Source: an uncultured Ruficoccus sp. (GTDB lineage: Bacteria; Verrucomicrobiota; Verrucomicrobiia; Opitutales; Cerasicoccaceae). Taken from it: a stretch of DNA of 64,000 nucleotides. Positions within the stretch are counted from its first letter, which is position 1; the number at the start of each line of letters is the position of its first letter. The notes below the pieces were generated by a model. That model searched no databases, had not been told where the DNA came from, and saw nothing but the letters and a program-made list of their open reading frames with translations. Shown here piece after piece: positions 1-64,000 of this stretch. The stretch is from NCBI GenBank assembly GCA_965140785.1, contig OZ223521.1, positions 64,001-128,000 on the forward strand, given 5' to 3'. A program made the position numbers and the translations under genes.

Positions 1-690
1 GTTGGAGCCGGAGACGCTGACCAGCGGCGCGGCCACATAGTCGGTGGTGTCGGTGACGGAGTTTTCCCCGACCAGTAGTGCCTGGTCGTCGCCACTGCCG
101 GGCAGGACGCTGGCCTGCGCGAGATTGACAGCGCTTGAGGGCGTGAACGACCAGCCGCCGGGCGCGTTGACGATGTGCCCGTCGTCGTCCACATCCGCCG
201 CCGGGTCAAAGGTGGTGCCCTCGTTCCCGCTGACGAGCCAGTTCAGCAGGACGGCTTGCGAGCCCTTGCCGTTGGAGTTGCCGGTGATGGCGGTGGCGAG
301 GGAGGACGGCGTCTGCCCGTAATCAATGGGCGCTGCGTTGCCATAGACGCCGAGCCAATGGCCGTTGGCGGTCGTGGTGTCGGCGAGGGTTTCGTCCATG
401 TTGGCCAGGGCGGTCACGCGCTGGTCCGGCCCGGCGTACTTCTGGAGCTGGCCGAGGGCGATGTTCAGGCCCGTGAGGGCGTTTTGCTGGGCCTGGAGCA
501 TGCGCTGGTTCGAGGTCGAGGCCTGAGTCTCGATCTGGGTCATGGCTGCGAGTGAATACAGTAACAGCACGATGAAGCCCATCAGCACGAGGGACATGAT
601 GAGAGCGAAGCCCTGGCGGGCCTGTGGGGTGCCCGCCAAGGCATGGGCGCGCTTACTGGCGCCCGTCTGTCTGTGGGAAAAGTTTTTCAT
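1..690 (-). CDS. Verru_Chthon cassette protein A-like / PilX-like large prepilin-type protein, copy 1 (runs off the window edge; N-terminal 230 aa visible)
   Basis: Not in the ORF track. Manual translation from ATG 690: MKNFSHRQ...ARQG|FALIMSLVLMGFIVLLLYSLAAMTQIET...NIALGQLQKYAGPDQRVTA...HWLGVYGN...WLVSGNE...DYVAAPLV. Colinear with the N-terminus of 11878..15369. Confidence 0.85.
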   Translation of the reverse strand, partial: MKNFSHRQTGASKRAHALAGTPQARQGFALIMSLVLMGFIVLLLYSLAAMTQIETQASTSNQRMLQAQQNALTGLNIALGQLQKYAGPDQRVTALANMDETLADTTTANGHWLGVYGNAAPIDYGQTPSSLATAITGNSNGKGSQAVLLNWLVSGNEGTTFDPAADVDDDGHIVNAPGGWSFTPSSAVNLAQASVLPGSGDDQALLVGENSVTDTTDYVAAPLVSVSGSN

Positions 691-2015
691 GGGGTAAGGT
701 CTGCCAAGGGTCGTTTGGGCCGTTGAGAAAGGCGACCGCGTCGATAAAGACACCGGCGGTCCAGCCCATCATGGCCGGCGGTTCGGCCTCAATGCTGGTT
801 TGCGCGGTGCCGTCTATGAAATTCTCGGGATTGATCAGGTAGCCCGCCTCAGCGGTGGTACGATGGGAGCCGTCGAGCGCGTTGTACTTCTCCCAGAGGT
901 CGCCGGTTTGGGCGTAGGTGCGGCAGACGCTGTTGACATATTTATCGGCGATCCGGCGGGCTTCTTTAAGGTAGCCGTAGCGCTCAAGTCCGCGGTAAAC
1001 GAGGTGCTGGATGCCGGGCCAGGCGTTCGTATGATCCCACTGGAAGGGGCTGGGCGGCTCGCTCGGGGCGACCGCGGAGACGCCCCGTCATATTCCAACA
1101 GCGGCAGGACATGGGCAACGACCCCGGCGGCCTGCTCTTCGCTGGCCAGTCCGGTCCACAGCGGCTGGAAAGCCGCGGCGGTGATCGCCGGGCTGTGGCG
1201 CTGGTGGAGGGTGTCGTAGTCGCAAAACACCGAGCGCTCCGCGTCCCAGCAAAAGGTGTTGATCCACTCGCGGCGGCGTTGCGCGCGGGCCAGCCAGCGG
1301 TCGCTCTCTGTGCCGTCGGTCCAGCGGGCCAGCAGGATTTCGTAGAGCCAGAGGTTGCTGTTGAGGTCCACCGGGCAAAAGTCCGGGCAGCGGCGGTCGT
1401 AGCGCGAAGTCAGGTCCCAGCCGGATTCGCATTCGGCCATGGTCCGCCCGGCCAGGTCGAGGTGGTCCTCGGGGCGGGCGTCGGGCTGGCCGAGCCGGTG
1501 CCGCACGGTCGGGAAAAACTGCATAAGCTCTTCGGCGGTGGCGTGGTGGCCATAGCGGGACAGGCCCGTCGGCGTCAGGCGGCGCGTCGTCCAAAACTCG
1601 TATTCCTGCGTTAGTAGCGGGACGGCATTCTGGCGAAGGGCTTTGTCTCCGAGCGCATGGTCGAGCAGCCCGACCATGGGGGCCAGGTAGGGCGGCTGCG
1701 AGCGGCACAGGTAGTAGGTGCGGTTGCCGTTGGGGACGAAGCCGTAGCGCTCGACCTGAGCCAGCAGGTTGCGCACATTACCCAGGCGAGCTTGTCCTCG
1801 CCGGTGCCTAGCAGTCCGAGCAACGTAAAATACGTGTCCCAGTAGTACAGCTCCTGAAACGCGCCCTTACGGCAGGGCACGGTGTAGGGGTGGGGCAGGG
1901 CGAGCAGGGTGCCGGCATCCCGTGGGCACGTGCGGACAGTCTCCTGCCAGTGTCCAGCGATGAAGCGCTGGATCGTGCCGACGAGTTCGGTGTCCGGTTG
2001 CGGGGCGGCGTTCAC
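653..2015 (-). CDS. Trehalase-like glycoside hydrolase (GH37 family), split by two single-base frameshifts
   Basis: Family motifs occur in order across three frames: FQELYYWDTYF; YGFVPNGNRTYYLCRSQPPYL; AECESGWDLTSR; PVDLNS; QWDHTNAWP; LWEKYN; MGWTAGV. Adding one base to the C runs at 1781-1783 and 1083-1086 restores a single ORF ending at TAA 653-655. Confidence 0.85.
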
Positions 2016-2022
2016 GGGAAAT

Positions 2023-3455
2023 TCAGGGGGCAGGCGTCGGGCGGACGCACACGTTGTTGATAAATAAGTGCCGTTTCGTAGTGGGCTTGCTGGAGCCGAA
2101 GCTCACGCGGTCCACAAAGGGGACCTTGTTCAGCAGGGCTGCGTCGGTCAGGACCGGGGTGCCGTCGAGGGAAACGTCGGCCTGGTTTTGGGCCGGGTTG
2201 ACGGCGATTTCGATCCGGTGCCATTGGTTGGCAGCGGGGGCGGCCAGCACGGTTTCGCTGCCGTCGGCATGGCGATAGACGAGGTTGCCTTCGCCGTCGC
2301 TGAGGATGCTGACCGCCGGGGTGGTGCCATGGAGAAGCTCCATCCGATGGCCGGGGGTGGCCCCGGTCTCCATAAAATCCCAGCTCGCCGTGAACGGTTC
2401 GCTCTGCGGGACGAAGGTTTTCCACGCCCCGGTGGAGCCGGAGGGGTTGTCGTCCCAGAAGCGGATGCTCTTGTCCGTCGCGCCGGGGTTCTCGCGCACA
2501 GAGACGCTGCTGTTGGCGTCGGCCCGGCTTTCCCAGCCGGCGGGCTTGGGGCCGGTCGGCATGTCGTCAAAGGTTTCGCACAGGACCGTTTGCGCGGGGG
2601 CGGGGGAGAACTCGGGGCTGCCGTAGTGCCCGGGCTTGACGCGGTCAAAGCCGTCCGCGGGATTACCGATCTGATAGGCGATTTCGTCGTAAAAGATTTC
2701 GCGGCTTTCGCCCGGGGTGTACTTCCAGTGTTCCCAGCAGTAGGGACCCCCACTTGATGTAGCCGCCGACGGCCATCTGCTCGTCGCTGACCCAGCCGCC
2801 GTTGCCGAGGTTGATGTCGGTGTACTCGGCGGTCGGCTCCTCCTGCGGTGCGCCGTCGTACCAGGCGCGCAGGATGCCGGTGTGGTTGCGAGAGAACTTG
2901 CAGTAGAGGATGACGTCGTGCCAGGTGCCCTTGACCAGCTTGGGCGAAAGCGTTGTGTACACCGTGACTTCCTTGCCGCCGTCGCCGACGCCATAGGCGC
3001 CCTCCAGGATTACCGCGCCCGCGTGGTCCACGCCAACGGTGATGGTGATGTTCGTTTTAGGCAGGCTGTGGTCCCAGCAGATGATCTGGCCGAGCACCAT
3101 GCTCTTGTCCGGCACCGGGAAACTTTCCGGCGCGTAAAAGCTGAAGCCGTACCAGCCTTCGCCGGTGATGCGTTCGAGCTGAGTGGAGTTGCCCTCCACG
3201 CTGCGTCCGGAACGCCGGTCGTTGTAATTTTCCTCGTGCCAGACAATCCGGAAGAACCTTTTCGCCGGAGCGGGCGGGGAAGTCCGTCGGGGTGACGATC
3301 TCGGCCGTGTTGCCCGGAATCTTCTCCACCGTGAAGGGTGAGATGCTCCCGTCCTCAAAGTTTTCCGCGTGTGTTTGCGCGTACAGCGAACCGGCGGCGG
3401 GCAAGGCCGCGAGCAGGCCGATGAGTACGAAGGGATGGAGGCAATACTTAGTCAT
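2023..3455 (-). CDS. Secreted polysaccharide lyase-like protein (heparin lyase I / Polysacc_lyase jelly-roll) with a C-terminal lectin-like beta-sandwich; two frameshifts
   Basis: Signal peptide MTKYCLHPFVLIGLLAALPAAGSLYA. Motifs WYGFSFYAP, GTWHDVILYCKFS...GILRAWYDG and YIKWGPY...IFYDEI are spread over ORFs 3057..3458, 2663..3358 and 2023..2994. Frameshifts near 3250 and at the C run 2747-2751. Confidence 0.7.
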
Positions 3456-3519
3456 CAAAAGGGGGCGGGATTACGCCTATCAATAGGCACCAATGTCAGG
3501 GAAAAGACAAGTGGGCCTA

Positions 3520-3534
3520 TGCTCACACTGTTGA
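3520..3534. promoter_or_regulatory. Putative operator TGCTCACACTGTTGA upstream of the lyase/trehalase/PilX-like operon
   Basis: Exact 15-bp reverse complement of 3734..3748, within the divergent intergenic region. Confidence 0.6.
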
Positions 3535-3733
3535 TCCCCGGCTGGCCCTCGAATGGCTGATACGGACAAGATCGTCGGGCCTGCCCTTTTATTCTGTTAA
3601 ATCTCGGCTGAGCCCGTTCGGCGTCGCGCCCGGCGGCTACCGTGCAGGCATGGGAGACGGAACGCAGGCGGGAAGGGCAAGCCCAGCGATTCGAAGTCCG
3701 ACCGGCCTCGGCTGCTTGGACACCACCCTTGTG

Positions 3734-3748
3734 TCAACAGTGTGAGCA
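3734..3748. promoter_or_regulatory. Putative operator TCAACAGTGTGAGCA upstream of the TPR-ExbBD operon
   Basis: Exact reverse complement of 3520..3534. Resembles the near-palindromes at 21444 and 22612. Confidence 0.6.
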
Positions 3749-3894
3749 CGTGGCGGCTGGTTCTTTCGCCCAAGCGGGCGGATAATGTCGCCATTCGAAC
3801 AACCGTTCCCGCGACAAGACGGCCCCGTGCTTTTCGCGGTCCATGACCCCCACTTGTTTTATTGAACGTCACGCTTGTCAACCCTCACGGATCG

Positions 3895-6800
3895 ATGAAT
3901 CCCACCCGCAGCCACCCCCTCCCCCTCGCGCCGGGCCGCGTCTTACGGACACTGCTGCTGGCCGCCCTGCTCCTGCTGGCGGGCGGGCAAGCCGTGCGGG
4001 CGCAGGACAGTACGGATACCGTCGAGCGCATGCGCCGCGTGACCGAGTTGGTCGAGGCCAACAAGCTGGTGGAGGCCCGTCCTGACCTGCTCGTGCTGGT
4101 CAAGCAGGCCACGGATAAAGACCGTCCGAAGATGGTCTTCACCATCGCTCTTTCTTACGTGTACGAGTACTTTCAGGGCAGTGACGAGGCAGTCCTGAGC
4201 GAGGCCAAGGCGCAGTTCGAAAAATACCTGGCCGACTACCCGGACGACGAGTTGGTGCCCCTGGCCAAGTATAACCTGGCCGATATCTACGCGGCCGGGG
4301 GGGATTACGCCGGTGCCCTCAGCCTCTACCTCCCGCTTTACGACCATCCGCCCCAGCGGGTGGACCGGATGGAGATTTTACGCAAGATCACCCGTGTCTA
4401 TGTCGCGCAAAAGGACTGGGTGGGCGGCATGCCGTATTTCCGCGATACCATGCGGTTCAGTGCTGATGCGACCGAGCGGACCACGGCGGCGGCCTATCTG
4501 CTGATCGGGCAGGCCAAACAGGGAGACATTGGCAACGCCCGCGGCCTGCTGGAGTTTTTTAAGACGCCCGCGCCGGTCTTCTACACCTCGCGCTTCAATG
4601 CCGCCCTGATGGAGATCGGCGACCAGCTCTACGACGAGGGCCAGTTTGCCACCGCCGGACTCTTTTACCAGTTGGTCCGCTCCTACGAAACGCTGGAGGA
4701 GGGCTTGAGCCACTACATCGGGCAACTGGAGGCCCGGGCCGAGCGCCTCAAGGGCAGCATCGAGTACCGCAGCGAGTACATCGAGACCCGGGCCATGCTC
4801 GAAACCGCCCGGCTGGAGCTGGAGGCTCTGCGCAACTCGACCAACTACACCCCGCTGCTGAACTGGCGCATCGCCCGGCTCTACCTGAAACTGAACCGCG
4901 ACTGGGAGGCATACTGGCGCTTCCGCATCCTCGCGGACAAGTACCCCGACCATCCCCAGCACGAGAGCATCCTCTACGCTGCCTTTACCCTGGCCCGAAA
5001 GCTCGGTGAAAACGCAAGCGCGGCGGACTTGGCCCGGCAGTACTTTAAAAACAAGAGCTATCGGCAATTCCGGGGACCGGTGGTCAATGGCCTGGGCGAC
5101 ATCTACCGCGAGCAGGCGCAGTGGGACCTGTTCTTTGCGTTGACCGGCCAGTACCTCGCCGACAGCAACGTGGACCGCACGGCGGAGCAGCTCGTTTTCA
5201 AGCACGGCATCGCCCGGCTGGGGCGCTTGGAGAACCGCCAACTCATCCGCGACTTTGAGGCGCTGTCGGCTCAGTACGGCCAGAGTGCGCTGGCCGACGA
5301 GCTGCACTATTTCCTCGGGCTGGCCAGCTTGCTGGAGCAGGATTACGACCGCTCCATCGCGGAGTTCGAGGCGGTCATCGCCGACCCGAACTCCCCCTAC
5401 GGCAAGGATGCTTCCTTCCGCAAGGCCCTCGCGGTCATGGGGCAGGACCGTATGGAGGAGGCCCGCACCCTGCTCCGGGCCTTTGTTAAAAACTACCCCG
5501 ACAACCCGCTTCGCGCCGAGGCCGAGATCGCCCTCGGCGACATCGAAAACATGTTCGGTAACGCCGGGGGTGCGATCGTCCACTACCAGACCGCGAGCGA
5601 GCACACGGAGAACGTCGCCCTGCTGGCCAAGGTAGCGGAAAAGATCGCCAATATCCGCTGGCAACAGGGAGAAACCCAGGCGGCCATCGAGCACCTGGAG
5701 CGCTTTACCGCCGAGTATGCCGACTCCCCCGAGGTCATTCCCGCTGTGGCCGCGCTGGCGGCGTTTTATGAGGACTCCGGGGAGCCGCGCCAGGCGCTCG
5801 CCTGTATCCGCGCCACGGTCGAGCGCTTCGCCGATGAGCTTGGCATCCCCGCCCTGGGTGCGCTCCTGGCCAAGTACCTCGAACTCGATACGGAAATCCG
5901 CGTCATCAGCGAGCGCACCCGTGTCTCCTTGACGGAGTTGCGCGGTGACCCCGAACGGCTCGAAACGCTGATCAAGGACCGCGCTGCGCAGTACCGCTAT
6001 TTTAAGGAAAACCCGGCCATCGACCCTGTGGTGAAAACCAGCTTCGTGCAGGACAAGGCGTTCCGCAAGCAGGTGCTGGAGTCCCCGCTCGCGCTGGAGG
6101 AGCTGGCTGCCCGCATTCGCGAGCTGGACGCGCTCATTCCGCTCGAGACCGCCGTCGATGAGCTTCAGGCCTGGCTGGACGCGGCGACAGCCGACGGGAA
6201 CACCGTGCTCGCCGTGCGCTTCGAAGCCGCGCTGGCGCAACATGAGGACCCGCCCGCGATACCGTCGCCGGAGCGGATCGCCCTCCTCGATGATCCCGCA
6301 ATCTGGGCCGATCTCGACCCGCAGGCCAAGCTCTGGGTCCTCCGCGAGATCGCACGCGACACCCCCGAGCGCAGCGTGGCGGCGCTGGAGCTGATGCTGC
6401 CCGAGTATGCCAACACGGATGCCGAGCTGGACATTCACCTCCTGTTGGCGGATGTCTATGAGCGGCTCGGAGACCCGGAGAAGGCGCTCGAGCGTTATCA
6501 CTCGGTTGTCCAGCGCTTCTCCGGCAAGGACGTGGCCGGGACGTGCGCGTTGAAGGAGGGGCAGCTGCTCTTTGACCTGGATCGGTACGACGAAGCACGC
6601 CAAGTGCTCGAAGGCATTCTCGCGCGCTCCGAGTGGCGCGGCGAAAAACACGCGCAAGCTCTCTTGCTGCTGGGCGAGATTTACACCGCCCAAGGGCAGT
6701 ACGCCGAGGCGCACGGCTTTTACGAGCGCATCATCCTCGGCTACCCCTCCTTTTCGGAGGAGCTCGCCCTCGCGTTTTACAAGGACATCAAAGTCCTGGA

Positions 6801-6912
6801 GCTTTTAAACGAGACCGAAAGCGTCCGTACCGTGTACGAGGCCTTTCAGCAAACCCCCGGCCTGGAGGACACCCGCGGGGCCCGGATGATTCGCTCGGAG
6901 ATACAGCTATGA
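3895..6912 (+). CDS. Large exported tetratricopeptide repeat (TPR) protein
   Basis: ~1000-aa ORF with a signal peptide (LLLAALLLLAGGQAVRA|Q) and repeated helical TPR/BamD-like motifs (FEKYLADYPDD, FVKNYPDNPLRAEAEIALG, YERIILGYP). ATG 3895 preferred over TTG 3862. Confidence 0.85.
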   Translation: MNPTRSHPLPLAPGRVLRTLLLAALLLLAGGQAVRAQDSTDTVERMRRVTELVEANKLVEARPDLLVLVKQATDKDRPKMVFTIALSYVYEYFQGSDEAVLSEAKAQFEKYLADYPDDELVPLAKYNLADIYAAGGDYAGALSLYLPLYDHPPQRVDRMEILRKITRVYVAQKDWVGGMPYFRDTMRFSADATERTTAAAYLLIGQAKQGDIGNARGLLEFFKTPAPVFYTSRFNAALMEIGDQLYDEGQFATAGLFYQLVRSYETLEEGLSHYIGQLEARAERLKGSIEYRSEYIETRAMLETARLELEALRNSTNYTPLLNWRIARLYLKLNRDWEAYWRFRILADKYPDHPQHESILYAAFTLARKLGENASAADLARQYFKNKSYRQFRGPVVNGLGDIYREQAQWDLFFALTGQYLADSNVDRTAEQLVFKHGIARLGRLENRQLIRDFEALSAQYGQSALADELHYFLGLASLLEQDYDRSIAEFEAVIADPNSPYGKDASFRKALAVMGQDRMEEARTLLRAFVKNYPDNPLRAEAEIALGDIENMFGNAGGAIVHYQTASEHTENVALLAKVAEKIANIRWQQGETQAAIEHLERFTAEYADSPEVIPAVAALAAFYEDSGEPRQALACIRATVERFADELGIPALGALLAKYLELDTEIRVISERTRVSLTELRGDPERLETLIKDRAAQYRYFKENPAIDPVVKTSFVQDKAFRKQVLESPLALEELAARIRELDALIPLETAVDELQAWLDAATADGNTVLAVRFEAALAQHEDPPAIPSPERIALLDDPAIWADLDPQAKLWVLREIARDTPERSVAALELMLPEYANTDAELDIHLLLADVYERLGDPEKALERYHSVVQRFSGKDVAGTCALKEGQLLFDLDRYDEARQVLEGILARSEWRGEKHAQALLLLGEIYTAQGQYAEAHGFYERIILGYPSFSEELALAFYKDIKVLELLNETESVRTVYEAFQQTPGLEDTRGARMIRSEIQL

Positions 6913-8051
6913 ATGTGTGTATCCAAAATATCATGACAATTGGGCCCCGCGTTCTTGCCCGCTGGCGTGGCCTACTCGCTTGCCTTGCGCTTTCAGGACT
7001 GGTGCAGACTCCGTGTGGAGCGGGGCCGCTGGCGCCCGGCGTGACTTTGGCCGGCTCATTCCCGAGCGCGACCGGCGCCGAGCCTGTGCGGATGAAGGTG
7101 TACAATCAGGGCGCGTGGAAGGACTACAATATTCGCGCCTCGGAGGAGGGGATGGAAATCCTCATCGACGGTAACAGCGACGTGGCGATTTTTTACCCCT
7201 GGGAGGGGTTGGTCAGCATGCAGTTGAACTATGACCTGAGCGAGGAGCTGAGCGCCGCCCTCGCCACCACCGACCCGGACGCAAAGGCCCGCGCGCTGGC
7301 GCCGCTGGTCGAGCCGCTGTTCCCCTTCGCCCGGCTCCCCGAGACATCGACCAATGTTCACCACTACATCGAGGTTTACCTGGAGTCGCTGCTGGCCAGC
7401 GGTGAGATCGGCCCGGCCTTCACGGCGACCCGGACACTGCCGCTCAAGCAGCTCCCCCCGTTCGTCGCCACAAAGCTCTACGACCTGGTAGAGGCACTCT
7501 TTGCCGCCGGGGAGGAAGACAAAGCGCTCGACCTGTTGGCCCGCCTGCGCGCCAACCGCCCGGCGGAGGAATTCGCCGCCACTTCGCTGCGCCTGGCCAA
7601 GCAACTGGCCGACAAACGTCATTTCTCCGCGTCGCTGGGGCTCTACCGCACGCTCCTGCCGGTCGCTCCGCAGAGCGAACGCAAGGAGATCGCCCTGCGT
7701 TGTGCCTACCTCGCTCTGGAGGTGAACGACCTGTCCGCCTACGAGCTTTTCCGCGAGCTGGCACAGGAATTTCCCGGCGAGGACGAGGCGCTGGAGAGTG
7801 TCGCCGCTATCGTGGACGGCGTCCACGCCTATCAGGAGGAAGACACTCGCTCTGCGCTCAACGCGCTCGGCCACGGGCTGGCGACGATCCCGGCGGACAG
7901 CTCGTGGCGCGAGATTGCCTTTTACTACAACTGCCTCGCCTACCGCCAGCGGGGCGACGACGCCATTGCCGAGAGTATTCTTGAGGAGATGCCGCTGCTT
8001 TTCCCTGACGGGACCTACGTGGCTCACCTTCTCGACACGTCCACCCCCTGA
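6909..8051 (+). CDS. Exported alpha-helical (TPR-like) protein
   Basis: ATG 6909 overlaps the upstream stop (ATGA) and is in frame with ORF 6633..8051. Hydrophobic N-terminus; helical repeats ending EEMPLLFPDG. Confidence 0.7.
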   Translation: MNVCIQNIMTIGPRVLARWRGLLACLALSGLVQTPCGAGPLAPGVTLAGSFPSATGAEPVRMKVYNQGAWKDYNIRASEEGMEILIDGNSDVAIFYPWEGLVSMQLNYDLSEELSAALATTDPDAKARALAPLVEPLFPFARLPETSTNVHHYIEVYLESLLASGEIGPAFTATRTLPLKQLPPFVATKLYDLVEALFAAGEEDKALDLLARLRANRPAEEFAATSLRLAKQLADKRHFSASLGLYRTLLPVAPQSERKEIALRCAYLALEVNDLSAYELFRELAQEFPGEDEALESVAAIVDGVHAYQEEDTRSALNALGHGLATIPADSSWREIAFYYNCLAYRQRGDDAIAESILEEMPLLFPDGTYVAHLLDTSTP

Positions 8052-8102
8052 GCGGGCCGGATCCCTCAAAAAACAAACCCCATTACCCAACCACCGTCAG
8101 TT

Positions 8103-8870
8103 ATGAAAACATCATCCAACCCTATACCGTCCCTGCGCAAGCTCCTGTGGCTATGCCTGTTCGGCCTGGCCGCCAGTTGTGCCCTCGGGCAGACCGAGGC
8201 CCCCGCCGCCGAGGAGCCCGTCGTCGAAACGAGTGAAACCAGCTTCCTGCACATGATCGCGGCGGGCGGCTGGGCCATGTACCCGCTGGGCTTCCTCTCC
8301 GTGGCCGGTTTCGGCCTCGTGTGCTATAACTTCATGGCCCTGCGTAAAAAGGACTTCTTCGACGAGGCGTCGGCGGAGCGGCTGCGCGGGCACCTGAGCA
8401 CGGTCGATATCGATGCGGCGAAGGAAGACTGCGCCACCAACCCGAATCCGCTCATGCGCATCGTCAGCCACGGGCTCGACTCCATCCGCGGCGGCACCAT
8501 CGACCTGGAGCTCTTCCGCCAGCGGCTTGAGGCGGGCTCCAGCAAGGAGCTGGCCCAGCCCTTCGTGATCATCAACTACCTTTCGATCATCGCGTCGATT
8601 TCGCCCATGCTCGGCCTGCTCGGCACCGTCTCGGGGATGGTCAAGGCCTTTAACGCCATCGCCACCGTCGGCATGGGTCAGCCGGACCTGCTCGCCGGTA
8701 ACATCTCCGAGGCGCTGATCACGACCGCGACCGGGATGCTCATCGGGATCCCGACCATGTTCTTCTTCTTTTACTTCAAAAACCGCTACGGGAAGATCGT
8801 CGCGGACATGACGATGTACCTCGACGACATGTACGGCGAACTCGTCCACGGCACCCGCCAGATGTCCTGA
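8103..8870 (+). CDS. exbB: MotA/TolQ/ExbB proton channel family protein
   Basis: AGGWAMYPL; SIIASISPMLGLLGTVSGMVKAF; LAGNISEALITTATGMLIGIP. Confidence 0.93.
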   Translation: MKTSSNPIPSLRKLLWLCLFGLAASCALGQTEAPAAEEPVVETSETSFLHMIAAGGWAMYPLGFLSVAGFGLVCYNFMALRKKDFFDEASAERLRGHLSTVDIDAAKEDCATNPNPLMRIVSHGLDSIRGGTIDLELFRQRLEAGSSKELAQPFVIINYLSIIASISPMLGLLGTVSGMVKAFNAIATVGMGQPDLLAGNISEALITTATGMLIGIPTMFFFFYFKNRYGKIVADMTMYLDDMYGELVHGTRQMS

Positions 8871-8904
8871 GACGAACACCTGTAACCCTCACGCACGCGA
8901 GCTC

Positions 8905-9318
8905 ATGAGCATCCAAGGTTACAAACTCCCCGAGGACAGCGGAGGCTTCGACCTGACGCCGATGATCGACGTGGTGTTTCTGTTGATCGTGTTCTTCATG
9001 ACGGTGGCGAGCATGATTACGGAGAAAAAGGAGCTCAACCTCGCGGTGGCCGACGAGGCCGTCGTCCCCAAGGAAATCAGCGACCGCTTCATCTTCTCCA
9101 TCGACCCGGAGGGGAGCTTTTACGTGCAGAACCAGTTGATCGACGCGGACGAGGCGGCCCGCCGCCTGAAGCAGATCGCGGCCACACACCGGCACGCGAA
9201 ACTGGTCGTGCGCGTGGACCGCATGACCGAGCACCAGTATGTCAACCAGTTCCTGGGCATGTGCGCCGACAACGGCATCTCCGACATCATCTTCGCGACT
9301 TACCAGACCGACCTGTAG
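8905..9318 (+). CDS. exbD: ExbD/TolR family biopolymer transporter
   Basis: DLTPMIDVVFLLIVFFM signature with the conserved Asp. Confidence 0.92.
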   Translation: MSIQGYKLPEDSGGFDLTPMIDVVFLLIVFFMTVASMITEKKELNLAVADEAVVPKEISDRFIFSIDPEGSFYVQNQLIDADEAARRLKQIAATHRHAKLVVRVDRMTEHQYVNQFLGMCADNGISDIIFATYQTDL

Positions 9319-9327
9319 GGAGGCACC

Positions 9328-9762
9328 ATGAAGGCCAACGACATTTTTAACAGTATGGAAAAACCGGACCTGACGCCGATGATCGACGTCGTGTTCCTCC
9401 TGCTGGTCTTTTTCATGGTGACGACGCAGCTCGTCAAACAGGAAGCCGACTTGGGCATCCAGCTCCCCTCCAAGGCTGTTCCCAAGGCCGCACCGGAGCT
9501 GCCCTCCAAGCACATCATCGACATCATGCCAGATGGCTCCGTCATGATCAATGGCGGCCCCACCGGAGACGGCGTGACCGGCGAGTTGCCCGGCCTCACG
9601 CACATGCTGGCCGCCCTGAAGGCTTCCGCCGACCGCCTCGGCAAGAAAACCGTCGTCACCATCCAGGCCGACCCGTACTCGCCGCACTACCGCTCCGTCG
9701 ATGTGCTCAACGCCTGCGCTCACGCCCACCTCAGCTACGTTTCCTTCGGTCGGCTCGACTGA
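9328..9762 (+). CDS. exbD: ExbD/TolR family biopolymer transporter (second paralog)
   Basis: DLTPMIDVVFLLLVFFMV; TIQAD motif. Confidence 0.92.
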   Translation: MKANDIFNSMEKPDLTPMIDVVFLLLVFFMVTTQLVKQEADLGIQLPSKAVPKAAPELPSKHIIDIMPDGSVMINGGPTGDGVTGELPGLTHMLAALKASADRLGKKTVVTIQADPYSPHYRSVDVLNACAHAHLSYVSFGRLD

Positions 9763-9787
9763 CCCCGTCAACCCCCCCGCGCCAGCC

Positions 9788-10903
9788 ATGTCCCAGCCCC
9801 TCGACTCTTCCGAACTCGGCCACCCCTTTCGCAACAAAAGACGGCGCAAGGTGCTCTTGATCGTGGTCGTCGCCAGTGTCACCGTGCACGTGCTCGGCCT
9901 CCTTGTTTTCGGCGTGATCACGATCGTGGAAACGATCAGCAAGCCGCCCCCGGAGTTCGAGTCCGTGGTGGAAGTCGTGGAGGAGGCACCGCCCCCGCCG
10001 CCTCCGCCGCCCACGCAGCGCACGACCCAGCGCAGCATGCCCAGGCCGCAGCCGATGGCGGTCCAGAACGCGCTCAACCTGAGCATCCCCGCCATTGAGA
10101 TCGACACGGCAAACATGGTCATGGGACTGACCGGGCACGGCTCAGGCGGCGGCTTTGGCAGCATGGACAGCGGCGCGCTGGAATCGATCCGGCTGACGGC
10201 ATTCGGGTTCGACCAGTACATCGCGGGCACCCTGGAGGGGAATCTCTACGACCTTAAGCAGGCCCCGGACGGAAGCCCCATCGATCAGAGCAAGGACGAG
10301 GTCGTCGATATCCTCAAGCAGTTCACGCGCTCGTCGTGGTCCACCGCTTCCTTTGACAAGAAATACTTCCGCGCCGACAAATCGCTCTATTCGGCCTACT
10401 TCATCATCCCCTACATGGATGCGGCGATGGCGCCCGACGCGTTCGGGGCTGCCGACCAGATCGAGCCCAAAATGATTGCCGCGGTCTATCGGGGGACGTT
10501 CATCCCGCAGAAGTCCGGCAAGTTCCGCTTTTACGGACGCGGGGACGATGTGCTGGTGGTCCGGCTTAACAACCACATTGTGCTCGATGCCTCGTGGGAC
10601 CTTGGAAAGTACTCCGAGTGGAAGTCTTCCGCGCCCAAAGGCGAGAACGAAGGCAAGCCGCAGTTCGGCTTCCGCGAAGGCCATCCGGGCATCTACGGAG
10701 ACTGGTTTACGCTGCGCGAGGGGCAGGAGGTGAGCCTTGAAGTCCTTCTAAGTGAGGTGCCCGGCGGTCGTTTCGGCGCCTGGTTGCTGCTGGACGAAAA
10801 AGGCAGTGAAGAGAAGCCTACGATCTTTACCACCCGCCCGCTCAGTGACCAGGACCGCGAACACCTGAGCGGCATCCACCCCGACGCCCAGAAGTTTCTT
10901 TGA
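9788..10903 (+). CDS. TonB/TolA-like membrane-anchored proline-rich protein with a PA14-like C-terminal domain
   Basis: Basic N-terminus, then a TM helix with S-x3-H (ASVTVHVLG), then EEAPPPPPPPPTQ. C-terminal G-TFIP-KSGKFRFYGRGDDVLVVRLNNHIVLD is PA14-like. ATG 9788. Confidence 0.65.
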   Translation: MSQPLDSSELGHPFRNKRRRKVLLIVVVASVTVHVLGLLVFGVITIVETISKPPPEFESVVEVVEEAPPPPPPPPTQRTTQRSMPRPQPMAVQNALNLSIPAIEIDTANMVMGLTGHGSGGGFGSMDSGALESIRLTAFGFDQYIAGTLEGNLYDLKQAPDGSPIDQSKDEVVDILKQFTRSSWSTASFDKKYFRADKSLYSAYFIIPYMDAAMAPDAFGAADQIEPKMIAAVYRGTFIPQKSGKFRFYGRGDDVLVVRLNNHIVLDASWDLGKYSEWKSSAPKGENEGKPQFGFREGHPGIYGDWFTLREGQEVSLEVLLSEVPGGRFGAWLLLDEKGSEEKPTIFTTRPLSDQDREHLSGIHPDAQKFL

Positions 10904-11188
10904 GCCGGTGTCTCTCTCGCGACGACTAATAGATGGTGATGCTGGGGTTGCAAGCGAGAGCCCCTTCGGAGGAATTTACGCAGTTCGGAGACCCTTACCG
11001 TTTTCGGGTTGGGACTCGAGGTTTCTGGCGAAAAAAGGGTGATATGATTGATTAAGGCCAGCTTTTCTACGATCCTCCAAGATGCTTTCAATCCGTATGA
11101 TTGTGCTGCTGATTGAAAAGATGAAGGGTGCATGGACAGAATAAATCAAAGGCACTTGGTGTGGCGATTATATCAGCAATGACAGCGA

Positions 11189-11902
11189 TCAAGGTCCCGG
11201 CGCTGGCTCCATCACATTGCGTATGCTCAGTCCCTTGGGGTTCGGAAACTCGATGGACGCCTCTTCGTCGATGATGACAATTGTCGAACGCATGTCTGAC
11301 AGCGTGACCAGCGGCTTGCTGACAGATAGTTTCCACTCGCCGTCCTTTTCCGATGCGACCTGCAGCCAAGTCTGGTTCTGGCCGGAATAGCGGTAGAGCG
11401 CGGATTGCCGCGGGACGATTTCGAGAACCTCATTCCCGACTTTTGCGGCGATGGGCTGACGGGTAAAATTAAAAACTCTCATTGTTCCTATCGGATGCTC
11501 CGTCCAGTTATCGGAAACCGCCCACACCTCTACGGGGCGGGATGAGATGGTCGTTTCCTTCAGAAAGATGAGATAGGGGCCCTTGTCGGGCAGACCGACT
11601 TTAGCCAACGGCAATTGTTTCGGTGCGCTGTCCACGCCATTTTCGGCGGGAACAAGGCGGTAGAAGGTAACGGGTTGCCCCGCTACGAGAGGATACGATT
11701 TGGACAAGGCAGAAACGCCGACCGTAAGCTCGACCGGCTCACCGAGATGATCATAGTACAGATTTTTCAGCCCCCCGCCCAGAGACAGTGCGCGAAAAGC
11801 GGACAGTTCCTTTGGCTGCCCATGCGCGACGAGACAGGATAGAGACAGGCAGGCGCATGCCCACCCAAGACTGATACTCAAATTTCGCTGGAAGAAAGCC
11901 AT
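11189..11902 (-). CDS. Exported beta-rich hypothetical protein coupled to the PilX-like gene
   Basis: ATG 11902 (MAFFQRN...CLVAHG signal-like) overlaps the 3' end of 11878..15369. Contains MRVFNFTRQPIAAKVG. Confidence 0.65.
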   Translation of the reverse strand: MAFFQRNLSISLGWACACLSLSCLVAHGQPKELSAFRALSLGGGLKNLYYDHLGEPVELTVGVSALSKSYPLVAGQPVTFYRLVPAENGVDSAPKQLPLAKVGLPDKGPYLIFLKETTISSRPVEVWAVSDNWTEHPIGTMRVFNFTRQPIAAKVGNEVLEIVPRQSALYRYSGQNQTWLQVASEKDGEWKLSVSKPLVTLSDMRSTIVIIDEEASIEFPNPKGLSIRNVMEPAPGP

Positions 11903-14900
11903 TTGAAAGCAACAATTTTGAATTTCCGGCCAAACGCCCGGTTGATCGCGTTCAGGTCCTCGGGCAGATCGTCGGGCTCGTTTGCAGGGTCGAGATAATC
12001 GACCTGACGCTGCACAACCGCTTCGCACCAGGCCCGCGCTATCGTCACGCCGCTAAGGGGGTCCATCACTTCTCCGAAACAGCGAATACGGAACGTATCG
12101 GAGCGCGCGCTCAAGTTCGCGCCAATTGCGGAGAGGACATCCGCCTGGGTGAGATACTGAGGTGCAAAGGCGGAAAGGGAACCAGCCGCATTGTCAGCCG
12201 AATCCGGCCCCGCGTAGCCGCGCATCAGCTCAAGGTCGGAATCGTTCCCTGCGTAGTGGGGCATCGGGTCGCAATGGAAGGGATTGCTGATGGCGTTTCC
12301 AAACGCATTCGCCGATCCGTCATTCACGGCGGCCGAACCGCTGTGGGTGGAGTCGATGGCGGCTTGGATCGTCCCTTTGAAGCGCTCATCTTGCGCCGTC
12401 TGGGGATTGTCCACGAGGCGGCGGTTGATGAAGTCGCCCAAGGACACAAACGGGCCGCGGGCGCGGATCTCCGTCACGATGTTTGCGGCCAGTTGAGCGA
12501 TCTGTTCTTCACTTAATTGACGGAACCCCTGCCAGGCCCAGGCCTGGGTGTCGTCCACGGGAGGATTTTGGGTTGGTTTGCTGAATCGGGACAGGGCGGA
12601 CTGAAGGGAGGTCCCCGATGCAGCCCCAGTAACCGGGTTATAGGACAGTTGATTGCATCCGCCCAGGACCGCGCGCCAGGCTTGTTCAGAGGTCGAGTTG
12701 ACGTTGAATCCTCCGCGCAGCGCGAGCCCAGCCGCCGCCCTGTTCGCATCGCGCAAGACTTCGTCGTCAGCGTTCGCATTCTTCTCCAGGCGGGGATTGG
12801 GCAGGGGGGTGGGGATGGGGCTGCCGTTCGTATCGGTCGTCGTTCCGGTGCCTTGATGTGGGATGGTGGAAACGAAGTAATGATCCCACAGCGCCCGATT
12901 GAGCAGCCAGGAGACATCGTAGTAGTAGCCGATCTGATTCGATGGGTCCGAGCCCAGGGCCAGTTGCTTCGCCAAGTCACCCCGTCGGTTGAGGAAATGG
13001 AAGTCGCCCAGACTATTCCCAATCGGATAGGCCGGATAATCGTTGAGCCTTGATAAGTTCGCATGCTGAAGCTGGCCCAGGCTCAGTAGCGGCTGGTCGG
13101 AGGGGCGAAATTCAAACAGCGTGGCATTCACGATGCCACCGGACGAATCCAGGCCCGTTCCGCTGGAGGCTCGGAGCCCACTGGTTTCCGCATTGAAATC
13201 AGGATCCCGATGGTCCATCCCGCCGCGGGCAGTGAGGTTAGAGGGGCTGTGGTTGGTGTTGATACGTGTGGCGTAAAGGGCCCGGGGATTGCCTTGCGCA
13301 AGCCAGCGCACATCCGGGTAGTCATCCGAGTTCATGCCCTTGGAGAAATTCCTCTGGATCATGATCGCCGACGTGGGTCCGGTCACGAAACTTAACTGCG
13401 CGGGCATTTGGAGAAACTCGTTGCGAAGCTTGCCACCCACAGAGACCAGATTCGTGCCGCCGTCCTGGGCAGGCGTGGCCTGTGAAACTGCCTGATACCA
13501 GTGCTTGTCGTTATCGTCGCTGGTTATGTACCCGCGGCGAACATAATCGGCGACCTCGCCCAGATAAGCGTAAAGCTCGCCGCCCGACATGTTCGGCTCG
13601 GTCAATGGCGGCAGCCAATAAGCAGGACTGACCCGGAAGAAGTTGTCGGACTCCCCGGCGCCGATCACCGTCTGGTTCACACCGAAGTCCAGCAGGACAT
13701 GCCCATACGCGTTCAGGCCGTGGGTCAAAACATTCTGCGGCTCGCCGTCCTCGGGCGCACGATAGCTGACCCCGCTTTCGGCCCCCTGCAAGCTGAAGAT
13801 CAGACTCGCTCCCGGCGGAATGATCGGGGAGTCCACGATGAAGCGCACATAACTGTCACTTTTTCCATCTCCGTACTGATGAGCCCCCCGGGAGAAATCG
13901 ACCGTCTCCTTGGCGGACCACTGGCCGGTGTCATCCTGGACCTGCAACTGAAAACCGCCGCGATAGCGCTGCATGATCCCCACCTCATAGCGGTTCGCGG
14001 TAAGGGGAACCGTGTAGGGATTCCAGAGGATGACCACCGGAAACATGGCCAGCCGGATCGGGGCGCCGTCATAGGCCCCATGCGGGGCCGCATACTGCAG
14101 GCCAAGATAAAGGCAAGTCATGACCGGAGCGATGCCGGTATCCGTCGAGGTAGGCAGACGGGGACTCAGGCTGCCCGCCGGCGCGGTCGTCCGCGCGAAT
14201 GCCCGCAGCGCCCCCCAGGTCGGAACGCCGAAACGGTCACGGTCCGTGGTGCCCTCAGGTTCGAATAACGTCTCCGTGTCAAGCGGGTGGGTCGAGCCGG
14301 TGGCCAGGATCGCGGAAAGATCTTGTTTGAGCCCGCCGGCATAGGTATCCGAAAGCACAGAATAGGAACTGGCGGTCAAGTCATGGAAACGCCATTTGAG
14401 TGTCTCCCGCATGGCCGCGCCATCATCCGCCAGTATCGACATGGCGCTCAAATGGGACACCTCATCGAGAGCGCCGATTTGAGGATCATAATTCGCCCCG
14501 ATCAACCCGCCTGGAGAAAAGGCGTTTGTCGCTCCCCGGTTGACCAGTTCCACCGCATTACGGCGGGCCAGGACGAAAGCCTCGGGAAGCTCTCCGGTCG
14601 GAGCCATCGGGAGGGTGACGTTCGCCTTGGCCCCTTCGTCACCGATCCACCAGGCGTAGCGTCCCACGAAGCCATCCTGCCCGTCGCCCGGGATCGCCAC
14701 CAGCGGCGCCGCCACGTAGTCGATGGCTGATGCGGCGGAATGCTCCGCCACCAGCAGCACCTGGCTATCGTCCGCGGCTGGTTGGACGGACGCCTGTGCG
14801 AGATCAACCGGGCTGGTCGGAGTGAAACGCCAACCGTGGGGCGCGTTGCGGATGTGCCCGTCGTTGTCCACATCGTCGGCTGGAGTGAAGGAGACGTCCT

Positions 14901-15369
14901 CATTTCCGCTGACCAGCCAGGTGAGGAGGACCGCCTGCGAGCCCCTGGCATCCGAATGGGCGGTCACGTCTCCGGCCAGGGAAACTGGGGTCTGGCCGTA
15001 GTCGACCGGGGCGCCATTGCCGTACACCCCGATCCAGTGTCCGTTCGCGCTGGTGCTATCCACCAGGGCCGGGTCCATGTCCGCCCGCGCTGTGGTTCGC
15101 TGATCGGGGCCGGCGTATTTTTGTAATTGCCCGAGGGCGATATTCAAGGCCATGAGCGCGTTCTGGCGGGCCGTCACGGTTTGCGTGCTGGTTGAGAACA
15201 CCCGGGTCTCAATCTGGGTCATGCTGGACAGCGTCAGCAACAGGGTCAGAAGAAAAGCCATCAGGACGATGGCTATGACCAGTGCGAAGCCCCCCCGGCT
15301 GCGTATGCGGAGGGAATCTGCATGCACCGCCGGAGCAGCGGATGGGCGGGAGTCATTGAGGGGTATCAT
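11878..15369 (-). CDS. Verru_Chthon cassette protein A-like / PilX-like large prepilin-type protein, copy 2 (complete, 1163 aa)
   Basis: RGG|FALVIAIVLM class III-like signal with no E5. Motifs: LGQLQKYAGPDQR, YAWWIGDEGAKA, GGLKQDLS, LSLGQLQHA, FNVNSTSEQAWRA, RGPFVSLGDFINRRL, SARSDTFRIR, FGRKFKIVAFKWL. Confidence 0.85.
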   Translation of the reverse strand: MIPLNDSRPSAAPAVHADSLRIRSRGGFALVIAIVLMAFLLTLLLTLSSMTQIETRVFSTSTQTVTARQNALMALNIALGQLQKYAGPDQRTTARADMDPALVDSTSANGHWIGVYGNGAPVDYGQTPVSLAGDVTAHSDARGSQAVLLTWLVSGNEDVSFTPADDVDNDGHIRNAPHGWRFTPTSPVDLAQASVQPAADDSQVLLVAEHSAASAIDYVAAPLVAIPGDGQDGFVGRYAWWIGDEGAKANVTLPMAPTGELPEAFVLARRNAVELVNRGATNAFSPGGLIGANYDPQIGALDEVSHLSAMSILADDGAAMRETLKWRFHDLTASSYSVLSDTYAGGLKQDLSAILATGSTHPLDTETLFEPEGTTDRDRFGVPTWGALRAFARTTAPAGSLSPRLPTSTDTGIAPVMTCLYLGLQYAAPHGAYDGAPIRLAMFPVVILWNPYTVPLTANRYEVGIMQRYRGGFQLQVQDDTGQWSAKETVDFSRGAHQYGDGKSDSYVRFIVDSPIIPPGASLIFSLQGAESGVSYRAPEDGEPQNVLTHGLNAYGHVLLDFGVNQTVIGAGESDNFFRVSPAYWLPPLTEPNMSGGELYAYLGEVADYVRRGYITSDDNDKHWYQAVSQATPAQDGGTNLVSVGGKLRNEFLQMPAQLSFVTGPTSAIMIQRNFSKGMNSDDYPDVRWLAQGNPRALYATRINTNHSPSNLTARGGMDHRDPDFNAETSGLRASSGTGLDSSGGIVNATLFEFRPSDQPLLSLGQLQHANLSRLNDYPAYPIGNSLGDFHFLNRRGDLAKQLALGSDPSNQIGYYYDVSWLLNRALWDHYFVSTIPHQGTGTTTDTNGSPIPTPLPNPRLEKNANADDEVLRDANRAAAGLALRGGFNVNSTSEQAWRAVLGGCNQLSYNPVTGAASGTSLQSALSRFSKPTQNPPVDDTQAWAWQGFRQLSEEQIAQLAANIVTEIRARGPFVSLGDFINRRLVDNPQTAQDERFKGTIQAAIDSTHSGSAAVNDGSANAFGNAISNPFHCDPMPHYAGNDSDLELMRGYAGPDSADNAAGSLSAFAPQYLTQADVLSAIGANLSARSDTFRIRCFGEVMDPLSGVTIARAWCEAVVQRQVDYLDPANEPDDLPEDLNAINRAFGRKFKIVAFKWLSSSEI

Positions 15370-15551
15370 AATAAAGCGGATGGGGTATTATCTCGGCGGG
15401 GGGCTATCGCCAGGTCGGTGAGAAATGCCGACATCCGGGGCTGTCGCCATTCTCTTCGCTGATTGGCAGGGGGACACCCTCCAGCCGAGCGGCATGGAAG
15501 GCTACTGTCAGCCGAAAATGTACAGGTGTCTTCATCTTGTCATTGAGTGGG

Positions 15552-16535
15552 TTACCAGCCTTTTTGGCAGGCCATGACCAGCTCACGCATAGAGCCGGTC
15601 GCCAAGCATATTTTATCATCGGTGGCGCCATAGTAGAGGCTTAATCGGTCTTCGTCCCAGTCACCGATCGCTCCGCAGGGGAAGACCACATTATCGCAGT
15701 TGCCATTGCGTTCATAGGGTTCCTTCGGGGCCAAGATCCAACTGTTCGTTTTTCCGATGATCTTCCATGGCTCCTCCAGGTCCAGCAGCAAGGCGCCGAT
15801 GTAATAATAGGTGCCCCCGGCAGGCGTGAAGACGCCGTGTATGATTTCGAGCCAGCCTTCGGGGGTCCAGATCGGCGGCGTCGGGCCGACTTTCTGGGTA
15901 TTCCAATAGCGGTATCCGGCAGCCAGCAACGGCTGAAAGTTCCCCCAGTGGATCAGGTCCGGCGACGAGCTGATCCAGATATCGCCCGTGCTGCCATCCC
16001 CGCCGCCAGGGCGGTCGAGTTTCCAGTACTTCCCGTTGATCTTCGCCGGGAACAGGGAAGCCCCCCGGTTCATCGGCTGCGTGATGATGGCGATGCGCTC
16101 GTAATCAGTGAAATCGCTCGTCCGCCCAAGCATGCCGACCGGTGAGGCGAACCCGCGCACCATCACCGGCGTCACCACATAGTACACGTCATCGATGCGT
16201 GTCACCCGGTTGTCGATGAAATGATGATACAAGTCCCAGGGCCATCCCGTCGCCTGCGGATCGATGAAGTTCTCGGTCCCAAGCTCGAAATGGATGCCAT
16301 CGTGGCTGCGGGCAATGCGGGTCTGCCCCACGTCACGCCCATACCCCCGGGTGGCGGCGTGCTCGACCACGGAAACGAGCAGGATCGTTTCATCGCCGAA
16401 CCGGACTGGCGAGGGGTTGTAGAGTTGAGCCACGCCGGGGTAGTCTTCCAGGCGCAGCACAGGATTGTCGCTGTGGCGTTTGAGGATGCCCGTCGCATCG
16501 CGTTTCGTCGAATAGGATGAATGTTGATTAATCAT
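15552..16535 (-). CDS. GH130-family glycosidase/glycoside phosphorylase
   Basis: LKRHSDNPVL; ASLFPAKINGKYWKLDRP; IWISSSPDLIHW; KVGPTPPI; PKEPYERNGNCDNVVFPCG; LYYGATD. Confidence 0.85.
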   Translation of the reverse strand: MINQHSSYSTKRDATGILKRHSDNPVLRLEDYPGVAQLYNPSPVRFGDETILLVSVVEHAATRGYGRDVGQTRIARSHDGIHFELGTENFIDPQATGWPWDLYHHFIDNRVTRIDDVYYVVTPVMVRGFASPVGMLGRTSDFTDYERIAIITQPMNRGASLFPAKINGKYWKLDRPGGGDGSTGDIWISSSPDLIHWGNFQPLLAAGYRYWNTQKVGPTPPIWTPEGWLEIIHGVFTPAGGTYYYIGALLLDLEEPWKIIGKTNSWILAPKEPYERNGNCDNVVFPCGAIGDWDEDRLSLYYGATDDKICLATGSMRELVMACQKGW

Positions 16536-16572
16536 AGCGAGTGTCGGAGGGAAAGAAGGTAGCGTCGAAGGA

Positions 16573-18531
16573 TCAGGGAGTCTGTACCGGATATCCCCAG
16601 TCCCCCAGTGGAATGACCGGCCATGAGGTCACTTCGCCTTGCGGCCACACCGGGGAGAATAGGACGGCGATGCGAACCGGGCCCGCCGGTTGATCCGGCA
16701 GGCGGAGCATGACGCGCCGCCAGCCATTGTTGGGCAACTGGGGCGGCAGTTGCTCGGCAGACTCCACGCTGAAAGTGGCCCCGCTCGGAGACAGTACGTG
16801 CAGATTCAGTTGCTTGCCATTCTTGGTCAGGGTAGCCGCTGCTCCGTTCGGGGTGACCGCGGCGCTGGTTGTGAATCCCCAGGCGATATCCGCCGTGCCC
16901 GCCAGCTCGATTTCGTCCTGAACGAGCGCGGCCTGCCGGCTCGCGACCAGCGCGGCTCCCCGGCGAAGAGACGTCACCGGCTGCCCATAGGCGTTCGACA
17001 AGTCGATTTCGACGAAGGGCATCGTGTTTTGCCCGGAATCTGCGCCCGATTGGAAACGTGTGACGGAAGCCCTCCCCGTGGTCTCCTGGTTTTGCGCGTT
17101 GAAGGTGGGGACGTTGTGGCTGAACGAATTGGTCCGATAGTATTCCCAGCGCTGGCCGGAACGGCTGTCGAAGTACCCCGGCAGGTTGTAGCGATCGGAC
17201 CCCAGATCGCTGACCCACCGGACTCCAAGCGCGTCGAGTTCGAAGTTGCCCAGGTCGAGGTGGCCGTGATTCACTTCGTTGTAGCCGGCCTTGATTCCGA
17301 CAAAGAGGGCCGCAGGGTCCTCCCAGGCGCTTCTCATGAACACCAACTCAACAGGCCCGCGGTAATATTTGTCGAGCGCAGGCGTCTCCGACCCTGGCTG
17401 ATTTGACGAGGCATACCAGATGACATCCTCCGGGGCGACCCATTGGCTCGTCTCAATCAAGTGATGCTGAAAGTTGACGGCAAATGCACTGTTATAAGTC
17501 CGGCCCAGCCAGAATAAGGCCGCCGCGGGCTCCAGTACTTTCCCCGCCCAGCAGTCCGCATAAGCCATCGGAAGGTTCGTCGGCCCGGTACTGTAAACGG
17601 GGAACATGGCGGTTTCGGCGAGGCCCTCGGTGTCCTCCAGTCCTTCATCGGTGCCCTTGGCGCTCTCCAGGGCGGCCAAGGCATAGCAGACGTAACTGGT
17701 GGCATACTTCCAGTACCCCGGTCCCTCTCCCCATGCGCCATCCGGTCCGTATTGGCTGAGCGCCCGGGGCATAGACGCGATAGCGCGCGGCACGATCACT
17801 GCCTCATACTGAGGCGCATCGTCGCTGACCGCGAGCGCTCCGAGGATCATCCCGGTGTTGCATACCAGGTTCCAATTATGATTCGCCCCGACCCACCAGC
17901 CGTAGGTCGAATTTCCCGAATAGGCCTCAACTCCGGGCTCCAAGCCCTTCGTGATAAGCGCCTCGCGTATCACCTCGGCCTCATCCAGATCCAAATCAAA
18001 GTAGGTCCAGTCATAGCCGATCGCGACCGCGTGCGTCATCTCCGCCGTGTCGAGAAAGTGGGAAGGGTTCCAATCGGGGAAGTTGCAGACGGCAAGGAGA
18101 TTGTCGCGCAGGGCCTCGTAATAATCGCGCCGTCCGCTCCAGCGATAGGCTAGGCCGAGCGTATAGACCCGTTTCAGGCATTCTCGGCTGACCTCCAGTA
18201 TACTGTCGCGGTCCCCGCTGTCATAGTAGAGCGCGGGGGCTGACAGCAGCGCGTCGGCCTGGCGCAGGCAGTCTTCCACGTACTGTTCCAGGAGGGGATC
18301 GGACTGGGCCTGCGCCCAGAGTTCGTCGAGACGCTCATCCGTCAGGATGAGCCACGGGTGAAAAGCCGCCGCTGCGGACTGGCTCGCTTCTGTCCCGGCG
18401 GTTGGCACCGGTGCCGTGTCCGTGGCGGACGTGCCGTCGGGGGCAGCCTGAAGCGCCGGAATGGATAGGGGTGTCAGCAGGATCAGCCCGAGGGAAAGAA
18501 GGCTGAGTGGTTGGATAGGAGTAGTTTTCAT
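16573..18531 (-). CDS. Heparinase II/III-family secreted polysaccharide lyase
   Basis: Signal peptide from ATG 18531. WNPSHFLDTAEM; NHNWNLVC; DGAWGEGPGYW; NHGHLDLGNFELDALGVRW; SHN. Confidence 0.85.
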   Translation of the reverse strand: MKTTPIQPLSLLSLGLILLTPLSIPALQAAPDGTSATDTAPVPTAGTEASQSAAAAFHPWLILTDERLDELWAQAQSDPLLEQYVEDCLRQADALLSAPALYYDSGDRDSILEVSRECLKRVYTLGLAYRWSGRRDYYEALRDNLLAVCNFPDWNPSHFLDTAEMTHAVAIGYDWTYFDLDLDEAEVIREALITKGLEPGVEAYSGNSTYGWWVGANHNWNLVCNTGMILGALAVSDDAPQYEAVIVPRAIASMPRALSQYGPDGAWGEGPGYWKYATSYVCYALAALESAKGTDEGLEDTEGLAETAMFPVYSTGPTNLPMAYADCWAGKVLEPAAALFWLGRTYNSAFAVNFQHHLIETSQWVAPEDVIWYASSNQPGSETPALDKYYRGPVELVFMRSAWEDPAALFVGIKAGYNEVNHGHLDLGNFELDALGVRWVSDLGSDRYNLPGYFDSRSGQRWEYYRTNSFSHNVPTFNAQNQETTGRASVTRFQSGADSGQNTMPFVEIDLSNAYGQPVTSLRRGAALVASRQAALVQDEIELAGTADIAWGFTTSAAVTPNGAAATLTKNGKQLNLHVLSPSGATFSVESAEQLPPQLPNNGWRRVMLRLPDQPAGPVRIAVLFSPVWPQGEVTSWPVIPLGDWGYPVQTP

Positions 18532-18542
18532 GTGAGGTAAAT

Positions 18543-19328
18543 TCAGCGTTTGCCCACGGCGATATGGTGGGCAGTGAGATAGTCGTAGCTGTCTTGGATC
18601 GCCCCCCAGATGTTGCCGTCGTAGTCGTCCAGTTCCACCCCGACATATTCGGCCGCCACGGCCGCTTCGGCGGCGGCAAGCAGATCCACCTCTCCGGCTC
18701 CCGCCGCCTGGTAGGGGATCATCACGGAGGGTGCGTCGACCAGGCCGTCCTTGAAGTGGAGCACCCGCCCGCGCGATCCGATGTCCCGCACGAACTCGAC
18801 GGGGTCCAGTCCCGCTTTGGCGACCCAGAACAGGTCTGCTTCCCACAGGACGTTCTCAGGCGTCAATTCCAGGAAATATTGATAAGACGGTCGCCCATCA
18901 ATCATGCCCAGATCTTTCGCATGGTTGTGGTAACCGACCATCAGGCCGTGGGCGTGCGCGTTAGCCGCCGCCTGACAGTAAAGCTCTGCCGCCGCCTTGA
19001 GGCCGTCCATCTGGCTGAAGTTGGGGATGCCGTAGGGGGGCACCGCTGTGATCAGATATTTATGGCCCAGTTCAAGCGCAGTTTCAATCACTTCGTTCGT
19101 GCGTTCTCCGACGGGGAGCGGGCAGTGGGCAGTGGGCGCGAGCAGTCCGTAGCGGTTCAATATTTCCGCTGTCCGCGTCGGGGTCGATCCCGGAAACCCA
19201 GCCGGCTCCACACAGGGAAACCCGATCTGAGACAGTGTCCGGATCGTCCCTTCGAAGTCCATGCGCAGCTGTGTGCGTAGCGTGTACAGCTGGATCGTTA
19301 ATACCGGTATTTGGCGCTCAGTCAGCAT
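18543..19328 (-). CDS. Sugar phosphate isomerase/epimerase (xylose isomerase-like TIM barrel)
   Basis: IQLYTLR; GYHNH; EADLFWV; LHFKDG; VELD. Confidence 0.88.
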   Translation of the reverse strand: MLTERQIPVLTIQLYTLRTQLRMDFEGTIRTLSQIGFPCVEPAGFPGSTPTRTAEILNRYGLLAPTAHCPLPVGERTNEVIETALELGHKYLITAVPPYGIPNFSQMDGLKAAAELYCQAAANAHAHGLMVGYHNHAKDLGMIDGRPSYQYFLELTPENVLWEADLFWVAKAGLDPVEFVRDIGSRGRVLHFKDGLVDAPSVMIPYQAAGAGEVDLLAAAEAAVAAEYVGVELDDYDGNIWGAIQDSYDYLTAHHIAVGKR

Positions 19329-19366
19329 ATATCAAAATGACATCTGGCATTAAAGTTATCGGGGGC

Positions 19367-21227
19367 CTATACGTCTCGATGAGGCTTATCCGAGTAGTTA
19401 AGGCATAACGGGGGAAGGGTGGGGGAGCCGACAGCCGATGTCTCCGGTTGCGCGCCAGCGGTATCAGGAGAACTGGATTCCAGAATCGCCCTAACGCGTG
19501 TCCGCGCCCGACGCCCGCCAAGGTGTAATAGCACGCCCACGCACCCGATGAATGTTGCGACCCCCAGCACACAAAGCCGGCCGGTCACGTCGTTGGGCAC
19601 AAGCAGTATCAGCAGAACGAATGCCCCCACGCAGAGAACGGCCTTGGAGAGCACGAAATACTGCTCGTAGTCGATCGTTGAGGAACCCACCTCTTTCTCG
19701 TAATCCACAGGCGTACTCATCATCTTGAAAAAACGGGCCACCTCCTCGCGCTCGGCCGACGAGCTGAAAACATGCAGGAGTCGGCAAACGGCCGTTGTTG
19801 CCAGGCCAAAGACCATGATCCAGAGGGTGCGCTTCTGTATCGTCCAGTCCGTGCCGTTCACCCGCGTATCGATGAACGACCAGATCGAGGGAATCATGCA
19901 GGCTGCGAAAATCGGGAAGTAGGACCACTTCGGCAGCTTTTTCAGCCACAGTCCCATGAGCATCGGAAACCCCATGGGTACACCGATGACCGACCCGATG
20001 ATGAGGTAGGTATCAAACAGGGCGACCGTGCCCTGCCGCGCAATCAAGACAGCATACGTGATGATGACACCGCCCAGGATAACCGTGGCCACATGACAGA
20101 TGCGGATTTCGGTCCTGGGGGAAAGGTCATCGTGGTAACCCAAGGCCCCCCGCATGCGCGGGATGATGTTCCGCACAATGTTTCCGACGACACCGTTCAG
20201 CCCGGAATCCATACTGCTCATAGTGGCGGCGAACATCGCAGCGATCAGCATGCCCAGCATTCCGTTGGGCAAAAGCCGCATCGCGATATAGGCGTACGCG
20301 CTCTCGGCGGGCTTGTTTATGGCGCTGGACATGATCTCACCTTCAAAAAGGAAGCGAGCCACCATGGGTGGAACGAACCAGACGGCGCTGCCCAGCGCCA
20401 TCAGTAAAAAGGCCCACCACGACGCCCGCGAGGCTTCCCGCCCATCGCGCGTGGAAATATAGCGCCCGGTTGAACTCAGGCTGACCTGCCCGTACAACTG
20501 CATAAAAAACACAATCGCCGCCCACTGGTACGTGAACCGATCCCCCTGGAAATCTGCCTGCGTCGTTAAAAAAACGAAAATCCTGGGCAAAGTGCGGATC
20601 ACTGAAATAATTGAAAAATGGTCCCAGCCCGCCGATGGCCCGTAACGACAGCACAAAGACCAGTAGCGTGATGGAAAACATGACCAGCGCCTGGACAAAA
20701 TCCGCGGCCATGACCGCCCACTTACCTCCCGTCGTCGAATAGAAAATAACGATCACGCCGATCGTCACCAACACCGGCAACAACGGCAAGCCCAGCACCG
20801 TGCTGGCAAAGAGCGAAAGCGCGTAGAGCTGGATCGCGGCGCCGACCGGCCCGAGGAAAACCTCGGTGAAAGCGGCGAATTGCTCGACGGGTACCCCGTA
20901 ACGCACCCGGACTACGTCCGCGGTTGTATAGGCCCGGGTCTGCCTCAGCCACCGCCCCAGAAAGAGCCCGCCAACCACGTACCCCAGGCAATTGGCGATG
21001 TAGATTACCAAGAGGCTAGGGCCAGCCTCAAAGGCGGCGGAAGCGTTCCCAGTGAAGGTGAAGGCACTGATACCGCTCATCAGCATACTGGTTCCGACCA
21101 TCCACCAAGTTCCTTGCGCCCCGCCCCGAACAAAATCACTCAGGTTTTTGTTGAACCGTGAAAATACCACCCCGAGCATCAACAGGATGCCCAGATAGAT
21201 CGCCAGCGTTATATACTCAATTTTCAT
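19367..21227 (-). CDS. Sodium:solute symporter family transporter, one frameshift
   Basis: ISAFTFTG; YSTTGGKWAVMAADFVQ; AAMFAATMSSMDSGLN. ORFs 20343..21227 and 19367..20698 join if one C is removed from the run at 20542-20546 (giving FPGDRFTYQW). Confidence 0.88.
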
Positions 21228-21443
21228 CGATACGATCAGATTGAGGAGGGACGGATAGCACGCCCGTTGATTGCATCGGGGAAAAACCGATAAGGACAGC
21301 CCGAGTGGCTGTTTGCGCCCGAGCCGCTAGAGACTCATCCGCCTGGAATGAGCGATTGCGGATGGTTGATTTGGGGTTGGTTGTATTCATCGGAGCACGG
21401 GCGCACTCTTTTTTATCTTGTCACTTTCATCAACACCCCCATG

Positions 21444-21459
21444 GCTAACACATGAGAGT
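21444..21459. promoter_or_regulatory. Putative LacI-type operator GCTAACACATGAGAGT (autoregulatory position)
   Basis: Immediately precedes ATG 21460. Matches the reverse complement of 22612..22627 at 14 of 16 positions. Confidence 0.6.
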
Positions 21460-22479
21460 ATGGACGGAAAAAGAGTCACTCAATCCGATGTAGCCAAGAT
21501 AGCGGGCGTCCATCGTACGACTGTTTCTCTTGCCTTCAAGCGCCACCCCAGCATTCCCGCCGAAACGCGGGAGCGCGTTCTGCGTATCGCGGAGGAACTG
21601 GGTTACAGCCCGGATCCGATGCTGACGGCGCTAGCTTCGTATCGCAACCGTCTGCAGGTCCGCCCCTACCAGGGCACTCTTGCCTGGCTGTTGATCGACA
21701 GCCATACACTTCCCAAAGATTGGCGCCAACTGGTTAACTACATCTATTATCAAGGTGCCGTCAAACAGGCGAAAAAGTATGGCTATAATGTGGAGGTATT
21801 CGAATATTGCACCGAAAAGATGACGGCCAAACGCATGGCAGCGATCTTACGAGCTCGTAACGTCAATGGCATTCTCTTATCGCCCCAACCGCAGCCATAT
21901 ACCGTTCGGGATTTTATCTGGGATGACTTCTCTTTTATCTCTTTTGGCTACACGCTACACTCCCCCAAACTGCATATCGTAACGGCTGCCCAATACCGTT
22001 CGACGGTTCGGCTCATGGACCGCATGTACCAACTGGGCTACCGGCGCATCGCCTTCGCGTTCGACCCTACGCACGACGCGCGTGTTGATCATAATTTTAT
22101 AGCCGGTTATCTGGCTTTTCAACACACCGCCGGCGCACCAAAACTGATTTACCCCTATCGCTGGAAGTTATCAGAACTGGACGGCTTTCGGGAATTTTTG
22201 AAAACCAAGCGACCAGATGCCATCATCACCGGGGATGAGAATTTCGCCAAGTATATCCGCATGCTGGGCTTGCGTGTTCCAGAAGATATTGGAGTCGCCA
22301 GTCCCGTGGTCGATGCTCCTGATACTCACATGACGGGCTTTAACGAAAACTCCCTGCAAATTGGAGCCGTCGCCGTTGACCGCTTGACCGATATGATTAT
22401 GCGCGGGGAAAAGGGCATTCCGCCTGAAACCCAATGCACGCTCGTTGACGGTGTATGGGTTGAAGGCGATACGCTCTAA
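21460..22479 (+). CDS. LacI-family transcriptional regulator
   Basis: HTH VTQSDVAKIAGVHRTTVSLAF; ELGYSPDP; periplasmic-binding-like C-terminal domain (LGLRVPEDIGV). Confidence 0.92.
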   Translation: MDGKRVTQSDVAKIAGVHRTTVSLAFKRHPSIPAETRERVLRIAEELGYSPDPMLTALASYRNRLQVRPYQGTLAWLLIDSHTLPKDWRQLVNYIYYQGAVKQAKKYGYNVEVFEYCTEKMTAKRMAAILRARNVNGILLSPQPQPYTVRDFIWDDFSFISFGYTLHSPKLHIVTAAQYRSTVRLMDRMYQLGYRRIAFAFDPTHDARVDHNFIAGYLAFQHTAGAPKLIYPYRWKLSELDGFREFLKTKRPDAIITGDENFAKYIRMLGLRVPEDIGVASPVVDAPDTHMTGFNENSLQIGAVAVDRLTDMIMRGEKGIPPETQCTLVDGVWVEGDTL

Positions 22480-22611
22480 CCTCTGGATTCCTGCTTCGAG
22501 ATAAAAGAGCCCTTTCGGGTTTCTTCGCCTTCTTTGGTGATCATCGTTTTTTTCGCCATGATGAAGGCTTCCTGCTCGTTTGGGACAGTCGTGCCAAGCG
22601 GCACTCGCATC

Positions 22612-22627
22612 ACTCTCATGTGTGAGT
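22612..22627. promoter_or_regulatory. Putative LacI-type operator ACTCTCATGTGTGAGT upstream of the PEP-CTERM gene
   Basis: 16-bp near-palindrome matching the site at 21444. Confidence 0.6.
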
Positions 22628-22834
22628 CCGGAGGCGCTTTCTTTTTTTTAGAGATTGTTTTTATATACATCCGTCAACGTTTCATGCCCCCGATTCTATC
22701 CTCCGATGGCCCTTAATCTCATAGCGAATGTAGTCCCGCAATCTCGAGATATGAAGAGTCGAGATACAGCAATCCGGGAACCTGTATGAGCACGTCCGTT
22801 TACTCCATATTAGTCACCCTAAATCAAAAAATCC

Positions 22835-23683
22835 ATGAACAACACTATCACTAAAATCTCGTTTCTAGCTTTCTTGGGAATGACCGCATCCATGAGCCAT
22901 GCGGCTATTCTGTTTTCAGAAGACTTCAACGAATACACCGCCGGGGAGCCCATTCCGACGGGGACCGATCAGACTTGGACCATTCGCACCGAGAATACAA
23001 CTTTTGAAGCAATTGATGACACGAGCCATATTTTTTCCCCCTCCGGCAATCAATATGGCCAACTGGACTTTGATGCCGCCTCAGGCGCCGCAGATCCGTT
23101 GGCGTCCACCAACTCGTCGGCCTTCAGCGAAGGTAGCATGACCGGGAAGCTCAGCATTTCATTCTGCACCCCCGAGGCACAGAGTACCTCCGGCTATGGG
23201 TTCCTCCTGCGCATCGGCAACGCCGCCGGTAATTCTGGGACCGCCTTTGCGATGTACATTTTGAAAAACGGCCAATTGCGCCCGAGTACCACCGATGGAG
23301 GCATGGGGTATTCCTTTGCTACCTATTCGCTCGGTGTCGCCAATCAGCTCGAGATTGTCTTCAACAACTCAAATGACTCTGTCAGTTATGAAGGAGGTAC
23401 TGTCGCCTCAAGGACCATGGATGTTTATCTTAACGGATCACTGGTCGCGGACGACATAACGAGCGGAACTGGCGGTCTCGCCCTGGAATCCAATATCACG
23501 AACATCAACTTCAGCGCCAAAACCTATGCGGAGGCATTCACTGGCACTATGTATCTGAACAAAGTCGAGCTTAGCACGATTCCCGAATCCAGCGCCAGTT
23601 CCAATGCGATTGCCATCGCCTTGATCGCCGCACTGAGCCTGTTTATTCGTCACCGTTACCATTCCCGTCGGTCGTCGTTATAG
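22835..23683 (+). CDS. PEP-CTERM-type exosortase-sorted surface protein (IPES variant)
   Basis: Signal peptide (...MSHA|AILFSEDF). C-terminal IPESS + hydrophobic helix + basic tail (RHRYHSRR). Confidence 0.8.
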   Translation: MNNTITKISFLAFLGMTASMSHAAILFSEDFNEYTAGEPIPTGTDQTWTIRTENTTFEAIDDTSHIFSPSGNQYGQLDFDAASGAADPLASTNSSAFSEGSMTGKLSISFCTPEAQSTSGYGFLLRIGNAAGNSGTAFAMYILKNGQLRPSTTDGGMGYSFATYSLGVANQLEIVFNNSNDSVSYEGGTVASRTMDVYLNGSLVADDITSGTGGLALESNITNINFSAKTYAEAFTGTMYLNKVELSTIPESSASSNAIAIALIAALSLFIRHRYHSRRSSL

Positions 23684-23762
23684 GCCACTTGTAGTATTGG
23701 AGATAGTAAGTTTCCATATCATCCGGGAATAGGCCTTTGAGGCTCGGCTTGGACCCCTTAAG

Positions 23763-23975
23763 TTAATCCAGTATTGATGGGTAATCTTCCTTGGATTGTT
23801 TGTGGGTTGCGTTGAGGCCCGGGCAGAGGGGGCCGTAGGACGACCGCAGCCGGGGCTTGGCCTTCCGGGCGCGTTGTCTGTCCGTGAACTTCAATCGCTT
23901 GTTGCTATGCAACTCTTTCAAAACGCGTACCTCTTCTTGGAGAGACTCGATTACCTGCTGCTGTTGGCGGTTCAT
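23763..23975 (-). pseudogene. Remnant of an IS transposase/integrase N-terminus
   Basis: MNRQQQQVIESLQEEVRVLKELHSNKRLKFTDRQR...ARKAK resembles the N-terminus of integrase-core IS transposases common in PVC bacteria. Truncated; no DDE domain. Confidence 0.6.
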
Positions 23976-24114
23976 AGGTCAGCGCTTCGCAGCTTCCTCC
24001 CATCCGTCACCATGCACAATAGAAGCTGAAACTGAGGCTAAGCCACGAAAATGCTGTCCGTCTGTAAGTCTCATTCAATGAACAACTATTCCTAAACAAT
24101 TAACGGGTCACGAA

Positions 24115-24798
24115 TTAGCTATTCGCAGTCCACACGGGCATATTCAAATCAGTATACTTGGCATTCCCGATCGTATGATACATTAAGCGTTCGAGCTTCT
24201 CGATTCCCGGGTGGCAAGACCACTGCTCCAAATAGCGCTCATGCTCGGCATTATCATTAATACCCGGAATAATGGGGCAGCGCAATCGGATGTTCGCGCC
24301 CCTATCGAGTAAGAATTGGAGGTTTGTTTTAATCAGGCTACCGTCTACGCCGGTCCATTTTTTATGGGCTTCCGCCTGGCAAAGTTTGAGATCGAAATGG
24401 AATAAATCAACCAGGGGTAGCAGATCCATCAAGCGTTCAGTCGGGGTATGACCACAAGTATCCAGGCATGTGTGGATGCCTTCGGACTTTGCCCGGCCCA
24501 GAAGCGCCCGGCAGAACGCATACTGGAGGGTGGGTTCACCGCCGGAAAGCGTCACTCCGCCCTGTGACGCCTCATAAAAATGACGATCGGCCAGGACGAG
24601 CTCCATGACCTCATCTACGCTCATATAGCGCCCGTAGCACTTTCCTGAAACACCAACTTGCGGCTTTTTCTCTTGCGATTCGGGATTGTGGCACCAGGCA
24701 CAGCGCAGGGGGCAGCCTTTGAGAAAAACCGTCGTGCGCAAGCCGGGACCGTCGTGCAACGAGGCTCGCTGAATATCAAAAACGATTCCCGATTCCAT
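24115..24798 (-). CDS. Glycyl-radical enzyme activating protein (radical SAM)
   Basis: HDGPGLRTTVFLKGCPLRCAWCHNPE; GGVTLSGGEP; HTCLDTCG. No ferredoxin insert. Confidence 0.93.
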   Translation of the reverse strand: MESGIVFDIQRASLHDGPGLRTTVFLKGCPLRCAWCHNPESQEKKPQVGVSGKCYGRYMSVDEVMELVLADRHFYEASQGGVTLSGGEPTLQYAFCRALLGRAKSEGIHTCLDTCGHTPTERLMDLLPLVDLFHFDLKLCQAEAHKKWTGVDGSLIKTNLQFLLDRGANIRLRCPIIPGINDNAEHERYLEQWSCHPGIEKLERLMYHTIGNAKYTDLNMPVWTANS

Positions 24799-24801
24799 GG
24801 T

Positions 24802-26988
24802 CTAGTGCAGGGTTCTTTCGAGGATTTCGAGTTGCGCCTCCCGGGGAAGCTCGACGAAGCGTATGCTGAACCCCCCGACACGCACCATGAGGTGCCCCCA
24901 GCGCTCAGGTTCCCGCATGGCGGCCTCCAAATCCTCACGTGATACGACGGTGATCATCGCCTGTGCTCCGCCCTGATCGAAGTAAGCCTGCAGGAGGGCG
25001 CTCATTTTGGGAAACATCTCAACGCTAAACCACGCCCGGCTGAACTTCATATTCTGCACCGCCCCGGCATGAATCCCGGGATCTAGCTTCACCAGGGAGT
25101 TAAGAAAGGCGGTTACACCATTCGTATCAGCCCCCGGTGACGGATTGTTGGCATTCGCCATTGGTTGCCCAAAGCGGCGTCCATCCACACTGGCTGACGT
25201 TAACTTGCCCAGCACCGTATTCGCCCAGTTATTGATGATAACCACCAGATAGCTATCCAGCCCGACAGCCTGCGATTGTTCAGCAGTCACCTGGCAGATG
25301 TGCTCGTGTACCCGACACGCCATGGCATCGACCATGGCCTCGTCATTGCCGTACTTACTCACTTTTCGGCACGCGAGATGCACAGGCTCAAAGCCACTGA
25401 AATCGCTGTCGATAGCCTCAATCAAGTCGTGCAACGTGAATTGCTTTTGCCGGAACACCAGTTCGCGGATCACGTGCAGACTGTCCGCGGTATTCGTGTT
25501 TCCGTAGGTTTCCAACGTGCCGCCAAGATACCTGCTTCCACCTCCAAAAGCCCCCTTGTTCCTGTCCACACAGTCAGCGGTCAGCGCGCTGATGAAGGCA
25601 AATGGCGCCTCTTGAGACGCGACGTCGTATTCGATTTTCTGCTGTCGTGCCAATGCCTCGACATAGTACCGAACCACCTTATCGTAAGCGCTCCATAAAT
25701 CGTCAAAACTGCGCATGTGCTCGACCTTGGCAGCAGTCGGCACGACCACTTCCCCGGTAACAGCGTCCACGCCATCGTGCAGGGTAACTTCAAGCGCCTT
25801 CAGGAGATTAATCACCCCGTTCGGCGAGCCCACGCTGAAAGAGCCGAGCACATACTCTCCGCAGCCAAACGGAGTGTAATCAACAGCTACCTGCTCGCTG
25901 ACGCCAAAAGCGCGGGCAACGGCCGGGATATTGACATCGTCATTGTACAGCATGGGAAAGGTGCACCCCTCCCCGATAGCCTGCATGGCTCGTTCCCAGA
26001 GTTCAGGATTCTGCCCACGATAGCAGCGCAGGGATAGTTGCGGCTGGTTTTTGCGCACACGGCGCGTGGCCTCTATTGCCAGTAAAGCAAATCTGTCAGC
26101 TGAGGGCTCCTGCGGACGTCCTTTGCCGCCGACAATGAGACGATTATCGTACTGGTTGTCGTAAGCATTCATCAGATGCCAAAGCGAGCACAGCAGTTCC
26201 AGCGCCTCTGCCTCATCCAGCAGCCCGGACTCCAGATCTGCGACCAGAAAAGGGCCCAGGGCGACATCTAGCCGACCATAGTTCCACGTGCCGGCATGCA
26301 AGGCGTACAGCCAGAACAGTTGTATCGCTTCCCGAAAACACCGGGGCGCCTGATCGCCGATGCCTAAAAGCGTTTGCCTCATGCCCTCGTCCGAACAGTC
26401 GCGCACGTAGCGATCTATCGTTGCCAACATAAGCGGCACGACATGTCTGAACGACGTAGCCTCAAGAGCGTCTGCCAGCCCACCCAGTCCCAACTGAAGC
26501 AGTCTGGAATAGTCGAGAGTCGTACCTGCCATGCGGTAAAGCGGAAAGGCCACGCCACTGTCCTGCTGCCAGGCATCCGACGGCAGGCGTTGAGCTACCC
26601 ACTGGGGATATCCGGACCGTGTTTTTTCGACGGTGGTTCGCCCCCGCCAGAAATTAATCAAATCCCGGCAGGCCCGCGCCTGTGACGGATAAGCATCCGC
26701 GCCCGCCTCCAGGGCATCGAAACAGCAATAATACCCCACACTGACCGGCTCGGGGCTAAAACCAACCAAGGGATAGCGCACACGTCCGGCAAACATATCC
26801 CCTTTCTCCGGGGAGAGGAATTGCCCGGGGAACTGGACAGCCAGCACGGCGGCCTCGCGCTCCTGGCTGTCCGCATCCTCATACGCTTGATAGGCTCCCG
26901 TAAGCGCCTGCGACATTTCGACAGCCTGAGAGAAGCGCTCGGGCGTCGAGAGCCAATAGTCCTGACTTAACTCACTGAGCGTTTTCAT
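24802..26988 (-). CDS. Glycyl radical enzyme (PFL-like family), substrate unknown
   Basis: C-terminal LMVRVGGFS glycyl-radical loop; Cys loop PFGCGEY; KYGND; adjacent activase. Confidence 0.9.
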   Translation of the reverse strand: MKTLSELSQDYWLSTPERFSQAVEMSQALTGAYQAYEDADSQEREAAVLAVQFPGQFLSPEKGDMFAGRVRYPLVGFSPEPVSVGYYCCFDALEAGADAYPSQARACRDLINFWRGRTTVEKTRSGYPQWVAQRLPSDAWQQDSGVAFPLYRMAGTTLDYSRLLQLGLGGLADALEATSFRHVVPLMLATIDRYVRDCSDEGMRQTLLGIGDQAPRCFREAIQLFWLYALHAGTWNYGRLDVALGPFLVADLESGLLDEAEALELLCSLWHLMNAYDNQYDNRLIVGGKGRPQEPSADRFALLAIEATRRVRKNQPQLSLRCYRGQNPELWERAMQAIGEGCTFPMLYNDDVNIPAVARAFGVSEQVAVDYTPFGCGEYVLGSFSVGSPNGVINLLKALEVTLHDGVDAVTGEVVVPTAAKVEHMRSFDDLWSAYDKVVRYYVEALARQQKIEYDVASQEAPFAFISALTADCVDRNKGAFGGGSRYLGGTLETYGNTNTADSLHVIRELVFRQKQFTLHDLIEAIDSDFSGFEPVHLACRKVSKYGNDEAMVDAMACRVHEHICQVTAEQSQAVGLDSYLVVIINNWANTVLGKLTSASVDGRRFGQPMANANNPSPGADTNGVTAFLNSLVKLDPGIHAGAVQNMKFSRAWFSVEMFPKMSALLQAYFDQGGAQAMITVVSREDLEAAMREPERWGHLMVRVGGFSIRFVELPREAQLEILERTLH

Positions 26989-27139
26989 AGATAAGCAAAT
27001 TTGACTTCAAGGGGTCTTTAAATTGAACGTTGAAGGTCCAGGCGTCTGAGAGAGAAGTCGGCCCTGAACCCGATAATCAAAAAAATCCTGGCAGGTATGG
27101 CTGCGAATCAAAGGTACTTCGAATAACGTCAAGCATAGC

Positions 27140-27706
27140 TTAGGTGTTGGTTGTCTCGACGGTCTCGGTTATTTTTCTGTTAACGTAGTGAATGACAGGA
27201 CACTCGGAAAATTCGACTAGTGTATCTGAAACGTTTCCCACCGGAAATCTCGTGTAGTTTTTGATCGCTAGAGCGAGATTCAGGAATTCTCGAATGGTGT
27301 GCCCATGAGTTAAAGCGACTATAGTCTGATCTTGTTCCAGGTTTTGAATTTTGTGTAAGAGCTTCATGCACCGACCACGGAATGAAGCTGTCGATTCGTC
27401 CAACGCCGGATCTTGTACGCTATCAACATCAATATCCTGGTCTGAATCTAGGTTGAGGTGTCCTTCGGATAAAAGAGGTTCGATCTTAATCGGAATATCA
27501 CAGCACGCTTTGAACGGCTGAAGTGTCTGTCTGGATCGCAAAAGAGGGCTACACCAGATTTCATCCAACGTGAGTCTAGATAAATACTGTTTTAGTGCGT
27601 GAGATTGGAGAATGCCTGAGGAGTTGAGTTGCTCGTCGGGAATGCACGATAGTTGTCCTGATTGATTCGCATTCGTTTCTGCGTGTCGAATGAGGTGAAG
27701 TTTCAT
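27140..27706 (-). CDS. Histidine phosphatase family protein
   Basis: LIRHAET; CSPLLRSRQT; LTHG. Visibly AT-richer than its neighbours. Confidence 0.88.
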   Translation of the reverse strand: MKLHLIRHAETNANQSGQLSCIPDEQLNSSGILQSHALKQYLSRLTLDEIWCSPLLRSRQTLQPFKACCDIPIKIEPLLSEGHLNLDSDQDIDVDSVQDPALDESTASFRGRCMKLLHKIQNLEQDQTIVALTHGHTIREFLNLALAIKNYTRFPVGNVSDTLVEFSECPVIHYVNRKITETVETTNT

Positions 27707-27746
27707 TTCTTCTTTTATCGAGCAGTGCTTAGGTCTCTGAGGCGAA

Positions 27747-27986
27747 CTAGACGTTTTTACGAAGTGTTTCTCTGTGATGCCGTGGAGACGCCCCCTCCGG
27801 GTTGATTGTTGCGATCAGTTTCAGCCCGAACGCCGCAACCATGCCGGAGAGACTTGCGGGTGAATTTTTCAGCGCCGGCTGGTAAATCTCGACCGTGTCA
27901 AAGCCGACGGCATACGTCCGCTCAAGAGATACCTCGAGCGAAGCATGCCACATTTCCCACTTGGACTTTGCGAAGAGGAGCTGCAT
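27747..27986 (-). pseudogene. Truncated sugar phosphate isomerase/epimerase (TIM barrel) N-terminus
   Basis: MQLLFAKSKWEM...GFDTVEIY...GLKLIA. TGATG-coupled to the dioxygenase stop; ends after ~79 aa. Confidence 0.6.
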
Positions 27987-28804
27987 CAATGCGCGCGAAA
28001 TCCGAGTTCTTTACGCCGTTTAATAATATGCGAGTAATCCACCGCCGGATCTGCCAAATCCTGGCCGAGTACATTTCGCCCGCGAGCCTGGTAGATCAGT
28101 TGCCTGTCCGCATACTCCGGGTTAAGCCGGACGGTGGCAGGAATAAACCGGAGGGTCCATCCGCAGCGGCGGATGTCGGAGGTATTGGCAGCGCTGCCGT
28201 GCTGCGTGCGCGCGTCATGCAGGGAGCAATAATTCGGCTGGAGTTCACATGGCACAGCGAGCTCGTCCTTGCGCTGCGAGGGGATTATTTCGGTGGGAAA
28301 GACTGCCTTTGACGTGTCCACATCCTCGTAGTCGGAAAATCCCATTCGTCCGGTATTGTGCGAGCGGGGGATGACATACATACACCCGTTCACCTGAGTC
28401 GAAGGGTCGATCGCCAGCCACACGGTGGCTACCTCCATCGGCTCAAGGAGACGCCGCCAGTAGGCGCTGTCCTCGTGCCACGGGACACGTCGCCCGTCGC
28501 CCTTGGGCTTGCAGATAAAGTGGGTCGAAAAAAGCAGAATGTCCGGGCCCAGTAAAGGCTCAACCAGATCTACGACCTCTGGAGCCAACGCCCATTCGTT
28601 CAACTTGGGATCGCCGAAATGAGGCGTGTCCATCGCTTCGGGGCGCTCATCCGAGGGCCAGGCAGCAAGTTTTTTTTCGAAGTGATCGACCAGTGACGCA
28701 AACTTCTCGTCTGAGAAAACTTTGCACTGGGGAAGGGTATAACCTTCCTGTTTGAACTGCTGAACTTCTTCCGGGGTCAGTCGTGATCGATGCGTCGTTT
28801 CCAT
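27986..28804 (-). CDS. Phytanoyl-CoA dioxygenase (PhyH) family Fe(II)/2-oxoglutarate dioxygenase
   Basis: PWHEDSAYW (H-x-D); TVWLAID...NGCMYVIPRSH; HGSAANTSDIRR. Confidence 0.9.
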   Translation of the reverse strand: METTHRSRLTPEEVQQFKQEGYTLPQCKVFSDEKFASLVDHFEKKLAAWPSDERPEAMDTPHFGDPKLNEWALAPEVVDLVEPLLGPDILLFSTHFICKPKGDGRRVPWHEDSAYWRRLLEPMEVATVWLAIDPSTQVNGCMYVIPRSHNTGRMGFSDYEDVDTSKAVFPTEIIPSQRKDELAVPCELQPNYCSLHDARTQHGSAANTSDIRRCGWTLRFIPATVRLNPEYADRQLIYQARGRNVLGQDLADPAVDYSHIIKRRKELGFRAH

Positions 28805-28877
28805 GCTTCATAGTGTAACATAAATGGGGCTTGAAATCGTCATCCAAAAAAGCAAAATAATGCTCTATTGTGATCCC

Positions 28878-29702
28878 ATGAAAATACTCCGATGGAAAAA
28901 TATCTGCGAAAATGATGAAAGTCTACATATCGCGACCATTGAAATGGGCAAAACTCGATCCACGGCCATGCACCGCCACGACTTCTATGAGTGCTTTCTG
29001 GTACTTGAAGGGCACGGGCAGCATGTCATGCCCTCCGGCACAGAAATGCTCCAGGCCAACCATCTGTACTTTATCCGTCCGGAGCATTGCCATGCCGTTA
29101 CCGGACAGGCGGACCTCGTGTTTCTCAACATAGCGTTTGAAGCTTCCGTGTTTGAGAAGGCCGAAGCGCTGTCTGTTTTTTCAAGAGCCTGCTGGCCTCC
29201 CGGCCTACCAATAAAAAATCTGAGATTGAGCCAGAACCAGTCCATGGCATTGCGCACCTGTATTGATGACATCGCTGGCCAGCCTGGCCGGCGTAATGCC
29301 GCCTGGCTCCTGCTCAGCTTGGCCCGTATTCTGGATGACCCCGTCTCACGTAAATATTCCAACAATGAAATCCCGGAGTGGATGGCGAATGGACTGAACC
29401 GCGCCATGGACGAGGATGTCCTCAGGCAAGGGGTTGCCGGGCTTACCCTGGCAATGGGCCGGTCGCGTGAACATGTCACCCGCAGTTTTCAAAAATACCT
29501 GAAAATGACTCCCACCCAGTGGCTCAACATCGAGCGCATCAAACACGCCCGGCGGCTCCTGACGACGACACGGTTAAGTGTGATGGAAATTGCGCTCGAA
29601 TGCGGATACGAGAGCCCGAGCCACTTCCACAAGTGCTTTAAGCAGCAAGCCGGGACGTCGCCCTTGAGGTATCGCTCCAAGCTCACCTGCGTGCAGGCAT
29701 AG
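28878..29702 (+). CDS. AraC-family transcriptional regulator with cupin sensing domain
   Basis: HRHDFYE cupin; C-terminal EIALECGYESPSHFHKCFK...GTSPLRYR. Start could also be 28824 or 28860. Confidence 0.9.
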   Translation: MKILRWKNICENDESLHIATIEMGKTRSTAMHRHDFYECFLVLEGHGQHVMPSGTEMLQANHLYFIRPEHCHAVTGQADLVFLNIAFEASVFEKAEALSVFSRACWPPGLPIKNLRLSQNQSMALRTCIDDIAGQPGRRNAAWLLLSLARILDDPVSRKYSNNEIPEWMANGLNRAMDEDVLRQGVAGLTLAMGRSREHVTRSFQKYLKMTPTQWLNIERIKHARRLLTTTRLSVMEIALECGYESPSHFHKCFKQQAGTSPLRYRSKLTCVQA

Positions 29703-29741
29703 ATCAATTACGTATTAGATCGTCCGTACACATCCTAGCTC

Positions 29742-29864
29742 GTGAAACAGACCCTCCTGCTCCCCACCGCGCCGGACGATTCCTGGGCGTTTGCCCGACA
29801 GATCGGCGTCATTCACACGGTGACGAAGACCGCTCCCATGTTGTCCGGTCTGCCCATGCCTTGA
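29742..29864 (+). pseudogene. Probable remnant of a mannonate dehydratase-like gene (N-terminal 40 codons)
   Basis: Manual translation from GTG: MKQTLLLPTAPDDSWAFARQIGVIHTVTKTAPMLSGLPMP*. Resembles the N-terminus (W..ARQxGV) of UxuA-family dehydratases. Confidence 0.45.
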
Positions 29865-30024
29865 CACCCTCTACAACCTAACCCTAAATCGCATCATTAA
29901 CCCGCTTAGACTAACTCTCAACGCGGGACAGTTTGCGTAGGCAGGTCACGGTGCGGTTCTGCTGACATCCATGCCACTTCTCCGACTTGACCCAAAAAAC
30001 TGGCGAGTACTGGAAAGTCTCCAG

Positions 30025-32487
30025 CTAGTAGCTGTCGATTAACGAGTAGGTTGTGAGTAGCTTTCGAGCTTCGGAGGCCAATACTGGTTGATCGAAGTGG
30101 ACCTCAATGGTTCTGTCACGCCCTGGGTAAAGGTCTATGTAATTGTCTGAGCAGCGATGCGGCAGCCCAGGGAAATCGAGCTGTACACAGGCTTGAAAGA
30201 CAGGTGAGTGCAAATGGACGGCGACTGTTATCGAGTCTATTGTTTCACACTCGGCCTCAATGGTCTCCCGTAACAGGCTTAAAAAACGTGGAGAGGTGAA
30301 CAGCCCGGTGCGAATGGAAGGGGGCTGATTCTTCGGGCACAATTCAGCGCGTAGGAAAAGCTCGGCACGGTCATAGGATGTTAACTCGTTACTGAAGTCC
30401 AATCTTTGCTGACAAATGGATTCCCCATGACGCAGGCTAACCTGGCGCGAGCTCTCGCGCAGCACTTTACCCTGCATGGTTTCAAGTGACCAGTACAGCT
30501 CCGCGGTGTCATCATCGGGGGCGTCGTAGACGGTGTGCAGTTCAAAGCCGGTGATGGAATTGCGGCGCGTGTTGTTTTTGCCGAGCGACTCCTCGCCCAC
30601 AAGCTTAACGCTCAGAAGTGCCGGAGCAAAGAAACGCTTGGCCTCGTAGTGAAGCGCTTTCCATTTGCCCGAGTACTCGATGCTGCTCCATGACGCGACC
30701 GGCCAGCAGTCGTTAAGTTGCCAGTAGAGGGCTCCCATCGTGTGGGGCATGCATCGGCGGAAGTGCTCGACACCGACCTTCATGCAGTGGGCCTGGTTGA
30801 GCTGGGACAGGTAGCTCAGGGCCCGGTAGTCGCGGGGGAACCGGAAAAGACGGGAGATGTAGTCAAAGATTATCTGGTTGCCGGCACTGTTTTTCTGGTG
30901 GTTCTCCATCGTCGGGCTGAAGATATTCAGCTCCTCTGGCGGGCAAAAGGTCAGCGCGACTTCGGGCGAGCAATAGGACTGCATCCCAAACTCCGAACAG
31001 AAGCGGAAACGCTTTTTTTCGTATTCGTTGACGGGCTTGCGCATGTGCCATACATCCCAGAAATGGGCATCGCCACCGGCCTCGTTGTTGTGGCCGTGTT
31101 CGTAGCCGTCAGGGTTGTGCGGTGAGGAGGGCCAGTAGGCCGTCTCCGTGTCGTATTCTTTCAATACACGGGGGAGAATGTCGTAAAAAAGGCTTTCGTA
31201 AGCGTGCCGGCGCTCCTCGGTCTGGAGGACGTCCTGGGAGAGTTGTTCGAGCTCGTTGTTACCGCACCACAGGGCCAGGCAGGCATGGTGGCGTAGGCGC
31301 TGGACCTGGCAGACGGCTTCTGCATGGACGTTGTCTAGAAACTCTTTGTCGCCGGGGTACAGCGCACACGCGAACATAAAGTCCTGCCACACGAGCAGAC
31401 CTTTCTCGTCGCACAGGTCGTAGAATGTATCCTGCTCGTAGATGCCGCCGCCCCACACACGAATCATGTTCATATGAGCGGACACAGCGTCGTCGAGCAG
31501 TTGCTCATAGCGTGCGCGGTCCACACGTGTGACAAAAGAGTCCGCCGGAATCCAGTTCGCGCCCTTTGCGAAAAGCGGACGCCCATTGACGACAAACTGA
31601 AAGCTCTCGCCGTGTTCGTCCGGGTGGCGGTCGAGTTCAATCGTGCGCAGCCCGATGCGCCGTTGCCAACTGTCCTGGACTTTCCCGTCGGGGTCGATCC
31701 ACTCCAGTTTGACCTCGTAGAGAGGCTGTTCACCCTGACCGGCAGGCCACCATATTTCGGGAGATTCGATGACTGCGCGGTTATCCTTCACGCTTGCGAT
31801 GTGCTTGCCGCGCAGGGAGATTTCCCCGCGTACGGAGCCGCTATGGGTCCCGGCCATTCTTGGCGTGAGGGTAAGCTCGACCTTATCGGCGGTATGTTTC
31901 TGAACGACCTGCACAGACTCGAAGCGGGTGCCGCTCCATGCCTGCAAAAAGACAGGCTTCCAGATACCAGAGGTGGCCAGACGGGGGCCCCAGTCCCAGC
32001 CAAAGGAGCAGGCTTGCTTGCGAATCCGGGAACTGCCTCCGACTGGGTCACAGGATTCAACCAGTTCCTCACCGTCGAGACGGGTGCGGATGTATTTCAT
32101 CGGGCTTGAGAAGTGAATCTCAAGCCGGTTGGTTCCTTTTTTGAGGGAGGCTTTAACGTCAAAGCGGTGCTCGATGAACATGTTATCCACCGTGGCGATC
32201 TCTGTGCCGTTGAGCGAGAGCCGGGCCACGGTATCCAGACCTGGGGCACACAGCTCGATGTGTTCCCTTTGCCAGATTTCATCGCCCGGCGTGAAGTCCA
32301 GGCGATAGACCCAGTCCTTTTCTTCGAGGGGTTGCAGGAGGCGCTCATTGCTCCCCCAAAATGGGTCGGGAATAAGTCCGTGGCGTTGGAGGTCGATGTG
32401 GACGCAGCCGGGCACTTCGGCATCCCGCCAGTGCGTGTCGGCAGCGTCGCGGAACAACCATCCATGGTCGAGTTGTTGTATGTCCAT
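30025..32487 (-). CDS. GH2 beta-mannosidase-like glycoside hydrolase
   Basis: RKQACSFGWDWGP; KGANWIP; NMIRVWGGGIYE; VWQDFMFAC; LWCGNNE; RFCSEFG; YWQLNDCWP. Confidence 0.92.
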   Translation of the reverse strand: MDIQQLDHGWLFRDAADTHWRDAEVPGCVHIDLQRHGLIPDPFWGSNERLLQPLEEKDWVYRLDFTPGDEIWQREHIELCAPGLDTVARLSLNGTEIATVDNMFIEHRFDVKASLKKGTNRLEIHFSSPMKYIRTRLDGEELVESCDPVGGSSRIRKQACSFGWDWGPRLATSGIWKPVFLQAWSGTRFESVQVVQKHTADKVELTLTPRMAGTHSGSVRGEISLRGKHIASVKDNRAVIESPEIWWPAGQGEQPLYEVKLEWIDPDGKVQDSWQRRIGLRTIELDRHPDEHGESFQFVVNGRPLFAKGANWIPADSFVTRVDRARYEQLLDDAVSAHMNMIRVWGGGIYEQDTFYDLCDEKGLLVWQDFMFACALYPGDKEFLDNVHAEAVCQVQRLRHHACLALWCGNNELEQLSQDVLQTEERRHAYESLFYDILPRVLKEYDTETAYWPSSPHNPDGYEHGHNNEAGGDAHFWDVWHMRKPVNEYEKKRFRFCSEFGMQSYCSPEVALTFCPPEELNIFSPTMENHQKNSAGNQIIFDYISRLFRFPRDYRALSYLSQLNQAHCMKVGVEHFRRCMPHTMGALYWQLNDCWPVASWSSIEYSGKWKALHYEAKRFFAPALLSVKLVGEESLGKNNTRRNSITGFELHTVYDAPDDDTAELYWSLETMQGKVLRESSRQVSLRHGESICQQRLDFSNELTSYDRAELFLRAELCPKNQPPSIRTGLFTSPRFLSLLRETIEAECETIDSITVAVHLHSPVFQACVQLDFPGLPHRCSDNYIDLYPGRDRTIEVHFDQPVLASEARKLLTTYSLIDSY

Positions 32488-32495
32488 GGTTGTGA

Positions 32496-33845
32496 CTATC
32501 CGGCCAGGCAACTGAGGATGGAGTGGGGCGGAAGCACCAGATTGGCTTCCGTACCCGGAGTGAAGAGCTTGAGCTTTCTTTCACGTTCAGTCGGGTTCAT
32601 GGCGACGACAGCACACGAGCCGTCTTCATTTTTAGCAGCGGTGGCTAGCAAATCGTCATGCGTCGTTGCACACAGTATTCGGTGAGCTCCCGGGCGGATA
32701 AAGCGGGAAACGTGTCCGAGGGCCAGCCAGGAAGCCTGTTTGTGCACGGTACCGTTTTGGGTTTCCACGATGAGGGGAGCGCTGCAAAAGTTACTCACGT
32801 GGTTGGGGCCGCCGCTTTCGTTGAGCAGGAGATTCCAATCAAACCATCCCTCCGTCCAGGCGTTGAGGTCCATAATGATCGATCGCGCGTAGCGCTCACC
32901 GGTGGCCCAGGAATTCAGGTGGGTGCCGAACTCCTGGCAGCCCTCGGTAAAGATCAGGTGCTTGTCTGGCCAGCAGTCATGATGCAGCCGTACGTTGTCG
33001 AACTTGTCCTGCATATACCAGTGGAAGCCGGTACCCCAAATATAGCGGCTGGCTTCGGGATCGCAGTAGGCGGTCTGAGCGCGGTGAATGAGCTTATCCC
33101 GGTTGTGGTCCCAGATAATGATTTTCACGTTACCGAGCCCGGCTTCTTGCAGGGTTGGCCCCAGATAGTCGCGGACGAAGTCGCGTTCCTCCTCCGCGGA
33201 GTAGACACAAGAGTCCCAGCTTTGAACCGCGTCGGGCTCATTCTGGACGGTGACCGCCCATATCGGTAGCCCCTCCTCGGCGTAGGCCTGGATGAAGCGG
33301 ACGTAGTAGTCCGCCCAGGTCTGGAAATACTCGGGCTTGAGCTTACCGCCTTCGTTCATCTTGCCGGTTGTTTTCATCCAGGCGGGCGGACTCCAGGGAG
33401 AAGCCATTATTTTCAAGGCACCCCCTGCAAGCTTTTGGGCCCGCTTGAGGGTGGGGATGATATTTTGCTTATCCCTGTCTATGTTAAAGGACTTGAGCTC
33501 TGTATCGCCCGGTTCCTCTGCACAGGCGTAATTTCCCAGAGAAAAGTCGCAACTGTTGAGTGAGACGCGGCAGAGCGTGTATCCATGACCGTTGCGGGGG
33601 CAGAAATACTCCTCCAGAATGCGGGACTGCTCCTGCTCGGGTAAGGTGGCGAGGGTGACGGCGGCGGCTTCGGTCATCGCCCCACCAAACCCCAGTATCT
33701 GCTGAAACTTCTGATCAGGGTCGATGAATATCGATGCGCCGGGGAAACCCTTGCGCGGGTTAATGGGAGCGGGAGGAATCTCCGTCAGCGCGTGTTTCCA
33801 GTCGTTGGCGCTGAGCCAGAGTTTCCAGTTCTGTGCGTTTGTCAT
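32496..33845 (-). CDS. GH30 glycoside hydrolase (glucosylceramidase-like subfamily)
   Basis: FQQILGFGGA; ASPWSPPAWMK; TVQNEP; FTEGC; DWNLLL...GGPNH. Confidence 0.92.
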   Translation of the reverse strand: MTNAQNWKLWLSANDWKHALTEIPPAPINPRKGFPGASIFIDPDQKFQQILGFGGAMTEAAAVTLATLPEQEQSRILEEYFCPRNGHGYTLCRVSLNSCDFSLGNYACAEEPGDTELKSFNIDRDKQNIIPTLKRAQKLAGGALKIMASPWSPPAWMKTTGKMNEGGKLKPEYFQTWADYYVRFIQAYAEEGLPIWAVTVQNEPDAVQSWDSCVYSAEEERDFVRDYLGPTLQEAGLGNVKIIIWDHNRDKLIHRAQTAYCDPEASRYIWGTGFHWYMQDKFDNVRLHHDCWPDKHLIFTEGCQEFGTHLNSWATGERYARSIIMDLNAWTEGWFDWNLLLNESGGPNHVSNFCSAPLIVETQNGTVHKQASWLALGHVSRFIRPGAHRILCATTHDDLLATAAKNEDGSCAVVAMNPTERERKLKLFTPGTEANLVLPPHSILSCLAG

Positions 33846-33865
33846 GAGTCGAACGATTTAACGCT

Positions 33866-36800
33866 TTATTGTGTGAGTTGGACGGCGCCCCAGCTCTCCG
33901 GTCGGGTCTGGATGGCGTTGCTTTTCCGGCGCGGCCAGTAGACTTCGCGGTCACCGTCCGTGCCCTTTACGCTGAGATTCAGGTTAATGCCCCATACGGC
34001 ACCGGCTTTGGGGGCACCGCCTTGAATATCTTTCCATGGAATGACGAACTCCATCAGGTAGCCAGTCTCAGTGGCCCGTGAGTATGCGTGAACCATGGGG
34101 ATGTCTTGGCGGGTGTCTTCGAGTTCGTTGCCGCGCTTCCACTGGCCCAGGTACACGCTTCCACTCTCCGGCTGGGGGACGAGCCAGAACTGATGGTCGC
34201 CCGGCCCGTACTCGGTCGCTTTCTTGTCGTTGTCGGTGTCGATGAAAAGCTCCAGTGCATCCGTGCGCCAGAAGTAGCGAGGGTCGGCGACCTGGACCTT
34301 GGAGTCGTCCACGACGAGTGCTCCCCACAGCCCCTGCTCCGTCCAGCCCAGCCAAACCTGTGCGCGAGGCTCTCCGTAGGTGGAGCCGAGCATCCACTGG
34401 GGCAGTTTGTTCTTGGCGGGCCAGGCTTCGGGGTTGCCCTTAAACCAACCCGGTGAGGGCACCTTGTTTAAATGAATGAAAGGAGGGATGATCGGCTCGG
34501 CGATGCGAACGCCGGGGGAGCTGACCACAACTTCTGCGATTTCGCCCTCGGGGATCTCGTCGCTCCACTCGAGGCTGAGTGTGACTTCGCGGCTCTCCTC
34601 CGGCTTGAGCTCGCTGATGGTCTGTGTCGATGAAAGAGCTTTCCAGCTCTTGGGCAGCGAAAGGGCTATCTGCGGGTTCTGGGTGACGTTGCCCTGGTTT
34701 TCAACCGTAGCGGTGATTTCGACCGGCCCCTGCTTGAGGGGGACGGAGCCCACCGTCAGATAGTACGGCTCGAGCACATTGGCTTGCAAGTACAGGGTGG
34801 TGAGCAGTTTGTCGTTTTCGCTGACATCTACCGCCAGGGGGAGGACGCCGGTTTTTTCATCTTCGGGGATATGAAAGGATAGCTCGACGAGCTTGGATTC
34901 ACCGGCAGGTACGTCGACGGCGACACGGGGGCTATCCGCTGTCCAGCCCGTCGGCAATTTCAGAGACAGGCTGGATTGCAGGGGTTGGTCATTGCGATTG
35001 GTCACTTGCACCACCACCTTCGATTTTTCTCCGGCGGTGACGGACATGTAGTGGTGAGAGTACAGCGCGTATGCGGACTTGCGCATGAGGATGGATTTCT
35101 CGGACAGTCCGACAGCATACACGGGGGAAATACTCAGAGTGGCCTTAGTGCCAGCCAGCGGGTTGGCGTAGCGGTCGTAGAGTTTTACGCCGGGGCCGAA
35201 ATCGAGCTCGATCGCATCATCTCCGGCTGCGATACGCCAGGCGGCGGCGATGTACTGGCCGTTTTCCTTGAAAATGTAGCCTTGGGTATCAGGGCCGACG
35301 TTGAACTCGCCGACGCAATTCAGACTGGGCAGCAGGTGGGTGATTCCGGCCATGGTGCACAGCGAAGGCTTCGGCTCTTTGCGGTCAGTCATCAGGCCGC
35401 ACCCGTCAAAGAATTGGCTGGGGGTCGGGCTGTCAAAGTGCCAATACCAGAAGGCCCGATCGACACCGGAGGCGGTTAGCATCATGTAGGCCCGCGGAAG
35501 ATAGGCGGCCTGTTGCTCCTCGCTCACGATAAAACCGGCCAGCGTGTCCCAGCCGAACTCGGTGATAAAGACCTCGCGTTCCTTGCCATCCTTGTTGGCG
35601 ATTTTCACGACATCACTGACTTTATCGCGGAACATCCCCGCCTTGCGACCACCGCTGCCGGTGTTGTAGTTGCGCACGTTGATCTCCGGCGCATCAACCC
35701 CACAGTAGTGGTGAAAGTTGATCACGTCGATGTTGGCGAACGAGCCGTCGTCGATGGCGGCTTCCACCAGGTCGGGGCGAATCCCGTGTCGTCCGTTTTC
35801 GACCGCTTTGAGTTCACCATGCCCGAGGTAGGCCAGGCCGTCACCGAAGGTCTTGTGGTAGTCCTCATAGTGGGACCAGTGAATGGCGTTTTCGGCGTGT
35901 TTGACGTCCGATTTGAGTGCGTACTCGTTGTCTAATTCCCAGTAAACCAAGTCCGGGAAGCCGCTAAGCACGTCGGCCAGATGGGAGGTCCACTCCCGGT
36001 CCGCCGGGATATTATTCTCGACTTTTCCCTCTACGATTTCGGTCTTGGGGATGGAGCGTACGAGCACGGGCATGACCATCGCACCGGCATCTCTATAGGT
36101 CTGCATGATGCCGGGATAGCCGGGCCATCCGGCAAAGTTATGATTCGCACCTTTGGCGCGCTTGAGCCAGCTCCAGGTAAACGCGTAGTCGCGGAACCAG
36201 ACAATGCCCGCCTCGCGGAAGGGGGTCAGGAAAAGACCATGACCGGCGTGGTAGTTCATGCCGTAGGGGGACGCCAGCTTTTGCTCGACGGTCAGGTCGT
36301 GTGGCTTGGGAGCTTTGGCGAAGCGTAAATACATGTGCTGGGTGTCTCCACCTGCGCGCTCAAGCTTCAGGTCCGCACGGTAGGGGCCGTAGGCTTTGAC
36401 CGGAGGCTTCCAGCTTATACTGCCAACGGCATCCACGCTTTGCTGCTGCACATCCTCATAGATGACGTTACCGGATTCGTCCTGAACGGAAATCGTTGCG
36501 CGCACTAGCGCTGGATCTGGCCGCCAATTGCGCAGGGCAAGAATCAGCTCCGGCTCAGTACCGGCGAAGAAATGGCCCGGCACGGAAGAGGTCAGATTCG
36601 CCTCAAACAGCGGAGTATCCGGGAGTGTCGCGTCTTTGTGCTTGCCGCTCGGATCGGGTTTCCAGTCCAGATAGGCCCCTGTTTCGGGGTTCGCCCGCGA
36701 GAGATCGGTTTCAACGCTGATGCCACGCAGCCCGATCTTGACGTCCGTCTTTTTGTTGCGAGTGCCGTAGTTGTGAAAAACAAAGCCTTGGATAGCTACG

Positions 36801-37246
36801 GGTTGGGCGACATCATCGGGGACCTCAATGTCGATGGTTTCCCAGGTGTCGGGCGGAAAACGCGGGAAGTCGTACTCCTTCCACACGCCATAGGCGTCGC
36901 GCAGTACGAGCTTACTGCCGGCTCCAGGGTTGCTCATGTTAATGCGTACGCTGACTTTCTTTAGCTGGCCGGGGATCGTGATCGGAGTGACCGGCTCAAT
37001 CCGCAGATATTGAAAGCCTTTCCCGGAGAAGGGAATCTGGACCTCCATCCCGAACCCGTCGAGCGGAACAAACTCTGCCGATGCCCGGGTATCTCGGCCT
37101 ACTTTCCAGTCCTGCGGAGAAAAATTCTCGATGACCTTGGTGGAGAGACTATCTGAGTCGGCGGCATGTATGGGATGGCTGAAAGCCAGCAGTGCGCCAG
37201 CGAGGACGGCCAATACGGACATAGACGGATGGGGTTTTTGAGGCAT
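33866..37246 (-). CDS. Large secreted multidomain protein: GH-A/GH39-like TIM barrel + NEW3-like Ig domains + CBM9-like sugar-binding domain
   Basis: Signal peptide; YWELDNE and FITEFGW; LKLPTGWT / LSLPKSWK repeats; C-terminal WRTDALELFID...GYLMEFVIPW. Confidence 0.7.
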   Translation of the reverse strand: MPQKPHPSMSVLAVLAGALLAFSHPIHAADSDSLSTKVIENFSPQDWKVGRDTRASAEFVPLDGFGMEVQIPFSGKGFQYLRIEPVTPITIPGQLKKVSVRINMSNPGAGSKLVLRDAYGVWKEYDFPRFPPDTWETIDIEVPDDVAQPVAIQGFVFHNYGTRNKKTDVKIGLRGISVETDLSRANPETGAYLDWKPDPSGKHKDATLPDTPLFEANLTSSVPGHFFAGTEPELILALRNWRPDPALVRATISVQDESGNVIYEDVQQQSVDAVGSISWKPPVKAYGPYRADLKLERAGGDTQHMYLRFAKAPKPHDLTVEQKLASPYGMNYHAGHGLFLTPFREAGIVWFRDYAFTWSWLKRAKGANHNFAGWPGYPGIMQTYRDAGAMVMPVLVRSIPKTEIVEGKVENNIPADREWTSHLADVLSGFPDLVYWELDNEYALKSDVKHAENAIHWSHYEDYHKTFGDGLAYLGHGELKAVENGRHGIRPDLVEAAIDDGSFANIDVINFHHYCGVDAPEINVRNYNTGSGGRKAGMFRDKVSDVVKIANKDGKEREVFITEFGWDTLAGFIVSEEQQAAYLPRAYMMLTASGVDRAFWYWHFDSPTPSQFFDGCGLMTDRKEPKPSLCTMAGITHLLPSLNCVGEFNVGPDTQGYIFKENGQYIAAAWRIAAGDDAIELDFGPGVKLYDRYANPLAGTKATLSISPVYAVGLSEKSILMRKSAYALYSHHYMSVTAGEKSKVVVQVTNRNDQPLQSSLSLKLPTGWTADSPRVAVDVPAGESKLVELSFHIPEDEKTGVLPLAVDVSENDKLLTTLYLQANVLEPYYLTVGSVPLKQGPVEITATVENQGNVTQNPQIALSLPKSWKALSSTQTISELKPEESREVTLSLEWSDEIPEGEIAEVVVSSPGVRIAEPIIPPFIHLNKVPSPGWFKGNPEAWPAKNKLPQWMLGSTYGEPRAQVWLGWTEQGLWGALVVDDSKVQVADPRYFWRTDALELFIDTDNDKKATEYGPGDHQFWLVPQPESGSVYLGQWKRGNELEDTRQDIPMVHAYSRATETGYLMEFVIPWKDIQGGAPKAGAVWGINLNLSVKGTDGDREVYWPRRKSNAIQTRPESWGAVQLTQ

Positions 37247-37384
37247 GATAGAGGTATCAGGCTAAGGGTTCTGTCTGCTGAGAAATGTCAAATATCCAGT
37301 ACCAACGCAATCTCTGCGATGGCACCAGCCCATATCTCGGAAGGGGATGACTTTCCGATATGATTTATGGTCAGCGAATCGCCC

Positions 37385-38377
37385 TCAAGACGCGCGGTCC
37401 TGCCACTGGGGATGCGGCTCGTAGGCAGTGCTGTGCACGATCGATCGGTGCCCGACGCTGATGTCTCCACCGCTGCGAAGCTTGTACAAGCGCACCGTTT
37501 CATCCACGATTTTATCCCAGGGGATGCACATGCCGTCCAGCTTCAGTGTTTCCATGACGTCGCTGTCCCCGTAGGTGACAACCGGTACGGCGTTCCCAAG
37601 CTTTGCCCGCAGTGCGCGTGCGGCGGAGTCTGTGACCGTGAATGCCGCATCAAACTTCCGGGACTGCAGGTCGTTTAGCGAGGCCATCGCAGCCTCATAG
37701 GACCAGTCCGCTTGATAAAGAACGTGAAAATTGGGATAAACTTGCCTGAAGCCTTCAAGTTGATGGATGTACTGCCCGTTATTCCTCTGGCCTGCCAACA
37801 CCAGTATCTTTCGGGCACGATAACGCTTGTTGAGTATCTGAGCGCAGTGCCGCCCGGCCGCTTTGTGGTCTACGGAAATACAGTCGGTGAAAACGGCGTT
37901 GAGGCCGTCCTCGGGCGTGGCATCGATCATAAGACTGTAGTTGAGGTGGGAATACAACTTGCGCAGGTCGTACTCGCGTCCCCATACGATATTATATTTC
38001 CCTCCCATGTATTGGTCAAAACTTACACCTTGGACTAACTCATACGAAATCTGCTCGTGATCGAAACGGTTTTTGAGCTTTTCCAGAAGAATGCCCCCGA
38101 AATTATTCTTAAGGGTATTCGGGTGAAAGACCAGAGCAACGCCGTCGGGCAAAGGAGAGCGGGCCACATAGGTCCCCGAAGAGGGGATGCGGTGCAACCA
38201 GCCCTCGTCGGTCAACTCCGAGATTAGCCGATGAGCCGTCTGGTACGAGACTCCTAAGCGGATCGATAGCTCGCGGTTGGACATGAAGCGGCTACCGGGA
38301 CGACAAAAACCAAAGTTGAGCCGTTCGATGAGTTCTTTTTTGATCGTGTGGATACGGTTGCTACGGGTTCTGGCCAT
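37385..38377 (-). CDS. GntR-type winged-helix regulator with a LacI-like substrate-binding domain
   Basis: SNRELSIRLGVSYQTAHRLISELTDEGWLHRIPSSGTYV, followed by a periplasmic-binding-like domain. Confidence 0.85.
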   Translation of the reverse strand: MARTRSNRIHTIKKELIERLNFGFCRPGSRFMSNRELSIRLGVSYQTAHRLISELTDEGWLHRIPSSGTYVARSPLPDGVALVFHPNTLKNNFGGILLEKLKNRFDHEQISYELVQGVSFDQYMGGKYNIVWGREYDLRKLYSHLNYSLMIDATPEDGLNAVFTDCISVDHKAAGRHCAQILNKRYRARKILVLAGQRNNGQYIHQLEGFRQVYPNFHVLYQADWSYEAAMASLNDLQSRKFDAAFTVTDSAARALRAKLGNAVPVVTYGDSDVMETLKLDGMCIPWDKIVDETVRLYKLRSGGDISVGHRSIVHSTAYEPHPQWQDRAS

Positions 38378-38844
38378 GGTACTCGGGGGTAAGGGTTATG
38401 CTAAAACTCACGCCATCGTGCGTCGGCGGAGTTTGAGGAGGTAGGCGTTGTTTAACTTCTAGGCATAGCCTGACTATCACAAAAATCAAACGCATTGCTA
38501 TGAGTTGGGTAGCCGGAAGGGAAGTGTACCTTATTTTCGATATCTTATAAAATTAACGTAAATCGTTTTTTTTGTCTTTTATAAGGTGTTATTTATAAGG
38601 ATATTGCGTGTTATCCTTTCCGGGAGTTGGAGACGTTTTTGTCTGCCAGCTTTAAAAAAAGATAGACGATTAGGTTTATGTAAGGATGAGTGTTGTATGA
38701 ATGTAAGTAGTTGACTATGTATTATTAAAGTGTTGTGTTGCACGCTCGCGCATTGATATGCGCAAAATACTTATTGGAGTGGGGCACTGGGTGGGGTAGT
38801 GTCTCCTTAATTCACCAATACTAACCCCTTATCACCTGTACTCC

Positions 38845-39660
38845 ATGAAACGAAAACTATCGTTGTTAGCCGCCTTGCTATCTCTCTCTGCACTGTTCTC
38901 TTCAACCGCAGATGCTGTTGTTTTATATCGGCAGGTATTTGGCTTGGCTGAGGGCAGCAGTAACAAACTGCTTACGGATGTTGGTTGGGCTGCCTATTAT
39001 GGCCGTAATAGTGAGCTTCAGGTAGGGAGTAGTTATTATTGTCTGAGATCCTATCCTAGTGCTCCAGGCACAACAGACTTAGAAAATGTCAATTCCTCTG
39101 TTACGGCCGCTTCTCTGACACATGGTGTTGGCCGCTTTTATTATTTTCCATCCGGAAGCGGCCCGAATCCTGGCAACATTTATATTCCGAATGCAACGGA
39201 GCAGGCTGCTTTTGGCACGATTGATTATGATAATTATCAGAGCCTGACATTAAGTGTTTACTCCCAGGACCCCTCCCTTACTTTTCGGTTTATTGTAGAA
39301 ATCACTACGGGCGGTGGTACGACTGCGTGGGTGGCTACGGACAGTTATACGAACACAAATGAGTGGCAGAAGCATATACTCAATTACACGGAAGACCCCA
39401 GCCAGTGGTACTCGCTCACTTTTGTGAAGGAATCCGGTGTTCCGATTACAATCTCCTCGGACACGCTAGCGGGCCAGAGTATCGCGTTCCCGGATGGGGA
39501 AATCACTAATTTTGGTATTTTGGTCGATGAGGGGGGTAAAACGGGGATTGACTTTGATGCCTTTGAGGTCACGGGCGTCATTCCTGAGCCGGCGGCCTAC
39601 AGCGCAGTCTTTGGGGGGGTGCTGCTGATGGTCCTCTGTGTGCGCCGTCGCCGCAGCTAA
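38845..39660 (+). CDS. PEP-CTERM surface protein
   Basis: Signal peptide; C-terminal IPEPAAYSAVFGGVLLMVLCVRRRRS. Confidence 0.9.
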   Translation: MKRKLSLLAALLSLSALFSSTADAVVLYRQVFGLAEGSSNKLLTDVGWAAYYGRNSELQVGSSYYCLRSYPSAPGTTDLENVNSSVTAASLTHGVGRFYYFPSGSGPNPGNIYIPNATEQAAFGTIDYDNYQSLTLSVYSQDPSLTFRFIVEITTGGGTTAWVATDSYTNTNEWQKHILNYTEDPSQWYSLTFVKESGVPITISSDTLAGQSIAFPDGEITNFGILVDEGGKTGIDFDAFEVTGVIPEPAAYSAVFGGVLLMVLCVRRRRS

Positions 39661-39680
39661 AGAATCGCTCCTTTCCTATC

Positions 39681-39716
39681 AAACTCCGTCCTGCACAGGT
39701 GGGACGGAGTTTTTTT
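39681..39716 (+). terminator. Rho-independent terminator
   Basis: AAACTCCGTCC-loop-GGACGGAGTTT followed by a T run, just after the PEP-CTERM stop. Confidence 0.85.
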
Positions 39717-39797
39717 GTGCCGGACGGAGAAGAAGAGCCCAAGGCCATGCAAGTGGCTTGAGCGGGCGCAAAGGCTACAGGGCGGACAGGCGGGATA

Positions 39798-40820
39798 TCA
39801 GACTGACCGCACACTTTTGCCCTCATGCCACTGGGGAGTGATCAAGTACTGGCCCGCATGCGACGGGACCCCGACCTTGTTACGTTCGATATGGCTGATA
39901 AGCAGGTCGGCGGCGAGCGCTCCGATATCGTCGAATAACCGCTCCATGTGGGCAAAGAAGGGATCGTGGTCGTTTCCCATCGCAATGATGCCGATGTCAT
40001 CCGGACAGCGAAGGCCGATCGACTGGCAAATCTCGAGAATCTCCTTCGGTTGCGCCGTCATGATCGCATCCGGCTTTTGTGTACGGAGCCAGTTTTTGAT
40101 CTTTCTGGTTTCGCTGCGGTGTGCGCTCAGGAGGGGAATGCGCTCGGCCGGTTTGAGGTTCATCTGGTAGGCCATGTAGCCACCGATTTCATGGCCGCGT
40201 GAGCGTACATTTTCGAGCACGGAAATAATGAACCCGATCTTGCGGTAACCGAGCTTTCTACATTTTTCCATGCACCCATAGGTCGACTCGTAGTTATTAG
40301 TCGCTACACGGTCGAAATCCGGCTGCATCACCCCATAGCCGATGGCGATGATCGGATAGGAATTCCATGGTAGCTCAAAGCCCTGCGTCTGCGGTGGGAG
40401 CGAACCGATGATAATGCCGCAGATGCCCCGGGCGTTGAGAAGCCTCTGCATGGACTTAGCGGTTCCCTTGGTTTCTTCGGTCCGGACTTCTTCAAGCAGG
40501 TAACCTTTGCGGGCGGCCTGATCCTGGGCGGCGGAAAATATCTCAGCGAGGTAGCTGTTAGGGCGTATGGGGCCTGGGTAGGGGTTACAGGTTACGTAGG
40601 CGATATTTGCCTGAAAACTGTTGCCTGACTTTCGGCGGCGCGAGGCGATGAGGGCAGATACCAAGGGATTGGGACGATAGCCCATCGCCTCGCATTGCTG
40701 GTGTACACGCTCGCGCATCTGTGGGGAGATACGCGGGTCATTTCGCAAGGCCCGAGAGATGGTGGTCTGATGACAGCCCAGGGCTTTTGCGACATCTGCC
40801 ATTGATATTTTGGGGTCCAT
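39798..40820 (-). CDS. LacI-family transcriptional regulator
   Basis: ISMADVAKALGCHQTTISRALRNDPRIS; MGYRPNP; GLRCPDDIGI. Confidence 0.92.
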   Translation of the reverse strand: MDPKISMADVAKALGCHQTTISRALRNDPRISPQMRERVHQQCEAMGYRPNPLVSALIASRRRKSGNSFQANIAYVTCNPYPGPIRPNSYLAEIFSAAQDQAARKGYLLEEVRTEETKGTAKSMQRLLNARGICGIIIGSLPPQTQGFELPWNSYPIIAIGYGVMQPDFDRVATNNYESTYGCMEKCRKLGYRKIGFIISVLENVRSRGHEIGGYMAYQMNLKPAERIPLLSAHRSETRKIKNWLRTQKPDAIMTAQPKEILEICQSIGLRCPDDIGIIAMGNDHDPFFAHMERLFDDIGALAADLLISHIERNKVGVPSHAGQYLITPQWHEGKSVRSV

Positions 40821-41051
40821 GGGTCGGCCGGGTAGAGTGAAATTACAAGCGACAGGTTCAGTATGGTATTTTGCCCTGAAAGTTCAAGGATTACGGTCGT
40901 CGCTTGCGCCTGACCATTTTCAGGGATGCCTTGCCTCGAATCAATAAAACGAGGAATCCAGAGCTGGCTTTACCGATGCATAACGCCCTTTGACGACGCG
41001 AGCTTACATCCCCCCCTGTGATTCACAAATAGTGATTCTCTTTATGGACAA

Positions 41052-41083
41052 ACAAGCCCTTCAGCGAGGGCTGAAGGGCTTGT
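41052..41083 (-). terminator. Probable intrinsic terminator hairpin
   Basis: Perfect 14-bp stem ACAAGCCCTTCAGC-GAGG-GCTGAAGGGCTTGT, just downstream of the 41106 stop. Confidence 0.75.
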
Positions 41084-41105
41084 CGAGATGCAGTTGGATG
41101 GGATT

Positions 41106-44100
41106 TTATTCCTGGTATTGGGGTATGAGTGTGAACCACTCAAAATGAGCGGCCGGGAGGTCAATAACCAGGGGTTTCCCTTCTTTGACGGTGAGGGTGA
41201 CGGGCTCGGTGATTGCTGAAGGATTGTCGATCGGCAGCGGGACTGAAATGTCCCCTTCGGCGGCGCCGTGTATGGTCATCTCCGCGTTCTTGCGGTATTT
41301 CATGGACTTACACTCGAAAATGTAGGTGCCCGGTGCGACATCGACCTGGAAGGGCGTCGTTTTGTTCATCTGTACTGCGTCTTTATCGAGCAAGCTCTTG
41401 AGCCAGTGGGCATTGATGTTTTTACCCGAGACCTTTTCTAAAAATCCGAAGCCCTTTTCTGGCGTGTAGAGGTCTTCTTTCACGACCGTGGTAAAGGGGC
41501 GGATGTAGCCGACTTTTTTCTTCCCGACATCTTCATGTGAGCCGAAGTCGAAGAGGTAGGGGTTGCATTCTGAGAGAAAGGCCATTTTCTTGCGCCGTTC
41601 GGTCTCCCTCTGAATCGCCTGATTCAGCAGCGCCTGGACGACTTCTTCGTTCGCGATATCTCTGAGGTAGAGGGGGAACGGCCCGAGCTGAAAGCTCTCG
41701 TTCAGGATTTGCTCACTTTTAGCGCCAAAAGCGTTCGTGACCTGGCATTTGCCCAGATTGATCCCGAGGGGGACATTGTCCTCGTAGGAATGGGCCGTGA
41801 GCATATAGCCGTCTGCGGTTCGCCAGTAGTAGATCCAGACACGGGGGTCGTCGGTTTTCAGGCGGTGTGAGCGAAGTGTCGTGACCGTGTCCATCTGACG
41901 GATCATCGTGGCCATGGTAAAATACGATGCGCGTAGCGATCCGTCGTTGCGGATGAGTCCGGCTCCACCGTGGTGAGTGGGAGTTGACCCGGCGATGCGG
42001 TAGATCATGACTTTTTCGATGCCGTTGGCTAAAGCGATCATGCAGCTACGGGGGAGCTTGCCGGCTTGGTGGCGTTCGGTGCGTCCGATCGGGCCACCGA
42101 CATCGTAGCCCATTTCGGTGACCCAGATGGGCATACCGGGTTTGAGTTTGTCGCGCCAGTCAGCCAGTTCCATCAGGTATTGCTCGATGGTTTTCGAGTT
42201 GGCTTCACCCTTGCCGGTCCGGTTGGCATTCGGGTCCCGGGTGGCCGTTTCCGGCTCTTGCTTACCGGTGTAGTAGTGGACGCTCAAGACATCGGTGAAA
42301 TCCAGGGGCGTCTTGCCGTCGCTGTAGGTGTAAGTGGCCATGGTGTCGATCCAGTCCATGGTGATTCCTGCCCATCCGCCGTTGGAGGTCACTGCGTCCG
42401 GGTTGATCTTTTTAAGTGCCTCGGCACCGACGCGGTACAGCTCATAGAACTCTTCGATTGGCCCGACGAAGAAGCCCCAGCTCTTGTTCGTGAGGTTTTG
42501 CTCATTCCAGAGTTCGAAGGTGGTGATGTAGCCCAGACCGCTTTTCTTGTCTTTAGTGAGGAGAAGGTCGGGTGAGACTTTTTTGCTGCCGTAGCGGGCA
42601 ACTGCCTGCGCGACGGCCTTGCCGTAGTCTTCATTGTTTTTGGGGGCGTAGCGCTTGCGGTTCTTTTTCACATCGGGCGGTGCGGAGGTGGCCCATTTGG
42701 GCGTTTCAAAGATATAGGGCAGGATTGAGAGCCCGGCCTTGTGGAATTCCCCGAAATACTCATCAAAGGGGACGTGCCAGGGGCCGACGGACCCGTCGAA
42801 GCCGAAGTCGTTAGGAGCGGGGTTGTAGAAAGGCCATTTCAGGTTTTCAAACCGGACCCAGCCAAAGCCTACCCGAGTCATCTGCGGGATATAGTGGGGA
42901 CTGTTAGTGTTGATGCCGAAGCGCGATTCGGGGCGGATTTCGACCGAGCCTTCGGGCATGACAAAGTAGTCCCCGATTTTGACTTTAGTGCCCTGTTCGG
43001 TCTCATACTTGACCCCGAAAAGGTAGGCGTTGGGGCCGAGCGGTTGGCTCGGTTTTATCGAAACCATTTTAAAGGAGTGCGGGGGGATCACGAATTTACT
43101 CGTCTGCTCATCGACAGTCTCTCCGACGGTGGGGATCGCAATCGTTTCGTCGGCTAGTCCGTCATAAACACGGATCGAGCCCAGTGACCGAAAAAGGCCA
43201 GGGAGATTATCTCCATGATCGTGGTGACGGATTCGCAGTAGGCGTGCCTGGACTGGAGAGGAGAGCTTTACTTGTACGTATTTCCAGTTTTTGTACAGGT
43301 CGATGTTCTGAAGCTCGGCGACCGGCTTGTAGTTACGCCCGTCAGTGGACACATCAATATCGACGCTGCGGATCCAGTTGCCGTCTCCGGGCTTGAGGTC
43401 AATGGCCGTGATCGGGCGAACCTGCCCCAGGTCCAGTATTTCGAAGAGTTCTGTGTAGCCCTCCTTGGGCATAACCGGCTGCAGGCAGGTGTCCTCCAAG
43501 CCGTCAGTAAGCGTGTTGTCGTCAACACGTTCACCGCCGATGACGAACCAGCTTTTCGTGCCCTGAGCGTGGTCACTGCCCAGCTCAGGGTCGGGGAGCT
43601 CCGGAGTCTGGTACTGGGGGTTGGTCTGCAAGCTGCTGTGAACGGTCAGCGTCTGAGGGCTGGCCGTAAAGTTGTGAACGATAAGTGAGCCAGTAAAGGT
43701 GTCTCCTGGCTCACCCCAAGGCGGAGAACTGAGCTGCAGCTGGAAAGAAGGGCTGTCAGCGTTGTGTTGGGAGACTGCGGTAAGTGCGTCGACGACGACG
43801 GAGGAGCGACCTGCGCCGCCGGCAAACCAGACGATGTGCACACTTTTTAAGGGTAAGTCCACTTTACCGTTTTTGTCCGGTTGTTTATAGGCGGGGCGAT
43901 AGCCTCCGTCCTGGAGGTTGGTCTCCACCCATTTCCAACCCTCCCAGTCTGCATCGACGAGCGAATACAAAGCTTCGCCTTCGGCATCGTGCACCTGGAA
44001 TCCTACCTGGCGGGTATTTGACTCGGGAGTAAGATAGACCCACATGCCCAGTTCCTCAATCTCACCCTCCGGGGTGACAGAGAGGGTGTAGTCGCCTTTT

Positions 44101-44408
44101 GAGCTTCCGCCCTCGGCGTCGGCGGAGAGCTCGACCGCGTGTTGCCCGACCTTTGCTGCGACACCATCGTAGGGAAGGGCTTGTTTGTTGGACATTTTAT
44201 ATGCGTCTTTCCCGGCGATATCGCCAGCATCGAGTGGGGAAAGAAGCAGGATTTGCTTACCCTCAGCTGCCGCCCGGTCATGAGCGGAGTTTTCAGGGAC
44301 GACCTCCTCACCGTAGAGGGCCGCTGGAGTCGCGGTAGCGATCAGTCCGAGCAGTAGTAGACGAGGGAGGCGTGTCGGGGTCAGCCGTAAGTTATGAGGA
44401 TACTTCAT
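41106..44408 (-). CDS. Large secreted multidomain protein: beta-sandwich + discoidin (F5/8) + GH-A/GH39-like TIM barrel
   Basis: Signal peptide from ATG 44408; DWEGWKWVE; ILDLGQVRPI...VSTDG...ARLLRI (discoidin); FELWNE, DVLSVHYY, IWVTEMGY. Confidence 0.72.
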   Translation of the reverse strand: MKYPHNLRLTPTRLPRLLLLGLIATATPAALYGEEVVPENSAHDRAAAEGKQILLLSPLDAGDIAGKDAYKMSNKQALPYDGVAAKVGQHAVELSADAEGGSSKGDYTLSVTPEGEIEELGMWVYLTPESNTRQVGFQVHDAEGEALYSLVDADWEGWKWVETNLQDGGYRPAYKQPDKNGKVDLPLKSVHIVWFAGGAGRSSVVVDALTAVSQHNADSPSFQLQLSSPPWGEPGDTFTGSLIVHNFTASPQTLTVHSSLQTNPQYQTPELPDPELGSDHAQGTKSWFVIGGERVDDNTLTDGLEDTCLQPVMPKEGYTELFEILDLGQVRPITAIDLKPGDGNWIRSVDIDVSTDGRNYKPVAELQNIDLYKNWKYVQVKLSSPVQARLLRIRHHDHGDNLPGLFRSLGSIRVYDGLADETIAIPTVGETVDEQTSKFVIPPHSFKMVSIKPSQPLGPNAYLFGVKYETEQGTKVKIGDYFVMPEGSVEIRPESRFGINTNSPHYIPQMTRVGFGWVRFENLKWPFYNPAPNDFGFDGSVGPWHVPFDEYFGEFHKAGLSILPYIFETPKWATSAPPDVKKNRKRYAPKNNEDYGKAVAQAVARYGSKKVSPDLLLTKDKKSGLGYITTFELWNEQNLTNKSWGFFVGPIEEFYELYRVGAEALKKINPDAVTSNGGWAGITMDWIDTMATYTYSDGKTPLDFTDVLSVHYYTGKQEPETATRDPNANRTGKGEANSKTIEQYLMELADWRDKLKPGMPIWVTEMGYDVGGPIGRTERHQAGKLPRSCMIALANGIEKVMIYRIAGSTPTHHGGAGLIRNDGSLRASYFTMATMIRQMDTVTTLRSHRLKTDDPRVWIYYWRTADGYMLTAHSYEDNVPLGINLGKCQVTNAFGAKSEQILNESFQLGPFPLYLRDIANEEVVQALLNQAIQRETERRKKMAFLSECNPYLFDFGSHEDVGKKKVGYIRPFTTVVKEDLYTPEKGFGFLEKVSGKNINAHWLKSLLDKDAVQMNKTTPFQVDVAPGTYIFECKSMKYRKNAEMTIHGAAEGDISVPLPIDNPSAITEPVTLTVKEGKPLVIDLPAAHFEWFTLIPQYQE

Positions 44409-44538
44409 AGCTTGATAATGAACGAGCGGGGTGAGGTTTTCTGCGTTGGCCTGACGATTCAGCGAGGTCCGCAGTGATTCGACCAAGCTTAAATGAAGGG
44501 ACACTCGGTGAAAGCGTAATATGCCGATTGAGCTGTTA

Positions 44539-44585
44539 AACCGGTATGCTTATAGGATTGTACGGGGGACATTGTCATACCGGTT
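44539..44585. promoter_or_regulatory. Pair of inverted operator-like boxes AACCGGTATG ... CATACCGGTT
   Basis: Perfect 10-bp inverted repeat with a 27-bp spacer in the divergent promoter region between 44408(-) and 44672(+). Confidence 0.55.
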
Positions 44586-44671
44586 CTTTGCTGCAAACGG
44601 TGATCGAACTTGAATGCTCAGCGATAACGCGCGCAAGCTGGTTGCCTGTACGATCCTGACATAATCCGGCC

Positions 44672-46828
44672 ATGAATCCCTACCAAGACCCAAGCGTACC
44701 GATCGAAAATAGAGTGTCCGACCTGATCGCGCGTATGTCTCTGCGCGAGAAAATCGGGCAACTGAACCAAGTCTTTGCGACGGACAAAACGGAAATGGAG
44801 CTACTGCCGCTCATTCGTGAGGGCGGTGCCGGGTCGCGCATACTGGCCAGTTCCTGGCACGCGGGCAGCGATGAGGACCAGCAGTTTGCCTACGAGGCTC
44901 TGCATGAGTGCCAGCGTGTGGCTGTGGAAGAGAGCCGACTGGGGATACCTCTGATCTTTGCCCGTGACGTGATTCATGGACACCTGACCATCTTTCCCAT
45001 CCCGCTGGCGCAGGCAGCTAGTTGGAACCCATCTATCGTACAGCAAGCCGCTCGCATCGCTGCCCGGGAGGCGGCGGCGGACTATGTGCACTGGACCCTG
45101 GCGCCGATGCTGGATGTCGCGCGTGATCCACGCTGGGGCAGGGTGATCGAGGGCTGCGGCGAAGACCCCTGGCTGTGTGGTCAAATGGCCAAGGCCATGG
45201 TGCGTGGCTTCCAGGGGGACAACCTGAGAGACCCCGATGCCGTTCTTTCCTGTGCCAAGCACTTTGCCGGCTATGGTGCCGCCGAGGGAGGACGTGATTA
45301 CAACACCGTGGAGATTTCGGAAAACACCCTGCGCAATGTTTACCTGCCGCCTTTTCAGGCTGCGCTGGAGGAAGGTGTTGGCTCTGTGATGTGCGCCTTT
45401 CACGACCTGAACGGAACCCCATGCACGACCCACCGTTTTTTACTTAAGCAAGTGCTTCGTCAGGAGTGGGGATTTGCCGGCATTGTTATCAGTGACTGGG
45501 ATTCCATTAAGGACACGGTGCTTCATGGAACCGCCGAAGACCAGGCAGATGCCGCGAGTCAGGCGATCAAGGTCGGCGTGGATATGGAAATGGTTGACGC
45601 CTGTTATCGGGGGAATCTGGAAAAACTGGTGGGGGACGGTCGGGTTGAAGAGTCCTGTATCGATGAGGCGGTGGCCCGCATCCTCCACGCGAAGTTTTCT
45701 CTCGGGCTCTTTGAACGCCCGTACACTCCCAATGGCGGACAACAGGCGGTGCACTTGTTGCCTGAGCATCTTGACTGCGCCTATCAACTGGCTGTCGAGT
45801 CTGCTGTGCTGCTCAAAAATGAAGCCGGGATATTACCGATAGAGTGTGAAGCCGCCGGTCGAGTCGCATTGATCGGGCCCTTGTGCCAAGCCCAGCGGGA
45901 GCTGCTTGGCAACTGGACACTGGATGGGCGTGCCAGCGATGTGACGAGTATTCAAAATGCCATGACAGATGTCATGCCTGACTTGTTGGTCTGCGATGCG
46001 GGTGCTCCCGCCGATACGCAACTGCGGCGCGCTCGGGCGGCCGATACGGTCATTATTGTTGTGGGTGAGGATCATCAACGAAACGGAGAGAACGCCAATG
46101 TCGCGGAGCTTGCCCTGCCACCGGGGCAGGAGGAACTGGTTGCCGCCGTGCATGCGCTAGGCAAGAAAATTATATTGGTCGTATGTGCGGGAAGGCCTCT
46201 TGTGATGACGCGTATTGAACCGATGGCGTCGGCGATCCTGTGGATGTGGCATCCGGGGACAGAGGGCGGCAAGGCGGCCGTTGACTTGCTCGTGGGCAAA
46301 GTGGTTCCTAGTGGAAAGCTGCCGATCACATTTCCGCGTGCGACCGGGCAGGTGCCGATTTATTATAACTACAAACGTACGTGTCGCCCGGTTGACGACT
46401 ACTATGGCAAGGATTCCCGTTACCTGGATTTGCCCGGAAGGCCCTTGTATCCCTTTGGTTTCGGCCTCAGCTACACGCAGTTCTCCTATTCAGACTTTAA
46501 GCTTGATGCCGAATCCGTTGACTTTGGTGGGAGCGTGACGGCCTCGGTCATGGTGACTAATACCGGAATGCGGGCCGGAGACGAAATTGTCCAGTGCTAT
46601 GTCCGCGATGACTGCGCCAGCACCACGCGCCCGGTTCGGGAGCTAAAGGGTTTCCACAAGTTACACCTGGAGCCTGGTCAATCTGAGCGGGTGGAGTTTC
46701 GCCTCGGCGAGCAGGAGCTGGGCTTTTACGGAGATGAACAAAGGTGGGTCGTCGAAGCCGGTACCTTTCATGTGTGGATAGGGGCGGACAGTACGGCAAC
46801 GCTGGGCGGGACGTTCCGCATGGGGTAA
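44672..46828 (+). CDS. bglX: GH3 beta-glucosidase (BglX-like)
   Basis: RLGIPLIFARDVIHG; ARDPRWGRVIEG; KHFAGYG; VISDW; PLYPFGFGLSYT; RPVRELKGF. Confidence 0.92.
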   Translation: MNPYQDPSVPIENRVSDLIARMSLREKIGQLNQVFATDKTEMELLPLIREGGAGSRILASSWHAGSDEDQQFAYEALHECQRVAVEESRLGIPLIFARDVIHGHLTIFPIPLAQAASWNPSIVQQAARIAAREAAADYVHWTLAPMLDVARDPRWGRVIEGCGEDPWLCGQMAKAMVRGFQGDNLRDPDAVLSCAKHFAGYGAAEGGRDYNTVEISENTLRNVYLPPFQAALEEGVGSVMCAFHDLNGTPCTTHRFLLKQVLRQEWGFAGIVISDWDSIKDTVLHGTAEDQADAASQAIKVGVDMEMVDACYRGNLEKLVGDGRVEESCIDEAVARILHAKFSLGLFERPYTPNGGQQAVHLLPEHLDCAYQLAVESAVLLKNEAGILPIECEAAGRVALIGPLCQAQRELLGNWTLDGRASDVTSIQNAMTDVMPDLLVCDAGAPADTQLRRARAADTVIIVVGEDHQRNGENANVAELALPPGQEELVAAVHALGKKIILVVCAGRPLVMTRIEPMASAILWMWHPGTEGGKAAVDLLVGKVVPSGKLPITFPRATGQVPIYYNYKRTCRPVDDYYGKDSRYLDLPGRPLYPFGFGLSYTQFSYSDFKLDAESVDFGGSVTASVMVTNTGMRAGDEIVQCYVRDDCASTTRPVRELKGFHKLHLEPGQSERVEFRLGEQELGFYGDEQRWVVEAGTFHVWIGADSTATLGGTFRMG

Positions 46829-46840
46829 CGCCATGGGGTG

Positions 46841-48391
46841 TTAGGGGCGGCCCGGTATCGCGCTGAAACGCAGGATTCGGCTCGTTGCGTCGTTATCCTC
46901 GCTGATGCAGTAGAGACCGATCAGCATGCCAGTGAAGCCGCCGATCACCTCTGTGGAGAGCAGGCGGGAAACTCCGTGACCGACCTCTTGCCATTGGCCT
47001 CCCTCTGGTCTCACCGAAAAAATGAAACCGTGTTGCTGACGGCAGCCGGGATACTCAAGTTCAGTGCTATCCAGGCGTAGTTCGTAGCACTCAGCCTTAC
47101 CAAGGGAGGTCTCACAGACATCCTCCTGCCCAAGGATATGCCGGGTCAGGCGGGCTCTTACCTGTCCGTCAGGGAGGCACCTGACCCCCAGCGCATAATA
47201 GCCGGAAGCATCCATGTAGGCGACTATTCCGCTCTCAACGCCGGAGGTAGAAGGCTGTAGTAATGCGTCGAAATGTCCACTGTGCCAAGCTAAACGGGTC
47301 CCAACAAAACCCTGCGGCTGGTTTCTGCTCAAGCTGTCCGAGAGTGCGTGGAGGATGAGGCCCGGAGACTCGCTGAGGCTATAAGCATTTTGGTATGAAC
47401 TGCCGAGTGTCACCCAGTTGTGAGAGAGTTTTTTCCCGTCAAAACAGTCCATCCAGGGGGGCGGTGTTTTAGCCGCCGTATCAGTGGATGTCGGGGGCGT
47501 CAATTGGAGTTCCTTGCTCTCTTCGATGACAGGCCAGCCATCGTCGGACCAGGTTACCGGAGTTATAAAGCTTTCCCTTCCGGTGATGTGCATGGGGTGA
47601 TAACCGATCGGGCGTACCCCGAGAAAAACCATCCACCAGTGTCCCGTCGCGTCCTCCACGAAGTCCGCGTGCCCGGTGTTTTGTATCGGGTGATCAGTAC
47701 CGGCGTGGCAGAGGATCGGGTTGTGTGGACAGGCAACCCATGGGCCGAGCGGTGAATCGGAACGGCCGATCATGACGCGGTGGCAGCTCTCTGTGCCCCC
47801 TTCTGCCAGCACCAGATACCAGAAGTCGCCCCGACTAAAAACATGGGGAGCCTCGGTTGCCTTACCCCCGAAACCGGATGACAAGTGCTCCCTGCGAGTG
47901 AGGCCGCGCCCGGTCAGCGGATCGAGTTCAAACTGAATCAGCCCGTAGCTTTCGCCAAGTTGAGGGTCCCAGGTTGTTTGGCATAGCGTGGTGCCATCTT
48001 CCAGAAAAGTCAGTGAGGGGTCGATGCCTCCCTGATGGCTGGAGTCGATCCAGATGGGATCGGACCAAGGCTCAGCGGGGTCTGTCGCGGTAACGATGAA
48101 GTGGCCGCCATTATCAACATTGGTAGTGATCAAGTAAAAGCGTTGGCCGTCGTGGCGCAGTGTCGGGGCATAGATTCCACCGCTGATGATGTTTTGGGCA
48201 TGTCGAAACGGCAACTGTTGCGGGCGGTCCAACAGGTGGCGCACGAATCGCCATGTGTGCAGGTCTTCGCTCGCATAGAGTGGCACTCCCGGGAATAAGC
48301 CAAAGGTACTTGTCGCTAGATAGAACGTAGAGCCAACGCGACAGATTGTCGGGTCAGGATGCATGCCAGGGAGGATAAGTCGCTTCGCCAT
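46841..48391 (-). CDS. GH43 beta-xylosidase/arabinofuranosidase family
   Basis: PGMHPDPTICRVG; GIYAPTLRH; GIDPS; EAPH; LAEGGT; TGHADFV; C-terminal GGFTG. Confidence 0.92.
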   Translation of the reverse strand: MAKRLILPGMHPDPTICRVGSTFYLATSTFGLFPGVPLYASEDLHTWRFVRHLLDRPQQLPFRHAQNIISGGIYAPTLRHDGQRFYLITTNVDNGGHFIVTATDPAEPWSDPIWIDSSHQGGIDPSLTFLEDGTTLCQTTWDPQLGESYGLIQFELDPLTGRGLTRREHLSSGFGGKATEAPHVFSRGDFWYLVLAEGGTESCHRVMIGRSDSPLGPWVACPHNPILCHAGTDHPIQNTGHADFVEDATGHWWMVFLGVRPIGYHPMHITGRESFITPVTWSDDGWPVIEESKELQLTPPTSTDTAAKTPPPWMDCFDGKKLSHNWVTLGSSYQNAYSLSESPGLILHALSDSLSRNQPQGFVGTRLAWHSGHFDALLQPSTSGVESGIVAYMDASGYYALGVRCLPDGQVRARLTRHILGQEDVCETSLGKAECYELRLDSTELEYPGCRQQHGFIFSVRPEGGQWQEVGHGVSRLLSTEVIGGFTGMLIGLYCISEDNDATSRILRFSAIPGRP

Positions 48392-48732
48392 GAGGTCAGA
48401 GTACGGGGCCGTTGGTGACTTCACGGCATGTGTTTTATGCCGGAGGGGGACGAGTCAATTCGCCGAATAATAGATCGGTTTGTTGGAGGGCATGAGACGG
48501 GTTCCTTGACTATAGACTCTGTCTTTTAATTATCTCAAGTCGTCCACTTAGCGGAAGTTTTACCGTCTTTTTTCTACGGTCCCTTACCCCAAGGCACGTT
48601 TACTCATCTCGACATATCTTCATATACCTCGCAGCGAAAGCTGCGGTTTCTGGCAGTAGAATACGATGAGGATCCGCGTTTAGAGGTTGGAAGGCAGGCC
48701 CTTGGGTTAGAATCGGTGGAGCCACTCATCGC

Positions 48733-51132
48733 ATGAAATTGAGCAAGCTAATTCTGTCACCGGGAAACCCTGACCTGGCCGGGATTGCCCGTCAGTATCC
48801 GTTAGAGGAGGCTGCCTGGATTTGGGCGGATGACGCCGGAGCTGTGCCGCCTGTGTTCGTTCGTTTTCGATTAAGCTTTATCTCTGACGGGACGCCGATC
48901 CGCATGCATGTGAGCGCAGACCAGCGCTATGAGATGACAGTGGACGGCGAGCATGTCTCCCGTGGTCCGGAGGCCGGAGACCCGCGGCATTGGGCATTCT
49001 CTTCCTATGAACTGGATTTGACTGAAGGAGAGCATGAGCTTTGTGCGCTTGTCTGGGCTATCGGCGGGCATGCGCCTCATGCCCACATGACGCATGAGCC
49101 CGGGTTTGTTCTCGCGGCAGAGGGGGAGTATGCTCAGGTGCTGGACACGGGGCTGGCACCCTGGACGGCCGAGGTGCTAGGGGGGATCAGCCTCCTGCCG
49201 GAGCGTAAAATGCCCGGCCCTCATTTTATCGGTTCGGCGGGGCAACTCGATGCGCGGGTATTTCAATGGGAGCCAGTGAATGAAAAACCGGCCGTAGTCG
49301 TGCAGCCCGCTCTGCCGGACTGGGGGTGGCGATGGGGACTGCGTATGAGTGAGCGGTGCGTGCGTCCGGCCATGCTGCCGGAGCAACGAGCCGAGACGGT
49401 CCGGCCCGGTCGTATTTGTGCGGTACTGTCTGATTCGGGCGAGCCGGGGACGTTTACTTTTGTGCCGCCGGAGGCCTGCAATGACCCGCGTGTGTCCCTG
49501 TTCGAGAGCTTACTGAACAAGGGGAGGACGGTTCACTTTGAACCCGGCGAATCTGTGGCTATTCTCTGGGATCTGGAGGATTATTACTGCGGATACCCGG
49601 TGCTGAGTGTGGCGGCGGGGAGGGACTCCTCCTTGACGGTTGAGTGGGCGGAGTCTTTGTTTGACGAGTTGGAGCCGGTGCCAGGGGCTGAGTCTGCGGC
49701 CAAGGGGCAGCGGGATGCTGTCGGTGGGAAGTACTTTCGGGGATTTGGAGATACCTATATTGCCGACGGAGAGGAGCGCGGCTGGCGTCACTTCTGGTGG
49801 CGCTCGGGGCGCTTTCTGATCTTGCGTGTCAAGGTCTCCACTGAACCACTTGAGTTGAGAGAGTGGTGTATTGAAAAAGTCGGTATGCCGTTGGAGTTTG
49901 AGGGCGGTTTTGAGGCTGATGCTGAGCTTCGTCATGTGCTCAGGATGTGTCAACGTGGGCTGGAAATGTGCGCTCACGAACACTTCGTGGATTGTCCCCA
50001 TTATGAGCAATTGATGTACCTGGGTGACAGCCGGGTGCAGGCCTTGTGCCTTTATGCCAGCGTGCGGGACGCCTCCCTGCAGCGGCGTTCTCTCGTACTC
50101 GCAGACTGGTCTCGAATGAAGCAGGAAGGCGGATGGACGCTCTGCCGTTATCCTGCCCGGGGGGATGCCTTGATTCCACCGTTTAGCCTGATCTGGATCG
50201 GTATGCTCCGCGACCACCTTGACTGGCGGGGGGAGGCTGACTTTGTACGGAGTCTGCTTCCGGGCGTCTGGGCGGTACTTCAGTGTTGCCAGCGCTACCT
50301 CGACAAAAACGGTTTGCTTGGCCAACTGCCCGGGTGGCCCTTTGTTGACTGGTCGCCTGAGTGGGACAATGGCGTGCCGCCGGGGGCGCTCGATGGTGCC
50401 TCATCGGTGGTTAACCTCCTCTACGCCTGGGCGCTTAAGCATGCGGTGTATTTGGCGACTCATTTAGGGGAGCCTGCACGCGCATCTATGCTAAGAGAGC
50501 GGCGGGCACATCTGCTGCATACGGTGCGTACGGTTTTCTGGGACGAAAATCGGGGCTTGATGGCCGACGATGAGCAACACCGCTCGTTCAGCCAGCATGG
50601 GCAGGTACTGGCGATCCTGAACCATGCGCTGGACAAGGAGCAAGCAGCCCGTGCCTGGCGAGGGTGCCGCGAAGAAGCTCTGCATGAAACTACGTTGTAC
50701 TTTCGGCATTATTTCTTTGAAGCCGCTTTTCTTCAACACGACCCCGAGGCTTTCTTCCGGGGCTTGAAGCCGTGGCACGACATGCTTGAGGCAGGGGCAT
50801 GCACGCCCTGGGAACGCCCGGAGCCGAGCCGGTCCGATTGTCATGGGTGGGGCAGCAATCCTCTGTTTTGGACTCGCGCCGGGCTGGCTGGAATTCGGCC
50901 GGCGGCCCCCGGTTTCAAATCCGTACGTGTCGCTCCTCAGCCCGGGCCATTGAATCGCCTGGAGGTAGCGATGCCACACCCGGCAGGCATGATCGAAGCG
51001 AAACTGACGTTCGCTGAGGGTGAATGCCGGGGCTCGATTGATCTGCCTGCCGATGTCAGTGGAACCTTTCATTGGCAGGGGCATCGTCAAGCTCTTCATG
51101 GCGGTCGAAACCCTTTATCTTTACCCATATAA
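48733..51132 (+). CDS. Alpha-L-rhamnosidase-like protein (GH78 family)
   Basis: HVSADQRY; DCPHYEQLMYLGD; WPFVDW; RSDCHGWGSNP; GIRPAAPGF. Confidence 0.85.
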   Translation: MKLSKLILSPGNPDLAGIARQYPLEEAAWIWADDAGAVPPVFVRFRLSFISDGTPIRMHVSADQRYEMTVDGEHVSRGPEAGDPRHWAFSSYELDLTEGEHELCALVWAIGGHAPHAHMTHEPGFVLAAEGEYAQVLDTGLAPWTAEVLGGISLLPERKMPGPHFIGSAGQLDARVFQWEPVNEKPAVVVQPALPDWGWRWGLRMSERCVRPAMLPEQRAETVRPGRICAVLSDSGEPGTFTFVPPEACNDPRVSLFESLLNKGRTVHFEPGESVAILWDLEDYYCGYPVLSVAAGRDSSLTVEWAESLFDELEPVPGAESAAKGQRDAVGGKYFRGFGDTYIADGEERGWRHFWWRSGRFLILRVKVSTEPLELREWCIEKVGMPLEFEGGFEADAELRHVLRMCQRGLEMCAHEHFVDCPHYEQLMYLGDSRVQALCLYASVRDASLQRRSLVLADWSRMKQEGGWTLCRYPARGDALIPPFSLIWIGMLRDHLDWRGEADFVRSLLPGVWAVLQCCQRYLDKNGLLGQLPGWPFVDWSPEWDNGVPPGALDGASSVVNLLYAWALKHAVYLATHLGEPARASMLRERRAHLLHTVRTVFWDENRGLMADDEQHRSFSQHGQVLAILNHALDKEQAARAWRGCREEALHETTLYFRHYFFEAAFLQHDPEAFFRGLKPWHDMLEAGACTPWERPEPSRSDCHGWGSNPLFWTRAGLAGIRPAAPGFKSVRVAPQPGPLNRLEVAMPHPAGMIEAKLTFAEGECRGSIDLPADVSGTFHWQGHRQALHGGRNPLSLPI

Positions 51133-51150
51133 CCTCATCCCTCATCTCCT

Positions 51151-54100
51151 ATGAAACTAGCAATGCTCTACATGTTGACCCTACTGGCCTTACTGATGAC
51201 CAGTGTTCGGACCTTTGCCTCGAACCAATACCGGGTATCCGAGGTCGACGGCGGTATGCCCTATCTGTTGCACCTGCCTGAGGTGTATGACGATAACCCG
51301 GACAAAGCTTACCCCGCCATCATTTTTCTGCATGGGTACGGTGAGCGATGCAACCCGAATAGCTATGGCACAACCAATGAACTATCCAGGCTGGAAAATG
51401 CGGGCGGGACAATACCCCGGCTTGTCCGCGATGGGTACCCCCTGAGTGCTGAGGTTAATGGCGAGACGGAGTACTTTGTCCTGATCTCCCCGCAAATCGC
51501 AACGGATCGTGGGCCGTGGGGAGCTGAGGATGTGATCGCATTGCTCGATGAGGTTTCGGCGGAGGTTCGCATCGACCCGGAACGCGTTTACCTGACAGGC
51601 TTCAGTTTCGGGGGGACAGGAGTGTGGAGCGTGCTCACCCAGTCGGCCAACGAGCCTAATCGGTTCGCGGGGGCGGCTCCGGTTCACGGGCGGTCAACCT
51701 CATTGAATAAGCATAAAAAAATCGCAGAGGATAATGTGCCGATTTGGGCTTTCACTGGCTTGAAGGATCCGACTGAGCATACACCCGAGCGAGTGCTTAT
51801 CGCCAACCGCGAGGTACTTGGCTATCTGCCGACAGCGGACAACCAGGCTAGCGCATACCCCGATGTTGCCCACTCCTGCGCACGTGCCTACAACACCGGC
51901 AATTTCTACGAATCGCCTAATCTTTACCAATGGTTCCTGCAGCACCGGCTACAGGAACCGGGGCTGGTCGAGCAGACCAACCTGGCCAACCGAAGCGAGA
52001 CGATTGTCACCGCCGGGGACGTGCAGGGGAACTATGGGGCGAACCGGGTGAAGAACAATACGGGTACGTTTTGGGGCTCCGATACGGATAATTATGATGA
52101 TAAATGGGTGATGCTCGATTTGGGGGAAATTGATATGGTGGACGCCGTCTATCTGCGTTTTGCCAGTTCGACAAACTCCTCGCTCAAACCGACTTCGCCG
52201 CATGGGGAGATCACTCGTGTCGAGGCTTCGCCCACGAGCGGGCGCATCCGGATTTACGCGCCGAATCATGCCCGGCGTAAGCAATCGTTACAAATTCCGG
52301 CTGACCTGATTTGGATCAAGGGGACGAGCGATTACAATGGCGGTCCCTTTGAGGTGATGGCGGTGAACAGCAAAAGCTCGGAAAACCCCAACGGATGGTT
52401 CGAGATTGAGGGTGATTTTGCGCAGACGAGCACGGGCACCTGGTACACACTCAACCAGACGACGGTAGCCTATCGCCTGGAATGCAGCGAAAATGGAAAT
52501 GACTGGACCGTGCTGGCCGAGGAGGATGATAACTACCAGTTCAACCGTCTCTATCGCTTTGAGGCCCGGCCGATGCGCTATGTGCGCCTGAGTATCCAGC
52601 GGCCCAACCGCATGGACCTGCCGGAGTTTGAGCACCTGTCCCGAATCTACGAGATCAAGGTGCTGGAAGCGCTGGCGGATCTGGACCCTCCCAGTGCCCC
52701 CTCGGCTCTCAACGTTTCGGACGTGACCTCCGGCGGGATGGCGCTGGACTGGACCGCGCCAACGGGCGGAGTCGTCGCGGGCTACCATGTTTACTGGAGC
52801 ACGGAAAACGTTCGGCCCGAATCACCGCAGGAGGATGTCGATAATACCAGTTGTGTCTTAACGGGACTGGATTCCGAGACGACCTATTACTTTTGGGTCA
52901 GTGCTTACAACTCTGGCGGGGAATCCGCCGCCATCAGCGGCTCGCAGACAACGCTCGCGCTACAGCCTCCGGTGGCACCGGAGGACTTGTCGGTCGTTGC
53001 TGCCACGGCGAGCAGCCTGACCCTGGCGTGGACGGATGCCGCTGACAACGAAGACAGCTACCGTGTCTACTGGAGCACAGAAAATGTCCGGCCCGCCTCT
53101 GCGCCGGCGACGCTCCCAGCTGGGTCAAACACTTACTATGTCGATGGGTTGACGGCTGAGACGAACTACTACTTTTGGGTGGTGGCGGTCAACGCCGAGG
53201 GTGAGTCCCCGCCGGCGACGCTGAGCGCCCAGACGCTGGAAGCGGCGGGCAGTATTGATGTCGGGCTTATCTCGCACTGGAAGTTTGACGAAAGCAGTGG
53301 AGCAACGGCATACGATACCTACGGGCTGGCCGACGGCACACTGACGGGAGACGCCACGCGTCTTTCGGCGGGCCTCTCGGGGGGCGGGGTTTCTCTGGAT
53401 GGGACCGATGACTGGGTGGAGGTTGACCACCAGGCTGAGTACAGCGGAGAGGCTTTCAGTATCTCCATGTGGATTCGTCCGGCGGCTATCGACTCGCAGC
53501 CGCGCGGGTTGATTTCCAAGCGCTCGGGTACGGCCAGCACCCAGCGGACTTTCAGTATCTTCAGCTATGCGAGGGGACAGTTGTACATCGACATCGGACC
53601 GTCCCGTATCGTGAGTGGCTACTTTCTGGAGGCGCTTACGGAGTGGCAGCATCTGGTACTGGTCTTTGATGGCTCCGTCAGTTCCGATAATGTGCACCTT
53701 TACATGAACGGGACGCTGGTCGGCACCTATACAATCTCGGTTACGGAAATGCCCTCAATTGACTGCCCATTGACCATCGGCACGCTGAACAAGGACTACG
53801 GCGACTCATTTAACGGGGACATTGACGAAGTGCGTCTGTATGGGCGTGTGCTGGTCTCTAGCGAGGTCGCTTACCTGTACGCAAATGAACCGGAAGCCGC
53901 CTCTGGGGAAGTGCCAGCCAATTATGCCGAGTGGGTGGCGCAAACCTTGGATGGCGCAACGGCACAGGAGCAGGCTCCCTCCGCTGACCCAGACGGGGAT
54001 GGAATTGTGAACCTGAACGAGTTTGCGTTGGGTGGCGATCCTACGACTGGGGACCCGTTCACGCATCCGGTTTCGACGTTGGTCGAAGTTAACGGCGTGC

Positions 54101-54414
54101 GCTATCTGGAGGTTAGCCACCGCCGTCGTTGTGGCGGGACGGGTGACAGCGTGTCCGGGTATTCGGTCGGCGATCTGTATTACCGTGTCGAAGTGACTGA
54201 TGACCTGGGAGCGGAGATATGGGAGAGTGGCAGTGAGTGGTTTGAACAGATCGGTACCCCGGTGGACAACGGTGATGGCACGGAAACGGTGACCCTTCGG
54301 CTGAAATTACCCGTTTTCGGTCAGACCGTGTATTATGTGCATCTGTACGTTAATAACGACTCATCGACGAGTGCTGCTTCCTTTCAGATCGTCGAGAATC
54401 GCCCAGAGAAGTAG
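51151..54414 (+). CDS. Secreted multidomain alpha/beta-hydrolase (esterase-like) + discoidin + 2x FN3 + LamG + verrucomicrobial C-terminal domain
   Basis: IFLHGYGE; YLTGFSFGG (G-x-S-x-G); WVMLDLG...RYVRL; two YWSTENVRP FN3 repeats; HWKFDE...FNGDIDEVRLY (LamG); DPDGDGIVNLNEFALGGDP. Confidence 0.82.
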   Translation: MKLAMLYMLTLLALLMTSVRTFASNQYRVSEVDGGMPYLLHLPEVYDDNPDKAYPAIIFLHGYGERCNPNSYGTTNELSRLENAGGTIPRLVRDGYPLSAEVNGETEYFVLISPQIATDRGPWGAEDVIALLDEVSAEVRIDPERVYLTGFSFGGTGVWSVLTQSANEPNRFAGAAPVHGRSTSLNKHKKIAEDNVPIWAFTGLKDPTEHTPERVLIANREVLGYLPTADNQASAYPDVAHSCARAYNTGNFYESPNLYQWFLQHRLQEPGLVEQTNLANRSETIVTAGDVQGNYGANRVKNNTGTFWGSDTDNYDDKWVMLDLGEIDMVDAVYLRFASSTNSSLKPTSPHGEITRVEASPTSGRIRIYAPNHARRKQSLQIPADLIWIKGTSDYNGGPFEVMAVNSKSSENPNGWFEIEGDFAQTSTGTWYTLNQTTVAYRLECSENGNDWTVLAEEDDNYQFNRLYRFEARPMRYVRLSIQRPNRMDLPEFEHLSRIYEIKVLEALADLDPPSAPSALNVSDVTSGGMALDWTAPTGGVVAGYHVYWSTENVRPESPQEDVDNTSCVLTGLDSETTYYFWVSAYNSGGESAAISGSQTTLALQPPVAPEDLSVVAATASSLTLAWTDAADNEDSYRVYWSTENVRPASAPATLPAGSNTYYVDGLTAETNYYFWVVAVNAEGESPPATLSAQTLEAAGSIDVGLISHWKFDESSGATAYDTYGLADGTLTGDATRLSAGLSGGGVSLDGTDDWVEVDHQAEYSGEAFSISMWIRPAAIDSQPRGLISKRSGTASTQRTFSIFSYARGQLYIDIGPSRIVSGYFLEALTEWQHLVLVFDGSVSSDNVHLYMNGTLVGTYTISVTEMPSIDCPLTIGTLNKDYGDSFNGDIDEVRLYGRVLVSSEVAYLYANEPEAASGEVPANYAEWVAQTLDGATAQEQAPSADPDGDGIVNLNEFALGGDPTTGDPFTHPVSTLVEVNGVRYLEVSHRRRCGGTGDSVSGYSVGDLYYRVEVTDDLGAEIWESGSEWFEQIGTPVDNGDGTETVTLRLKLPVFGQTVYYVHLYVNNDSSTSAASFQIVENRPEK

Positions 54415-54463
54415 CGGCTGGGCATCACATGGAAAGGGGCTGGGGTATTCTCTATGGCCGGAA

Positions 54464-54504
54464 TCACGCACGGCGGGCGGTCAGGTGCTGCTTGCCGTGT
54501 GTGA
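54464..54504 (+). other. Intergenic RNA stem-loop
   Basis: TCACGCACGGCGGGCGG-TCAGGTG-CTGCTTGCCGTGTGTGA: 17-bp stem with four G.U pairs, no U tract. Confidence 0.6.
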
Positions 54505-54621
54505 CAAACCGGTCTACTATTGAGGGGATGGGGCTTGGCAGGGCTTGAAGAATTATACCTAATTCCATCAGCTCGGATGCAACACGTAGAGGCGTGTTTG
54601 ACTCTGGGCTTTACCCAGCCT

Positions 54622-55551
54622 ATGCCACAGTCTTTTTCCATACGCCCGATGTGCCTTGCCCTGTACCTGTGTGTACTGGCCGCACTATCTGGTTGCTCCC
54701 GTCAGAAAGAGGAGCCCGCCTCGGCCGTTGAGCAGATCGAGGCGGGGGTCGATTTACTGCGCATTTTTAATTTTAAGGAGGCTTACGACGTGCTGTCCAG
54801 TGTCCAGCCGCAGTTGAGTGAGGAAGATGAGCAATGGCCGTTGGCAACGTACTCGCTGGGGGTGGCTGCCTGGCAGATGGCTCCGCCGAGGCAAGAGCGG
54901 ATCAAGCAGGCGCAGGAACTTTTCGAAGCCGTGATATCCCATGACGCAGACTCGGAGTTCGCGTCTGCCGCGATGCTTGACTTGGGGCGGATTGCCGAAG
55001 TGTCCGACTATCTCGGCGACCCCACGGACGTTCCTCTGGCTCAGAGCTACTATCAGAAGGTGAGGGACGAGTTCCCCGGTACGGATATGGCCACCCGGGC
55101 GACTCTCTATCTGGCTCAGACCTGGGCGCAGACATTTGATCCGGGGCAGGTTCAGGCTGCCGTCGAGCTACTGGAGTCAGAAATGAGCGCGGAACCCGAC
55201 AGCCCATGGATGGGAGTTCTGGCTCAGTATACTGCGCAACTGTACGCCTTTTACCTGGATCGCCCTGATGAGGCGGTTGATATTTACCTGAAGGCGGTCG
55301 AGGCAGGGCTCCCCCGTCCTGCCGATGCTGATGTTTCTCTCTGGCAACTGGGGTTGCTGGCGGAAAAGGCCGGGCGGGATAAAATCGCGGCTGAAGTCTT
55401 TGCCCGGATGGTTCGTGAATATCCGCGCAGCATTTACCGGACCATGGCTTATGAGAGAGCCATGGCGCTGGTCCGGAAGCATCCAGAATTTCAGCTGGCA
55501 TTACCCGAAGTTTCGGTAACGGAAATGAGCGGAGGGGGACAATCGCGATGA
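54622..55551 (+). CDS. TPR-containing lipoprotein
   Basis: Lipobox LSGC; helical repeats (YQKVRDEFPG, FARMVREYPRS); ATGA-coupled to the downstream binding protein. Start uncertain. Confidence 0.75.
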   Translation: MPQSFSIRPMCLALYLCVLAALSGCSRQKEEPASAVEQIEAGVDLLRIFNFKEAYDVLSSVQPQLSEEDEQWPLATYSLGVAAWQMAPPRQERIKQAQELFEAVISHDADSEFASAAMLDLGRIAEVSDYLGDPTDVPLAQSYYQKVRDEFPGTDMATRATLYLAQTWAQTFDPGQVQAAVELLESEMSAEPDSPWMGVLAQYTAQLYAFYLDRPDEAVDIYLKAVEAGLPRPADADVSLWQLGLLAEKAGRDKIAAEVFARMVREYPRSIYRTMAYERAMALVRKHPEFQLALPEVSVTEMSGGGQSR

Positions 55552-57392
55552 GTAAGCGTAGAGCGAAATTTGATACCAGGTGGATCTCGGCCGGTATTTT
55601 ACTGGTGGCGTTTATCTACAGTGCGGTGCGTTTCTTTATCGTTTCCCATCAGCTCAACAGCGTGGAATCAGATGACAGTGGCCAAAAGACGATTCGCATT
55701 GCGCATTGGCTGCTTGAGCCTGGCGTAAGCGAGAGCCTGCAGTGGGCGATCGACGAGTATGAGCAACTGCCACACGTGAAGGCGGCAAACGTCAAAATTA
55801 TTCAGGTTCCAATTTCGGAGCGGTTTTTCAACCAGTTCATGAATGTGCACCTGATCAGCGGGACGGCACCGGATATCGCGATCAAAGGCCAGACGGAGTT
55901 GATCAAGGGCAACGCTCTGGCAAAATTCTATACTCCCATCAGCAGCTACATTGGCGATCCCAATCCCTACAACGCGCCCGAGTACCAAGAGCCCGGACTG
56001 CCCGAGGATCTTTCCAGATTTCTGGCCGAGAGCCCTTGGAAAGACACCTTCTTTGACGGACTGCAAGGGGGTTATGAAGAATTGCTGAGCGACTATTACG
56101 CAATTCCCATTTCCACCTGGGGTGGCTTTCGGGTCATTTACAACCTGAGCATGCTGGCTAATGTCAAGGACTTCGCCCGGGAGCAGGCCACGGTGCAGCC
56201 CGAACCGGAGTGGATGACAAAGATGTGGCGTGTGCCCGGTGAGAATAAAGGCTTCCTACCCAAGGAGGAGGCGTTGTCTTGGCTGAAGACGGACAGCATC
56301 CCGCAGACGTTGGGGGAATTCATTTTTTACTGCGAAGCAGTCAAGGCCTATGCGGAGGCAACCGGGGAGCCGCACCTGTACCCGATCGCGGGCAGCAGCT
56401 ATTTCGGCAATAACCTCATGCGTCAGTACGAGCGAGAGTTCCTCTCCGACTATTGGGATAAGTTAGACTTTGAGCCTGGGACGAAGCTCCATCCGATGGA
56501 AATGATGGAGGGCTATGAGGAAGGAAAGTGGAGCATGCAGTCGGCGGACATTCGCGCTTATTTCGAATTCCTGAGGACTCTGACCTCATACTACCCAAAC
56601 GGCTTTATGGGGATGGACCGCGAGCAGGCCCAACGGCGTTTCGTGCTCGGCCAGTCTGCCATCATCAGCACGGGAGCCTGGGACGCGCAGAGCATTTACT
56701 CGGGTGTCGCCTCACGGGATGACCCGGCGGACCGCTTCGATATCGGGATCGCCCTCAAGCCGTTGCCGTCAGCCGGTGAGCGGTGGAGTGATATCTTGCG
56801 CATGCGCGTTTCTGAGGCAGATGCCAAGGGGCAGGTGCCCTTTGCCATCAACAAGCAGTCACCGCATTTTGAGTGGGCACTGGACTTTCTCAAGTTCCTT
56901 TCTTCGCACCGTATTAACGAGGAGTTTAACGAGCGTGCCGGACGGCTGCCAGTGGTGATCGGAGCCAAGCCCCCGGAGATGGTGAAGGCTTTTCAACCCA
57001 CGGCGGAGGGGATTCCCCAGTGGTTTGCGATGAGCTTTGGGAGCCCCGGATTACCGCCGACGGTCAAGTCTGTGTGGTCGTCCATGACGAAACTCTACAT
57101 GACCGGGGACGTTGATTATGACGAGGTAGCAACGAGCATTGATGACGTTTTGCGCAATCCAAGGATTGGGATCCAGCGGGCCTGGGTAACCTCACTGCTG
57201 ACTGAGCAGGACAAATCCCGTGCGAATGACCGGGCGGTCTCGGTGGAGAGGCTCAATGCGATTCTGGGCTCGGAAGAGGCTGCCAAGCGCGAGCGCTCGT
57301 TGATGTACCTCGGGCTGATTGAAGACGAAGGCGTCCAACTGCGGCATTGGTGGCACATGACGCACGAGGGGCAGCCCTATCCTGCCTATTAG
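55548..57392 (+). CDS. Carbohydrate ABC transporter solute-binding protein (N-terminal TM anchor)
   Basis: TIRIAHW; LISGTAPDI; YYAIP; AQRRFVLGQSAIISTGAWD; ALDFLKFLSS. Confidence 0.85.
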   Translation: MSKRRAKFDTRWISAGILLVAFIYSAVRFFIVSHQLNSVESDDSGQKTIRIAHWLLEPGVSESLQWAIDEYEQLPHVKAANVKIIQVPISERFFNQFMNVHLISGTAPDIAIKGQTELIKGNALAKFYTPISSYIGDPNPYNAPEYQEPGLPEDLSRFLAESPWKDTFFDGLQGGYEELLSDYYAIPISTWGGFRVIYNLSMLANVKDFAREQATVQPEPEWMTKMWRVPGENKGFLPKEEALSWLKTDSIPQTLGEFIFYCEAVKAYAEATGEPHLYPIAGSSYFGNNLMRQYEREFLSDYWDKLDFEPGTKLHPMEMMEGYEEGKWSMQSADIRAYFEFLRTLTSYYPNGFMGMDREQAQRRFVLGQSAIISTGAWDAQSIYSGVASRDDPADRFDIGIALKPLPSAGERWSDILRMRVSEADAKGQVPFAINKQSPHFEWALDFLKFLSSHRINEEFNERAGRLPVVIGAKPPEMVKAFQPTAEGIPQWFAMSFGSPGLPPTVKSVWSSMTKLYMTGDVDYDEVATSIDDVLRNPRIGIQRAWVTSLLTEQDKSRANDRAVSVERLNAILGSEEAAKRERSLMYLGLIEDEGVQLRHWWHMTHEGQPYPAY

Positions 57393-57431
57393 AAACGACG
57401 GAAAATATCGAATCACACCTTTAATACGAAA

Positions 57432-58928
57432 ATGCTTAAACAGAGCACACAGGGGCAGGATCAACTGCGTCGAAGCCGCTTGCGCCAGAAGTTTTTCGAG
57501 CGTGGAAAGCTGTATCTGGCTTTGTATGCGCTTATTTTACCGACGACTCTTTCGCTGCTTATTTTCAGTTATTACCCAAAGGTCGATGTGCTGTTCATGT
57601 CGTTCTTTCGCTGGGAGCCGCCCTCGGTCAAAGACTATATCGGACTGCGGAATTTTGTGACGGCCTTTAATGACCCGCTTTTCTGGCAGTCGTTTAAATT
57701 GGTGGGTATATTGCTGGTGGCTAACCTGATCAAGTTGTGGCCCGGCATCTTGGCGGCAATTGCGCTGAACCGTGTAAAAAGCGACCGTTTGCGCTATTTT
57801 ATCCAAGTTTGTTTCGTGGTGCCGATGATCATTCCGAGCATGGTGTTCCTGCTTATCTGGAAGAACTTCTATGACCCGGACTTCGGTCTGGTGAACCGTC
57901 TGCTCAACGCGACCGGAGGAATGGAAATTCTCAACTGGATGGATACGGTGATGCCGGCCTTTGCCCAGTGGCTAAGTCCCTTTGAGGCGCATTTTCTGAC
58001 GCCGGTGTTCGGGGGAATCGGCGGTCCCATTATCCTGGGGGCAATGGTGATGGCCGCCGGGGCCAGGCGCGAGTATAGCCAGCGTCGTTGGGGCGACTAC
58101 GGCATGTTAATGGCCGGTGCGGTTCTGTTTCCGGCGGCGAGTATTTTTGGCCTCCAGGCGCAGCCAACCATGGGACTCGTGCTCGTGGTAAGTGTGCTGG
58201 CTGTTGCCTGGATGGTTCTTTGCTCCCGCAGACTGGGCAATGCCTGGATAACCTGGCCGTTTCTGATTTTGGCTGGGATCGTTGTCTTTTGGCATGAGCT
58301 CTGGCGTATGCCAGTTACCCTGCTTGCCGCATTGGCTTTGGTGGAGTTAGTGCAGATGAGAAAGGATGAGTATCAGGCGCGTTTTGTCTTCCGGGCTATC
58401 ATGCTGGGACTGGTTGGGCTGGGTGTGTTTTTCGTCCTGTTCGGGACCATATGGACGGACCCGATCGGACAATTCGCGGGCGGGTCACCAGCCTGGTTGG
58501 GGAATCGAGACCTAGTAATCCCGGCGATTATTTTCTGGGGCTTTCCGTGGGTCGGGTCCGTTGGGGTGCTGATCTATCTGTCCGGGCTGCAGAATATCCC
58601 GCAGGATGTATACGAGGCGGCACGTCTGGATGGTGTCAGCCCGATCGGGATGATCTTTCGCATTGAGCTCCCCTTGATCATGACGCAGATCCGGATCAAT
58701 CTCATTTTTATGACCATTGGTACGCTGAGCGCGTACGAGATATTTCTTATTCTTCTGGGACCTTATGGGGGCCCCGGGAACAAGGGGATGGTGCCGGGGC
58801 TGTACATGTTCAGCTCGGCTTTTAACGAAGGTCACTTCGGCTATGCGTGTGCGTTGGGGATGGTGCTTTTTATAATCATTCTGCTGCTGACCATCGTCTA
58901 CCAGAAGTACGTTAAAGTGGATAAATAA
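57432..58928 (+). CDS. Carbohydrate ABC transporter permease (CUT1, MalF-like) with a long internal hydrophobic insertion
   Basis: YIGLRNF...DPLFW; IYLSGLQNIPQDVYEAARLDG (EAA motif); FGYACALG; 498 aa. Confidence 0.9.
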   Translation: MLKQSTQGQDQLRRSRLRQKFFERGKLYLALYALILPTTLSLLIFSYYPKVDVLFMSFFRWEPPSVKDYIGLRNFVTAFNDPLFWQSFKLVGILLVANLIKLWPGILAAIALNRVKSDRLRYFIQVCFVVPMIIPSMVFLLIWKNFYDPDFGLVNRLLNATGGMEILNWMDTVMPAFAQWLSPFEAHFLTPVFGGIGGPIILGAMVMAAGARREYSQRRWGDYGMLMAGAVLFPAASIFGLQAQPTMGLVLVVSVLAVAWMVLCSRRLGNAWITWPFLILAGIVVFWHELWRMPVTLLAALALVELVQMRKDEYQARFVFRAIMLGLVGLGVFFVLFGTIWTDPIGQFAGGSPAWLGNRDLVIPAIIFWGFPWVGSVGVLIYLSGLQNIPQDVYEAARLDGVSPIGMIFRIELPLIMTQIRINLIFMTIGTLSAYEIFLILLGPYGGPGNKGMVPGLYMFSSAFNEGHFGYACALGMVLFIIILLLTIVYQKYVKVDK

Positions 58929-58953
58929 AGGGGTAAACGGAGCCGATAATACG

Positions 58954-59793
58954 ATGAAATTTTTCAATGCCAGTAAATGGGGAGAGGCGGTCAAGCTCGG
59001 TTATTTGGCCTTTATTCTCCTGTGTGCTTTTTTCCCGCTGTACATCATGCTGGTGGTCAGCTTCAAGACTAACGAGCAGTACCTGACCAATCCCTGGTTT
59101 TTTGACGCTCTCTCGGATTGGAAGTGGGAGAACTGGGCCGGAGGCTGGCAGGCTGTGCACGGCTACATCGGCAACTCTATCTTCGTTTCCTTTCTCGGAA
59201 CGTTTATCACGCTGATCATCGTTCTGATGAGTTCATACGCCATCGCTCGTTATAATTTTCCGGGCAAGAATCTGATCTTTTACCTGATCATGGCCACGAT
59301 GTTTCTGCCTGGGACGGTTGCAGCTCTGGTTACGCTGTTCAACCTGCTCAGGCAGATGGGGCTGATCAACAATCTGTGGGCTCTGGTATTGATGGCTTCC
59401 GTCAGTGGGCAAGTTGCCGGTGTGTTCATCTTGAGGAACTTTATTGAGGAAATCCCCAAAGAGCTTTTTGAATCCGCTCAGATAGACGGTGCCGGGCACC
59501 TTCAGCAGATCCGGCATATCGTGCTGCCACTTGCAGCTCCGATTATCTCTGTGACGTGTATCATGGATTTTCTGCATTCGTGGAACAACGTCATTCTCCC
59601 ACTGCTGTTGCTGCGTGACGACGCCTTGTTGACGATCCCAGTCGGGCTCTTCCGTTTGGATGGGCAGTACGTCAAGCAATACGGCCAGCTTATGGCGGGC
59701 TACGCGATCAGTTCCATTCCTTTGTTAATCATTTTTATTTTTTCCATGAAATTTTTCGTTAAGGGCCTGTCTGCGGGCGCAGTAAAAGGCTAA
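58954..59793 (+). CDS. Carbohydrate ABC transporter permease (MalG-like)
   Basis: IPKELFESAQIDGAG; SWNN; TIPVGL; FFVKGLSAGAVKG. Confidence 0.93.
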   Translation: MKFFNASKWGEAVKLGYLAFILLCAFFPLYIMLVVSFKTNEQYLTNPWFFDALSDWKWENWAGGWQAVHGYIGNSIFVSFLGTFITLIIVLMSSYAIARYNFPGKNLIFYLIMATMFLPGTVAALVTLFNLLRQMGLINNLWALVLMASVSGQVAGVFILRNFIEEIPKELFESAQIDGAGHLQQIRHIVLPLAAPIISVTCIMDFLHSWNNVILPLLLLRDDALLTIPVGLFRLDGQYVKQYGQLMAGYAISSIPLLIIFIFSMKFFVKGLSAGAVKG

Positions 59794-59824
59794 GTACAAC
59801 CTCTTTTTCGAGGGGGAACGTAAC

Positions 59825-61129
59825 ATGAATAAAGTTGATATAAAAACAGTCACAAGATTAGGCTACCAAGGTATATGGTACGATCTAGGACAAAGCAATG
59901 AGTATGGCTCAAAGTATTCGGGGGGGTTAGCGACTTATACGGCCAAGCACCGTCCGATTGCGATATATTCGGCTGAAGCCGAGTGTACCTTCTTTGTCTA
60001 TGGGGGAACGCGTGCCACGAACGAACGGTACCTTCTGTGCATGGTCGGTGCTTACGATCACCGGCAGAAGAAGTTGCTTCCGCCTACGGTTGTGCATGAC
60101 AAAGAGGGGGTAGACGATCCGCATGACAACAGCTCGATAGCTATCGATGAGAAGGGCTTCCTATGGATATTTGTGTCGGGGCGTGGAAGTGGACGACCGG
60201 GATTTATCTACCGTTCGAATGTCCCGTACTCGATTGAGTCGTTTCAGGTCGTAGACTCCTCGGAGTTTACGTATCCTCAGCCCTGGTGGATAGCGGGCAA
60301 GGGGTTCTTTCATTTCTTTACGCAGTACACGGGGCTGCGTGAGCTGTACTTCAATACCAGTGCGGATGGCTACGAGTGGGGGGAGGTGCGCAAGCTGGCA
60401 GGAATCGGCGGGCACTACCAGCTCAGTGAAGTTCGTGGAGACAGGTTGGTCACGGCTTTTAACCGGCACCCGGGCGGTGACTGCGACATGAGGACTGACT
60501 TGTACTACGTGGAAACTCGCGATATGGGTGAGTCTTGGCAGACCATTGATGGCCACGAGGTCCATATCCCCATTTGCACAGAGGAGCATCCGACACGTAT
60601 TCGGAACTATCAGGTGGAAGGCAAATTGGTTTATGTGAAGGACCTGAACTTTGATCATAAGGGTAACCCGATTATCCTTGTGGTCACGAGTAGGCATTGC
60701 CACGCCGGTCCGGCGGGCAATCCCCGTGAGTGGGAAATCGTGCATTGGAATGGTCGGGAGTGGAAGTTTCAGGTCGTGACGTCATCCTCCCACAACTATG
60801 ATACCGGGTCGATTTATGTGGAGGGTGAAACCTGGCGTTTAATTGCACCGACCGAACCCGGTCCCCAGCGTTGGGGACAGGGTGGGGAAGTCGCAGTCTG
60901 GGAGAGTCCTTATCCAGGTAACCAGTGGAAAAAGGTCTGTGATATCACCCATGAAAGTCCGCGTAATCATTCCTATGTTCGACGCCCGGTAAATGCCCAC
61001 GATGATTTTTACGCGTTTTGGTGTGATGGACACTCGGACACGCTCAGCGACGCTAAGCTCTACTATACCCGCCGCCCCGACTATGCCCCGGTATCCATGC
61101 CGATGAGCCTGGATGACCTGATTGAATAA
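59825..61129 (+). CDS. BNR-4 repeat-containing beta-propeller protein
   Basis: KYSGGLATYTAKH; DPHDN; FVSGRG; TYPQPW; Asp-box-like TSADGYEW and TRDMGESW; HNYDTG; NHSYVRRP. Confidence 0.8.
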   Translation: MNKVDIKTVTRLGYQGIWYDLGQSNEYGSKYSGGLATYTAKHRPIAIYSAEAECTFFVYGGTRATNERYLLCMVGAYDHRQKKLLPPTVVHDKEGVDDPHDNSSIAIDEKGFLWIFVSGRGSGRPGFIYRSNVPYSIESFQVVDSSEFTYPQPWWIAGKGFFHFFTQYTGLRELYFNTSADGYEWGEVRKLAGIGGHYQLSEVRGDRLVTAFNRHPGGDCDMRTDLYYVETRDMGESWQTIDGHEVHIPICTEEHPTRIRNYQVEGKLVYVKDLNFDHKGNPIILVVTSRHCHAGPAGNPREWEIVHWNGREWKFQVVTSSSHNYDTGSIYVEGETWRLIAPTEPGPQRWGQGGEVAVWESPYPGNQWKKVCDITHESPRNHSYVRRPVNAHDDFYAFWCDGHSDTLSDAKLYYTRRPDYAPVSMPMSLDDLIE

Positions 61130-61249
61130 GCATATCGGTTTCCTGTTTCGAAGGGGCTTCGGAGTTGCGCGAACATGACAGAAGGAATACATTAAATTAT
61201 TACAAGGGATGCGATTGAAAGTCCCGGTACCCCGTTCTTTTTGCTATCA

Positions 61250-64000
61250 ATGATGCCCCCCTCTCCATTGAAAAATCCTGATACGACTTCCCCGTTTGGA
61301 GCGCATCGAGAAGGGTTTGCCCTGATCGTTTCGCTGACACTGATGGGGTTTGTCGTGCTGCTGGCATTGGGGCTTTCCCTGACGGCTCAGATCGAGCTTG
61401 CCAATACCAGGAGCATGACGCAACTGACGGAGGCTCGCGCAAACGCGATCTTCGGACTCAAGACGGCTATCGGACAACTCCAGAAGGAACTTGGGCCGGA
61501 CCAGCGGGCAACGGCTCCTGCTCTCCTCCTCAAGCAGGAGGGTAATGCTGAACAATCTTTGCTCAGTGATGACGACCCGAGAAGGTACTGGGTCGGTGTG
61601 TGGGATACGGCGAATCTGAGCTCGGTTAACGGCAATGAGAAGACCTGGATGCAGGCACCCAATGCGCTGCACGAAAGCTGGCTCATCTCCGGCATGAAGG
61701 ATGCCCTTAAAGGGAAATTGCCAGAGATCAACACTGGCTTGGGTGAGGGTGGCGAACCGGCGGATGACTCGGTTGCGATCATGGCGGGAGCCGGTTCTGT
61801 CGGAAGCGACGATGTCGATCAGTACGTATTTGCGCCCAAGGTTGATATTGAGAATAGCATGGGATGGGACGCCTCGTATGCCTACTGGGTGAGTGACGAA
61901 GCGCAAAAGGCTCCCATCGCTCTGGTGGATGAGCGCTACACGGATGCCACCACAGTCCCCGATGCCTATCATTCGCGCCTTGATCTGATGGCGCCGGAGC
62001 GTGTCGGTATTAGCAGCCTGGAGAATCTGAAGGGCTATGACCTGACCGATTCCAGCCAGGCCAGTGTCTTGGAGAAAGTCCAGAATCTTTCGGAGGCGGC
62101 ATTCTTGTCAGGCAATGATCTTCCGACCACAGCGGCCGCGTGGAAGACTACGCTGGGCGAGTATTATCACGACCTGGGCGTGGGGGCGATCAACTTGCAG
62201 ACGGATGTCCGCCATGGCGGTTTGAAGAAAGACCTAAGCCTGCTCTTTGAGCTGGATGACGATACCTTTGCTGAGACGCCCTACGGCGGCGAAGAGTCTA
62301 CTCGCTTGGATGCGCCCCCCACGGACGAGGATTATGTGGACGCCTATACCGATACGCCGGTGGCCTACCTGTTCAAGTATCCGGTGCCCGACGTGGCCGC
62401 CGATGCCTATATCCGTGGGCCGACCTGGCACTTCCTGCGCAGCTACTACCGAATCGCCAAAAGCATCTCCCATCCAGAAACGACCCCTACAGCCACCGCG
62501 CGCGCCTACCGCCCCAATACGGAGGACTTCAGTCTACATGGGAGTAGTGCGCGTGACTATGGATATGTGAGTGCCATGATTACGAGCAACTCTGGAGATG
62601 TGAGCAAAGGGAATAATTTCGTGAACACGAGTGTAAAGGGATCGGGGGGACTTTCCGATACTACTGAGGTTGTGATTTCACAACTGACCGAGCACGAGAT
62701 GGCACCGCTAGCGGTACGCCTGTACCTGATCTTTGGTTTTGTAAATGTCAACATGAACCCTGTCTGGCGTATCCAACGGGATACAGAAGGCGACCCGGTG
62801 TACCGTAATCCAAATAACTACAGGCTTCAGGATGAGGGCCCTGGTACGATCATTGCCCCAGTTATTCAACCGGTAGCTGTCGTTTGGAATCCCTACAATA
62901 CCCGGCTGAGCTTTAATGCCTACAAGATTGCTTTTAACCAACCCAATTTGAGGTTCAAAGTTTCTTGGATGGAGGGGACTGAAAGTCGTGGATACGAGGC
63001 TACGCTGAAAGATTTGATAGGCGACAGTGTTCAGGAGCGTATGTCGGATGGGACGATTTTAAACGATGACTTTAGCTATTTTGAGTTTTTGGTAGCTAAT
63101 TCACCGGACGGAAGTTCGCCTATCACGTTGGAGCCCGGCGAACAGAAAATATTCAGTGCCAACACATTTAAGCATAACGGGAACATTCTTACGCAGGGGG
63201 AGGTGTTATTCCTGGAAGAAGGCTGGCATACCGATGGGGGGATTTTGCTCCATCGTGAAGAAGGCTGTACGCGGACATTTCGCAGGGCCGGTCAGGTCGA
63301 CAATATTCCTGATGGGGCGTCTGTCAGCGTTGAAGTTCAATGGGTAAACCCTGACAGCGGTAATCCCTATGGGAAGCATGTGAAGCTGGTGAGGTTGAAT
63401 GGCATTAAGAATGCAGAGGCTGGGCTCTACGAGTATGTCCTGACGGATACATCAAGTATCGCCCAGGGAGGGAATCGGCAGACGGATGACCATGAGCTAC
63501 GATCAATTGGCGCGTCCTATTATGATTCATCCGGTGCTCAAACTGTCTTTAACAATATGAATCCAATCTCGGGCATCTCCCCGTTTGGTTCAAATGCTTA
63601 TCCCTTTTTGGCGATCGAAATCAGCCTTAGCCCTGCTAAAAGCGGATCGGCAAGCCCGATGGAAATGCTCGGGAATACCAACCCATTTGGTATCATAGGC
63701 TCGTCGCTGCAAAACGGTAAACTGACTCCAGACCGCTACCAGGTACACGTCGAGCCCCTGGGCGGCCCCGGTGATTATAGTTCATTACGCCCTCAGATCG
63801 CGCTGGATGGGACTGAGGATACTTACTTCGGTTATTCATTCTCCGCTGCTGACGGGTCCAGCCGTACGGTTATGGAGGAACTGCCGACAACACCCCTGTG
63901 GTCCTTGGGAGCTTTGCAGCATGCGAATATTTCCCGATCGTCGTCGCTGCCACGAAACGCCATCGGGAACGCTCAGTCTCCACCTTACTTTGAGGCTGAC
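61250..64000 (+). CDS. Verru_Chthon cassette protein A-like / PilX-like large prepilin-type protein, copy 3 (runs off the window edge)
   Basis: Not in the ORF track. From ATG 61250: MMPPSPLK...REG|FALIVSLTLMGFVVLL...IGQLQKELGPDQRATA...YWVGVWD...YAYWVSDEAQKA...GGLKKDLS...GPTW...LWSLGALQHANIS. The start and the final motif are in the same frame. Confidence 0.85.
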   Translation, partial: MMPPSPLKNPDTTSPFGAHREGFALIVSLTLMGFVVLLALGLSLTAQIELANTRSMTQLTEARANAIFGLKTAIGQLQKELGPDQRATAPALLLKQEGNAEQSLLSDDDPRRYWVGVWDTANLSSVNGNEKTWMQAPNALHESWLISGMKDALKGKLPEINTGLGEGGEPADDSVAIMAGAGSVGSDDVDQYVFAPKVDIENSMGWDASYAYWVSDEAQKAPIALVDERYTDATTVPDAYHSRLDLMAPERVGISSLENLKGYDLTDSSQASVLEKVQNLSEAAFLSGNDLPTTAAAWKTTLGEYYHDLGVGAINLQTDVRHGGLKKDLSLLFELDDDTFAETPYGGEESTRLDAPPTDEDYVDAYTDTPVAYLFKYPVPDVAADAYIRGPTWHFLRSYYRIAKSISHPETTPTATARAYRPNTEDFSLHGSSARDYGYVSAMITSNSGDVSKGNNFVNTSVKGSGGLSDTTEVVISQLTEHEMAPLAVRLYLIFGFVNVNMNPVWRIQRDTEGDPVYRNPNNYRLQDEGPGTIIAPVIQPVAVVWNPYNTRLSFNAYKIAFNQPNLRFKVSWMEGTESRGYEATLKDLIGDSVQERMSDGTILNDDFSYFEFLVANSPDGSSPITLEPGEQKIFSANTFKHNGNILTQGEVLFLEEGWHTDGGILLHREEGCTRTFRRAGQVDNIPDGASVSVEVQWVNPDSGNPYGKHVKLVRLNGIKNAEAGLYEYVLTDTSSIAQGGNRQTDDHELRSIGASYYDSSGAQTVFNNMNPISGISPFGSNAYPFLAIEISLSPAKSGSASPMEMLGNTNPFGIIGSSLQNGKLTPDRYQVHVEPLGGPGDYSSLRPQIALDGTEDTYFGYSFSAADGSSRTVMEELPTTPLWSLGALQHANISRSSSLPRNAIGNAQSPPYFEAD

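Follow-up and report, generated by a model that had tools for sequence, protein, structure and literature searches.

A sugar-degradation (CAZyme) island in an Opitutales (Verrucomicrobiota) genome contains a six-gene motor operon lying between two sugar-enzyme operons, each of which carries a giant pilin-like gene at its distal end. Does this arrangement encode a single machine for glycan uptake, as an earlier note on the DNA had proposed, with motor and pilins together standing in for SusC/D? We pursued the question in the 64,000-nucleotide stretch of DNA under analysis (the window) and in the assembly it belongs to (4.36 Mb, 91% complete, median contig GC 61%). Gene content, folds, motifs, paralogy, distribution and genomic linkage could all be established. 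With moderate confidence, we favor a reading in which the island holds two separable modules, an accessory motor cassette and the giant pseudopilins, both of them candidates for glycan capture without SusC/D.

The motor operon occupies positions 3862–10903 of the plus strand, with gaps of 2 to 52 nt between the ORF calls. Its first gene, TPR1 (3862–6912), encodes an exported protein of about 1000 residues with a signal peptide read from the sequence, matches to many TPR families (e.g., PF13432, E = 1e-22) and YbgF-type repeats (TIGR02795); its orthologues in loci L046, L047, L048 and L066 are 42–47% identical. TPR2 (6915–8051), an exported protein of about 378 residues, matches TPR_19 and TPR_6 weakly and is kept between TPR1 and ExbB in orthologous loci. 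The ExbB/TolQ-type proton channel subunit (8103–8870; PF01618, E = 7e-27) is 71–74% identical to those of L046 and L047 and 70% identical to that of L066. Two ExbD/TolR-type subunits follow (8905–9318 and 9328–9762; PF02472, E = 1e-19 and 8e-21). They are unlike one another, at 36% identity, and the membrane aspartate of the second, D20, is invariant in 19 orthologues. Pfam and the ORF calls thus bear out the order TPR, TPR, ExbB, ExbD, ExbD, followed by a sixth protein, that had been read from the sequence.

The sixth gene (9788–10903, plus strand) encodes a 371-residue candidate force transducer with a TonB-like helix containing S30-x3-H34, a proline-rich linker and a PA14-fold head. The S-x3-H pattern, which we take to be the helix motif of TonB, is invariant or nearly so across PA14-type, Opitutales core-type and Verrucomicrobiales-type transducers. 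The head lies at about residues 134–371 and has a conserved DD motif, a pair that presumably sits where PA14 lectins hold calcium. In an alignment of 31 transducers, D253 is invariant, and H34 and D254 are each conserved in at least 90%. The predicted model has a pLDDT of 82, rising above 90 in the head. Foldseek searches with this model gave PA14 sugar-binding domains as the best matches (E = 3e-7), an assignment made from a prediction and with moderate TM-scores (0.59 normalized to the target); 57 PDB chains matched at E ≤ 0.001, and nearly all of the top ranks were PA14 or PA14-containing proteins. No Pfam family, PA14 (PF07691) included, matched the transducer even at E ≤ 10, so that its original description as "TonB/PA14" holds by fold and fails by Pfam. 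PA14 domains are not always lectins.

A second copy of the cassette in the same genome (C10:18437–24590) has a vWA-type head. Homology between the window transducer and the vWA-type (core) transducers covers the N-terminal 110 residues only (probability 98.9), and none to vWA-type heads was found beyond residue 124. Core-type and Verrucomicrobiales-type transducers are full-length homologues (E = 2e-45), and 10 of 23 of them give weak VWA matches. The predicted structure thus points to a head swap, in which a PA14 lectin fold replaces the usual vWA domain on this copy of the cassette. Together with the helix motif, it upholds the view that the sixth protein combines a TonB-like anchor and a PA14 lectin-fold head. 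The PA14 transducer is patchily distributed: beyond this genome, a full-length version is encoded by 7 of 15 genomes in the family and by 0 of 4 in the genus. The closely orthologous locus L066 has no transducer gene adjoining its motor genes.

The cassette itself occurs across Verrucomicrobiota and Kiritimatiellota. Of 20 phylum loci, 18 keep the gene order and one more is truncated where its contig stops; among 35 named loci the order is kept in 22, including ones from Opitutales, Akkermansia-labeled MAGs and Kiritimatiellales. Housekeeping genes surround the core copy at C10 and most copies in the phylum, and they are the neighbors in six core-type loci; core copies are flanked by LptF/G, Lgt, ABC-F and folate genes. 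A tree of ExbB plus ExbD, read without support values, places the window copy together with L046, L047 and L066, whose neighbors are GH, sulfatase, esterase or sugar-transporter genes. By these sequence comparisons, the window operon is an accessory paralogue of this widespread cassette. Conserved linkage to CAZyme or sulfatase genes, for which a neighborhood survey had been suggested, thus applies to the window copy, L046, L047 and L066 but not to the basic cassette, which is found mostly among housekeeping genes.

Both flanking enzyme operons are encoded on the minus strand. The left one begins with an exported polysaccharide lyase with a C-terminal extension (2023–3458; PF14099, E = 1e-14), followed by a trehalase-like glycoside hydrolase (835–2015; PF01204, E = 7e-46). 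As assembled, the lyase is split into three frames, and an intact paralogue (C48:111232–112179) aligns with it in all three; run contigs lack one base at 2747, in a G5 run (X1 and X2), and one at 3255 (X1). The hydrolase is split into two frames, and the X2 run contigs carry an additional base at each of 1082 and 1784, the positions of the frame breaks. The apparent frameshifts in both genes are assembly errors. Upstream of its giant, the right operon encodes a GH130 enzyme (15552–16535), a heparinase II/III-like protein, a TIM-barrel protein and an SSF transporter read in two frames (15552–21227 in all; PF04041, PF07940, PF01261, the last a weak match, and PF00474). A LacI-family regulator (21418–22479, plus strand; PF00356 and PF13377) is divergent from this operon.

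A perfect 15-bp inverted pair, TGCTCACACTGTTGA, lies upstream of the lyase and motor operons, at 3520–3534 (plus) and 3734–3748 (minus). The first arm reads TCAACAGTGTGAGCA on the lyase sense strand, 62–76 nt 5′ of the lyase start codon. The second reads TCAACAGTGTGAGCA on the TPR1 sense strand, 114–128 nt 5′ of the TTG at 3862 or 147–161 nt 5′ of the alternative start ATG at 3895, so the element precedes both divergent operons in the same orientation. No further copy was found in the window, where 0.15 would be expected by chance with up to 2 mismatches allowed, or in the 4.36-Mb genome. The pair described in the earlier note is therefore real and unique in the genome. The element is not conserved in orthologous loci, and a search for a promoter-like site beside it found none. 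Its placement suggests that it probably co-regulates the motor and lyase operons.

Turning to the pilin-like genes, giant no. 1 enters the window with its N-terminal 251 residues (1–753, minus strand); the full gene (C50:61121–64660, locus L147) encodes about 1211 residues and is followed by a partner gene. Giant no. 2 (11878–15369, minus strand; 1163 residues) is the penultimate gene of the right operon and is 57–59% identical to giant no. 1. Downstream of it lies an exported partner of about 237 residues with a signal peptide (11189–11902, minus strand), which has no Pfam or NCBIfam family. Both giants have a prepilin-like N-terminus without E5 (G followed by FALIMSLVLMGF in no. 1 and by FALVIAIVLMAF in no. 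2). Read as G|FALVI, this type of N-terminus has Ile at +5, and the model has a long N-terminal helix at residues 28–86. The predicted model of giant no. 2 (pLDDT 86, pTM 0.87) was compared with known structures by alignment (VIA-align). It matches GspK (3ci0_K; Z 11.7, rmsd 3.4 over 247/280) and XcpX (5vtm_X; Z 11.4, rmsd 3.3 over 227/259), the match spanning residues 56–1163. On this modeling, the giants are minor pseudopilins of the GspK fold into which about 800 residues are inserted, and the name "PilX-like" given to them before is corrected accordingly to a GspK/XcpX fold. Profiles did not recover this relationship: neither PF03934 nor PF21687 (T2SSK) matched at E ≤ 10, and NF037980 gave E = 0.083 and 12 bits against a cut-off of 130.

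The giant family has 17 dispersed copies in the genome, and a homologue of the partner lies directly downstream of 14 of the 15 full-length ones. A sugar context surrounds 12 of 13 giant loci and 3 of 10 random loci (Fisher p = 0.003), a comparison with a small control of 10 windows and with giant loci that, coming from one genome, are not independent. That the giants are of the tip type, without E5, and enriched in sugar loci thus agrees with what had been claimed for them. Homologues are widespread, with 4463 cluster representatives at E ≤ 1e-3 and matches in 29 of 101 sampled genomes of the phylum (1–24 each).

If either module captures glycans, how do receptors figure in this genome? Profile scans of 16 picked ORFs (1–20.7 kb) and of 24 of the 39 ORFs of at least 200 residues between 15 and 64 kb (the rest overlap longer ORFs) found no TonB-dependent receptor or SusD in the window, as the first reading of the sequence had stated. 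Genome-wide, the search found receptors on contigs C46 and C9 only, with 2 receptor barrels. The C46 receptor has its own ExbB-ExbB-ExbD-ExbD-TonB set. C9 holds the single SusC/SusD-like pair of the assembly, and because its GC content is 39%, against the median of 61%, this contig is probably foreign.

We infer from the features above sugar binding, force transduction, uptake, co-regulation and a fibre-tip location, which would combine as follows. The motor would consist of the two exported TPR proteins, a pentamer-type ExbB channel, two ExbD subunits and the TonB-like transducer. Using the proton-motive force, it would pull the proline-rich arm, whose PA14 tip may bind a glycan or a glycan-carrying outer-membrane partner. 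Polymer fragments would thereby be retained or pulled into the periplasm for the neighboring lyase and hydrolases to act on. The giants, for their part, may act as caps, each specific to its locus, on a common type II or type IV-like fibre whose genes lie elsewhere in the genome; pseudopilin operons occur on C18 and C22.

How far do the two modules belong together? In the window they adjoin, and each of the 3 PA14-head genes in this genome has a giant no more than 7 kb away; about 6.7% of the genome is that close to one (p = 3e-4 if independent). In Akkermansia, moreover, mucin uptake depends on pili genes as well as on a periplasmic complex, according to the available account. These points would suit a single apparatus in which the giants, as substrate-specific pilus tips, feed the TPR-ExbBD-PA14 machine and replace SusC/D. 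However, a survey of 55 other cassette loci (20 phylum and 35 named) found no giant or partner homologue closer than about 10 kb, 14 of the 17 giants are far from both TPR-TPR-ExbB-ExbD-ExbD cassettes of the genome, and enrichment of both families in CAZyme islands can by itself explain their proximity. We therefore consider the single apparatus unlikely, and the original proposal to that effect is not supported by the wider survey. Less likely still is that the cassette, the window copy included, is a Tol-like envelope-maintenance system or outer-membrane tether whose position among CAZymes is incidental. The best profiles do lean that way (YbgF/CpoB for the TPR1 repeats, TolQ for ExbB, TolR for ExbD), the cassette is widely conserved, its core copies have the housekeeping flanks described above, and a search of the 91%-complete genome for TolB_N found none. 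Yet the TolQ and TolR scores fall far below the curated cut-offs, a core copy is already present in this genome, members of the accessory clade have a lectin-fold head and lie in sugar loci in all 4 genomes with known flanks (counting the window), and the upstream element is common to the motor and lyase operons. The cassette family as a whole may have an envelope-maintenance role, because the ancestral cassette sits among housekeeping genes and no TolB was found; the accessory copy could share it.

For the giants, the main competitor is that each tailors a type II secretion pseudopilus for exporting or displaying the enzymes encoded in its own operon. They fold like GspK/XcpX, which caps this pseudopilus, and the genome encodes 5 secretins as well as 4 GspE/PilB-type ATPases. 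For an Opitutales isolate, 67 PulG-like pseudopilins are reported; a pseudopilin was over-expressed on alginate, and the authors suggest a role in alginase export (PMC13274419). Against this, the insertion of about 800 residues and the dedicated exported partner are atypical of secretion caps, the next best structural match is ComZ, a large uptake tip pilin (Z 8.2), and no gspH/I/J-type genes adjoin the giants among the flanking ORFs of at least 200 residues that were scanned. Secretion is thus a real but doubtful possibility, and we regard substrate capture as somewhat more likely. Two separable modules, each a candidate for glycan capture, remain our preferred account of the island.

Compared with known systems, the motor shares with Ton the ExbB and ExbD families, the proline-rich periplasmic arm and the S-x3-H helix. 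It differs in that the transducer lacks the TonB C-terminal domain (PF03544/PF13103; no Pfam match at E ≤ 10), TonB_C matches in the genome being limited to C46, C14 and C36, and in that the window contains no cognate receptor, while the native-looking receptor on C46 has a TonB set of its own. Unlike a SusC/SusD locus, the window has no adjacent SusC-like receptor or SusD-like lipoprotein, and unlike Tol-Pal, the motor operon lacks TolA, TolB and Pal.

The giants share a fold and a prepilin-like N-terminus without E5 with the tips GspK-GspI-GspJ (3CI0) and XcpVWX (5VTM), but they are four times larger, do not adjoin gspI/J/H and occur as 17 dispersed copies with an exported partner. By features, the ESM Atlas cluster nearest to the giant (0.98) is TIGR02600, "Verru_Chthon cassette protein A", a family for which we found no publication in the literature. 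The N-terminal 60 residues of the giants match it in 13 genome loci, with scores of 15–39 bits (25.9 for giant no. 2, over 59 residues), none of which passes the cut-off of 332; cassette partners B and C do not adjoin the giants. Thermus thermophilus ComZ (6QVI), likewise a large pilin of the tip type into which a big domain is inserted, is the third-best match (116 residues aligned), but this match is near the level common by chance for the method, its insertion differs, and it is a single-copy protein of DNA uptake.

The PA14 domains that best match the transducer head (E = 3e-7 to 1e-4) are those of the Marinomonas ice-binding RTX adhesin (6M8M/6XA5), Candida Epa and yeast Flo. Identity to them is only 12–17%, and they belong to secreted adhesins, whereas the putative lectin head of the window sits on an inner-membrane TonB-like anchor.

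Another relative is the mucin utilization locus MUL1 of Akkermansia muciniphila, reportedly described by Davey et al. in 2023, with mul1A being amuc_0544 and the locus taken here as Amuc_0543–0550. It, too, is verrucomicrobial, and it serves glycan (mucin) uptake in an organism that lacks SusC/D. The available account states that mul genes are required for mucin uptake and that their expression is constitutive; the link to Akkermansia drawn in the earlier note points the right way. Amuc_0546, two genes from mul1A, is called a biopolymer transporter, a label that fits ExbD, and the cassette, with a vWA-type transducer, also occurs on contigs labeled Akkermansia or Akkermansiaceae. By analogy, the cassette is probably of the MUL1 type; the window copy differs in its PA14 head and comes from another taxonomic order. 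A 2026 paper reports MUL1 synteny as absent from aquatic Akkermansiaceae.

The closest published relative is a cassette of PVC bacteria with TPR, tolQ-like, two tolR-like and SHLS-helix vWA transducer genes, described in 2025 in a paper that reports no function or phenotype for it (PMC12204202). This cassette and ours have the same gene order and families, two unlike ExbD/TolR subunits and a TonB-like S-x3-H helix, and the second copy in our genome and the Verrucomicrobiales copies carry its vWA-type head. The window copy differs in being an accessory paralogue in CAZyme islands, with an extra TPR gene and PA14 instead of vWA. The motor type, with its vWA-headed transducers, is thus already published; what sets the window copy apart from it is the PA14 lectin-fold head.

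The six-gene operon described in the earlier note is present on the plus strand at 3862-10903. It encodes two TPR proteins (TPR1, 3862-6912; TPR2, 6915-8051), ExbB (8103-8870), two ExbD proteins (8905-9318 and 9328-9762) and a 371-aa TonB-like transducer (9788-10903), with intergenic gaps of 2-52 nt. The two flanking minus-strand operons, directed away from this cassette, each terminate as claimed in a giant protein whose N-terminus resembles that of a prepilin but lacks Glu5 (1-753, N-terminus only, and 11878-15369). The 15-bp inverted pair is likewise perfect and lies upstream of both the lyase and the motor operons. A search of the whole genome found it only at 3520-3534 and 3734-3748, where both divergent operons show the same word, TCAACAGTGTGAGCA, when read in their sense direction, 62-76 nt upstream of the lyase start and 114-128 nt upstream of the TPR1 ORF start. 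By simple arithmetic, about 7e-5 perfect 15-bp inverted matches are expected by chance in a 400-bp spacer. The 15-mer is not conserved upstream of orthologous cassettes, and we found no sigma-70-like promoter or terminator-like site at 3400-3950, including beside the pair; the region 10800-11300 contains one weak promoter-like site and no detectable terminator. In two orthologous loci (964/1193 in L066 and 2765/3113 in L048), the stretch preceding TPR1 contains a 10-bp inverted pair that differs in sequence from this one; the arms are 230-350 bp apart, and each pair is only mildly unlikely by chance.

The window (C50:64001-128000) belongs to a 4.36 Mb assembly of 50 contigs that is 91% complete, and its nearest named relatives in alignment-based scans are Opitutales: Opitutaceae and Coraliomargaritaceae MAGs, Coraliomargarita and Thalassobacterium. 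It is rich in CAZymes (GH2, GH30, CBM9, GH39, GH3, GH43, rhamnosidase, GH130, a heparinase-like protein and a lyase) and additionally encodes regulators of the LacI, AraC and GntR types as well as a sugar ABC system. In the deposited sequence, the lyase (2023-3458) spans three frames and the neighboring GH (835-2015) spans two. Compared with contigs from two public sequencing runs, the window shows single-base differences at 1082 and 1784 (run X2), 2747 (X1 and X2, within a G5 run) and 3255 (X1). Because these indels coincide exactly with the frame breaks, both enzymes are most likely intact in the organism and the apparent frameshifts are most likely assembly errors. An SSF transporter at 19367-21227 is similarly split between frames. 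Elsewhere in the island, a PFL-like glycyl-radical enzyme and its radical-SAM activase (24115-26988) may process a sugar-derived product. Two exported proteins for which we found no Pfam family (22835-23683 and 38845-39660) end in a PEP-CTERM-like sorting signal, in which IPE precedes a hydrophobic segment and then basic residues.

The transducer matches no family in Pfam or NCBIfam, and only 23 relatives, every one unnamed, were recovered among 5.8 billion clustered proteins. As the sole query in a search for related loci it returned no match, and relatives were then sought by a family-level genome search and an alignment-based scan. A structural model built from a 31-row alignment has a mean pLDDT of 82, rising above 90 in the head (residues 134-371, approximately). 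When this model was compared with known structures using Foldseek, PA14 sugar-binding domains ranked first, which bears out the TonB/PA14 label given to the protein earlier. The top match among 57 chains at E <= 0.001 is a Marinomonas RTX adhesin (E 3e-7, TM 0.59 to target), and the Candida Epa and yeast Flo adhesins are also among the leading matches. Within the alignment D253 never varies and the conservation of D254 is at least 90%; this DD pair corresponds to the calcium site of PA14 lectins.

A second cassette in the same genome (C10:18437-24590) shares 26% identity with the window copy in TPR1, 44% in ExbB and 55% in ExbD2. It groups with a core type of cassette, found among housekeeping genes and headed by vWA-like transducers; weak VWA matches were detected in 10 of 23 core Opitutales and Verrucomicrobiales transducers. 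By profile comparison, the window transducer is homologous to its core Opitutales counterparts in the N-terminal 110 residues only (probability 98.9), whereas the homology between core Opitutales and Verrucomicrobiales transducers extends from end to end (E 2e-45). In a FastTree phylogeny of concatenated ExbB, ExbD1 and ExbD2, read without support values, the window copy clusters with the orthologous loci L046, L047 and L066. Their sister group comprises L049, L067 and L068, and these two clades are jointly sister to the core Opitutales clade that includes the C10 copy. One close orthologue, L047, encodes tandem transducers (11390-13656), the first with a vWA-like head and the second with a PA14-like head. 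The accessory copy is patchy in its distribution: 7 of the 15 other genomes from the family encode a full-length PA14 transducer, and none of the four others from the genus does. The source genome has two further PA14 heads: an orphan TonB-like transducer of 416 aa (C50:135394-136515) stands without motor genes, and a head-only secreted PA14-like protein of about 265 aa (C17:2092-2679) lies 2 kb from a giant (C17:4670-8149). The head-only form is also found in two congeners (L011 and L012).

The cassette itself is widespread. Of 151 sampled genomes from the phylum, 40 encode TPR1-like proteins (E <= 1e-10), and the order TPR1-(TPR2)-ExbB-ExbD1-ExbD2 is complete in 18 of the 20 loci around such matches; one of the remaining two is truncated by a contig end and the other has no motor. 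A search with an ExbD2 profile gave 35 named loci, 22 of which hold TPR1, ExbB and both ExbD genes, a count that excludes Rubritalea since its TPR gene lies downstream and was missed by tblastn with the window TPR1. Most loci have a sixth gene after the motor, encoding a membrane helix with an invariant Ser-x3-His. Contigs bearing the cassette include some labeled Akkermansia sp., Akkermansiaceae, Rubritalea, Pontiella and Tichowtungia. A scan with an Akkermansia-labeled TPR protein matched MAG contigs only and not the type strain. The cassette was published in 2025, and the accessible portion of that paper (PMC12204202) gives it no known function. We conclude that the window cassette is a head-swapped, glycan-island variant of this published system, which suggests that the system comes in head-swapped versions.

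The proposed linkage between the cassette and CAZyme genes holds for one branch of the family. Around the window copy and its three close orthologues with flanking sequence, the neighbors include GH, sulfatase, esterase or sugar-transporter genes, but core-type loci sit among housekeeping genes for LptF/G, Lgt, ABC-F, folate and NAD kinase functions. We also considered whether the cassette is a conventional energy-transducing system. The source genome contains eight ExbB and 11 ExbD loci, and the only native-looking TonB-dependent receptor adjoins a separate TonB2-type set (C46:54000-68000) made up of DUF3450, a long ExbB, a second ExbB, two ExbD proteins, TonB_C and a TPR protein. A second receptor and the only SusD-like gene form a SusC/SusD-like pair on the 44-kb contig C9, which has a GC content of 0.39 compared with a median of 0.61 and is probably foreign or a contaminant. 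A canonical Ton system was set aside because Pfam detects no TonB C-terminal domain on the transducer (E <= 10) and no cognate receptor was found among the window ORFs scanned. Tol-Pal was also set aside, since TolA, TolB and Pal are not encoded with the cassette; a search of the 91% complete genome for TolB_N found no match.

A model of the 1163-aa giant at 11878-15369 (40-row alignment) reached a pLDDT of 86 and a pTM of 0.87. Foldseek found no PDB match to the whole model at E <= 0.001, and a profile of 40 giants found none among PDB sequences at E <= 10. VIA-align, run against 48,161 chains, ranked GspK first (3ci0_K; Z 11.7, rmsd 3.4, 247/280), followed by XcpX (5vtm_X, Z 11.4) and ComZ (Z 8.2). 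The aligned range of the giant extends from residue 56 to residue 1163, so that an insertion of roughly 800 residues splits the GspK fold. The proteins called PilX-like earlier thus have the fold of GspK/XcpX. No Pfam family matches the giant, and NF037980 scores below its cut-off (E 0.08). Membership in TIGR02600 was rejected, as the match (26 bits) is under the cut-off and confined to the N-terminus. The nearest ESM Atlas cluster is annotated "Verru_Chthon cassette protein A."

The giants form a family that counts 4463 cluster representatives at E <= 1e-3 and still 2235 at 1e-30. Of 101 sampled genomes from the phylum, 29 carry members, with 1-24 matches each and the most in larger genomes. 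In the source genome, tblastn located 17 loci, 15 of them full-length, and an exported partner of 190-270 aa directly follows 14 of these 15. We scored a locus as having sugar context when a CAZyme, a sulfatase, a sugar transporter or a LacI/AraC regulator lay no more than 8 kb away. By this measure 12 of 13 giant loci qualified, compared with 3 of 10 random loci chosen 20 kb or more from the nearest giant (one-sided Fisher p 0.003); the sample is small, and loci drawn from a single genome are not independent. The scan of flanking ORFs of at least 200 aa beside the giants revealed no small pseudopilin; pseudopilin operons are present on C18 and C22, and the genome encodes five secretins and four GspE/PilB-type ATPases. 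A third giant (1277 aa) and its partner end an operon of TPR, solute-binding protein, ABC permease and BNR_4 genes (window 54520-64000; C50:125307-136515), with the orphan 416-aa PA14 transducer about 6 kb beyond. The giants are a very large, unnamed family of GspK-fold pseudopilins tied to individual sugar operons.

Do the giants and the motor form one apparatus, as the earlier note proposed? All three PA14-head genes of the source genome (the window gene, C50:135394-136515 and C17:2092-2679) lie within 7 kb of a giant; regions this close to a giant make up about 6.7% of the genome. A common location in CAZyme islands can account for the proximity, and we therefore treat it as a lead. Against a single apparatus, no homologue of a giant or its partner is present within about 10 kb in the 20 and 35 cassette loci of other genomes. 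The earlier interpretation is partly supported: its components hold, namely the motor, the PA14 head, the GspK-type giants and their ties to sugar loci, whereas the evidence does not support a single machine.

The functions of the cassette and the giants are inferred. In a broader scheme, which we consider rather unlikely, Opitutales and their kin would rely on a modular, proton-powered route, made up of swappable arms, shared motors and giant caps, to take in polysaccharides without SusC/D. Interchangeable TonB-like arms with PA14 or vWA heads, some supplied by orphan genes in sugar loci, would plug into shared ExbB-ExbD motors on a TPR scaffold, and giant GspK-type caps particular to each locus, together with exported partners, would place substrate-specific binding modules at the tip of a retractable fiber. 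Two parts can be tested from this locus: a motor paralogue with a lectin-type head that travels with CAZyme genes, and the family of giant GspK-fold pseudopilins tied to sugar operons. The route by which large glycans enter Verrucomicrobiota and other PVC bacteria in the absence of SusC/D is a recognized gap in knowledge, and these groups are relevant to marine carbon turnover and gut mucin foraging. In recent papers, uptake mechanisms are called understudied in aquatic Akkermansiaceae, and those for cellular uptake of fucoidan by marine bacteria are called unexplored.

A possible counterpart of the cassette is the mucin utilization locus MUL1 of Akkermansia muciniphila. According to other papers, mul1A is amuc_0544, Amuc_0546 is called a "biopolymer transporter," and the MUL genes, which are constitutive, specify pili and a periplasmic complex required for mucin uptake. 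MUL1 synteny is also reported to be absent from aquatic Akkermansiaceae. If MUL1 is the cassette described here, that statement would need revisiting because the cassette occurs across the phylum, and MUL1 would be no gut-specific invention. Were the modular route outlined above correct, it would account for the "selfish" uptake of glycans by Verrucomicrobiota, and MUL1/MUL2 of Akkermansia would be one reduced instance of it.
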